From the NCBI RefSeq assembly GCF_964355755.1, contig NC_092675.1:11775812-11839811 (forward strand): a stretch of DNA of 64,000 nt, read 5' to 3'. The notes under the pieces are model-generated. The model saw only the letters and a program-made list of their open reading frames with translations. It ran no database searches and was not told the DNA's origin. Below, one piece after another: positions 1 through 64,000 of this stretch. Numbering within the stretch: position 1 is the stretch's first letter; every line of letters starts with the position of its first letter. This DNA comes from Antedon mediterranea. Its lineage: Eukaryota > Animalia > Echinodermata. A program made the translations under genes and the position numbers.

Positions 1-449
1 TGGCTAGAACACCAATATTTAACCTTGCAGTTCTTTCAACGGCGAGCCAAGGACAATAGATGTGGTATCATGGGGTAAAATACTCACTGCTAATTTACAT
101 CGAGAGAGCATTGACCATCATCTTTAAAAGTTTACATGATAAGTCCTAGTATGTAATAATAACGTTGATTTATGAGAGAGTAGGAAAAAACACAGAGAAA
201 TATCTCTTTGAAACGAGAAAATCGAGACTAAAAAAGTTGTGCATGCTCACTCACCCACTGCTAGTTTACCACTTATTTTGAACATTAAACTAAAAGGTCA
301 CTTCATTTTTTAAATTGAAAGAATGGATTGACACAGTCATTGCATCGGACCTTGTGCAATGTGTTTTGCATGCAGTATTTTATTTATGTATTATAAAAAA
401 TGGAAAAAAGGGGGCCCTTGACACTCCCCAGCCTTGTGATGCTCGCATA

Positions 450-505
450 GCCCCCACGTCGGGTAATTTATCCCCCACGTCGGGTAATTTATCCCCCTCG
501 TCGGG
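450..505. repeat. short tandem repeat, 21-bp unit, ~2.5 copies
   Basis: cccccacgtcgggtaatttat repeated directly. Confidence 0.7.
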
Positions 506-534
506 AAGATCCTGGCCCCACAGCTTTATCTAGT

Positions 535-1789
535 ATACAGTACATAGTATACTGTATACATACTATATCAGTGTAGCATACAGTAAGTGAAATTATGGGA
601 CCCTCCTTTTATTCATTTTTTAACATAACATCATCAAAATAAAACAGATAGCAATAGCTGGAGATAGCAATTTCAAAAGAAAATTATTTGAGCAACAACA
701 TATTACTGTACATTTTGAAGAAAGTTGGATGTAGAATATAGATGCGCGCTCTTTTAAATGTGTTAAACAATGATGCAACAGCGACATTTTTTATTCAACT
801 GGCCATGTGATGATGTCACAACATCCAAAAGGCAAAATTTGAATTCATATCAACAATTCAACCGCTTCCAGAACACATTTTCATAACTTGTATCACATTT
901 CATTCGGAGGAGCTGTAATAACAGATTGAAATTTATAAATAAAGATGAAAATAAGTGTTTGTTAAAATTTGTTGACATGATGTCATTATCAAAATTTAAA
1001 TGGTTTTTACTCATGCGAACGATAATTGATTGAGCAAACAAATATTAAATCTAGGGGAAATTAATGTACGGATTGCAAGATATTTTTTTCATTCATGTGG
1101 CCATATGATGTCGTCACAACATCCCATAGGTAAACATTTTACGTTAATTCATATCTAAAACATATCTGCTTGCATAATAAGTTTATAAAAAGTAGGGGTC
1201 ACCATTGATGAACTATAATAGATTCAATATAAGTATGATTTTTTTTTCAACTAAAATGTCTAATTCAGCGTGTTCGTATAACATGAAATGGGTTCAATTT
1301 TTTTTAATTACTGGGAAAGACTACAGAAATATAATTTAATTGAAAAAACAAGATTTTTACATTCCGTGTACAAAAAATGCACGTGCGTGGGAATTTTTTA
1401 TATGTGTAAAATTTCATGAATCGTTGAAAGTTGATTGGAAATTAATTTTGCGAATTTTTAAGTTTTAAATGCACGTGTATGCGTAACTTTGTGTAAAACA
1501 CAGAAAGTTCACCCTTGATATGAATTAAAATTTTACCAAGTGATAATAAAAAATGGCTGTTAGTGTTTATTCTATGATCAATCATTTCAATCAATTCATT
1601 AAATCGTGTGTAAGTCATGTTGCACAATTCTGACGTCATTAAAAATAGGAATGCACAACTTCACGTAAATGTTGACAAAGCTATGAAATATTACGTTTGC
1701 ACATTTTAGATATACACAACCAACAAAAAAGGGACAGAAAGAAAAAATACTACAGAAAAAAAAATTATGATAAAATAACGAGGAGTTAT
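535..1789 (-). mobile_element. degenerate, truncated copy of the HINE/Helentron family in the opposite orientation
   Basis: The reverse complement gives family motifs (gataactcctcgttat head remnant, atttacgtgaagttgtgca, tgacgtcagaattgtgcaacatgacttac, gggtcccataatttcactt); both termini are incomplete. Confidence 0.8.
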
Positions 1790-1790
1790 C

Positions 1791-2798
1791 AAGTTGGAAT
1801 TTATTCTGACTTGTTAAGCCTCCACTGATTGTGAGGGCGTTTGTTGTATGAGAGAATGTACTGTATCTGGTGTGTGAAATTCTGTGAAAATACTATATAT
1901 GGCTCTGTGGTCTAGTGGTATGATACTCGCCCTGTAAGCGAGAGGTTGCTGGTTCGAATCCCGTCAGAGAAATTTTTTATACAACTAAAAAATATGGAAC
2001 TTTTGCCAATGAGCTATGCTCGACGCGATTATGAGATCATGTTCCGAATATGAGCACTGTTTCTATAATTTACAGTATGATTTATTTATTTATAATTTAC
2101 ACAGTGCTACGCAACACAATTGATTTACATAATACACAATATTATTTTAAAAACCGTTGCGAATTAAAGTTGGAATTTATTCTGACTTGTTAAGCCTCCA
2201 CTGATTGTGAGGGCGTTTGTTGTATGAGAGAATGTATCTGGTGGGTGAAAATTTATGAAAATACCATATATGGCTCTGTGGTCTAGTGGTATGATACTCG
2301 CCCTGTAAGTGAGAGCTTGCAGGTTCGAATCCGCCAGAGACATTTTTTATACAACTAAAAAATATGGAACTTTCGCTAATGAGCTACTGTATGCTCAACG
2401 CGATTATGAGAGCATGTTCCGAATATGAGCACTGTTTCTATAATTTACAGTATGATTTATATATAATTTACACAGTGCTACGCAACACAATTGATTTGCA
2501 TACACAATATTATTAAAAAAAACGTTGCGAATTAAATTTGGAATTTATTCTGACTTGTTAAGCCTCCACTGATTGTGAGGGCGTTTGTTGTATGAGAGAA
2601 TATATCTGGTGGGTGAAAATCTGTGAAAATACCATATATGGCTCTGTGGTCTAGTGGTATGCAGGTTCGAATCCCGCCAGAGACATTTTTTTATACAACT
2701 AAAAAATACCGAACTTTCGCCAATGAGCTATGCTCGACGCGATTATGAGATCATGTTCCGAATATGAGCACTGTTTCTATAATTTACAGTATGATTTA
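1791..2798 (+). repeat. tandem triplication of a ~370-bp unit, each carrying a tRNA-like sequence
   Basis: Unit start ttggaatttattctgacttgttaagcctcc recurs at ~1794, ~2170 and ~2538; the third unit ends at a Helitron insertion. Confidence 0.9.
1901..1972 (+). pseudogene. tRNA-like sequence (Pro-like body, TGT in the anticodon position); pseudogene or SINE head
   Basis: GGCTCTG-TGGTCTAGTGG (A box)-CTCGC cctgtaa GCGAG-GGTTCGAATCC (B box)-CAGAGA followed by a T-run; the acceptor stem end and U33 are defective. Further copies at 2272-2342 and 2640-2685 (anticodon arm deleted). Confidence 0.7.
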
Positions 2799-4119
2799 TC
2801 TATATATAAATTTACGTAAGGGCAAAATTCGGTAAATCGCGCCTTACTTCTATAATTTTTACTCGATGGTATATAAAGTTGGTTCGTACTTTCGGTACTG
2901 ATTTTAACCACCTGATGTAACCCTGTTTACTAATTAAATTAAGTTAGATAATAAGTTATTGACGGTTAAAACGAATTTAGGTTCCAAGATTTGCCCCAAA
3001 TAGGGGTGTTTTCCGACCGTGGTATACACTGTATAATGGATGTCCGTCTTGAAAAATACCCGCCACAAAAATGCGAGGAGGCTTCGCATTTTCCTATCTC
3101 CTCCTACGATAATTGTTTTTAATAGCTGAAAACCGGTTGAACAGCTAGAGTACACCATCATAATGTTGAAGACAGGCCGATTTTCTTTAAAAAATACTAT
3201 TTTGATAGATTTAATATACGATTATACAAATCTATTGATTTGCGATGAATGGAACATCCCAATCTCTCAGTCTGCCAGAGTTTGGTTTAACACAAGTACT
3301 GTAGGTAAATTTATGAGCCCTTGGTTTAACACATACGGTAGGTAAATATATGGGCCCTTTGAGAATAAACTTGCGAGATTGTGGATAGGCTCTACTGTTA
3401 GATATATAAACACATTATTATATACAAATAAACTTTATACTGACAGTTCTTTCTCAACGTTTGTATTAATTAATAATTACCAAATATAAACGTCGTAGTG
3501 GTGTATCGTGACATGGTACTTTAATATTTCAATCGATTATGACAGTGACAGTTTTAACTAAACTAAATAAAGAATGTTCTCTAATATAATTAGGAATCTC
3601 TTGCCATACACGGGGAAAATTAGTGTACAATGAATATTTAAAAGAAATAAATAAATAAATAAAATAAAAAAAGTATTAAATCGCAAATGTTTTACTGTAT
3701 TTAGAGGTATATTATTTATAGGCCTATAAAACATGAAAAAAATATTTCGTTACTGAGTGGATAAAGAATATATTAAAAATTGTTCCTCTTTGTACCTATC
3801 CGCTTTCCCATCCCTCAACCCTAATGTTACATACAAAACACAAATTGGGTTTCTTTAAATGAGTCCAAATCAAAAACTTGGACTCATTTTGTGATAAGTT
3901 TCTCCTTCGGAAGTAATTCCCAGGGTGCTAATTTTAGTTGACTACATAAATCATCGTGTCTATTTATTTGTTTCTGTAAACGACAATGTATAGGCCTATA
4001 GTCCTGCGGTACGTACATTTGAAATCGCCAGTTTTGTTACGCTGAAATTACTGTGTATTCGAGAACCATCTGTGGGAACGACCTAGATGGTACGCTCGCT
4101 TCGCTCGCGTACCATCTAG
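2799..4119 (+). mobile_element. non-autonomous Helitron1 (5' TC ... 3' CTAG, inserted between A and T)
   Basis: a|TCTATATATAAATTTACGTAAGGGC ... palindrome ... CATCTAG|t, no TSD; homologous copies at ~7895-8771 and 57105-60095. Confidence 0.85.
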
Positions 4120-4284
4120 TATAACTAATTAAGACATACAAACAATTACAAATAAGTAGAGGTTCTTTCCAGTTCCGAGCATCATACATCATTCTCCTAC
4201 TGTAGGTAGACCTGATAGATTGCTGATTAATCTATCATCATCTGAACTTTAATTAATAATATTTGTTTATATATTAATTCACAG

Positions 4285-4477
4285 GGGGAACGCAAAGGAG
4301 TAAACAAGTATTATCCTCCGGATTTTGATCCACAAAAGCACCAGAGCCTTGATAAGTATCATAACACTCATCCATTACGGGAGCGTGCTAAGAAGATACA
4401 CCTTGGTATTCTGGTCATTCGATATGAAATGCCATATAATGTCTGGTGTGAAGGCTGTGGTAAACATATTGGAATGG
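4285..4477 (+). CDS. CCDC130: CCDC130/YJU2B (CWC16-family splicing factor), first coding exon visible in the window; the start ATG lies in an upstream exon I could not locate
   Basis: After acceptor ttcacag| it translates GERKGVNKYYPPDFDPQKHQSLDKYHNTHPLRERAKKIHLGILVIRYEMPYNVWCEGCGKHIGMG, matching the recalled N-terminus of human CCDC130 (MGERKGVNKYYPPDF...EMPYNIWCDGC..HIGMG). Donor G|gtgtgt at 4478. Confidence 0.95.
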
Positions 4478-4581
4478 GTGTGTACAGTTTTATTTAAGCA
4501 TGTCTCGTGAAAATGGGTAACTTTATATATATTGATTGAGATATATTATTATTAGAAGAATAACAAAAATTTTTTTTATAG

Positions 4582-4785
4582 GAGTTCGATATAATGCTGA
4601 GAAGAAGAAGGTTGGTAATTATTACACCACACCCATCTACCAATTCAAGATGAAATGTCATTTATGCGATAACTATCTGGTGATGGAGACTGACCCAAAA
4701 AACTGTGAATACAAGTGCATTAGTGGTGTGCGAAGGAAGAATCAGAAATGGGATATGGAGGAAAATGAACAAATTGTACCAGAGG
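4582..4785 (+). CDS. CCDC130: CCDC130/YJU2B coding exon (second CxxC zinc-binding motif)
   Basis: Acceptor ttttatag|; reads (G)VRYNAEKKKVGNYYTTPIYQFKMKCHLCDNYLVMETDPKNCEYKCISGVRRKNQKWDMEENEQIVPE; donor G|gtgagt at 4786; phases compatible with both neighbours. Confidence 0.95.
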
Positions 4786-4981
4786 GTGAGTGAGTATGTT
4801 TTACATTTATTTCCATTACCTGTATAAGAAAAGTTGGTTCTATTAGGAGTACAGTTAAAAACATTTTAATGTTTTGTAAATCTTTTTTTTTTTATGGTTT
4901 AATGTGGACTTCTAGATTATTATTATACTATAAATTATTAATTGGTAATTTTTTTAATGAATACAAACATTGCTCAAACAG

Positions 4982-5154
4982 ACAAGGAAGAATTAAAGAA
5001 GAGAGCAGCAGATGCCATGAGCAATCTTGAACATGGTGTAAATGATAAGAAGAAGTCATCATTAGCGATGCCGACATTAGGACAACTGGCAGAAGCACAT
5101 TCAGGCTGGCATGATGACTACCAACGGAACGCGATGCTCCGTCAGACATTTAGA
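4982..5154 (+). CDS. CCDC130: CCDC130/YJU2B coding exon
   Basis: Acceptor aaacag|; reads (D)KEELKKRAADAMSNLEHGVNDKKKSSLAMPTLGQLAEAHSGWHDDYQRNAMLRQTFR (human ..DAMFRLEHG..LPTL..WKDDFALNSMLRRRFR); donor |gtaagt at 5155, phase 0. Confidence 0.93.
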
Positions 5155-5789
5155 GTAAGTGAATTTCTTACAGAAATAAAACTAAGGAAACAATTGTAAT
5201 GTATATCATATTAACATTTTATTTCTACATTAAAGAGAGAAATCTCAATCTTTCATAGAAGCTTTGAAAATGTCAATAGACTCAATAAAAGGAAATGATA
5301 AACCACAATGATGGTGAGTTATGTATAAATTGAAAAAAAAAAGAGTTATGCAGCGAGCAAACAGTCTAGTTTAATTGATATTGGAATCCTTCCTTTACCC
5401 ACAGTACTCACTGTACTGCAGAAAAAGAAACTCTTCCCTTTATCAAAGTTAAAATAAAGTTTCATTCAGCACAAATGATGGTGAAAACTCTTTCTTTATA
5501 AGGCGGTAAAAACATGTTTAAGATACTTGTCACCGGAAAAGATTTTTTAGAGCATTATGTTTAGATTATGTAGGAGTAGGTTGATTATTTAGCACATTAA
5601 GTGTTACATTATGGGATCAGGTTTATTTATTATTATTTATTCTTTATACTGGGTAGTCAAAGACTGTTCTCCCAGAGGGCCCAGTGTATAGTTAGTACTA
5701 TGATTACATAATACTATGATTACATAGTCCAAATGGCATGCGGTTATATTCAAATAATCCGAAAGGAGTAGTGAAACTGGTGAAATTAA

Positions 5790-7720
5790 ATCAATTGTGG
5801 TGAACTGGCGATAATCAACACACAACCTCAATGAACCATCTGGCTTATGGACAAGAACAATTGGTGAGGCAAACGGACTGGTACTCTGGAATAACGGCAT
5901 TCTTCAGCAACTTAATATGCTCTCGTACTTGTTCCAATTGGGATGGTGGTATGCGTCGATATGGTTGTTTGATTGGAGTGTCATCGGAAAGTTGGATATG
6001 GTGTTTTACTTTATCTGTATGGCCAAGATCTTCATAATTTTCAGCGAATATATCTGCATGCTTCAACAGAAAAGCTTTAGCTCATTCTTCGTCATTGGTT
6101 AGCCCAGTGTGCTGGTTAAAAACTTGTTCTTTACAGCTTGTTTCTAAAGATTGAAAGTATACTTCACTATTTAATATCTATACTGATTTTGTCTATACAC
6201 ACACTCCCATTGTCAACCATAACAATAGATTGAACTTTACCAACAGGTGTTCTTGGTTTATGACATATCACCTTATCAGAATAAGTGGAATGACTACTCT
6301 TTTGTTAGTCTGGGCTCCAGACGGAGTTTTTTCTTAATATTAGTAAAAATAAAAATATTTTTTGCACATATGGCGTTTCATACGTGTATTACTTGAGTTT
6401 GGATACTCCGTCTGGGGAAACACGCAAAAGTCACGTGGTTTGACACCAAGAATTCTTGGTGCATAGATTATCCGGTTGACTAGTTTCAGCTGCATACGAT
6501 TGGCTATTCACTCGTACACCGTTTTAATATTCATGTTTCAGAATTTCAAAGACTCAACAACTAAGAAGGTACGCATGCGCTATGTTACGTTTAGACAATG
6601 TGTATTTGGGTACATTAATGAAAGTTTCTGAAGGCTAGAAATGATTTTATACCGTATGCCTAGTAGTAGTCTGGTAAAATTTGATGGGATTTTTCCCAAG
6701 AAAACTCGTCTTGCTTCTCCGCAAATCAAACATTGAATGGATCATTTAATATTACGCGGAGATAATTTGATTTAATTCCCACCCAGACCCTGTCCTGTTC
6801 TGTGTAGTGGTGTAGCCCTATCTGTTGTGTGTGAATCCTGTTTTGTGCCGGTGGTGGTATGTAGGCCTACCTTAATTGGCGTTTTATTTGGCAGGTCATA
6901 CGTGCAAGTTGAGTAGGACCTACGAAGGAGGCCTAGGCTAAGGACTAAACAATTAATAAACAACTTGGCATTACGATTTCATATTTCAACAGTCTCGATC
7001 GTACATTCAGCACTGTACGTACTCGATCTTTTTCATTTTGAAACAAAATGATCATTGGTTGATTCGAAATCCATATTTACATACCGCCTGCCCCATATAG
7101 CCAAATACGGTATGATAAACCTGCGTCATTCTTATCGGATGTTTGCGGTCTGCAAATCGATTTCTATACGTGTTTCACAAGTCTGTATTTTCAGACAAAA
7201 ATCGCGGTCGAAATAAAAACAAATAAATAAAAAAAAAAGATAATACAGGCTTGGGGAAAGTCTACTCTTTTGTGTGTGTCAAGTTGTAATAGACCTTGAA
7301 TGGCTTGAGGCAGATTGATTAGTCGTTTGGTGAAATTAAGTTGCTTCTTCATGTCAGATGTAAAGTTTTTGATGACATTCATTCCCAATAACATTGGACA
7401 CCTGGTTGATGTCTTCACGACTAATATACCACAGTTTGAAATAACAATATTCCCTAGGTATTTAACTGCAAGCGTGATGTTTTCCAAAGTTTCGGATTTG
7501 GAGCATCTGGAATTCTACCCCACTTCTCTGAAAATTCCAATAAAACGAATGCATAATCCAAGGTGGATTGTCCTCTCTTCTGAATAGCATTGTAGATTTG
7601 TCTCATGATGGTGCTTAATAACATTCTCTTGAAATGTCCTCAGAATTCGCTCTGGATCATTTGCAACTCTTGGACAATGTTTATTTCCCTCCAAGCAAAA
7701 CAAATTTCTTGAATCCTCTA
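5790..7720 (-). pseudogene. degenerate Ty3/Gypsy pol remnant (protease region and RT N-terminus), split by an insertion at 6306-7264
   Basis: Frameshifted fragments DLGHTDKVKHHIQLSDDTPIKQPYRRIPP, SPFASPIVLVHKPDGSLRLCVDYRQ and the protease C-terminal motif LLGMNVI; RT is truncated before the YxDD motif; boundaries approximate. Confidence 0.8.
6306..7264. mobile_element. non-autonomous DNA transposon with TAG...CTA termini and a 9-bp TSD (AcademH-type)
   Basis: ctcttttgt|TAGTCTGGGCTCCAGAC ... GGAAAGTCTA|ctcttttgt (TSD 6297-6305 and 7265-7273), interrupting the Gypsy remnant. Confidence 0.7.
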
Positions 7721-7894
7721 AATGAGCTGCGACAAAAACTACTCACCAATAATCATTTAAACTGGCTAGAAACATACTATGGTATTGGAAAATGAATAAA
7801 ACAATGACAAAAATTAAAATATCCATAGCAACCGTTGCTATGCATTTTTTTACATTACAGATTTTACACAGAATTGTTCCATAAAAAGCACAAA

Positions 7895-8771
7895 AGTTTG
7901 AATCTCGGTACTGATTTAAACCACCAGATGTAACCCTGTTTACTAATTAAATTTAGTTAGATAATTAGTTATTGACAATTAAAACGAATTTAGGTTGAAC
8001 GATTTGCCCCAAATAGGGGTGTTTTCCGACTGTAGTATACACTGTCTAATGGATGTCCTCTTAAAAAATACCTGCACACAATAATACGAGGATGCTTCGC
8101 ATTTTCCTATCTCCTCCTACGATAATTGTTTTTAATAGCTGAAAACCGGTTGAACAGCTCGAGTACAGTATCATAATGTTGAAGACGGGCCGATTTAAAA
8201 AAAAAAAAACTATTTTGATAGATTTAATATACGTTTATACAAATGTATTGATTTGCGATGAATGGAACATTCTAATCTCTCAGACTCCCAGTTTGTAGGT
8301 AAATTTATGAGCCCTCCATGATTTAAAACAAGTAGGTAAATTTATGAGCCCTTTGAGAATAAACTTAAAACTGAGATATAGCATTGCAATACTTTGACAA
8401 TATTGTAAATACTGTACGTAATAACCATTTTATAATTAGTAATTATAAACAATATAAACGTTGTAGTGGTGTATCGTTACATGTACTTTACTATTTCAAT
8501 CGACTATAATAGGGACAGTTTTAGTTTTTTGGACTCATTTTAAGACAGTTTCGCCTTCGGAAGTAGGCCTAATTCCCAGTGTGCTAATTTTAGTTGACTA
8601 CATTAATCATCGTGTCTATTTATTCGTTTCTGAAAACGACAATGTATTTATAGTCCTGTGGTACGTACATTTGAAATCGCCACTTTTTTGACGCTGAAAT
8701 TACTGTGTATTCGAGAACCATCTTTGGACACGACCTAGATGGTATGCGAGCGAAGCGAGCGTACCATCTAG
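7895..8771 (+). mobile_element. second, 5'-truncated copy of the Helitron1 family
   Basis: Colinear with 2875-4119 apart from internal deletions; ends in the palindrome and CTAG|t. Confidence 0.85.
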
Positions 8772-9419
8772 TATATATAATAAGTATTTTTCTTTTTCAA
8801 TTTTTGAATTTAAACTATCTACTAGCATTGTTAAATATAGTTATGTTGAAAAAAAATAATTATGTAACAAAACGCATTTTCATTTCCATAGCAACAATAT
8901 AAAATTATACAAATTGTCCAGTTACTTTTCATTCCATAAGCAAAAATCATCTGATACTGGTATTTATAAGAAATGCCAAATAGGTTATCTAATGAATATA
9001 ATGTGAACTTTTTTGGTGTACAGTATAAGAAAATGTGTTTGCTATGTATATCGGGTTATCTCATTTGTACCTGAAATAAAATATATAGAATTAGGAGCTT
9101 TGCATATTATTTGCAGTTCGTAATCATTTTATGTTAAAAAGTATGTATGGAGACTGATGGTGATTAGATAAAAACATCCAAACCAAGTATCAAAACACCT
9201 TTTGTCTTCATAGCAACAAAGCAAATTTACCAGAATTATGTTTATTTTGAAAAAGAGCATAAGTCTGGTTCTACTCATGTTAGAGACTTGATTTTGGTAT
9301 CAACATTTTCAAAATACTAATATTTCTATAAGCTGTAACAAAGTATTTACTCGATAGGTTGCCAGGAAAACAATTATTGCCAGAAAACTGACTTTTTTAT
9401 GTAAAAATATGACTTTATT

Positions 9420-11640
9420 ATTCTTTTTTCGCCAAAACCATTTATTAATAATAATATTTTATACAAAAACAACTGTAGCTACAGTACAATAAATTAATCA
9501 TATCACACATTAAAAAATAAATATATACAATTTCATTAAATAATTTATATTTTTTCTTTCATTTATTTGGCATCTCAATACATAACATTAAAAATACATC
9601 AATAATATATATAATCACCTTAAATATTAAAATACATCAAAAAAGCAAATAAAAATGGCGGGATTAATGAAGTCTTACGATGCACGGGAAAACACATAAA
9701 GTCGTTTAAAGTAAAACAACTTAATTCCAATGTGGTCCCTAAAAAGATAGTAATTATAATTTTAACAAAACAAACATTATAAGACGGGGTTCATAAATAT
9801 ATAAGCATATAAGCAAAACATCTGATAAAATGGCACAATAATAATTTATCTATGTTTAATTTTGTAATATTGTTTCAATTCAGTTTTAAATTTAGATGTG
9901 TTGGAAATTTGTTTAATATAGTCAGGAAGGTTATTCCATTCTCTGATTGCATTAAAATAGAATGTATTACATTCTATGCCTTGGACTTTAGGTACAACAA
10001 AATTGAGTTTACTACCACGAGTGAAGTGACCATGTAAGTTATTAACTCTACGAAAGTTTTCGTTTAGGTATGAAGCACTTCTGCCCATAAATATCTTATG
10101 AACTTGGCTAATTTGCAAGAACTTTACTCGATATTTTACATTTAACAATCCATAATCGTCTAATTAATCAGCACCTATATGTCTTCTGGGTTCAACTCCT
10201 TTTATGAGTCTAACCATTTTGTTTTGAGCAATTTGTAGTTTTCTTTGGATAGCTTTACTGGTTCCACAGAACCAAGAAGATGCAGCATAATCAAAAACAC
10301 ATTGGATGAGAGCAGAGCATAATAGTTTACGATTCTTACAACTTAGTATCTTACGTTGGCGGTACATAAACTTAAGCCTATTATTAATTTTCTTAATGGT
10401 TTTACATGCATATTCAGAACACGTTAAATTTTGATCTATTTCAATACCCAGATACTTGACACAATTACTAGTGTTGATATTGTTACCATTTGTTGAGACA
10501 TTAAAATTGTTAACATTTTTAGTTTTTCTCTTAGAACCAAATAGTATACACTCTGTTTTATCCAGGTTAATTGTTAATTTATTGTCTACAAGCCAATCAC
10601 ACAAGGAGTCTAGTGTTGACCCTAGCTTCTTCGAAATAATATCTGGATTTCTGTGTGAATAAACAATTGCACTGTCATCAGCGTATAGAAGGAGTTTACA
10701 ATCAGGATCAATACAAGTTACCATGTCATTAACAAAACATAAGAACAAAAGGGGTCCAAGGATACTTCCTTGAGGAACCCCGCATGTAACAGTACAAGAT
10801 TGAGAGCAATGATCATCAACAGTTACTATTTGCTTTCTTATTGATAAGTAAGATTTGAACCATTCAATAGATCCAATACCCATTAATTTAAGCTTATTAC
10901 ATAAAATGTCATGATCTACAGTGTCAAATGCCTTCTTTAAATCGACCAACACCATACCCGAGAAATTTCCCTTAGAAGTTTGGGTTTTAAGGGAATCAAC
11001 TAAGTCTATCAAACATGTGTCAGTAGAGAAGGCAGCTCGAAATCCAGATTGATATTTATACAATACGTTGTTTTCAGTAAGGTATTTTTCGATTTGAATA
11101 AAAACAGCCTTCTCTAAAATTTTAGACATTGTACTGAGTATACTTATAGGGCGATAGTTTCCAATATCGGTTCTACTACCTTTTTTATAAAGAGGTATGA
11201 CCTTGGCCTTTTTCATGTCTTCTGGGACTGTACTGGTACTAATTGATAAATTAATTATGTAGGTAATGGGAACTTTTAGAATTTCAGCCCCATCTTTTAT
11301 GAAGCGGGGCGGTATCTTATCGACACCCGTGCTTTTTGTCGCATTAAGTTTGTTTAATTCACTATATATAAAGTCTTCGTCCACTGAGTTGAGCATAAAG
11401 TTATTACCACTAACGGTTCTATAGAAATCCTTAAGTTTGGACGACGTACAGTCATACACATTCTTAGGGGATGGAAGTTTACTGACCAAATTGGCTGCAA
11501 TAGTAGTAAAATATTCGTTGAAGCAAGAAGCAATTTTGGCTGGGTCGAAACATTTAGTACCATTGGGCAGGTCAATAACCGTTTTAGCACTATCCTTAGA
11601 TTTATTACTATAGCCTAGACCTTTAAACATTTTCCATAAC
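9420..11640 (-). mobile_element. 5'-truncated LINE of the L2/CR1 group (ORF2 RT plus AT-rich 3' UTR)
   Basis: RT ORF, C-terminal domain and a 3' UTR ending in aataaa/A-rich sequence near 9420-9447; the 5' side abuts the HINE pile. Confidence 0.85.
9846..11630 (-). pseudogene. LINE ORF2 reverse transcriptase, disrupted near 10160, endonuclease missing
   Basis: 488-aa ORF with NYRPISIL, QSGFR, DLKKAFDTVDH, GVPQGSILGPLLFL, YADD and YLGI motifs; the C-terminal part (..AIREWNNLP..) continues as a separate ORF at 9846-10148. Confidence 0.92.
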
Positions 11641-11642
11641 TT

Positions 11643-12120
11643 TTAGTTATCCGCAACGAAGTTGCAGGATAACTCCTAGTGATTGTACGAAATCATCATC
11701 ATCCTCTTTTTTTTAAGTTATCCGCTCATGGCGGATAACTCCTTGTAACTGTCCTGTTTCATCATCTTTTTTTTTTTTTTTTTTAGTTATCCGCAACGAA
11801 GTTGCAGGATAACTCCTTGTGATTGTACAAAATCAATATCTTTTTTTAGTTATCCGCTTAGTAGCGGATAACTCCTTGTGATTGTATTGGATCAATATTT
11901 TTCTTTTTAGTTATCCGCAACGAAGTTGCAGGATAACTCCTAGTGATTGTACGAAATCATCATCCTCTTTTTTTTTAGTTATCCGCATTCACGGATAACT
12001 CCTTGTAACTGTCCTGTTTCATCATCTTTTTTTTTTTTTTTCGGATAACCCTTGTTATTGTCACGTTTCTTTTTGGTTATCCGCACTTGGCGGATAACCC
12101 TTGTTATTGTAAATATCTTT
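11643..12120 (+). repeat. cluster of eight stacked HINE 5' hairpin heads separated by T-tracts
   Basis: The GTTATCCGC...GGATAAC stem recurs every ~35-70 bp with different loops; one head is partial. Confidence 0.9.
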
Positions 12121-13685
12121 TTCTTCTTCATCTTCTTTGTTATTCTTCTTTCTTTCCCGGATTTTTGTGACCAGCATATCTCTATTGCTTGTGAACATAA
12201 CTTTGTATAACTTTGTCAAAAGATTGACCTGTAGCTGTAGATGTGCAAGAAACTTCGTTATATGACGTTAGAGTCGCGCAGCGTAAGTTACGCGCGATTT
12301 TAAGAATTTCAATGATTGGTCATAGATTATAAACCAAAAGTCATTTTTTATTGACACTTGGTGAAAATTTAAGTCATATCAAGGGCGAACTTTCTATGGA
12401 TTAAAAATGGCATGTTTCACAAGAAGTTACGCGCGCACGCGCATTTAAAATTTCAAAATGCGCAAAATTAATTTCTAATCAACTTTCTACGCTGATCATG
12501 ACATTTTGAACATGTGAAAAATTCCCACGCGCGCGAAAAAAATTACGCGTAAGGTGCGCACGGAGCATGAAAATCATGTTTTTTTCTCTTGAATTATGAT
12601 TTTCCAACCTTTCCTAGTCATTTTAAAAAAGATTGACATGATTTGAAATTAAAATGACGTCATACGAACACGTTGATTTATACCATTTTCACGCGTTTTA
12701 GTTGAAAAAGTTACAAAATATTGTCAAAATTATGCCTATCTTTAATCTATTATAGCTCCTCAGGATCATCCACGACCCCCAATTTTTTAAATTTTATATG
12801 TAAGTAGATATGTTGTAGATATGAATTCATGCAGAATCTTTACCCCTCGGATGTTATGACGTCATCGTATGGCCACACGAATGTAAAATATAGAGTTTTT
12901 TACTCTTTCGTTATTGCTCATCACATTAAATAGAGCGCATCTCACTTTTACGTGCCCAAAATTCTTCAAATTTGTTTTAATGTAATTATTTAGATAATTA
13001 TCTTCTAAAATGGTTATCTTTATATGTCAATTTGATGATGTCATCGTGTTAATAATTGGATTAAAAAGATGGGTCTCGTAATTTCGTCTATGCTACACTG
13101 TATATAACATACAGTTTATTCTGTAAAATACTGTAATATGATGTATGCTACATAATAGGTAAGTTGCGGATAACCCTTGTTATTGTAAATATCTTTTTCT
13201 TCATCTTCATCTTCTTTGTTATTCTTCTTTCTTTCCCGGATTTTTGTGTGTCGCATATCCCCTATTGCTTGTGAACATAACTTTGTATAACTTTGTCAAA
13301 AGATTGATCTGTAGCTGTAGATGTGCAAGAAACTTCGTTATATGACGTTAGAGTCGCGCAGTGTATTCTGTAAACACTGTAATATGCTGTATGCTACAAA
13401 ATAGGTACAATTCAGCACTGTAAACATTCTTAATTCATGTCATAGGATGGCATAATAATTGTCGAAGTTCATATAGTTTAAAGTATGTGCATGTTGCGTT
13501 TGCGCGGATAACCCGAACTCGTCAAAGTGACGAGTTCAAATCTAGTTGGTTATCCGCAACTTATAAGTTGCAGGATAACCCTTGTGATTGTAAATATCTT
13601 TTTTCATCTTCTTTGTTATTAGTTATCCGCTTAGTAGCGGATAACTCCTTGTAATCGTCCTGGATCTTTTTTTTTTTTTTCTTTA

Positions 13686-15291
13686 TTAGTTATCCGCTTA
13701 GTAGCGGATAACTCCTTGTAACTGTATGAAATCATCTTTTTTTTTTTTTTTTTTTCTGTATTATTCTTTCTTTCTATCAATTTTGTGTCTCGCGTATCTC
13801 AAAAACTTGTAAACAAAACATTTTATAACTTTGTCAATATGTGGGCATTCACGTGAAATTGTGCACCTCCTATTGTGAATGACGTCAGAATTGCGCAACG
13901 TGATTTACGCGCGTTTTAACGAATTTCGCGTATTTAACATAGATCGAAAACCATATAGCAATTTAAATTGAAACTTAACAAAAGTTTAATTTATATCTTG
14001 CGCTAACTGACTGTCGAAAAAAAATGGCATGTTTCACAAGAAGTTACGCGCGCACAGGCGTTTAAAATTTCAAAATGCGAAAAATCAATTTCTAATCAAC
14101 TTTCTACGCGTTTCATGTCATTTTGAGCATGTCAAAAATTCCCACGCGCGCGCATATTTTTACTCGCACGGTGCGCACGTAGCGTTGAAAATAAATTTTT
14201 TTCGCGTGATTCATGTTTTTCCAGCCTTTTCTAGTAATTTTACCAACTTTTGAACAATTTTGAACTAAAATTACGTCATACGGGCACATCCAATTGGATA
14301 ATTTACGTGCGTTTTTGATGAAAAAGTTCAAAAATTTGTCAAAATTCGTCAAAATTATGCCTTTTTTTAAACATTTATAGATTCTAAACTACGAGGTGAA
14401 CTTTTTTTTAATTATATATTCTGGAAGTTGATGAGTTGTAGATATGGAATCATGCATTAATATGGCTAATCGGACATTATAACGTCATCGTATGGCCACG
14501 CGAATATAAAATATAGGATTTTTATATATTTCGTCATAGCGCATCACATTTAATAGAGCGCATCTCCACTTATCCGTTTTTTATTTTCACCCCGATTTTT
14601 ATATTGTCTAGGTGAATGAACTATCTTTCGCATGAGTTAAAAATATTTTAATTTTTTATGACGTCATCATGTCGAAAATTGTAAATAACGTGGGTCACTT
14701 ATTTTCATCTTTACAGTAAATTTCAATCTGTTATAGCTCATCAGAATAAAAAGTGATAATCATGATTAAAACGTTTTCTGGAAGCTATGGTATTGTAGAT
14801 ACGAATTCATGTAAACACTTTGCCAATCGGATGTTGTGACGTCATCATATGGCCAGTTGAATAAAAAAAAGGCGTATTTCATATTTTGCGTAATAGTTCA
14901 TCACATTTAAAAGGGCGCGCATCTATATTTTACGTATTCAAATTTCTTCTACACGTTAATATATGGTTGCTGAGATAATGTCCTTCCGAAATTGCTATCT
15001 TAGTGTTTCATTTTGATACCGTCGCCATGTTAAAAATAAGAATAAACGGGGGGTCTTGTAATGTCACCTATTCTACACTGTATGTAACATGTATACAGAT
15101 TATACCGTTTGCACTGTATATACTATATGACACAAAATTGACAGAATTCAGCACTAACAGCATATGATATTCTTCAGTTTAGGTCATAATGCCATAATCT
15201 TTTTCCGTGTGCAAAATTCCAACGTATGACGTGCGCGTGGCGTTTGTCGTGCGGATAACTAACTCGTCAAAGTGACGAGTTTCATGTCTAG
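13686..15291 (+). mobile_element. intact HINE copy
   Basis: TTAGTTATCCGC head matches the 3' subterminal GCGGATAACTAA; hairpin and CTAG end present. Confidence 0.85.
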
Positions 15292-15362
15292 TTAGTTATC
15301 CGCACTTGGCGGATAACTCCTTGTGATTGTATGGGATCATCATTTTTTTTTTTTCTGTATTA

Positions 15363-16953
15363 TTAGTTATCCGCACTTGGCGGATAACTCCTTGTTATTG
15401 TATGGGATCAATATTTTTTTCTGTATTATTCTTCTTTCTTTCTCGCTATTTTTGTGTAGAGCGTTTCTCTAAAATGTGTAAACATAACATTTTATAACTT
15501 TGACAACATGTGGGCATTTACGTGAAGTTCTGCACCTCCTATTTTTGAATTACGTCAGAGTTGCGTAACGTGACTTACGCGCGATTTTATGATTTTTTAT
15601 GATTGATCATAGATTAAAAACTAAAAGTGATTTTTAATTGACACTTTGTGAAAGTTTAATTTATATCATGCGCTAACTTTCTGTTTGAAAAAAATTGCGT
15701 GTTTTACACAAAGTTACGCGCGCACGCGCATTTAAAATTTCAAAATGCGCAAAAATAATTTCTAATCAACTTTCTACGCGTTTCATGTCATTTTAAGCAT
15801 GTACAAAATTACCGCGCGCGCGAAAAATATTACGCGCACGGTGCGCATAGAGCATGAAAATCATGTTTTTTTCTCTTGAATTGTGATTTTCCAGCCTTTC
15901 CTAGTCATTTTCAAAAAGATTGACATCATTTCAAATTAAAATGACGTCATACGAACACGTTGATTTAGCCCATTTGCGCGCGTTTTAGTTGAAAAAGTTA
16001 CAAAATGTTGTCAAAATTATGCCTATTTTGAATGTTTTATAGCTTCTCAAGATCAACGATTACCCCTAATTTTTTTAACTTAATATGTAAGCAGATATGT
16101 TGTAGATATGAATTCATGCAGAATTTTTACCTCACGGATGTTGTGACGTCATCATATGGCCACACGAATGTAAAATATAGGATTTTTTTGTCTTTCGTTA
16201 TTGCTCATCACATTCAATGGAGCGCATCACGCTTATACGTATTTCTTTTTCTCCGAGATTTTAATATTGTCTAGGTCAATCAACTATCTTTCGCATGAGA
16301 TAAAAATATTTTAATTTTTATGACGTCATCATGCCTAAAAATTTTAATTACGTGGGTCATTAATTTCATCTTTACAGTAAATTTTAATCTGTAATAGCTC
16401 GTCAAAATAAAATGTGATAATCACGATTAAAACATTTTCTGGAAGCTCTTGGATTGTAGATATGAAATCCTGTGAACATTTTGCCAATCAGATGCTGTGA
16501 CGTCATCATATTGCAAGTTAAATAAAAAAAGTCGTATTTTCATCTTTTGCATCATAGTTCATTATATTTAAAAGAGCGCGCATCAATATTAAACGTATTC
16601 AAATTTCTTCTACACGTTAATATGTTGTTGCTGAGATAATTTGCTTCCGAAATTGCTATCTTAGTGTTTCATCTTGATACCGTCGCCATGTTTTTACAAA
16701 TTTGAATAAATGGCGGGTCCCGTAATTTCACCTATTCTACACTGTATGTAACATGTATACAGATTATACTGTTTGCATGTATATACTATATGACATAAAA
16801 TTGACAGAATTCAGCACTAACAACATATCATATTCTTCAGATCAGGTCATAATGCCATAATTTTTTCTGTGTGCAATATTCTAACGTATGACGTGCACGT
16901 GGCGTTTGTCGTGCGGATAACTAACTCGTCAAAGTGACGAGTTACATGTCTAG
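15363..16953 (+). mobile_element. intact HINE copy inserted into the head of another HINE
   Basis: Removing it restores ctgtatta|ttcttatttctttccttcc, which is seen uninterrupted at ~26680. Confidence 0.88.
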
Positions 16954-19900
16954 TTCTTATTTCTTTCCTTCCATTTTTGTGTAGAGCGTTTCTCTAACAT
17001 GTGTAAACATAACATTTCATAACTTTGAAAACATGTGGGCATTTACGTGAAGTTGTGTACCTCCTATTTTTTAATGACATCAGAGTTGCGCAACGTGACT
17101 TACGCGCGATTTATGATTTGTTATGATTGATCATAGATTAAAAACTAAAAGTGATTTTTAATTGACACTTTGTGAAATTTTAATTTATATCATGCGCTAA
17201 CTTTCTGTTGAAAAAAAATTGCGTGTTTTACACAAAGTTACGCGCGCACGCGCATTTAAAATTTCAAAATGCGCAAAAATAATTTCTAATCAACTTTCTA
17301 CGCGTTTCATGTCATTTTAAGCATGTCAAAAATTACCGCGCGCGCGAAAAATATTACGCGTACGGTGCGCATAGAGCATGAAAATCATGTTTTTTTCTCT
17401 TGAATTGTGATTTTCCAGCCTTTCCTACTCATTTTCAAAAAGATTGACATCATTTCAAATTAAAATTACGTCATACGAACACGTTGATTTAGCCCATTTG
17501 CGCGCGTTTTAGTTGAAAAAGTTACAAAATGTTGTCAAAATTATGCCTATTTTGAATCTTTTATAGCTTCTCAGGATCAACGATTACCCCTAATTTTTTT
17601 AACTTAATATGTAAGCAGATATGTTGTAGATATGAATTCATGCAGAATTTTTACCTCACGGATGTTGTGACGTCATCATATGGCCACACGAATGTAAAAT
17701 ATAGGATTTTATTGTCTTTCGTTATTGCTCATCATATTCAATGGAGCGCATCACGCTTATACGTATTCCTTTTTCTCCGAGATTTTAATATTGTCTAGGT
17801 CAATCAACTATCTTTCGCATGGGATAAAAATATTTTAATTTTTATGACGTCATCATGCCTAAAAATTTTAATTACGTGGGTCATTAATTTCATCTTTACA
17901 GTAAATTTTAATCTGTAATAGCCCTTAAAAATAAAATTTGATAATCACGATTAAAACATTTTCTGGAAGCTATTGGATTGTAGATATGAAATCATGTGAA
18001 AATTTTGCCAATCGGATGTTGTGACGTCATCATATGACCAGTTAAATAAAAAAGTCGTATTTTCATCATTTGCGTCATAATTTATTCCATTTAAAAGAGC
18101 GCGCATCAATATTTTACGTATTTAAATTTCTTCTACACATTAATATGTTGTTGCCGAGATAATTTCCTTCCGAAATTGCTATCTTAGTGTTTCATTTTGA
18201 TACCGTCGCCATGTTAAAAATTGGAATAAATGGCGGGTCCAGTCATTTCACCTATTCTACACTGCATGTAATATGTATACAGATTATATTGTATATACTA
18301 TATGACAAAAAATAACAGAATTCAGCAATAACAACATATCATATTCTTCAGTTCAGGTCATATTGCCATAATCTTTTTCTGTGTGCAATATTCCAACGTA
18401 TGACGTGCACGTGGCGTTTGTCGTGCGGATAACTAACTCGTCAAAGTGACGAGTTACATGTCTAGTATTATTCTTCTTTCTTTCTCCTCCATTTTTGTGT
18501 CTCGCGTATCTCAAAAACTTGTACACATAACATTTCATAACTTTGTCATCATATGGACATTTACGTGAAGTTGTGCACCTCCTATTTTTTAATGACGTCA
18601 GAGTTGCGCAACGTGACTTACGCGCGATTTTATGAATTTCATTGATTGATCATAGGATAAAAAATAAAAGTCCTTTTGTATTGACACTTGGTGAATATTT
18701 AAGTCATATCAAGGGCAAACTTTCTATGGATTAAAAATGGCATGTTTTACAAGAAATTTACGTGCACACGCGCATTTCTCCTCCATTTTTGTGTCTCGCG
18801 TATCTCAAAAACGTGTAAATATAACATTTCATAACTTTTTCAACATATGGGCATTCACGTGAAGTTGTGCACCTCCTATTGTGAATGACCTCAGAAATGC
18901 GCAACGTGACTTACGCGCGATTTTATGAATTTTGCGTATTTAACATAGATTGAAAACCATTTAACAATTTAAATTGAAACTTAGCAAAAGTTTAATTTAT
19001 ATCTTGCGCTAAGTTTTTGTGCACTAAAAATGGCATGTTTTACCCGAAGTTATGCGCGCATGCGCATTTAAAATTTAAAATGCGCAAAATTTATTTCTAA
19101 TCAACTTTCTACGCTGATCATGCCATTTTGAGCATTTCAAAAATTCCCACGCGCGCGAACAATCTTACGCGCGTGGTCCGCAAGTAGCGCTAAAAACATC
19201 TTTTTTGCGTGAATTATGTTTTTTCAGCCTTTTATAGTAATTTTATCAACTTTTAAAACAATTTAGACTTAAAATTACGTCATACGAGCACGTCGAATTG
19301 TACAATTTGTGCGTGTTTTTAATGAAAAAATTCAAAAATTCGTCAAAATTATGCCTTTTTTTAAACAATCATAGATTCTAAACTACGAGGTAAACTTTTT
19401 TTTACTTACATGTTCTGGAAGGTGATGAGTTGTAGATATCGGATCATTAATCAATATGGTTAACCGGACATTGTGACGTCATCGTATGGTCACACGAATG
19501 TAAAATATATGATTTTTGTCTCTTTCATTATTGCTCCTCACATTAAATGGAGCGCATCACCGTTATCTGTATTCCTTTTTCTCCGAGATTTTAATATTGT
19601 CTAGGTCAATCAACTATCTTATGCATGTGTTAAAAATATTTAATTTTTATGACATCATCATGCCTAAAAATTTAAATTAGGTGTTATACTGTGTACTTTA
19701 AAATGTATATACTATATGACACAAAATAGACAGAATTTAGCACTAACAACATATCATATTCTTCAGTTCAGGTCATAATGCCATAATCTTTTTCTGTGTG
19801 CAACATTCCAACGTATGACGTGCACGTGGCGTTTGTCGAGCGGATAACTAACTCGTCAAAGTGACGAGTTTCATGTCTAGTTCTTCTTTCTTTCCCGGAT

Positions 19901-22900
19901 TTTTGTGACCAGCATATCTCTATTACTTGTGAACATAACTTTGTATAACTTGGTAAAAAGATTGACATTGAAGTGTAGATGTGCAGCCAAGCTTTTGGAC
20001 GATGTCATAGCCGCGTTGCGTAAGTTACGCGCAATTTTATGAATTTCTATAACTGATCATAACTATAGAACCAACAAATATTCTTTCATGAACCTTAGTG
20101 AAAATTTAAGTCATATCAAGGGCAAACTTTCTATGGATTAAAAATTGCATGTTTCACAAAAAGTTAAGCGCGCACGCGCATGTAAAATTTCAAAATGCGC
20201 AAAATTAATTTCTAATCAACTTTCTACGCTGATCATAACATTTTGAGCATGTCAAAAATTCCCACGCGCGCGAAAAAAATTACGCGTAAGGTGCGCACGG
20301 AGCATAAAAATCATGTGTTTTTCTCTTGAATTATAATTTTACAGTCTTTCCTAGTCATTTTAAAAAAGATTGACATCATTTCAAATTAAAATGACGTCAT
20401 ACGAACACGTTGATTTAGACAATTTGCGCGCATTTTAGTTGCAAAAGTGACAAAATATTGCCAAAATTATGCCTATTTTTAATCTATTATAGCTCCTCAG
20501 GATCATCCATGACCCCCAATTTTTGTAATTTGATATGTAAGCAGATTTGTTGTAGATATGAATTCATGCAGAATATTTACCCCTCGGATGTTATGACGTC
20601 ATCGTATGGCCACACGAATGTAAAATATAGGATTTTTTACTCTTTCGTTATTGCTCATCACATTAAATAGAGCGCATCTCACTTTTACGTGCCCAAAATT
20701 CTTCAAATTTGTTTTAATGTAATTATTTAGATAATTATCTTCTAAAATTGTTATCTTTATATGTCAATTTGATGACGTCATCGTGTTAATAATTGGATTT
20801 AAAAGATGGGTCTCGTAATTTTGTCTATGCTACACTGTATATAACATATACAGTTTATTCTGTAAAATACTGTAATATGATGTATGCTATATAATAGGTA
20901 CAATTCAGCACTGTAAACATATGTATTTTATGTCATAGGATGGCATAATAATTGTCGAGGTTCATATGGTTAAGTATGTGCATGTTGCGTTTGCGCGGAT
21001 AACCCGAACTCGTGAAAGTGACGAGTTCAAATCTAGTTTTTCTATGTTATTCTTCTTTCTTTCCCAGAATTTTGTGTCACGTGTATCTCAAATTCTGATC
21101 AACATTACATCGTATAACTTTGTCAGAAGATTTACCTCTATCTGTAGAAGTGCAGGACAGCTCGTTTTTTTACTTTAGAGTCGCGCAGCGTAAGCTACGC
21201 GCAATTTTATGAATTTTGCGTATTTAACATAGACTAAAAAGCAAAAGTCATTTTGTAATGACACTTGGTGAACATTTAAGTCATATAATGCGCAAACTTT
21301 CTATGGATTAAAAATCGCATGTTCCACAAAAAGTTACGCGCGCACGCGCGTTTAAAATTTCAAGATGCGAAAAATCAATTTCTAATCAACTTTCTACGCG
21401 TTTCATGTCATTTTGAGCATTTCAAAAATTCCCACGCGTGCGCAATTTTTTTACGCGCGCGTGCGCACGTAGCGCAAAACCATCATTTTTTTGCTTGATT
21501 TTTGTTTTTCCTGTCTTTTTTAGTAAATTTACCAACTTTCAAACAATTTCAACTTAAAATCACGTCATACGAGCACGTAGAATTAAATAATTTACGCGCA
21601 TTTTTGATGAAAAAGTTCAAAAATTTGTCAAAATTATGCCTTTTTTTAAACAGTCATAGATTCTAAACTACGTAGTGAACTTTTTTAAAATTACATATTC
21701 TGAATGTAGATGAGTTGTAGATATCGAATCATGCATCGATTTGGCTAACCGGACATTGTGACGTCATCGTATGGCCACACGAATATCAAATATAGGATTT
21801 TTGTCTCTTTCGTCATAGCTCATCACATTTAATAGAGCGCATCTCCACTTATCCGTATTCCATTTTCCCCCATTTTTATATATTGTCTAGGTCAATCAAT
21901 TATCTTTCGATTGATTCACCATTTTTAAAATTGTTATGACGTCATCATGTCCAAAAGCGTCAATAACTTTGGTCACTTATTTTCACCTTTTCTGCACTGT
22001 ATGTAGTACGTATACAGTATATAGTGTATACCGTATATATTTAGACGTGACACAAAATAGAGGGCGCACTCACATTTTTTTCAATGGCATAATCGTTTTT
22101 CTGCGCGCAATATTTTAACGTATGACGTGCACGTGGCTTTTGCGCTGCGGATAACCTAACTCGTCCGTCAAGAGTTCAAAAATTTTGACCTAAAATTACG
22201 TCATACGGGCACATCCAATTGGATAATTTACGTGCGTTTTTGATGAAAAGGTTAAAAAATGTGTCAAAATTCGTCAAAATTATGCCTTTTTTTAAACATT
22301 CATAGATTCTAAACTACAGTACGAGGTGAACTTTTTTTAAATTATATATTCTGGAAGTTGATGAGTATTAGATATGGAATCATGCATTAATATGGCTAAT
22401 CGGACATTATAACGTCATCGTATGGCCACACGAATATAAAATATAGGATTTTTATATCTTTCATCATAGCTCATCACATTTAATAGAGTGCATCTCCACT
22501 TATTCGTTGTCCATTTTAACCCCGATTTTAATATATTCTAGGTCAATCAACTATCTTTTGCATGAATTCAAAATTTTTTAATTTGTTTAACGTCATCATG
22601 CCTAAAAATTTAAATTACGTTGGTCATTAATTTCATCTTTACAGTAAATTTTAATCTGTTATAGCTCGTAAGAATAAAATGTGATAATCACGATTAAAAC
22701 GTTTTCAGGAAGCTATTGTATTGTAGATACAAAATCATGTGAAAATTGTGCCAATCGAATGTTGTGACGTCATCATATGGCCAGTTAAATAAAAAAAGTC
22801 GTATTTTCATCTTTAAAAGAGCGCGCATCAATATTTCACGTATTCAAATTTCTTCTACACGTTAATATGTTGTTGCTGAGATAATTTCATTCTGAAATTT

Positions 22901-25900
22901 CTACTTTTGCATTTCATTTTGAAACCGTCAAGATGTTAAAAATTACAATAAAATACGGGTCCCGTAATTTCACCTATTTTACTGTACACTGTTTGTGATA
23001 TGTATACAGATTGTACTGTGTATACTATATGACACAAAATAACAGAATTCAGAAATAACAACATATCATATTCTTCAGTTCAGGTCATAATGCCTTAATA
23101 TTTTTCTGTGTGCAATATTCTAACGTATGACGTGCACGTGGCGTTTGTCGAGCGGATAACTAACTCGTCAAAGTGACGAGTTTCATGTCTAGTTAGTTAT
23201 CCGCACTCAGCGGATAACTCCTTGTAACTGTCCTGTTACTTTTTGGTTATCCGCAACTTAGTTGCAGGATAACCCATGTGATTGTAAATATCTTTTTTTT
23301 TCATCTTCTTTGTTATTAGTTATCCGCTTAGTAGCGGATAACTCCTTGTAATCGTCCTGTTCTTATTTCTTTCTCCCTCATTTTTGTGTCTCACGTATCT
23401 CAAAAACTTGTAAACATAACATTTCATAACTTTGTCAACATATGGGCATTTACGTGAAGTGGTGCACCTCCTATTTTTGAATGACGTCAGAGTTGCGCAA
23501 CGTGACTTACGTGCGATTTTATTATTTTTTATGATTGATCATAGACTAAAAACCAAGCATAAATTTGTTTTGACACTTTGTGAAAATTTAAGTCATATCA
23601 AGGGCAAACTTTTTGTGGATTAAAAATGGCATGTTTTACAAGACGTTACGCGCGCACGCGCATTTCTCCTCTATTTTTGTGTCTCACGTATCTCAAAAAC
23701 GTGTAAACATAACATTTCATAACTTTGTCAACTTATGGGCATTCACGTGAAGTTGTGCACCTCCTATTGTGAATGACGTCAGAAATGCGCAACGTGACTT
23801 ACGCGCGATTTTATGAATTTTGCGTATTTAACATAGATTTAAAACCATATAACAATTTAAATTGAAACTTAGCAAAAGTTTAATTTATATCATGCGCTAA
23901 CTTTCTGTGGAAAAAAAATTGCGTGTTTTACACAAAGTTACGTGCGCACGCGCATTTAAAATTTAAAATGCGCAAAATTAATTTTTAATCAACTTTCTAC
24001 GCTGATCATGACATTTTGAGCATGTCAAAATTTCCCACGTGCGCGAACAATTTTATGTGCGTAGTGCGCACGTAGCACTAAAAGTATTTTTTTTTTATTG
24101 AATTATGTTTTTCCAGCCTTTTATAGTAATTTTACCAATTTTAAAACAATTTCGACTTACAATTACGTCATACGGGCACGTTGAATTGGATACTTTACGT
24201 GCGTTTTTGATGAAAAAGTTCAAAAATTTGTCAAAATTATGCCTTTTTTTAAACAGTCATGGATTCTAAACAACGAGGTGAACTTTTTTTTAATTACATA
24301 TTCTGGAAGTTGATGAGTTGTAGAAATCGGATCATGAATCAATGTGGCTAACCGGACATTGTGACGTCATCGTATGGCCACACGAATGTAAAATATAGGA
24401 TTTTTGTCTCTTTCGTTATTGCTCATCATATTCAATGGAGCGCATCACGCCTATCTGTATTCCTTTTTCTCCGAGATTTTAATATTGTCTAGGTCAATCA
24501 ACTATCTTACGCATGAGTTAAAAATATTTTAATTTTTATGACGTCACCATGCCTAAAAATTTTAATTAACAGCGTCATTAATTTCATCTTTACAGTAAAT
24601 TTTAATCGGTTATAGCTCGTAAGAATAAAATGTGATAATCACAAATAAAGCGTTTTCTGGAAGATATTGGATTGTAGATTCGAAATCATGTAAACATTTT
24701 GCCGATCGGATGTTGTGATGTCATCATATGGCCAGTTATATAAAAATTGTCGTATTTTCATCTTTTGTGTCATAATTCATTACATTTAAAAGAGCGCGCA
24801 TCAATATTTTACGTATTCAAATTTCTTCTACACGTTAATATGTTGTTGCTGAGATAATTTCCTTCCGAAATTGCTACCTTCGCGTTTCATTTTAAAACCG
24901 TCAACATGTTAAAAATTGCAATAAATGGGAGGTCCCATAATTTCACTTATTTTACACTGTATGTATGTATACATATTATACTATAATAATACTATATGAC
25001 ACAAAATTGACAGAATTCAGCACTAACAACATATCATATTCTTCAGTTCAGGTCATAATGCCATAATCTTTTTCTCTGTGCAATATTCCAACGTATGACG
25101 TGCACGTGGCGTTTGTCGTGCGGATAACTAACTCGTCAAAGTGACGAGTTTCATGTCTAGTGCTTCTTTCCTTCTGTCATTTTTGTGCGTCGCGTTTCTC
25201 TAAAACGTGTAAACAGAACATATCGTAACTTTGTCAACATATCGACATTTACGTGAACTTGTGCACCTCCTATTTTTGAATGACGTCAGATTGGCGCAAC
25301 GTGACTTACGTGCGATTTTATGAATTTCGCGTATTTAACATAGATCGAAAACCATAAAAGATTTTAAACTGAAACTTTGCAAAAGTTTAATTTGTGTCAT
25401 TCGCTAACTTTCTGTGAAAAAAAAATTGCGTGTTTTACACAAAGTTACGCGTGCACGCGCATTTTAAAATGCGCAAAATTAATTTCTATTCAATTTTCTA
25501 CGAGTTTCATGTCATTTTAAGCATGTCAAAAATTCCCACGCGTGCGCAAATTTTTACGTGTGTGGTGCGTATGTAGCATTAAAAACATATTTTTTTCGCG
25601 TGATTTATATTTGTCCAGCCTTTTCTAGTAATTTTACCAACTTTTAAACAATTTCAACTTAAAGTTACGTCATACGAGCACGTCGAATTGGACAATTTGC
25701 GCGCGTTTTTGATGAAAAAGTTCAAAATTTGTCAAAATTATGCCTTTTTTTAAACAGTCATAATTTCTAAACTACACGATCAACTTTTTGTGGATGACAA
25801 ATTCTGGAAGTTGATGAGTTGTAGATATCGGATCATGTATTTTTATGGCTAACCGGACATTGTGACGTCATCGTATGGCCACGTGAATATAAAATTTAGG

Positions 25901-28900
25901 ATTTTTGTATCTTTCGTCATAGCTCATCACATTTAGTAGAACGCATCGCCACTTATCAGTTTTCCTTTTTCTCGCCGATTTTGATATTGTCTAGGTAAAT
26001 CAACTATCTTTCGCACAAGTTAAAAATATTTAAATTTTTATGAGGTCATCATGCCTAAAAATTTTAATTACGTGGGTCATTAATTTCATCTTTACAGTAA
26101 ATTTTTATCTGTTGTAGCTCGTAAGAATAAAATGTGATAATCACGATTAAAACATTTTCTGGAAGCTATTGGATTGTAGATACGAAATCCTGTGAACATT
26201 TTGCCAATCGCATGTTGTGACGTCATCATATGGCCAGTTAAATAAAAAATGTCGTATTTTCATATTTTGCGTCATCATTCATTACATTTAAAAGAACGCG
26301 CATCAATATTTCACGTATTCGAATTTCTTCTACACGTTAATATGTTGTTACTGAGATAATTTCCTCCCGAAATTGCTATCTTAGTGTTTCATTTTGATAC
26401 CGTAACCATGTTAAAAATTTGATTGCGGGTTCCGTAATTTCACCTATTCTACACTGTATGTAATATGTATGCAGATTATACTGTTTGCATGTATATACTA
26501 TATGACACAAAATAGACTGAATTCAGCACTAAAAACGTATGATATTCTTCAGTTCAGGTCATAATGCCATAATCTTTATCAGTGTGCAATATTCCAACGT
26601 ATGACGTGCACGTGGCGTTTGTCGTGCGGATAACTAACTCGTCAAAGTGACGAGTTTCATGTCTAGTTTTTTTTTTTTCTGTATTATTCTTATTTCTTTC
26701 CTTCCATTTTTGTGTAGAGCGTTTCTCTAACATGTGTAAACATAACATTTCATAACTTTGAAAACATGTGGGCATTTACGTGAAGTTGTGTACCTCCTAT
26801 TTTTTAATGACGTCAGTGTTGCGCAACGTGACTTACGCGCGATTTATGATTTGTTATGATTGATCATAGATTAAAAACTAAAAGTGATTTTTAATTGACA
26901 CTTTGTGAAATTATAATTTATATCATGCGCTAACTTTCTGTTGGAAAAAAATTGCGTGTTTTACACAAAGTTACGCGCGCACGCGCATTTAAAATTTCAA
27001 AATGCGCAAAAATAATTTCTAATCAACTTTCTACGCGTTTCATGTCATTTTAAGCATGTCAAAAATTACCGCGCGCGCGAAAAATATTACGCGTACGGTG
27101 CGCATAGAGCATGAAAATCATGTTTTTTTCTCTTGAATTGTGATTTTCCAGCCTTTCCTACTCATTTTCAAAAAGATTGACATCATTTCAAATTAAAATT
27201 ACGTCATACGAACACGTTGATTTAGCCCATTTGCGCGCGTTTTAGTTGAAAAAGTTACAAAATGTTGTCAAAATTATGCCTATTTTGAATCTTTTATAGC
27301 TTCTCAGGATCAACGATTACCCCTAATTTTTTTAACCTAATATGTAAGCAGATATGTTGTAGATATGAATTCATGCAGAATTTTTACCTCACGGATGTTG
27401 TGACGTCATCATATGGCCACACGAATGTAAAATATAGGATTTTATTGTCTTTCGTTATTGCTCATCATATTCAATGGAGCGCATCACGCTTATACGTATT
27501 CCTTTTTCTCCGAGATTTTAATATTGTCTAGGTCAATCAACTATCTTTCGCATGGGATAAAAATTTTTTAATTTTTATGACGTCATCATGCCTAAAAATT
27601 TTAATTACGTGGGTCATTAATTTCATCTTTACAGTAAATTTTAATCTGTAATAGCCCTTAAAAATAAAATTTGATAATCACGATTAAAACATTTTCTGGA
27701 AGCTATTGGATTGTAGATATGAAATCATGTGAAAATTTTGCCAATCGGATGTTGTGACGTCATCATATGACCAGTTAAATAAAAAAGTCGTATTTTCATC
27801 TTTTGCGTCATAATTTATTCCATTTAAAAGAGCGCGCATCAATATTTTACGTATTTAAATTTCTTCTACACATTAATATGTTGTTGCCGAGATAATTTCC
27901 TTCCGAAATTGCTATCTTAGTGTTTCATTTTGATACCGTCGCCATGTTAAAAATTGGAATAAATGGCGGGTCCAGTCATTTCACCTATTCTACACTGTAT
28001 GTAATATGTATACAGATTATATTGTATATACTATATGACAAAAAATAACAGAATTCAGCAATAACAACATATCATATTCTTCAGTTCAGGTCATATTGCC
28101 ATAATCTTTTTCTGTGTGCAATATTCTAACGTATGACGTGCACGTGGCGTTTGTCGTGCGGATAACTAACTCGTCAAAGTGACGAGTTACATGTCTAGTT
28201 AGTTATCCGCACTAGGCGGATAACTCCTTGTAATTGTATGAAATCATCTTTTTTTTTTCTTTATTTTTCTTTCTTTGTGTCAATTTTGTGTCTCACGTAT
28301 CTCTAAAACGTGCTAACGTAACATTTTATAATTTTGTCAACATGTGGGCATTTATGTGAAATTGTGCACCTCCTATTGTGAATGACGTTAGATTTGCGCA
28401 ACATGATTTACGCGCGATTTAACGATTTTCTCGTATTTAACATAGGTCAAAAACCAAATAACATTTTAAATTGAAACTTTGCAAAAGTTTAATTTATATC
28501 ATGCGCTAACTTTGTGTTGAAAAAAAATTGCGTGTTTTACACAAAGTTACGCGCGCACGCGCATTTAAAATTTTAAAATGCGCAAAATTAATTTTTAATA
28601 AACTTTCTATGCGTTTCTTGTCATTTTGAGCATGTCAAAAATTCCCACGCGTGCGCAAATTTTTACGCGCGCGGTGCGCATGTAGCGTTAAAAACATACT
28701 TTTTTCGCGTGATTTATGTTTTTTCAGCCTTTTCTAGTAATGTTACTAACTTTTAAACAATTTCGACTTAAAATTACGTCATACGAGCACGTCGAATTGG
28801 ATAATTTGTGCGCGTTTTTGATCAAAAAGTTTAAAAAATCGTCAAAATTATGCCTTTTTTTAACCAGTCGTAATTTCTAAACTGCACGGTCAACTTTTTG

Positions 28901-31900
28901 TGGATGATATATTCTGGAAGTTGATGAGTTGTAGATATCGGATCAAACATTAATGTGGCTAACCGGACATTGTGACGTCATCGTATAGCCACGCGATTAT
29001 AAAATTTAGGATTTTTGTATCTTTCGTCATAGCTAATCACATTTAATAGAGCGCATTTCCACTTATGCGTTTTCCATTTTCACCCCGATTTTGATGTTGT
29101 ATAGGTCTATCAACTATCTTTCGCATGAGTTAAAAATATTTTAATTTGTATGATGTCATCATGCCTAAAAATTTTAATTACGTGTGGCGTTAATTTCATA
29201 TTTACAGTAAATTTTAATCTGTTATAGCTCGTAAGAATAAAATGTGATAATCACGATTAAAACGTTTTCTGGAAGCTATTGGATTGTAGATACGAAATCA
29301 TGTGAAAATTTTGCCAATCGCAGATTGTGACGTCATCATATGGCCAGTTGAATAAAAAAAGTCGTATTTTTATATTTTGCGTAATATTTCATCACATTTA
29401 AAAGGGTGCGCATCTATATTTTACGTATTCAAATTTCTTCTACACGTTAATATGTTGTTCCTGAGATAATTTCATTCTGAAATTGCTATCTAAGTGTTTC
29501 ATTTTGATACCGTCGCCATGTTAAAAATAGGAATAAATGGCGGGTCCCGTAATTTCACCTATTCTACACTGTATGTAATATGTATACAGATTATACTGTT
29601 TGCATGTATATACTATATGACACAAAATTGACAGAATTCAGCACTAACAGCATATAATATTCTTCAGTTCTTGTCATAATGCCATAATCTTTATCTGTGT
29701 GCAATATTCCAACGTATGACGTGCACGTGGCGTTTGTCGTGGTGCGGATAACTAACTCGTCAAAGTGACGAGTTTCATGTCTAGTTTCTCTTCTTTCTTT
29801 CTGTATGATTTTTGTGGAACGCTTTTCTCGAAAACTTGCAAACATAACATTTTGTAACTTTCTCAACATATCGTCATGCACATGAAGATGTGCAGCGAAG
29901 CTTTTCATGATGTTTACAATTGCGCAACATGACTTACGCGCGATTTAACGATTTTGTCGTATTTAACATAGCTCGACAACCAAATAACATTTCAACTTGA
30001 AACTTTGCAAAAGTTTAATTTATATCATGCGCTAACTTTCTGTTGAAAAAGAATTGCGTGTTTTACACAAAGTTACGCGCGCACGCGCATATAAAATTTC
30101 AAAATGCGCAAAATTAATTTCTAATCAACTTTCTACGCGTTTCATGTCGTTTTAAGCATGTCAAAAATTCCCACGCGTGCGCACATTTTTACGTGTGCGG
30201 TGCGCACGTAGCATTGAAAACGTATTTTTTTTGCGTGATTTATGTTGTTCCAGCCTTTTCTAGTAATTTTACCAAATTTTAAACAATTTCGACTTAAAGA
30301 TACGTCATACGAGCACGTCGAATTGGACAATTTGCGCGCGTTTTTTATGAAAAGGTTAAAAAATTCGTTTAAAATATGCCTTTTTTTAAACAGTCGTAAT
30401 TTCTAAACTAGACGGTCAACTTTTTGTGGATGGCATATTCTGGAAGTAAATGAGTTGTAGATATCGGATCAGGTATTAATATGGCTAACCGGACATTGTG
30501 ACGTCATCGTATGGCCACGCGAATATAAAATTTAGAATTTTTGTATCTTTCGTCATAGCTCATCACATTGAATAGAGCGCATCTCCACTTATCCGTTTTC
30601 CATTTTCACCCCGATTTTGATATTGTCTAGGTCAATCAACTATCTTTCGCATGAGTTAAAAATATTTTAATTTTTTTGACGTCATCGTGCCTAAAAATTT
30701 AAATCACGTGTGGCATTAATTTCATCTTTACAGTAAATTTTAATCTGTTATAGCTCGTAAGAATAAAATGTGATAATCACGATTAAAACTTTTTCTGGAA
30801 GCTATTGGATTGTAGATACGAAATTATGTAAAAATGTTGCCAATGGGATGTTGTGACATCATCATATGGCCAGTTAAATCAAAAAGGTCGTATTTTCATC
30901 TTTTGCGTCATAATTCATTACATTTAAAAGAGCCCGCATCAATGTTTCACGTATTTTAATTTCTTCTACACGCTAATACGTTGTTGCTGAGATAATTTCC
31001 TTTCGGAATTGCTACCTTCGCGTTTCATTTTAAAACCGTCAACATGTTAAAAATTGCAATAAATAGCCGGTCCCGTAATTTCACCTATTCTACACTGTAT
31101 GTGATATGGATACAGATTATACTGTGTATACTATATATGAATTTAAATAATAAAATTCAGCAATAACAACATATCATATTCTTCAGTTCAGGTCATAATG
31201 CCAACGTGAACACTTCCTTTTGTCCTCAACCTATCCCCTTAATGTTAATGTTGCACCACTTGCGCGACGGATAACCAAACTCGTCAAAGTGACGAGTTAC
31301 ATGTCTAGTTAGTTATCCGCATTCAGCGGATAACTCCTTGTAACTGTCCTGTTTCATCATCTTTTTAGTTATCCGCACTATGGCGGATAACTCCTTGTAA
31401 CTGTCCTGTTTCATCGTCTTTTTTTTTTTTTTTTCTGTATTATTCTTCTTTCTTTCTGTCATTTTTGTGCAGAGCGTATCTCTAAAACGTGTAAAGTTAA
31501 CAATTTATAACTTTGTCAACATATGGGCAATCACGTGAAGTTGTGCTTTCCTGTAATTGAATGACGTCAGAGTTGCGCAACATGACTTACGCGCGTTTTT
31601 ATGAATTTCGCGTATTTAACATAGATCGAAAACCATATAACGATTTAAATTGAAACTTAGCAAAAGTCTAATTAATATCGTGCGCTAACTTTTTGTGCAC
31701 TAAAAATGGCCTGTTTTACACGAAGTTACGCGCGCAGACGCGTTTAAAATTTTATAATGCGAAAAATTAATTTCTAATCAACTTTCTACGCGTTTCATGT
31801 CATTTTGAGCATGTCAAAAATTCCCACACGTGCGCAAATTTTTACGCGCGTGGTGCACACGTAACATTAAAAACGTCATTTTTTCGAGTGATTTATGTTT

Positions 31901-34900
31901 TTCCAGCCTTTTCTAGTAATTTTACCAACTTTTAAACAATTTCGACTTCAAATTACGTCATACGAGCACTTAGAATATGATAATTTGCGCGCTTTTTTGA
32001 TGAAAAACTTCAAAAATTCGTCAAAATTAAGCCTTTTTTTAAACAATCGTAGTTTCTAAACTAATCGGTAAAAATTATTTTTATTACATATTCTGGAAGT
32101 TGATGAGTTGTAGATATCAGATCATGCATTAATATGGCTAACCGGACATTGTGACGTCATCGTATGGCCACGCGAATATGAAATTTAGGATTTTTGTATC
32201 TTTTGTCATAACTCCTCACATTTAATAGAGCGCATCTCCACTTATCCGTTTCCATTTTCACCCCGATTTTGATATTGTCTAGGTCAATCAACTATCTTTA
32301 GCATGAGTTAAAAATATTTTAATTTTTATGACGTCATCATGCCTAAAAATTTAAATTACGTGTGGCATTAATTTCATCTTTACAGCAAATTTCAATCTGT
32401 TATAGCTCGTAAGAATAAAATGTGATAATCACGATTAAAACGTTTTCTGGAAGCTATTGGATTGTAGATACAAAATCATGTGAAAATTTTTTCAATCGGA
32501 TGTGGTGACTTCATCATATGGCCAGTTAAATAAAAAAAGTCGTATTTTCATATTTTGCGTCATAGTTTATTACATTTAAAAGAGCGCGCATTAATATTTC
32601 ACGTATTCAAATTTCTTCTACACGTTAATATGTTGTTGCTGAGATAATTTCCTTCCAAAATTGCTACCTTCGCGTTTCATTTTAAAACCATCAACATGTT
32701 AAAAATTGCAATAAATAGCGGGTCCCGTAATTTCCCCTATTCTACACTGTATGTGATATGTATACAGATTACACTGTGTATACTATATATATGAATCAAA
32801 ATAATAGAATTCAGCAATAACAACATATCATAGTCTTCAGTTCAGGTCATAATGCCATAATCTTTTTCCGTGTGCAATATTCCAACGTATGGCGTGCACG
32901 TGGCGTTTGTCGTGCGGATAACTAACTCGTCAAAGAGACGAGTTTCATGTCTAGTTTTTTTTTCTGTATTCTTCTTTCTTTCTGTCATTTTTGTGCAGAG
33001 CATATCTCAAAAACGTGTAAAGTTAACATTTCATAACTTTGTCAACATATGGGCATTCACGTGAAGTTGTGCTTTTTTATTTTTGGATGACGTCAGAATT
33101 GCGCAACATGACTTACGCGCGTTTTAACGAATTTCGCGTATTTAACATAGATCGAAAACCATCAAACAATTTAAATTGAAACTTAGCAAAAGTTTAATTT
33201 ATATTCTGCGCTAACTGACTGTCGAAAAACAATGGCATGTCTCACACGAAGTTACGCGCGCACGCGCGCTTAAAATTTTAAAATGCGAAAAATCAATTTC
33301 TAATCAACTTTCTACGCGTTTCATGTCATTTTGAGCATGTAAAAAATTCCCACGCGCGCGCATATTTTTACGCGCGTGGTGCGCACGTAACGTTGAAAAC
33401 AATTTTTTTCGCGTGATTTATGTTTTTCCAGCCTTTTCTAGTAATTTTACCAACTTTTAAACAATTTCGACTTAAAATAACGTCATACGAGCCCGTAGAA
33501 TTGGATAATTTACGTGCGTTTTTTATGAAAAAGTTCAAAAATTCATAAAAATTTGTCAAAATTATACCTTTTTTTAAACAGTTGTAGTTTCTAAACTAAA
33601 CGGTAAAAGTTATTTTTATTACGTATTATGGAAGATGATGAATTGTAAATATCGCATCATGCATCAATATGGTTAACCGGACATTGTGACGTCATCGTAT
33701 GGCCACACGAATATAAAATATAGGGATTTTGTCTCTTTTGTCAAAGCGCATCACATTTAATAGAGCGCATCTCCACTTATCCGTTTTCCATTTTCACCCC
33801 GATTTCGATATTGTCTAGGTCAATCAACTATCCTTCGCATGAGTTAAAAATATTTTAATTTTTATGACATCATCATGCCTAAAAATTTAAATTACGTGTG
33901 CCATGAATTTCATCTTTACAGTAAATTTTAATCTGTTATAGCTCGTACAAATAAAATGTGATAATCACGATTAAAACGTTTTCTGGAAGCTATTGGATTG
34001 TAGATACGAAATCATGAGAAAATGTTGAAAATCGGATGTAGTGACGTCATCATATGGCCAGTTAAGTAAAAAAAGTTGTATTTTCATCTTTTGCGTCATA
34101 ATTCATTACATTTAAAAGAGCGCGCATCAATATTTCACGTATTCAAATTTCTTCTGCACGTTAATATGTTGTCACTGAGATAATTTCCTTCCCAAATTGC
34201 TATCTTAGTGTTTCATTTTGATACCGTCGCCATGTTAAAAATAGGAATAAACGGGGGGTCCCGTAATTTCACCTATTCTACACACTGTATGTAACATGTA
34301 TACAGATTATACCATTTGCACTATATATATACTATATGACACAAAATTGACAGAATTCAACACTAACAGCATATGATATTTTTAAATTCAGGTCATAATG
34401 CCATAATCTTTTTCCGTGTGCAAAATTCCAACGTATGACGTGCGCGTGGCGTTTGTCGTGCGGATAACTAACTCGTCAAAGTGACGAGTTCAAATCTAGT
34501 TAGTTATCCGCAACGAAGTTGCAGGATAACTCCTTTAGACAGGTTCCATTTCTCAAAAAACGGCATAGAAAACGAATCAAGAAGCATTTTTGGGTAGAAG
34601 CTGGGATCCACTTGATTTAGGATATTTCGACCTCGCTGATTACGAATATGGCGGATCCCAAGCGAAATTCGGCCATCTAAGCCCTTAATTTGCATAATTA
34701 AAAATGGCGGCCATTTTTTATAATTAACCTATATCTCGAGAACCACTAGTCACAGATAATTAATTTTGGTGTCAAAATGTTTTAAATATATGTTTTTATA
34801 TTCACTTTAATGACACATTTTCTCAAAAAATGGATGCAAGTCTTATTTCTGACATTTTGACCTTTGACCTTGATTTTTCGTATCTCAGTAACCAATAATC

Positions 34901-35264
34901 GGAGAGACACGAAATAGGGCTCAAACTGTTCAGAAACTATACATTCTTATTTATTATAATGAAATGTTTTTACAAAAAATTGCCGATTCTACAACTATTG
35001 ACCTTTGAACTATTAGTCAAATATAACAATATAAAAATAATATAACTTTGACAATTGTGGTCTTATGAATTTTTTTTTTCTTTTTAAATTGTTTAAAACA
35101 TGTGTGTTTCTATCCAGTCTAATGGCATATTTTGTACAAGAATGGCCGATAGTATGGTTATTGACCTTTTAACTACAGCATAGGCCATTGTATACTAAAT
35201 ATAATATAATTTCATAACTATGAAATTATTTATACACAATAATAATTAGTAAAATAATAAAATT

Positions 35265-35725
35265 CACTGCCATCAAATATGATGTGTTATGATTTATATA
35301 GATTAAAAAAAAAAATTTGAATACGCAACTTACATTTGTTGAAATTTGAAATAACCTGCCATCAATATGATGGAGTATGATTATAGATTTTCTAAAATGT
35401 GAACATGTCAGCTACATTTGGAAATTACCTGCCATCAATATGATGGATTATGATTATAGATTTAAAAAAGAATTTGAACACGTAAGCTACATTTGAAAAT
35501 TACCTGCCATCAATATGATGGATTATGATTATAGATTTAAAAAAGAATTTGAACACGTCAGCTACATTTGGAAATTACCTGCCATCAATATGATGGATTA
35601 TGATTATAGATTTAAAAAATAATTTGAACACGTAAGCTACATTTGAAAGTTACCTGCCATCAATATGATGGATTATGATTGTATAGATTTAAAAGAAAAT
35701 GTGAACACGTAAGCTACATTTGGAA
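35265..35725. repeat. 75-bp minisatellite, ~6 copies, in the Academ arm; inverted counterpart at ~38970-39490
   Basis: ttacctgccatcaatatgatggattatgatt recurs at 35425, 35500, 35575 and 35650. Confidence 0.9.
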
Positions 35726-36262
35726 TGAACATGTTAAGGGCATCAGTTAAGATCATTCATGCAAAGGTTTCCGTCATCTTTAGCGTTGTTACAGCGGCAT
35801 AAAGCTGTACATGGTAGTTTTGACATCTTGCACCTACATCTATTGGTTATGCATCGTGTCTTGCATCCACAATAAATCATCTCTAACGAAGCAGTAGGAA
35901 TAGCTTCATTTTTCAGAAGCACTGGTTGAAGTTTACCATTAGATAGCTCCCAACCAAAATATGTTGGTGATGGCAAGTGCTGGATTGGCGATACAGCTTT
36001 TTTTCCATACGAGTGCTTGGAAGTGTGCTCTTTTTATATGTTGGTGCACGGCATCGCTTGTTGGAGGTAATGCCTCTGGTTTTATTTGGTTAAAAGCCTA
36101 ACTTCATTGGTACTTTTAACTTGACCAACACCGTAAACGTAGCAAATGAATCTTTCCGATTTCATAATAACTTGGTCACTGATAGGTTTTCTCCCAGGTC
36201 TTTAATTTGTTCATACTTTTTTTTTAATACTTCCCATGCCGATGCCTTTGAGTGACCACTTA

Positions 36263-37987
36263 GGGGCCGTCCAAAAACTAATTTTCCGCGAGTTCCGCGA
36301 TTTTACCTTCATAGTTCATTGAACCTCGTTTCCGCGGAACGTGCGATACAAAAATTTTCATTCGGAATGCTCGCGGAACGCAATTGATGAATATTCATAT
36401 CAACAATCAAAATGTTGCCGCCCACATATCGCGAGTTCCGCGGGTAGCGGCCTAATAAATAGATGAGATCATAGTACAGAATAGCACGTTTTTTTAGGCC
36501 TAGCTAGGTTGGCCGACTACGACTACAGTAGGCTAGTACTCTACTAGGCCTAGTCCTACTTAAACTACTCTGATAGTACTAACGGAGAAAATGATACCAA
36601 AACAATTTGTTTGTAGGCATTAACTACAACTATTCATACACAGGGTTTCAACCACGGTAAAATTCAAGCCAATGACATTATGTAGTAGAATATAAATTAT
36701 AGTTATTTTCCGAGTTTCGATTTTTAAACCTTTTTTTTTTAATATAAAATTCAAAACACGGACGGACGCCGACCCCTCTCTCTCTCTGTTAGTTTAGAAT
36801 TAATTCTGCACATGTATTGTGGACTATACCATTTCTTTGAGGTCGGTAAAAATGCGTTCGTTAATTTAGTGTACGACGTTGTTAAACAAGATTTTTCGAT
36901 GATCTGTCGGCTGGATTATTGAGGTGGGTGCGATAAAATATAAATATAATATACTTCCAACGATCTTCGGATTGAGGTGCGTGTTTAACTTTGTTACTAA
37001 AAGTGGACACCCCTAATTTTAGACGTATAATGGACTGCACCATGCAGGAACGCACATGGTATTTTCTTATCAGAGGGTGCGTGTACGTCAAAAGGAATTG
37101 TTTTTCCAACGATCCTTCTAGATCTTTCGTGCGTGGAGGATGTATGTAGGCCTACACGACGCCGTGTGAAATTTCTTATCAGAGGGGTGCGTGTGCGTCA
37201 AATGGAATTGTTTTCCCAATGAATTGAATTGCATGTGTTCTCGATCGGATCGGCGGTGGGAGGATAGGTTAGGAGTGCGTGTAATGCGTCGTAATCTGAT
37301 TTATTATTTCCTTTCTGTACTGTACACAGGGGACTATCATTGTTTAACAAGCAAGCATTTCATAATAAATCTAGGCCTACCTTGGTAGTTGTTTTTACCA
37401 GGCTAGGGGCGTGGCAATGACAATGTGGCGACAACGTTAAAAAATGTAAACGCAAGAAGGAGGCCTCTGCAAGCAAGGGAAATCCCCTTGCAAAGAAGTC
37501 AGGCGATGTTTGCGTCTCGTCCGAGTCGTTGTGTAAACAAATCTTCTTGACATTATTTTCTATCTACTTCAGTGGTTTTTATTGTGGTTAAACTCGGGAA
37601 GGGCACTCACATTTCATTTATTATTATCTATATATTTATTAATAACAAAAACAAGATCAGACACACGAATGGATATAATAATTGTAAACAATATTGAAAT
37701 ATAATATTTGTTCTTCTGTAGAAATCAATTACCGTAATACCTGGCTGGCAAAGCGTTATTCAAATGAGCACTATATTCTCTAGTATTGGCAATACTGCCG
37801 CGAGTTCCGCGATATTGTAAGGCTTTCGCGAGTCTCGCGATATTAATTAATATTCATGAGTTCCGCGAGAAATTCAAGCTTGAATGATTTTGCCTCATTA
37901 CCGCAAGAGACGTTCACTTTCATGGTTGAGTAAGTAATAGGGTATGTTATCGCGGAACTCGCGGAAAATTAGTTTTTGGACGGCCCC
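36263..37987. mobile_element. PIF/Harbinger-type non-autonomous element, TTA TSD
   Basis: tta|GGGGCCGTCCAAAAACTAATTTTCCGCGAGTTCCGCGA ... TCGCGGAACTCGCGGAAAATTAGTTTTTGGACGGCCCC|tta; perfect TIR of ~38 bp; interrupts the Academ coding remnant. Confidence 0.9.
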
Positions 37988-37998
37988 TTAGATATGAG

Positions 37999-38053
37999 CA
38001 GTGAAGATTTAAATTACTGTATGTATGTATTAATGTAATTTAACTCTTCCCTG
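37999..38053. mobile_element. 55-bp hAT-like mini element with an 8-bp TSD
   Basis: gatatgag|CAGTGAAGATTTAAATTAC ... GTAATTTAACTCTTCCCTG|gatatgag; 19-bp TIR with 2 mismatches. Confidence 0.8.
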
Positions 38054-41000
38054 GATATGAGTAGTATCGCATCCACTAATAGTGTGGAATGGAATCAGTG
38101 CTTTTGTAGAACCCTCGGGCAAGGCTTGAAAAATGTCTTTTATAGATACTTTCTTTTTTTGGATGTCCCTGTCATCATCCATTTGGATACCATGCTTTGG
38201 TAGTGAGACACTAGAATCACTAGTACGTCTGTATCCCTAGAAGCAACTACAACTGTGTCGTATCGGACATTGGCAGCATGACAAGTCTCGTGTCCGATTC
38301 TTCATGGTCTGCGACCAGAGACAACGTATTCGTGTAGACTTTTGATGATTTAACAACTGATTCTTTCATAAATCCACCAGCTGTGACAATTTCTTTGTCT
38401 ATAGGAGCTTGACGAATCAACTCCTCTGATAGAAATCGTGTCAGATCTGCATTATTATCTTGTAATGCCAAAAAGTTTGACCAGCAATTTGGCAGCGGTA
38501 TTTCACCACTTTCTATAATTCGACGAATTGGTCTCTGTGTTTTGGTTCATCTTTGTCTGGTGGTGTCCTTTATCGACAGTTTTAAGTTAGGCATGCCATG
38601 TTTTAAAAAAACCAGAGCCATTACCTCCAAGAAGCGATGCAGTGCACCAGCATATAAAAAGAGAACACTTCCAAGCACTCGTATTGAAAAAAGCTGTATC
38701 GCCAATCCAGCATTTGCCATCACCAACAGATTTTGGGTGGGAGCTATCTAATGGTAAACTTCAACCAGTGCTTCTGAAAATTGAAGCTATTCCTACTGCT
38801 TCGTTTTAGATGATTTATTGTGGATGCAAGACACGATGCATAACCATATAGATGTAGGTGCAAAAAGTCAAAACTACCATGTACAGCTTTATGCTACTGT
38901 AACAACGCTAAAGATGACGACGGAAACCTTAGCATGGAATGATCAAAACTGATGCCCTTAACATGTTCATTCCAAATGTAGCTTAGGTGTTCACTTTTCT
39001 TTCAAACCTATAGGCCTACAATCATAATCCATCATATTGATGGCAGGTAATTTCCAAATTTCCAAATGTAGCTGACGTGTTCAAATTGTTTTTTAATTCT
39101 ATAATCATAATCAATCATATTGATGGCAGGTACTATACAATCATAATCCATCATATTGATGGCATTTAATTTCCAAATTTCCAAATGTAGCTGACGTGTT
39201 CAAATTCTTTTTAAAATCTATAATCATAATCCATCATATTGATGGCAGGTAATTTTCAAATGTAGCTTATGTGTTCAATTTCTTTTTTAAATCTATAATC
39301 ATAATCCATCATATTGATGGCAGGTAATTTCCAAATGTAGCTGACATGTTCACATTTAAAAAAATCTATAATCATACTCCATTATATTGATGACAGGTAA
39401 TTTCAAATTTCAACAAATGTAACTTGCGTGTTCAATTTTTTTTTTTTTTATCTATATAAATCATAACACATCATATTTGATGGCAGTGAATTTTATAATT
39501 TTACTAATTATTATTGTGTATAAATAATTTCATAGTTATGCAATTATATTATATTCAGTATACAGTAGGCCTATGCTGTAGTTTAAAGGTCAATAACCAT
39601 ACTATCGGCCATTCTTGTACAAAATGTGCCATTAGACTGGATAGAAACACACATGTTTTAAACAATTTAAAAAGAAAAAAAAATTCATAAGACCACAATT
39701 TTCAAAGTTATATTATTATTATATTATTATATTTGACTAATAGTTCAAAGGTCAATAGTTGTAGAATCGGCCATTTTTTGTAAAAACATTTCATTATAAT
39801 AAATAAGAATGTATAGTTTCTGAACAATTTGAGCCCTATTTCGTGTCTCTCCGATTATTGGTTACTGAGATACGATAAATCAAGGTCAAGGGTCAAAATG
39901 TCAGAAATAAGACTTGCATCCATTTTTTGAGAAAATGTGTCATTAAAGTGAATATAAAAACATATATTTAAAACATTCTGACACCAAAATTAATTATCTG
40001 TGACTGGTGGTTCTCGAGATATAGGGTAATTATAAAAAATGGCCGCCATTTTTAATTATGCAAATTAAGGGCTTAGATGGCCGAATTTCGCTTGGGATCC
40101 GCCATATTCGTAATCAGCGAGGTCGAAATATCCTAAATCAAGTGGATCCCAGCTTCTACCCAAAAATGCTTCTTACATCATATTTCAGAGGAAATAGAAC
40201 TTGTCTACTTGTGATTGTACGAAATCATCATCATCTTTTTTTTTAGTTATCCGCATTCAGCGGATAACTCCTTGTAACTGTATGAAATCATCTTTTTTTT
40301 TTTTTTTTCTGTATTATTAGTTATCCGCTTAGTAGCGGATAACTCCTTGTAATCGTCCTGTTCCTTTTTAAGTTGCGGATAACCCTTGTTATTGTCACGT
40401 TTCTTTTTTTATCTTCTTTGTTATTCTTCTTTCTTTCCCAGAATTTTGTGTCACGCATATCTGTCATTCTTGTAAACATAACATTTTATAACTTGGTCAA
40501 TATATGGACATTTACATGAAGTTGTGCACCTCCATATTTTTAATGACGTTAGAGTCGCGCAGCGTAAGTTACGTGCGATTTTATGAATTTCAATGATTGA
40601 TCATAGATTATAAACCAAAAGTCATTTTGTATTGACACTTGGTGAACATTTAAGTCATATCAAGGGCGAACTTTCTATGGATTAAAAATGGCATGTTTCA
40701 CAAGAAGTTACGCGCGCACGCGCATTTAAAATTTTAAAATGCGCAAAATTAATTTCTAATCAACTTTCTACGCTGATCATGACATTTTGAGCCTGTCAAA
40801 AATTACCGCGCGCACAAAATATTTTACGCGCGTGGTGTGCACGTAGCGTTAAAAAACAGATTTTTTGCGTGATTTATGTTTTTTCAGCCTCTTTCTAGTA
40901 ATTTTACCAAGTTTTAAAGAATTTCGACTTAAAATCACGTCATACGAGCACGTTGATTTAGACCATTTGCGCGCATTTCTGTTGAAAAAGTTAGAAAATA

Positions 41001-44000
41001 TTGTCAAAATAATGCCTATTTTGAATCTATTATAGCTCTTTAGGATCAAAGGTGATCCCCAATTTTTTTAACTTATTATGCAAGAAGATAAACTGTAGAT
41101 ATGAACTCATGCAGAATTTTTACCTCTCGGATGTTATGACGTCATCGTATGGCCACACGAATGTAAAAAATAGGATTTTTGTCTATTTCGTTATTGCTCA
41201 TCACATTCAACAAAGCGCATCTCGCTCATACGAATTCCATTTCCCCCAAGATTTATTATTGTCTACGTCAATCAATTATCTTTCGCATGAGTTAAAAATA
41301 TTGTAATTGTTATGACGTCATCATGTCTAAAAATGTAAATAACGTGGGTCACTTATTTTAATCTTTACAGTAAATTTTAATCTGTTATAGCTCGTCTGAA
41401 TAAAAAGTGATATTCATGATTAAAACGTTTTCTGGAAGCTATTGGATTGTAGATACGAAATCATGTGAACATTTTGCCAATCAGATGTTGTGACGTCATC
41501 ATATGGCCAATTGAATAAAAAAGTCGTATTTTCACCTCTTGCGTAAAAGTTCATTGCGTTTAAACGAGAACGCATCTCACTTTTACGTGCCCAAAATTCT
41601 TCAAATTTGTATTAATGTAAATAATTAGAAAATTATCTTCTAAAATTGTTATTTTTATATGTCAATTTGATGATGTCATCGTGTTAATAATTGGATTTAA
41701 AAGATGGGTCCCGTAATTCCGTCTATGCTACACTGTCTATAACATATACAGTGTATTCTGTAAATACTGTAATATGATGTATGCTACAAAATAGGTACAA
41801 TTCAGCACTGTAAACATATTTATTTCATGTCAAAGGATGGCATAATAATTGTCGGCGTTTATATATTTTAAACGTATGTGCATGTTGCGTATGCGCGGAT
41901 AACCCGAACTCGTCAAAGTGACGAGTTCAAATCTAGTTTTTTCTTATTTCTTTCTCCCCCATTTTTGTGTCTCACGTATCTCAAAAACTTGTAAACATAA
42001 CATTTCATAACTTTGTCAACATATGGGCATATACGTGAAGTTGTGCACCTCCTATTTTTGAATGACGTCAGAGTTGCGCAACGTGACTTACGCGCGATTT
42101 TATGATTTTTTATGACTGACCATAGATTAAAAACCAAGCGTAATTTTGTTTTGACACTTTGTGAAAATTTAAGTCATATCAAGTGCAAATTTTCTATGGA
42201 TTAAAAATGGCATGTTTTACAAGAAGTTATGCGCGCACGCGCATTTAAAATTTCAAAATCCGCAAAATTAATTTCTAATCAACTTTCTACGCTGATCATG
42301 ACATTTTGAGCATGTCAAAAATTCCCACGCGCGCGTTAAAATTTACGCGTAAGGGGCGCACGGAGTATGAAAACCATGTTTTTTTTCTTGAATTTTGAGT
42401 GTCCAGCCTTTCGTAGTCATTTTAAACAAGATTGACATCATTTCAAGTTAAAATGACGTCATACGTACACGTTGATTTAGACCATTTGCATGCGTTTTAG
42501 TTGCAAAAGTGACAAAATATTGTCAAAATTATGCCTATTTTGAATCTATTATAGCTCATCAGGATCAAAGGTGACCCCAATTTGTTTTAACTTATTATGC
42601 ATGAAGATAAATTGTAGATATAAATTCATGCAGAATTTTTACCTCTCGGAAGTTATGACGTCATCGTATGGCCACACGAATGTAAAATATAGGATTTTTG
42701 TATCTTTCCTCATAGCTCATCACATTTAATAGAGCGCATCTCCAATTATCTGTTTTCCATTTTCACCCCGATTTTTATATTATCTAGGTCAATCAACTAT
42801 CTTTCACTTGAGTTAAACATATTTTAATTTTTATGACGTCATCATGTCTAAAAATTAAAATAACGTGGGTCATTTATTTTCATCCTTACAGTAAATTTCA
42901 ATCTGTCATAGCTCGTCAAAATAAAACGTGATAATCATGATTAAAACGTTTTCTGGAAGCTATTGGATTGTAGATACGAATTCATGTAAACATTTTTCCA
43001 ATCTGATGTTTTGACGTCATCATATGGCCAGTTGAATAAAAAAAGTCGTATTTTCATATTTTACGTAATAGTTCATCACATTAAAAAGGGCGCGCATCTA
43101 TATTTTACGTACTCAAATTTCTTCTACACGTTAATATGTGGTTGCTGAGATAATGTCCTTCCGAAATTGCTATCTTAGTGTTTCATTTTGATACCGCCGC
43201 CATGTTAAAAATAAGAATAAACGTGGGGTCCCGTAATTTCACCTATTCTACACTGTATGTAACACGTATACAGATTATACTGTTTATACTGTATATACTA
43301 TATGACACAAAATTGACAGAATTCGGCACTAACAGCATATGATATTCTTCAGTTCAGGTCATAATGTCATAATCTTTTTCCTTTTGCAAAATTCCAACGT
43401 ATGACGTGCGCGTGGCGTTTGTCGTGCGGATAACTAACTCGTCAAAGTGACGAGTTACATTTCTAGTTCTTTCTTTCTGTCAATTTTGTGTCTCGCGTAA
43501 CTCAAAAACGTGTAAACATAACATTTTATAACTTTGTCAACATGTGGGTATTCACGTGAAATTGTGCACCTCCTATTGTGAATGACGTCAGAGTTGCACA
43601 ACATAACTTACGCGCGTTTTTATGAATTTCGCGTATTTAACATAGATCAGAAACAATATAACAATTGAAATTAAAACTTAGCAAAAGTTTAAGTTATATC
43701 TTGCGCTAACTGATTGTGAGAAAAAAATGGCATGTTTCACACGAAGTTACGCGCGCACGCGCGTTTAAAATTTCAAAATGCGAAATTTCAATTTCTAATC
43801 AACTTTCTACGCGTTTCATGTCATTTTGAGCATGTAAAAAATTCCCACGCGCGCGCGATTTTTTACGTGATTTATGTTTTTCCAGCCTTGTCTAGTAATT
43901 TTACCAACTTTTTAATATTTTCGACTTCAAATTACGTCATACGGGCACGTCGAATTGGATAATTTACGTGCGTTTTTGATGAAAAATGTCAAAAATTCGT

Positions 44001-46388
44001 CAAATTTAGTCAAAATTATACCTTTTTTTAAACACTTATAGTTTCTAAACTAAACGGTGAAAGTTATTTTTATTGCATATTCTGGAAGTTGATGAGTTAT
44101 AGATATCAGATCATGCATTAATATGGCTAACCGGACATTGTAACGTCATCATATGGCCACCCAAATATAAAATATAGGATTTTTATTTCTTTCGTCATAT
44201 TACATCACATTTAATAGAGCGCATCTCCACTTATCCGTTATCCATTTTCACCCCGATTTTGAAATTTTCTAGGTCAATCAACTATCTTTCGCATGAGTTA
44301 AAAATAATTTAATTTTTATGACGTCATCATGTCTGAAAATGTAAATAACGTGGGTCACTTATTTTCACCTTTACAGTAAATTTCAATCTGTTATAGCGCG
44401 TCAGAATAAAAAGTGATAATCATGGTTAAAACGTTTACTGGCAGCTATTGGATTGTAGATACGAATTTATGTTAACTTTTTGCCAATCAGATGTTTTAAC
44501 GCCATCATATGGGCAGTTGAATATAAAAAGTCGTATTTTCATAATTTCCGTCATAGTTCATCACATTTAAAAGAGCGCGCATCTATATTTTACGTATTCA
44601 AATTTCTTCTACACGGTAATATGTTGTTGCTGAGATAATTTCCTTCCGAAATTACTATCTTAGTTTTTCATTTTGATACCGTCGCCATGTAAAAAATTGG
44701 AATAAATGGCGGGTCCCGTAATTTCACCTATTCTACACTGTATGTAACATGTATGCAGACTATACGGTTTATACTGTATATACTATATGACACAAAATTG
44801 ACAGAATTCAGCAGCACTAAAGAACATATCATATTCTTCAGTTCAGGTCATAATGCCATATTTTTCTCTGTGCAAAAAATCTAACGTATGACGTGCACGC
44901 AGCGTTTGTGGTGCGGATAACTAACTCGTCAAAGTGACGTTTGGAAAAGCCATTGGAAAAGTCACAACTGAAAAGTACTTGAATGCGCAAGATATGTTTT
45001 GTTGCGGGCGGATAACCAAACTCGTCCTCAAGTGACGAGTTTAGATCTAGTTAGTTATCCGCAACGAAGTTGCAGGATAACTCCTTGTGATTGTACGAAA
45101 TCATCATCATCTTTTTTTTCTTTATCTTCTTTCTTTCTGTAAATTTTGTGTCACCCGTATCTGTAAAACTTGCAAAAATAACATTTCGTAACTTTCTCAA
45201 CATATCTTCATTGATATGAAGTTGTGCAGCGAACCTTTTCAGGATGTTTACAATTGCGCAACGTGACTTACGCGCGATTTAACGATTTTCTCGTATTTAA
45301 CATAAGTCAAAAACCAAATAACATTTTAAATTGAAACTTTTCAAAAGTTTAATTTATATCATGCGCTAACTTTCTGTTGAAAAAAAATTGTGTGTTTTAC
45401 ACAAAGTTACGCGCGCACGCGCATTTAAAATTTCAAAATGCGCAAAATTAATTTATAATCAACTTTCTACGCGTTTCATGTCATTTTAAGCATGTCAAAA
45501 ATTCCCACGCGTGCGCAAATTTTTACGTGTGCGGTGCGCACGTAGCGTTGAAAACATAATTTTTTTGCGTGATTTATGTTTTTCCAGCCTTTTCTAGTAA
45601 TTTTACCAACTTTTAAACAATTTCGACTTAAAGTTACGTCATACGAGCACGTCGAATTGGACAATTTGCGCGCGTTTTTGATGAAAAAGTTCAAAAATTC
45701 GTCAAAATTATGCCTTTTTTTAAACAGTCGTAATTTCTAAACTGCACGGTCAACTTTTTGTGGATGACATTTTCTGGATGTTGATGAGTTGTAGATATCG
45801 GATCATGTATTAATATGGCTAACCGGACATTGTGACGTCATCGTGTGGCCACGCGAATATACAATTTAGGATTTTTGTATCTTTCTTCAAAGCTCATCAC
45901 ATTTAATAGAGCGCTTCTCCACTTATTTGTTTTCCATTTTCACCCTGATTTTAATATTGTGTAGGTCAATCAACTATCTTTCGCATGAATTAAATTTTTT
46001 TTTATTTTTGTCACGTCATCATGCCTAAAAATTTAAATTACGTGTGGCATTAATTTCATCTTTACAGTAAATTTTAATCTGTTATAGCTCGTAAGAATAA
46101 AATCTGATAATCACGATTAAAACGTTTTCTAGAAGCTATTTGATTGCAGATAGGAAATCATGTGAAAATTTTGCCAATCGGATGTTGTGACGTCATCATA
46201 TGGCCAGTTAAATAAAAAAAGTCGTATTTTCATCTTTTGCGTCATAATTCATTACATTTAAAAGAGCGCGCATCAATATTTTACGTATTTTAATTTCTTC
46301 TACACATTAATATGTTGTTGCCGAGATAATTTCCTTCCGAAATTGCTACCTTAGTGTTTCATTTTGATACCGTCTCCATGTTAAAAAT

Positions 46389-48725
46389 GGATATTGCTAA
46401 ACACCGCAAACCCCGCAAACCCCCGCAAACCTCCAAAAAAACATAGCAAACCCCATCGAACCAACATAAAAGTGATTGAATCATGTAGTGTACAACCCAC
46501 TGGGTATATCAATGTAAAAAAAAAATTAAATTTCTACTGTTAACAACTTATTTTTGGGGTAAAACATCATTTTTTGGTCAAAAATGATTGGTAAACCCCG
46601 CAAACCTCCAAAAAACCATAGCAAACCCCACCGAACCAACATAAAAGTGATTGAATAATGTAGTGTACAACCCACTGGGTATATAAATTATTAAATTTCT
46701 ACTGTTAACTACTTATTTTTGGGGATAAAACATAATTTTTTGGTTAAAAATTAGCAATCATTTTTGACCAAAAAATGATGTTTTACCCCAAAAATAAGTA
46801 GTTAACGGTATAAATTTAATATTTTTTTTACATGGATATACCCAGTGGGTTGTACACTACATGATTCAATCACTTTTATGTTGGTTCGATGGGGTTTGCT
46901 ATATTTGGTTATCCGCAACGAAGTTGCAGGATAACCTCTTGTGATTGTACGAAATCATCATCAACATCAACTTTTTATTTCTCTTCTTTCTTTCTGTATG
47001 ATTTTTGTGGAACGCTTTTCTCGAAAACTTGCAAACATAACATTTTGTAACTTTCTCAACATATCGTCATGCACATGAAGATGTGCAGCGAAGCTTTTCA
47101 TGATATTTACAATTGCGCAACGTGACCTACGCGCGATTTAACGATTTTGTCGTATTTAACATAGCTCGACAACCAAATAACATTTCAACTTGAAACTTTT
47201 CAAAAGTTTAATTTATATCATGCGCTAACTTTCTGTTGAAAAAAAATTGCGTGTTTTACACAAAGTTACGCGCGCACGCGCATATAAAATTTCAAAATGC
47301 GCAAAATTAATTTATAATCAACTTTCTACGCGTTTCATGTCGTTTTAAGCATGTCAAAAATTCCCACGCGTGCGCACATTTTTACGTGTGCGGTGCGCAC
47401 GTAGCATTGAAAACGTATTTTTTTCGCGTGATTTATGTTGTTCCAGCTTTTTCAAGTAATTTTACCAAATTTTAAACAATTTCGACTTAAAGATACGTCA
47501 TACGAGCACGTCGAATTGGACAATTGGCGCGCGTTTTTTATGAAAAGGTTAAAAAATTCGTTTAAAATATGCCTTTTTTTAAACAGTTGTAATTTCTAAA
47601 CTAGACGGTCAACTTTTTGTGGATGGCGTATTCTGGAAGTAGATGAGTTGTAGATATCGAATCAGGTAGTAATATGGCTAACTGGACATTGTGACGTCAT
47701 CGTATGGCCACACGAATATAAAATTTAGGATTTTTGTATCTTTCGTCATAGCTCATCACATTGAATAGAGCGCATCTCCACTTATCCGTTTTCCATTTTC
47801 ACCCCGATTTTGATATTGTCTAGGTCAATCAAGTATCTTTCGCATGAGTTAAAAATATTTTAATTTTTTTGACGTCATCATGCCTAAAAATTTAAATCAC
47901 GTGTGGCATTAATTTCATCTTTACAGTAAATTTTAATCTGTTATAGCTCGTAAGAATAAAATGTGATAATCACGATTAAAACTTTTTCTGGAAGCTATTG
48001 GATTGTAGATACGAAATTATGTAAAAATGTTGCCAATCGGATGTTGTGACGTCATCATATGGCTAGTTAAACAAAAAAGGTCGTATTTTCATCTTTTGCG
48101 TCATAATTCATTACATTTAAAAGAGTGCGCATCAATATTTCACGTATTCAAATTTCTTCTACACGCTAATACGTTGTTGCTGAGATAATTTCCTTTCGGA
48201 ATTGCTACCTTCGCGTTTCATTTTAAAACCGTCAACATGTTAAAAATTGCAATAAATAGCGGGTCCCGTAATTTCACCTATTCTACACTGTATGTGATAT
48301 GGATACAGATACTGTGTATACTATATATGAATTTAAATAATAAAATTCAGCAATAACAACATATCATATTCTTCAGTTCAGGTCATAATGCCAACGTGAA
48401 CACTTCCTTTTGTCCTCAACCTATCCTCTTAATGTTTATGTTGCACCACTTGCGCGGCGGATAACCAAACTCGTCAAAGTGACGAGTTACATGTCTAGTT
48501 TTTTTTAGGTTTGCAGGGTTTAGCAATCATTTTTGACCAAAAAATGATGTTTTACCCCAAAAATAATTAGTTAACAGTAAAAATGTATTATTTTTTTTAC
48601 ATGGATATACCCAGTGGGTTGTACACTACATGATTCAATCACTTTTATGTTGGTTCGATGGGGTTTGCTATGTTTTTTTGGAGGTTTGCGGGGGTTTGCG
48701 GGGTTTGCGGTGTTTAGCAATACCC
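46389..48725. mobile_element. foldback-type Mutator-like (MULE) non-autonomous element with a 9-bp TSD, itself interrupted by a HINE
   Basis: gttaaaaat|GGATATTGCTAAACACCGCAAACCCCGC ... GCGGGGTTTGCGGTGTTTAGCAATACCC|gttaaaaat; interior made of two direct and two inverted ~170-bp units. Confidence 0.85.
46905..48498 (+). mobile_element. intact HINE (TTGGTTATCCGC/GCGGATAACCAA subfamily) inserted in the MULE
   Basis: Near-identical to 60299-61895 and to the body at 29784-31308; inserted in a T-run. Confidence 0.88.
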
Positions 48726-50665
48726 GTTAAAAATTGAAATAAATGGCGGGTCCCGTAATTTCACCTATTCTACACTGTATATAATATATATACAGATTAT
48801 ACTGTTTTTACTATATACTATATGACACAAAATTGACAGAATTCAGCACTAACAACTATTATCATGTTCATCAGTTCAGGTCATAATGCCATAATCTTTT
48901 TCTGTGTGGAATATTCCAACGTATGACGTGCACGTGGCGTTTGTCGTGCGGATAACTAACTCGTCAAAGTGACGAGTTACATGTCTATTCTTTATCTTCT
49001 TTCTTTCTGTAAATTTTGTGTCACCCGTATCTGTAAAACTTGCAAACATAACATTTCGTAACTTTCTCAACATATCTTCATTCATATGAAGTTGTGCAGC
49101 GAACCTTTTCAGGATGTTTACAATTGCGCAACGTGACTTACGCGCGATTTAACGATTTTCTCGTATTTAACATAGGTCAAAAACCAAATAACATTTTAAA
49201 TTGAAACTTTTCAAAAGTTTAATTTATATCATGTGCTAACTTTCTGTTGAAAAAAAATTGCGTGTTTTACACAAAGTTACGCGCGCACGCGCATTTAAAA
49301 TTTCAAAATGCGCAAAATTAATTTATAATCAACTTTCTACGCGTTTCATGTCATTTTAAGCATGTCAAAAATTCCCACGCGTGTGCAAATTTTAACGTGT
49401 GCGGTGCGCACGTAGCGTTGAAAACATAATTCTTTCGCGTGATTTATGTTTTTCCAGCCTTTTCTAGTAATTTTACCAACTTTTAAACAATTTCGACTTA
49501 AAGTTACGTCATACGAGCACGTCGAATTGGACAATTTGCGCGCGTTTTTGATGAAAAAGTTCAAAAATTCGTCAAAATTATGCCTTTTTTTAAACAGTCG
49601 TAATTTCTAAACTGCACGGTCAACTTTTTGTGGATGACATTTTCTGGAAGTTGATGAGTTGTAGATATCAGATCATGTATTAATATGGCTAACCGGACAT
49701 TGTGACGTCATCGTGTGGCCACGCGAATATACAATTTAGGATTTTTGTATCTTTCTTCATAGCTCATCACATTTAATAGAGCGCTTCTTCACTTATTCGT
49801 TTTCCCGATTTTAATATTGTGTAGGTCAATCAACTATCTTTCGCATGAATTAAATTTTTTTTAATTTTTGTCACGTCATTATGCCTAAAAATTTAAATTA
49901 CGTGTGGCATTAATTTCATCTTTACAGTAAATTTTAATCTGTTATAGCTCGTAAGAATAAAATGTGATAATCACGATTAAAACGTTTTCTAGAAGCTATT
50001 TGATTGCAGATAGGAAATCATGTGAAAATTTTGCCAATCGGATGTTTTGACGTCATCATATGGCCAGTTAAATAAAAAAAGTCGTATTTTCATCTTTTGC
50101 GTCATAATTCATTACATTTAAAAGAGCGCGCATCAATATTTTACGTATTTTAATTTCTTCTACACATTAATAGGTTGTTGCCGAGATAATTTCCTTCCGA
50201 AATTGCTACCTTAGTGTTTCATTTTGATACCGTCTCCATGTTAAAAATTGAAATAAATGGCGGGTCCCGTAATTTCACCTATTCTACACTGTATATAATA
50301 TATATACAGATTATACTGTTTGTACTATATACTATATGACTCAAAATTGACAGAATTCAGCACTAACAACTATTATCATATTCATCAGTTCAGGTCATAA
50401 TGCCATAATCTTTTTCTGTGTGGAATATTCCAACGTATGACGTGCACGTGGCGTTTGTCGTGCGGATAACTAACTCGTCAAAGTGACGAGTTACATGTCT
50501 AGTTCGTTGTAGTATTGAGCTGGGTTTTGGCATGAACATACTACAGGGACATGTCCTCAAAGCTATAGAGCCGGATTTTTAATTTTTTGTTAATTAATTT
50601 GTTTAATTAAGGAGCCACAATGTGTGACACACACCACAGCGTTATGTAGTTATATGGTTATATGC

Positions 50666-50738
50666 GGATTCTTGGCGTAGTGGTTATCACGTTTGCTTAA
50701 CACGCAGAAGGTACCTGGTTCGAGCCCGGACGAAACCT
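50666..50738 (+). pseudogene. degenerate tRNA-Val(AAC)-like sequence
   Basis: TGGCGTAGTGGTTATCACG-TTTGC ttAACac GCAGA-AGGT-GGTTCGAGCC-CGAAACC followed by a T-run; two acceptor-stem mismatches and one T-stem mismatch. Confidence 0.75.
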
Positions 50739-53700
50739 TTTTTTTTAACTTTATGGTGAAAAGTACTGTATACGCAATATGATAATTATACACAGTATAT
50801 CTTATTTTTATTATTTTTTTAAATACTTATTTTGTGTAATCGGTAATTATCACTTTTACACATGTTTATTTTTCTTTGTGCTTATTACCATATTTATCAT
50901 GCTAATTACTTTCTTATTTACATACAACCTGTCCTATTGGAATATAAGTATACTTTAGGCGTTGTTTTCTGTTCTTCTGATGACAAGAATAGTTTCTCGA
51001 AACATGTCACATTTTAAGGCAGTTTGCCTATTCATTAAGTGAATACTCATTTTAACAATGAAAAAATAGTCTCCTTCGTATTAAGATAAATACGGTTAAA
51101 TAAATAACCATAGTCCGTGAACAAAGGTGAAATAAACTGTTGTCAAATCACATCTTTGTTTTGTTTCGTTGGATAGCTTTTTAAATTCTGAATCTATTTT
51201 ATTTTTAGTAGTTTACATTTCTGTTTTTCGTAAAAAGAAAATAATGCTACGGGGAATGGTATCATTTGCGTAGCGTTCAAAATCATTTGTATTTTTGTCA
51301 AAGCGGGTACCAAACAATTTAAAGCCATCTGTGCACAATGCCAATGTTAATTGGCATGCCTTTCTCTTTCTCTTTGAACGTCAGATTAAGTGCAGCAAAC
51401 AGAATGTTTATACAGTGAAAAAATCTTAAGAATTAAGAAAAAAAAACAAGATCAATTAGTTTTCCTTAAAGAAAGTTTACACGAAATAAAGAAAAGTCAG
51501 TGTCATACTGCTGCCTTTACAAAATACCAATCGATATTGTAAATAAACGAATTGGTGTTTTTAACGTCTAAAAGATCCCTTTGATTTTTACGTATGGTTT
51601 GTGATTATCGCAATATAAATCCTAACTATACGTTGTTATTAAAAGTCACATAGAATAATTAATCAAACTGTACTTGTTTGTGGTAACTTACCTTTAAGAA
51701 CTTATCAGAAAGAAGGGAAACAAAATCCGCTTTCCAGCAATAATATTCAAATTAGTTTGAGAAAAACGAAATCTTTTAAAGGGGGGTTCCGGGTTTAAAA
51801 TGAATAGTAAAAAATGTAAAATATATTTGTTTGTCTCTTGAACGGTAAAAGTTTCAATTTATATAAGCGCCCAGTGAAGCAGAACGAAGGCTGTGAAATA
51901 AGGCCAGATTAAAATAAATATATATATTTTTAGTAATAATAATGATAATATATTCGCTTAAAACTTGAAAATATTAATAATACTGATAATAAATAGATAA
52001 TTAACTCCATCATATAGGTTAAGTATTGTTCGATATGTAAGATTACCTTGTTTTTACTAATTTCATTTTACTTGTATAATTCGCTTCTTAGTTAAGACTT
52101 AAATGTTATTTTTTGATACTTTTCTTTTTGTTTTTACATTGCCTTGTAAATGAACGTCTTGTCTTATAAACGTGTGCCGCTGATACAAAAGCGTTTGTTC
52201 AATAAATTTATCTATCTATCTACAAGCGCAGCTACGGCGATATGACACTGTGTTACAGAATAGGAAATTCGTGAAATGGTCAATCTTCCGACGATCCGTT
52301 ATCATTAACCATATCAATTACTTTTGTAAAATTATACTTATCTGATGTAATTTTAGTCGGTCTTCCCATTTATAAAGTCAATGTTCTATGAAAATTCATC
52401 AAAACAGTGAAAAATTAGATATGTTTGCACTTTACGTTTGCCGATTTTCGCACTGACTTGGGGAAAGCCTTCAAAATCAATGAAGCGTAACGTATACATT
52501 CCTGCTGAGCGAGGAGAGCGAGACGACGATACACGTGCTCTCTACCTGCCCATGCCTGGCATCGTCACGTGATAAGCAGATACAGTATACAATACCAAAC
52601 TGGTCGGGTCGAGAGTATACCCCGTCTATAATTACAACATGAACGATGTACAGTATTTGATTGAAGGTCGACTCGATCTACCGGAATGGTATAGATAATA
52701 TAGCTCGAATGAGAGAGTTGGAATATTTGTAAACATAAGTATTGTTAATTTTAAGAAGTGTAGCCTAGTAAAAAAAGGCCTGGTAGTATCAATTCGCATA
52801 GGGTCTACTACTACACTAGCTAGCTCAATTTTTAACTGGGCCGGATCGGCTAGGTCTCCTTCCTACTACCTGGTCTACTTGCTTGATGCAGTAGTAATTA
52901 TCCGCTTTTTTGGAGAGTAACTAGGCCTAGGGCCTAGAGGGCCTAGGCCTATTAGACGACCGGGACACCATACGTGCGGACGGCGAACGGCGATATTTAC
53001 AGCCGATTTTGTAGAATGTTTTAGGTTTAGATTGTTTAGGAGTTTGGTTTATAGGATGGGTTCGGAATCCACTGAGTTTTGTTATTATGGGCCAATCATT
53101 TAGTACAGGTAGTAGGCTAGCTAGGCCCATGATGGGCCCCAATGTTTTAACGTTTTAATCCCTAGTCAGAATGGCTCCCAGTCTCACCCAAGAACAAAAA
53201 ACTATTTAGGCTAGGCCTAGCCTAGTACTGTAGTACTTGAAGCCGATAATACGATCTGTACTATTCGAGGTATAAAAATAGTATATAATTTATGACTCCG
53301 TAATCTGTACTAAATTTTGTATTTCATTAAATGTCAAATAAATATATGCTACTACTACTGTTATTATTACACTTTACGCCTAGCTTACAAAATTTATTTC
53401 ACAATGATCGGGTGGTCGTCGTTTAACAGGGGAGATAGATGTAAATTTAGTTGACAAACACAACGTACATGACGAGTTTGGAATCCACTGATGACGTGAT
53501 TTTGTGAATATCTCATGAATATTAATGAGCTTCCCTAAGCTGCTGAAAAACAGACTTTCCATGAATTTGCCCTAAAATGTATATGAAATTTTATTTTTTT
53601 AATTTCTCGTTATTATTTCTTCATTCTGACATGTCTATATTGTTAAAATATTTTTTATTTTACATTTAAAAACAATTTAATAATTGGAAAATTATGACAA

Positions 53701-55164
53701 TAAACAAAGGAAAATCGAATAGATATTAGTAAAACTGTATTCAGAATAAAAAAAAGCTATCCTACGATACCAAACAGTAAAGTATTTGAGAAAATTAAAA
53801 TTTTGACCTTTTTGGTCACATGACTTGTTTTATTGTTAAATAACTATGTAACTATGCATTTTTTGATATGGATGTAATGGGATAAAATGATCAGTATTAC
53901 ATTCCCTTTCCGATGATACCATGGATGACAAAGTTACAAAATGGCGGCTGAAGGAGTGGTCGAAAAAAATGGCACCTAACTGTTTTGAATTCAGCAACTC
54001 AAGAATAACAAAGTTAGCCAATAAAATCTATTTTGGCACAAATGTCGAGCTGGAGCTAGTTTTTCTTACATATGTGACTGTACTATTGTATCAAACTTTT
54101 AAAAAATCCAATCTTTTTTTTTTTGTAATTTTGTAATATATTGTTCCATATGGACAGTTCTGTCTGAAATAAAGTTGAATTGAAATTGAATTGATTGGTA
54201 TTGTAATTTTGTTTGTAGATTCATGCTGAAGAATACGGACGGACGTTTAAATGTAATTTTCTCTTATCTGATACGTTTTTTATGTCAAACTTTGTGTTAT
54301 TACTTTTAAAATATTATTAAAATAATTACTATAAGGTGTTTGCTTATTACCCAAACATCAGAACAGGATTGAACGACAGGATTTTCACCCGATGGCCTAA
54401 ATGTATTTACCAAAAAATGTGGCCATTTTCATGGTTTTTAAAAATTTGCTAAAGAATTTGCAATTTTTCGCGAAAGAATCGACGACCTTTTGCCAGTTTT
54501 GCGAAAGCAAATTTGACCTTAGCATGTGCAGTTATGAAATATGATTGTGGTGAATTCAGAAAATGGCATCCTGATGATGTCGCGGTTGAGTGATCACGCT
54601 AAAAAGCTTATCATGGCTAAGTTTTACTATGATAAAGATAATGTAAAAACTTTTTAGATAATTGGTACACAAAAGAAATAAAAAGAAGAAAAGTAATAAT
54701 ATTTTGTACAATAACAATAGGTCATCTTTTAAGGTCCCTAACTGTTACCAAAAAAACACAAACAATAAACATAACCTCAATCTAATTTTTCCATTAGCAT
54801 TAAAACCTACACATAGTCTAAACACCTTGTCACAACAACTGCAGCATTACATTTTCTACTTACACTTTTGCTTCAGGGTGGAGAGTCATGATGAAGTGTT
54901 TGGAAGCTAATAGAAAATACTCTGCTTACGTCAAGCATGAAAATATTGAGTTTGTCTAGGTTGTAATAAACGATGCCATTATTTATAACTCATCAAAAGA
55001 TTATTAGCAATGTTAATAATCTTTTGATGAGCATGCCAATGGGTAATAACAGGATTATGATAGATATCCTAATATTTCAGCTACTTTCTCACACAAATGC
55101 TCTTCTACAAGTCATTATCTACAGGTTATTATGATAAATTATTTCTATTTAACTTCTCTTTCAG

Positions 55165-55303
55165 GCAGAGAGAAAGAAAATTGAAGCAAATAGTACAGCT
55201 GATGCTGAATTACTTTCAAAGAGTTCATTGGATATTGACATTTTAGCAGAAAGGGAAGAAGATAAAGAGTTAGCAGCTCTTATGAAATACAACGTTGTAA
55301 AGT
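55165..55303 (+). CDS. CCDC130: CCDC130/YJU2B coding exon after the 50-kb intron (absent from the ORF track)
   Basis: Strong acceptor ttaacttctctttcag|; phase-0 translation AERKKIEANSTADAELLSKSSLDIDILAEREEDKELAALMKYNVVK is colinear with recalled human EKKKAIQEEEERDQALQAKASLTIPLVPETEDDRKLAALLKFHTLD; donor T|gtatgt at 55304. Confidence 0.88.
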
Positions 55304-55923
55304 GTATGTATACCTATTTCTGCTAGCTAAAAACAAAAACAATATATTGGGAATTGTTTTACTTCTAACATTTGTTATGATTTCATTCATCGGATTCAAT
55401 TCAAAATTTCAAATTTTAACTTCATCGGACTAGTGGTTCTTTTAAACGAAAAATTGGTGGCCGCCACATTTCAAAGAGCTGTATCTATATATCTATATAT
55501 ATATTTTGAAAACCAAGATATTTTTGTAAAGGGGAGATCTTAAGGAATCTAAATATAGTTATTGTGTGTTAATGTGTACTCTTGATAGAAAAGTTAACAT
55601 ACCATGTAATTTAGGTATCTTTTTATATACTTATACGCAGTATGTAAGTTCATCTAGCATACAGTAACAAGGTGGAAAAAACCAATTTATGCTAGGCAAT
55701 CTAGCATTTTGATTGGAACAAATTGCAAACAGAGATTTTTCTTTTTTAATAATCACATATGAAAATTTGAGCATCACACCTCTGTCGCTCATCTACAGTT
55801 AAGGTGAAAATACAGGGTTACAGAGTTGATTTTCACTTATATTCAGGATGTATATTTATATTAATTTGCTCTAATGAAAGTACAACATTTGACCCTCTAA
55901 ACCGTTTATCAATGTTTTTGCAT

Positions 55924-56705
55924 GCATAATGCGACTAAAATGTCTGTAGAGTCTTTGTTTTTGGCCTCAAATGATTCAGATACAGGTTTCCAATAACCAG
56001 CATAGGACTGCTTTGGAATTCCCAAATCACACCTTTGTCACACACCTCAAAAGTATGCAAATTAGTAGTACAAGTTAAATGAAATATGCAAATAAGAGGA
56101 CCCGTGAAATTACTGTCTTCCCATATCTTGAAAACCATTATGCTAGGGCTAGATCATTACGTAAACCTCGACAAGCATGTTCATTCATAGAACAAAAGAT
56201 TCCAACTTCGTGTAAGAAAAACTACATTCCAATTAATAATAAAATGATACTTCAAGCTGAAATGTGTTTTCAATGTAATCAAATATCACAATTACGTAGT
56301 TATTTTGCCGAATATAAAAGCATGAGGAATCACACGGCAATTTTTTTTTCATTTAATAAAAACACAAATAGCTATTGTTTCATATTAAGGAATGCCTTGG
56401 CCCTTTGTCTTTAAAGTAAAAGCAGTTCACTAGAGAAATGTATTACTCAATGCCGTAACGAGTGAGTGAATGTGGGCTGTCCTATCATTACCCAATTAAC
56501 CATGTTTTGTCAAAATTTCGTCCGTGGAAAAACTGTGAGTAGGGTACATGTTTTCTGAATAGTACTACTAAATTTGCATACTTTCGAGAGAGTGACAAAT
56601 AAAAGGTATGATTTTGAAAATTACTAAAAAGTCATATGGTGGTTTTGGGTCAAAGCCAAAACAAAGTCTTTACAGACATTTTAATAGTTGCATTATAATT
56701 ATGCA
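55924..56705. mobile_element. possible old MITE bounded by imperfect inverted repeats
   Basis: taaaatgtctgtagagtctttgtttttggc (~55937) versus gccaaaacaaagtctttacagacattttaa (~56655); no TSD resolved. Confidence 0.4.
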
Positions 56706-57648
56706 AATGAGGCATCTCAAAATCGGCGTAGTGTCAACAATGAAGTAGCGACTCCGATTAGCTTGGCCTAGCCCAACGCGACAAGACTCTCTGTCAAAAC
56801 CCGCTATCAAAACTCGCTATTTTCTTCTCAATAACGGCAAACTAGTCAAAAATATATCACTGTGTGGTACATAATATTATATTTAACAAATTTAGTTTTT
56901 AAATATATGGATAAAAATAACGATTAACTTCCTAAATATTCACAAAATCTTGAAACTTTCATTTGAGAAACTACGATAGAAGCCATGCTGTTTCATTGTA
57001 AACAAAAGTGTCAGCCAATCAGAGAGTGTAATTTATCTCTATAGCCAATCACAGTCAAGGATTCACAAATTCTTGTTAGAAATTTCAGCAACCTAACACC
57101 TTAATCTATATATAAATTTACGTAAGGGCAAAAAATTGTTATTTCTGGAATGTTTATTCGATGGTATATAAAGTTGGTTAGAATCTCAGTACTGATTTTA
57201 ACCACCTGATGTAACCCTGTTTACTAATTAAATTGAGTTAGAAATTAGTTATTGACAATTAAAACGAATTTAGGTTCAATTTGCGATGAATGGAACATTC
57301 CAATCTCTCAGACTCCCAGTTAGTAGGTAAATTTATGAGCCCTTGGTTTAACACAAGTAGGTAAATTTATGGGCCCTTGGAGAAGAATAGTATTGCAATA
57401 CTTTGACAATATTGTAACCATTTTTGGTCGCCATTTGAATCGAAATTTTGTTACTGTGAATGTGGTTACTGTTAGATATATAAACACATACAAAGAACAT
57501 TTATTACCTGGGGCGGATCCAGACATTTTTGAGAGGGGGGGTCCGCCAATAAAAAGGGCACATCAGATATTGAGTATTTGAGCCACAGCCCCCCCCCCCC
57601 CCATGGTGGGGGTTGTGGCGAAGCGAATTTTGTTACAGGACACACTTA

Positions 57649-58574
57649 CGCCCGTATTCTTAAACCGGACTTTAGTCGTAGTTCGAGCTAAAACTAAAAA
57701 AATGACGTCATTTTAATTCATAAAACGAACTTCAACTAAATCACCGACTAAATCAGGCCAACCTCGACTAAATCGAGACGGATTTTGATCGATTTTTTTA
57801 GTCCTGGAGGGGGCAGACTAAATGGTCGACTAAATGGTTTTTAAACGATGTTTATAAAAAACGTAACAGTCATTGAGTTGTTATATTGGCCAGATATTGA
57901 AGAATGAAATATCTATATTTATATTAGCTTAATTAAATATACATTGGTATAAATTATAATAATGAAAATCATCTTTATTTACAACTGTATACAAATTACA
58001 TTATTTTCTTCGCGCAAGTCCGACTTGAGCTAGGTCACGCCATAGCGACAATGGGAGATGCGGCAATTCACCACGCGATGGAATGTTTAGGGGGCCTAGC
58101 GCTTTCTAGTCACGCTATGAAGTGCGTGGTTCGTGGCGATCATACTTTGTTGGGGCCTAGAAAATATAAAAGTTACCGTACCGCCATGGTTCCTAAATAT
58201 ATTTTTAAGATTTTATTTGTTGTTAATCAAATATACTTTACTGTTAAATTAATACTGATATTGTTCTAATAATTAACGATTAAAATTATTTTTCATGTAT
58301 ATAGTCCTGATGCGTAAAAAGTGTTGTAAGAAATGGAAAGTGATATCAATGCGCAAAATTTCGTCTGCTCCTCAAATACTCTCTTGTCATTGGCCAATGT
58401 ATAGCCTTTGTTACCCAGACGTGTGCAACTCGACTAAAAGCTCGACTTCATTAAGTCGAACTGCAAACTTCGACTACTTCGTTTTTTAATCGAATTTGAA
58501 GTAATAGCTCGAACTACGACTTTTCCAAGTCGAACTTCGAACTACGACTAAAGTCCGGTTTAAGAATACGGGCG
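57649..58574. mobile_element. Harbinger-like MITE
   Basis: Perfect ~38-bp TIR CGCCCGTATTCTTAAACCGGACTTTAGTCGTAGTTCGA; flanks tta/tga. Confidence 0.8.
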
Positions 58575-58820
58575 TGAGATGGCCGGAAATGGCACTCTCG
58601 CACGCAAAATCCATGATAAATGGCACCTTTCTAGTTTGCCGGAAATAACACTTTATTAGCAGGGATAACGATGCAAAATTAAAAGTTGTTATTTTTCAAC
58701 CAATTTAAACATTATCTGTTGGTATTTTGTTTCAATATTCCAATAAAGAAAGAATTACGAAAATCTGACTTGTAGTTTTCGAAATATAGGGTCTAAAACA
58801 TTGCCGAAAATGATCGTTAA

Positions 58821-58999
58821 AGCTTGGTTCCCACTAGAACGTAACGCAAAGACGTAAACGCAACGCAAGCGTTTTAACCAATGACAAGCGAAGTTATATA
58901 CAGTTAGCAATCACAAGCGAATAAGCCATCGCTTGTGATTGGTCAATTCACTTGCGTTGCGTTACGTCCTTGTGTTGCGTCGCTAGTGGGAACCACGCT
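58821..58999. mobile_element. short palindromic MITE (Harbinger/Tourist-like)
   Basis: AGCTTGGTTCCCACTAG ... CTAGTGGGAACCACGCT with internal inverted symmetry; flanks taa/tta. Confidence 0.75.
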
Positions 59000-60095
59000 T
59001 TATAGCCACGAACGTTGTAAACAAATTTCGCCATTTTTCGCTAAAATAATTACATATAATTACGTTTTATAGTAATTTCTTTTATATATTAACATTGGAA
59101 ATATCAATAAAATATGTTATTAAATGTTTATAAAATACTGTATATAGAGTTGTTTATTTAATGGAATTCGTACAAATTCATTGCTCTAAATTTGTGTAGT
59201 ACCGTTCAGTACAGAGAGATCACGTGACTTCTTGGTACACGCGAGAGAAAACATTCCGCTGTGGGTGATTCGTGTCCACCAATCAAATAGCCAGAATCCA
59301 AAATCATTCAACCGTGAGCTCTGCCGATCGCGGGAAAGCTCAGCTTTGATTGGCTTACGATGACATCATATCACAAAATGGTGGTTTTGTAGCTGAGCCT
59401 CACGTAATTTTCACAAATATTGTTTCAAAAATGAAATAAATGAACCTTCTTTATGGTATGTGTGATTTTTCTTTAAAAGATTTGAATAATAAAGGCTTCA
59501 TATCGAGAAAAAAACATTTTTTTGGCACTTATAATAAATATTTCTCAGAGAAAAAAGCACATGGCTTGTAGAACTATATTATCTTGGCTTAGGAAGACAA
59601 ACAAATCCCAGGTCATGATCGGCTCGGCTCCGGACCCCGTGGACCCCCCCTCTGGATCCGCCCCAGATTACTGTGACTGTGGGTAGTCTCTACTGCTGGA
59701 TATATAAACACATAATATACAAATACTTTATTACTGACAGTTGCTTCTCAACGTTTGTATTAATTAATAAACGTCGTAGTGGTGTATCGTTACATGTACT
59801 TTACTATTTCAATCGACTATAACAGGGACAGTTTTAAAAAAGTATTAAATCGTAAATGTTTTACTGTGTTTAGTGGTATATTATTAATAGGCCTATAAAA
59901 CATTTAAAACAATATTTCGTGGATAAAGAATATATTTAAAATTGTTCTTCCCATCCGCTTCCCCATCACTCACCTCAACTCTAATGTTATATACAAAACA
60001 CAAATTGGGTTTGTTCAAATTCAAGTTCATTCAAGTTCAAATAAAAAATTTGGACTCATTTTTAAGACAACTTTCTCCATCGGAAGTAGGCCTAA

Positions 60096-63000
60096 TTGGT
60101 TATCCGCAACGAAGTTGCAGGATAACCTCTTGTGATTGTACGAAATCATCATCAACATCAACTTTTTATTAGTTATCCGCACATGGCAGTGTGCGGATAA
60201 CTCCTTGTTATTGTATGGGATCTTTTTTTTCTTTTTGGTTATCCGCAACTTTAAGTTGCGGATAACCCTTGTGATTGTAAATATCTTTTTCTTCATCATT
60301 GGTTATCCGCAACGAAGTTGCAGGATAACCTCTTGTGATTGTACGAAATCATCATCAACATCAACTTTTTATTTCTCTTCTTTCTTTCTGTATGATTTTT
60401 GTGGAACGCTTTTCTCCAAAACTTGCAAACATAACATTTTGTAACTTTCTCAACATATCGTCGTGCACATGAAGATGTGCAGCGAAGCTTTTCATGATGT
60501 TTAAAATTGCGCAACGTGACTTACGCGTGATTTAACGATTTTGTCGTATTTAACATAGCTCGACAACCAAATAACATTTCAACTTGAAACTTTGCAAAAG
60601 TTTAATTTATATCATGCGCTAACTTTCTGTTGAAAAAAAATTGCGTGTTTTACACAAAGTTACGCGCGCACGCGCATATAAAATTTCAAAATGCGCAAAA
60701 TTAATTTATAATCAACTTTCTACGCGTTTCATGTCGTTTTAAGCATGTCAAAAATTCCCACGCGTGCGCACATTTTTACGTGTGCGGTGCGCACGTAGCA
60801 TTGAAAACGTATTTTTTTCGCGTAATTTATGTTTTTCCAGCCTTTTCTAGTAATTTTACTAAATTTTAAACAATTTCGACTTAAAGATACGTCATACGAG
60901 CACGTCGAATTGGACAATTTGCGCGCGTTTTTTATGAAAAGGTTAAAAAATTCGTTTAAAATATGCCTTTTTTTAAACAGTCGTAATTTCTAAACTAGAC
61001 GGTCAACTTTTTGTGGATGGCATATTCTGGAAATAGATGAGTTGTAGATATTGGATCAGGTATTAATATGGCTAACCGGACATTCTGACGTCATCGTATG
61101 GCCACGCGAATATAAAATTTAGGATTTTTGTATCTTTCGTCATAGCTCATCACATTGAATAGAGCGCATCTCCAATTATCCGTTTTCCATTTTCACCCCG
61201 ATTTTGATATTGTCTAGGTCAATCAACTATCTTTCGCATGAGTTAAAAATATTTTAATTTTTTTGACGTCATCGTGCCTAAAAATTTAAATCACGTGTGG
61301 CATTAATTTCATCTTTACAGTAAATTTTAATCTGTTATAGCTCGTAAGAATAAAATGTGATAATCACGATTAAAACTTTTTCTGGAAGCTATTGGATTGT
61401 AGATACGAAATTATGTAAAAATGTTGCCAATCGGATGTTGTGACGTCATCATATGGCCAGTTAAATAAAAAAGGTCGTATTTTCATCTTTTGCGTCATAA
61501 TTCATTACATTTAAAAGAGCGCGCATCAATATTTCACGTATTCAAATTTCTTCTACACGCTAATACGTTGTTGCTGAGATAATTTCCTTTCGGAATTGCT
61601 ACCTTCGCGTTTCATTTTAAAACCGTCAACATGTTAAAAATTGCAATAAATAGCGGGTCCCGTAATTTCACCTATTCTTCACTGTATGTGATATGGATAC
61701 AGATTATACTGTGTATACTATATATGAATTTAAATAATAAAATTCAGCAATAACAACATATCATATTCTTCAGTTCAGGTCATAATGCCAACGTGAACAC
61801 TTCCTTTTGTCCTCAACCTATCCCCTTAATGTTAATGTTGCACCACTTGCGCGGCGGATAACCAAACTCGTCAAAGTGACGAGTTACATGTCTAGTCTTC
61901 TTTGTTATTCTTCTTTCTTTCCCGGATTTTTGTGACCAGCATATCTCTATTGCTTGTGAACATAACTTTGTATAACTTTGTCAAAAGATTGACCTGTAGC
62001 TGTAGATGTGCAAGAAACTTCGTTATATGACGTTAGAGTCGCGCAGCGTGAGTTACGCGCGATTTTATGAATTTAAATGGTTGATCATAGATTATAAACC
62101 AAAAGTCATTTTTTATTGATACTTGGTGAAAATTTAAGTCATATCAAGGGCGAACTTTCTATGGATTAAAAATGGCCTGTTTTACAAGAAGTTACGCGCG
62201 CACGCGCATTTAAAGTTTCAAAATGCGCAAAATTATTTTCTAATCAACTTTCTACGCTGATCATGACATTTTAAGCATGTCAAAAATTCCCGCGCGTGCG
62301 AAAAAAATTACGCGTATGGTGCGCACGGAGTACGAAAATCATGTTTTTTTCTTTTGAATTGTAATTTTCTAGCCTTTCCTAGTCATTTTAAAAAAGATTG
62401 ACATCATTTCAAATTAAAATGACGTCATACGAACACGTTGATTTAGACAATTTGCATGCGTTTTAGTTGCAAAAGTGACAAAATATTGTCAAAATTATGC
62501 CTACTTTGAATCTATTATAGCTCCTCAGGATCAACCGTTACCCCCAATTTTTTTAATTTAATATGTAAGCAGATATGTTGTAGATATGAATTCATGCAGA
62601 ATCTTTACCCCTCGGATGTTATGACGTCATCGTATGGCCACACGAATGTAAAATATTGGATTTTTGACTGTTTCGCTATTGCTCATTACATTAAATAGAG
62701 CGCATATCGCTTATACGTATTCCATTTCCTCAGATATTTTAATATTGTCTCTGTCAATAAACTATCTTTCGCATGAGTTAAAAATATTTTAATTTTTATG
62801 ACGTCATTATGTCTAAAAATGTAAATAACGTGGGTCACTTCTTTTCATCTTAACAGTAAACTTCAATCTGTTATAACTCGTCAGAATAAAAAGTGACGCG
62901 CATGATTAAAACTTATTATAGAAGTTGTTGAATTGTAGATATGAATTCATATACAAATTTTGTCTATCTGATGTCATGACGTTATCATATGGCCAGTTGA

Positions 63001-64000
63001 ATTCAAAAAGTCATATTTTCATTTCTTGCGTAAAAGTTCATTGCGTTTAAACGAGAGCGCATGTCACTTTCACGTGCCCAAAATTCTTCATATTTGTATT
63101 AATGTAATTAATTAGATAATTATCTTCTAAAATCGTTATTTTTATATGTCAATTTGATGATTTCATCGTGTTAATAATTGGATTTAAAAGATGGGTATCG
63201 TAATTCCGTCTATGCTACACTGTATATAACATATACAGTGTATTCTGTAAATACTGTAATATGATGTATGCTACAAAATAGGTACAATTCAGCACTGTAA
63301 ACATATTTATTTCATGTCAAAGGATGGCATAATAATTGTCGGCGTTCATATTTTAAACGTATGTGCATGTTGCGTATGCGCGGATAACCCGAACTCGTCA
63401 AAGTGACGAGTTCAAATCTAGTTCTGTATTATTCTTCTGTCTTTCTTCCTTTTTTTGTGAGCCCTGTTACTCTAAAATGTGTGAACAGAACATATCATAA
63501 CTTTGTCAACATATAGATATTTACGTGAAGTTGTGCACATCCTATTTTTGAAAAACGTCAGAGTTGCGCAACGTGACTTGCGCGCAATTTTATGAATTTA
63601 AATGATTGATCATAGATTAAAAACCGAAAGTCATTTTGTATTGAGACTTGGTGAAAATTTAATTCATATCAAGAGTCAACTTTCTGTGGATTAAAAATGG
63701 CATGTTTCACACAAAGTTACGCGCGCACGCGCATTTAAAATTTTAAAATGCGAAAAATCAATTTCTAATCAACTTTCTACGCATTTCTTGTCATTTTGAG
63801 CATGTCAAAAATTCCCACACGTGCGCAAATTTTTACGCGCGAGGGGCGCACGTAGCTTTAAAAAGATACTTTTTTCGCGTGATTTATGTTTTTCCAGCCT
63901 TTTCTAGTAATTTTACCAACTTTTAAACAATTTCGACTTAAAATTACGTCATTACGAGCACGTCGAATTGAATAATTTGCGCGCGTATTTGATCAAAAAG
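60096..64000 (+). mobile_element. second nested HINE pile (four stacked heads), running off the window end
   Basis: Heads at 60096, ~60169, ~60235 and 60299; 3' ends at 61895 and 63421. Confidence 0.9.

What the first reader, a model, noticed from the sequence alone, without database searches (positions are those of the whole stretch)
11643..50502. Self-targeting Russian-doll stack of Helentron-type elements that closes in last-in-first-out order
Seen: this is not a simple tandem array. Several 5' heads are stacked, one full element follows, and after each CTAG the sequence resumes in the headless body of the previous element. Heads 13546/13619/13686 close in reverse at 15291, 19880 and 21036. 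The body after 21036 matches the partial head at 12042 (the same join is seen uninterrupted at ~40375-40450). Heads 34500/40245/40317/40370 close at 41936, 43466, 45050 and 50502. Known: HINE/DINE-1-like elements have subterminal inverted repeats, a 3' hairpin, T-rich targets and no TSD. Inference: this family prefers the T-rich tract ~40-70 bp inside its own 5' end, always in the same orientation, so each insertion supplies a new target and the pile grows by positive feedback while recording insertion order. Not every level parses (the body after 25160 does not fit head 23243).
Basis: partly seen in the sequence, partly recalled or inferred. Interest (0 to 1): 0.85.

Follow-up and report, generated by a model that had tools for sequence, protein, structure and literature searches.

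The report
Transposons stacked inside each other's heads
About 25 small non-coding elements with the end structure of rolling-circle transposons sit one inside another, all facing the same way, each likely having jumped into a short T-rich patch just behind an earlier copy's start; most levels pair up like nested brackets, but some starts look copied or have lost their partners, and a similar self-insertion habit was already proposed for fungal relatives.

Summary
The structure is real. The block holds 26 heads and 21 closing tails of a ~1.5-kb non-coding element with HINE (non-autonomous Helentron/HLE2) geometry, all on the + strand. A second stack starts at 60096. Last-in-first-out (LIFO) pairing beats chance: the predicted head is the best open head for 9 of 13 headless bodies (2.5 expected, P=7.5e-5). 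Of 20 in-element insertions, 19 lie 23-48 nt behind the head hairpin, a zone with 7-26% of the element's T-sites. Seven further heads abut a tail with zero gap.

Two double-head junctions are copies of each other, four heads never close, three bodies misfit, and depth does not track divergence (rho -0.12). The order record is therefore partial. Orientation is forced by the T^T target and is not separate evidence.

Self-insertion and double-headed composites were proposed for Fusarium Helitron2 (Chellapan 2016). This scan noted the same pattern before on other genomes (8 notes). No autonomous partner, whole genome or long reads were available.

The parts
11643..12072 (+). Stack of 6 full heads (11643, 11714, 11783, 11846, 11907, 11975) and 1 partial head (12042). 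11643+11714 is a near copy of 11907+11975. The first four never close under strict LIFO.
12073..13545 (+). Innermost short-type element, with a partial head plus 200 bp at 13160-13365 (likely a deletion junction between two copies)
13546..13685 (+). Heads 13546 and 13619; same junction as 23243+23316
13686..15291 (+). Intact element
15292..16953 (+). Head 15292 (zero gap after tail) with intact element 15363-16953 inside it
16954..18465 (+). Body resuming head 15292 (seamless join; 99.4% identical to body 26667)
18466..19880 (+). Body resuming head 13619 (internal ~300-bp duplication shared with element 23316)
19881..21036 (+). Body resuming head 13546 (seamless join)
21037..22174 (+). Body resuming partial head 12042; tail cut in its hairpin
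22175..23192 (+). Body lacking its first ~500 bp (deletion junction at 22174/22175); head not assignable
23193..25160 (+). Heads 23193 and 23243 with intact element 23316-25160
25161..26666 (+). Body that does not fit head 23243 (rank 17-18 of 19)
26667..28198 (+). Body with poor LIFO fit; best open head is 11846
28199..29784 (+). Intact element, zero gap after tail
29785..31308 (+). Body 98% identical to elements 46905 and 60299; its exact head type occurs as a split head only at 60096, outside this block
31309..34499 (+). Head 31309, intact element 31365-32954, resumed body 32955-34499
34500..40242 (+). Head 34500 split by a foreign foldback element
34536..40207 (.). Foreign 5.7-kb element with long terminal inverted repeats and a 3-bp target duplication. 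It contains a 1.7-kb TIR element at 36263-37987 with a TTA duplication (PIF/Harbinger-like; label recalled).
40243..45050 (+). Heads 40243 and 40317, element with partial head 40370-41936, bodies 41937-43466 and 43467-44939, then ~70 foreign bases and a different tail ending 45050
45051..48988 (+). Element 45051 (zero gap after tail), split by a foreign TIR element 46389-48725 with a 9-bp duplication (Mutator-like; label recalled) that itself holds intact element 46905-48498
48989..50502 (+). Body resuming head 34500 (score 0.98; 98.4% identical to element 45051)
60096..64000 (+). Second stack, outside the finding: heads 60096, 60169, 60235, intact element 60299-61895, bodies 61896-63421 and 63422 onward, both fitting LIFO; runs off the window
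10164..11642 (-). Non-LTR retrotransposon reverse-transcriptase frame (492 aa open, RVT_1 E=8e-37) ending exactly at the first head; a multi-copy contig matches it at 932 of 935 nt
527..1790 (-). Old, decayed copy of the same family (~66-72% identity), the only one on the minus strand

Best explanation
This is a nested pile of small non-coding elements with Helentron-type ends, likely built by rolling-circle copies inserting again and again into the T-rich tract just behind a resident copy's start hairpin or exactly at a resident copy's end, and then likely edited by copying of double-headed units and by deletions. Shown: end geometry, nesting order at most levels, the 23-48 nt target zone, zero-gap tail-to-head joins, and duplicated head pairs. 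Inferred: (1) an HLE2 RepHel encoded elsewhere moves the elements as single-stranded circles and joins them into T^T on one strand, which fixes orientation; (2) the bias to the head zone arises because the strong head hairpin (-12 kcal/mol) and the enzyme's own subTIR site expose or tether the adjoining T-tract, while the element ends are the enzyme's natural nick sites; (3) each arrival brings a fresh target, so the pile feeds itself; (4) starting at an outer head and stopping at the first tail yields multi-headed composites and orphan heads, while read-through or recombination between neighbours yields orphan bodies. Several subfamilies (69-99% identical) were probably active together and recently.
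For: Geometry matches HINE: subTIR 2-3 nt from the 5' end, partner 40-43 nt and hairpin 11-12 nt from the 3' end, T after 22 of 22 tails, no duplication beyond T (against passages). LIFO tests; at the 5 positions where first-in-first-out differs, LIFO scores higher in 5 of 5. Excision restores joins seen intact elsewhere in the window. The head zone holds 6.6-25.7% of + strand TT to TTTTT sites in 6 intact elements yet takes 19 of 20 insertions (P<=9e-11; P<=1e-5 if only 11 events are independent and 10 hit). 7 of 7 tail-adjacent heads have gap 0 although 8-23 TT sites remain beside each resumed tail. Duplicated double-head junctions. Public contigs show head-to-head and tail-to-headless-body joins that differ from this block's own, some at ~8-15 times single-copy depth, and both tail join types as loose ends in the second sample. 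Helraiser nicks single-stranded DNA precisely at both ends, forms head-to-tail circles and bypasses the 3' end (passages). The composite model is in Chellapan 2016, section 16.
Against: 4 of 13 bodies do not take the LIFO head as best open head. Four heads are unclosed, and the right flank is not the continuation of the cut retrotransposon (in-frame stop 18 codons away), so a large deletion or other rearrangement must be assumed. No depth-divergence trend (rho -0.12, p=0.58, n=23; child less diverged than parent in 6 of 12). Target distances spread over 23-48 nt (23-42 after capping T-runs), so there is no sharp ruler. The T-site null was computed within elements only, not genome-wide. No autonomous partner was found (no genome held). 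No listed contig bridges this block's own junctions (tables cut). Helraiser is an HLE1 enzyme, so its chemistry is borrowed.
Confidence: 0.72

Rival explanations
1. Passive T-tract targeting: the elements simply prefer long poly-T/pyrimidine tracts, the best one happens to sit behind their own head, and no recognition of self is involved.
For: HINEs target T-rich DNA. The head zone has the longest T-runs (1-15 TTTTT sites per element). Three insertions went into unrelated T-containing sites (11643, 46905, 60096). Orientation needs no self-recognition.
Against: Heads with short tracts are hit too (distances 23, 24, 26, 30 nt). Bodies hold 13-25 TTTTT sites each and take at most 1 of 20 insertions. 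The zero-gap tail-to-head joins (7 of 7) are not predicted.
Confidence: 0.13
2. Copying did most of the work: a few founder nests were multiplied as composites or by unequal recombination and gene conversion in the array, so depth overstates the number of insertions.
For: Two duplicated head pairs, bodies 16954 and 26667 at 99.4%, mosaic bodies whose nearest neighbour changes along their length, one head-to-head join at ~15 times single-copy depth, 124-bp periodicity in the first head stack.
Against: Most parent-child pairs belong to different subfamilies (71-90% identity in 10 of 12 pairs) and cut at different places. LIFO still holds without same-subfamily nests (6 of 10, P=0.005). The founders would still need self-insertion.
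Confidence: 0.1
3. Assembly artefact: similar repeat copies were strung together by the assembler.
For: No contig or read spanning the block's junctions was seen.
Against: Copies are mostly far apart in sequence (median 82%). Mis-joins would not give LIFO order, exact T^T joins, or foreign elements with intact target duplications. The same join classes occur in contigs.
Confidence: 0.05

Closest known systems
HINE / DINE-1 non-autonomous Helentrons (Thomas, Vadnagara and Pritham 2014, PMC4067079; passages read)
   Same: Palindromic 5' subTIR near the end, 3' subTIR ~40 nt from the end, 3' stem-loop, TT target, no target duplication, variable T at the ends, no coding capacity. [quoted passage not shown]
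   Different: The passages read do not describe a hot spot behind the element's own head or deep nests. This family ends in CTAG+T and has no central tandem repeats (no period <=500 array in the bodies).
FoHeli Helitron2 elements of Fusarium oxysporum (Chellapan et al. 2016, PMC5148889; section 16 read whole, other passages)
   Same: Multiple 5' termini (first 31-85 nt repeated), proposed self-insertion, composites made from the leftmost head and the first tail.
   Different: There the nest was inferred from orphan heads and one nested case. Here the displaced bodies are present and pair in reverse order, about 7 scored or counted levels deep below the four unclosed heads, and the target zone can be measured.
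HelenXT233 HLE2 of Xenopus (HELIANO, PMC11417382; passages read)
   Same: Two non-identical left termini in direct repeat, each marking a subfamily.
   Different: A single double head on an autonomous element; no stack.
Tandem TE dimers by insertion-site preference (McGurk and Barbash 2018, PMC5932611; abstract and outline only)
   Same: Repeated insertion at a preferred site makes tandem arrays that can seed satellites.
   Different: Those are side-by-side dimers; here the target lies inside the element, so heads and bodies separate.
Cg_HINE of Pacific oyster (PMC7492417; passages read)
   Same: subTIR plus IR, microsatellite behind the left end, TT target.
   Different: They carry internal satellite arrays; in the passages read, insertion into other repeats is noted but not self-stacking.

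Membership tests
HINE (non-autonomous Helentron/HLE2) | 5' subTIR 2-4 nt from the end, palindromic or with a short IR | tested here: met
   27 full heads; 3 of 3 folded heads give a 10-15 bp stem, -11.7 to -12.8 kcal/mol
HINE (non-autonomous Helentron/HLE2) | 3' subTIR 38-60 nt and stem-loop 8-35 nt from the 3' end | tested here: met
   40-43 nt and 11-12 nt in 22 of 22 full tails
HINE (non-autonomous Helentron/HLE2) | subTIR length 11-15 bp | tested here: inconclusive
   The invariant shared core is 9 bp; a longer imperfect repeat was not measured
HINE (non-autonomous Helentron/HLE2) | Insertion in TT, no target-site duplication | tested here: met
   T follows 22 of 22 tails, TT 18 of 22. In 11 closed pairs the only duplications are T runs and one TA
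HINE (non-autonomous Helentron/HLE2) | No coding capacity | tested here: met
   Longest stop-free stretch 80-93 aa in 4 of 4 elements tested; no ORF of 120 aa or more in the block
HINE (non-autonomous Helentron/HLE2) | Ends shared with an autonomous RepHel-encoding HLE2 partner | not testable with these tools
   No genome held; pattern scans of metagenome and viral contigs found 0
Canonical Helitron (HLE1) | 5' TC start, A^T target, no TIRs | tested here: not met
   Starts TTAG/TTGG/TAAG and has inverted repeats; only the 3' hairpin plus CTAG is shared
Rolling-circle tandem concatemer or satellite | Adjacent units near-identical, complete or 3'-truncated | tested here: not met
   Median pairwise identity 82%; units lack 5' ends, not 3' ends

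The most novel reading that the evidence does not exclude
The HLE2 transposase picks targets by its own binding site. Both target classes lie just downstream of the same subTIR motif on the same strand (23-48 nt behind the head copy, 31-34 nt behind the tail copy, the latter being the natural end cut). One rule then makes every copy a docking site, builds tens-of-kb satellite-like blocks from many subfamilies in a short time, and launches multi-headed composites as new elements.
Probability: 0.3. Interest if true: 0.7.

Novelty: new variant of a known kind. Interest (0 to 1): 0.45.

Why it matters
How rolling-circle transposons choose targets is largely open, and no HLE2 enzyme appeared as biochemically tested in the papers read here. 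A measurable hot spot behind the element's own hairpin, plus exact end-to-end joins, gives a testable rule. It also offers a route from dispersed transposon to a 39-kb satellite-like array without identical-unit amplification, and it warns that repeat annotation will miscall such blocks as tandem repeats with truncated copies. The idea itself is not new (fungal Helitron2, 2016), and this scan has noted it on several other genomes, so the value here is depth, a second stack as replicate, and evidence that the order record is edited by copying.

Tried and rejected
Inner-younger test: nearest-neighbour identity and private substitutions against depth showed no trend; within-window neighbours are a weak clock. 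Assigning body 22175 to a head by similarity: top five matches lie within 88-89%, uninformative. Closing the stack in the retrotransposon: the right flank does not continue it; a protein search for relatives that would show the upstream residues was still queued at the last ask, so this rests on translation alone. Finding other loci: 0 matches in metagenome contigs (two patterns) and viral contigs (one pattern). Multi-copy status of the 23243+23316 junction: no listed contig bridges it. Zero cover at 11546-11631 in two runs proves nothing. First-in-first-out pairing rejected. A simple satellite or single-circle concatemer rejected. Orientation as evidence of self-recognition rejected. The rebuilt head 34500 was off by a few bases and corrected. 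A maize Helitron paper recalled from memory as reporting clustering was not held, so nothing rests on it. Literature searches listed no paper that measures a hot spot behind the HLE2 head or deep LIFO stacks; subscription papers are mostly not covered, and the supplementary files of Chellapan 2016 (Table S6, multiple termini) were not opened and may bear on novelty.

Full report
Setting. The window is AT-rich eukaryotic DNA (GC about 33%), probably animal (inferred from gene structure and repeat types). Three exons at 4285-5154 hit Pfam Saf4_Yju2 (profile positions 1-172). A further exon-like frame at about 55166-55304 had no Pfam hit, so placing the block in a ~50-kb intron is an inference. 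No whole genome is held.

Observation. A motif scan found 27 full heads (T[TA][AG]G, subTIR, loop, inverted subTIR) and 22 full tails (subTIR, hairpin, CTAG). I added 3 partial heads and 2 truncated tails by hand. All lie on the + strand; the only minus-strand relative is a decayed copy at 527-1790. The block 11643-50502 has 26 heads and 21 closing tails. A second stack of four heads starts at 60096 and runs off the window. Foreign transposons with their own target duplications make up 16.5% of the block.

Is the order last-in-first-out? I used the uninterrupted elements as a key from head type to body type. Strict LIFO pairing of 13 headless bodies scored 8.42 against 3.64+-0.92; 0 of 200,000 random pairings and 1 of 200,000 permutations of the assigned heads reached it. 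With a second score (rejoin head and body, compare with intact 5' ends), the LIFO head was the best head open at that point in 9 of 13 cases (expected 2.5, P=7.5e-5), and 6 of 10 after removing three nests of a subfamily in itself (P=0.005). Where first-in-first-out differs, LIFO won 5 of 5. Excision restores joins seen intact elsewhere. The misses are bodies 25161, 26667 and 29785, plus 18466 under the second score only. Body 22175 lacks its 5' end and was not scored. Heads 11643-11846 never close, and the right flank does not continue the retrotransposon frame cut at 11642.

Where do copies land? Of the 30 heads, 19 sit 23-48 nt (median 37) behind the inverted subTIR of another head. Seven follow a tail with zero gap. 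Three are in unrelated repeats, and one (13160) is probably a deletion junction. In 6 intact elements the head zone holds 6.6-25.7% of + strand TT to TTTTT sites, so 19 of 20 is far beyond T-content (P<=9e-11; P<=1e-5 for 10 of 11 if many are not independent). The zero-gap class is also non-random: 8-23 TT sites remain beside each resumed tail, yet no tail is followed by a piece of tract and then a head. Whether such a sibling landed after a resident tail or before a resident head cannot be told, so sibling order is not recorded. Orientation is not separate evidence, because a T^T target on one strand fixes it.

The record is edited. Heads 13546+13619 and 23243+23316 are identical for over 60 nt across the junction, and their inner bodies share a ~300-bp internal duplication. 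Heads 11643+11714 and 11907+11975 share variants absent from other heads of that type. Bodies 16954 and 26667 are 99.4% identical, and body 29785 is 98% identical to elements whose head type is not open in this stack. A deletion is evident at 22174/22175. Orphan heads are what an element starting at an outer head and ending at the first tail would leave (Chellapan 2016, section 16). Orphan bodies could come from 3'-end bypass (Grabundzija 2016, PMC4778049, passages) or from recombination between neighbours; I cannot separate these. Depth does not track divergence (rho -0.12, p=0.58; private changes rho 0.13, p=0.55; n=23). The cut retrotransposon matches a multi-copy contig at 932 of 935 nt, which suggests that the locus is young and that several subfamilies were active together.

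Outside evidence. Five runs hold a nearby unique stretch; four are one sample that may be the source of the assembly. I laid 4 of the 5 (three of that sample, one other). Long contigs put single-copy depth near 20, 300 and 50 in X2, X3 and X5. Against that, a head-to-head join not present in this stretch stands at depth 4725 in X3, head 11846 joins a body directly at depth 929 in X2, and tail-to-headless-body joins stand at 2509 in X3. In X1, loose ends show a body start after the tail (2 contigs) and another head type after the tail (3 contigs). The tool warns that depth is no copy number; the tables are cut and no listed contig bridges this block's own junctions, so the assembly is plausible but unverified. 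Pattern scans of metagenome and viral contigs found nothing.

Mechanism. Shown: geometry, nesting, target zone, zero-gap joins, copied head pairs. From known biochemistry of an HLE1 enzyme: nicking only of single-stranded DNA, precise cuts at both ends, head-to-tail circles, 3'-end bypass. Inferred: an HLE2 RepHel acting in trans integrates circles at T^T; the head hairpin (-12 kcal/mol) and subTIR expose or tether the neighbouring tract; ends serve as targets because they are nick sites. I put 0.72 on this account, 0.13 on passive T-targeting, 0.10 on copying as the main builder and 0.05 on artefact. The sharper claim, that targets are measured from the enzyme's binding site, gets 0.3 because distances spread over 23-48 nt.

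Comparison and novelty. The element meets the HINE features that can be tested here (against PMC4067079); the autonomous partner could not be sought. Multiple 5' termini and self-insertion are in print for Fusarium Helitron2, a double left end for a Xenopus HLE2, and adjacent unrelated Helitrons for bat and maize. My searches listed no paper that measures this hot spot or shows deep reverse-order closure. The scan's own notes report the same pattern in 8 findings on other genomes (unchecked), and none for this sequence or genome. Verdict: real, a new variant of a known kind, interest 0.45.

Noticed in passing
window 60096-64000: Second independent stack of the same family; both scored bodies fit LIFO; it continues beyond the window.
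   Followed up: yes
window 10164-11642 (-): Young non-LTR retrotransposon with a 492-aa open reverse-transcriptase frame, cut exactly at the first head; its upstream part is not found on the far side of the block.
   Followed up: partly
window 13160, 40370, 12042, 22174, 44939: Partial heads and truncated tails break in or near hairpin loops or stems, hinting at hairpin-linked breakage or alternative nicking.
   Followed up: no
window 31190-31308, 48380-48498, 61777-61895, 44940-45050: One subfamily carries a swapped ~80-bp segment before the tail, and another copy has a second tail joined on: 3' ends are exchanged between lineages.
   Followed up: partly
window 34536-40207: 5.7-kb foldback element with long inverted arms, internal 75-bp tandem arrays and a 3-bp target duplication, holding a nested 1.7-kb TIR element.
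   Followed up: partly
window 46389-48725: TIR element with a 9-bp target duplication splitting element 45051 and itself hosting element 46905.
   Followed up: partly
window 1791-2804: 368-bp tandem repeat (2.8 copies), each with a tRNA-Thr-like sequence (two called by ARAGORN, third degenerate); a tRNA-Val call at 50666-50738 lies 164 bp past the block's end.
   Followed up: no
window 4285-5154 and ~55166-55304: Saf4/Yju2-family gene whose next exon may lie ~50 kb downstream, which would put the whole block in one intron.
   Followed up: partly
window 2795-4129, 7905-8781, 57101-57417, 59675-60088: Fragments of another dispersed repeat family; the second stack is inserted in one of them.
   Followed up: no
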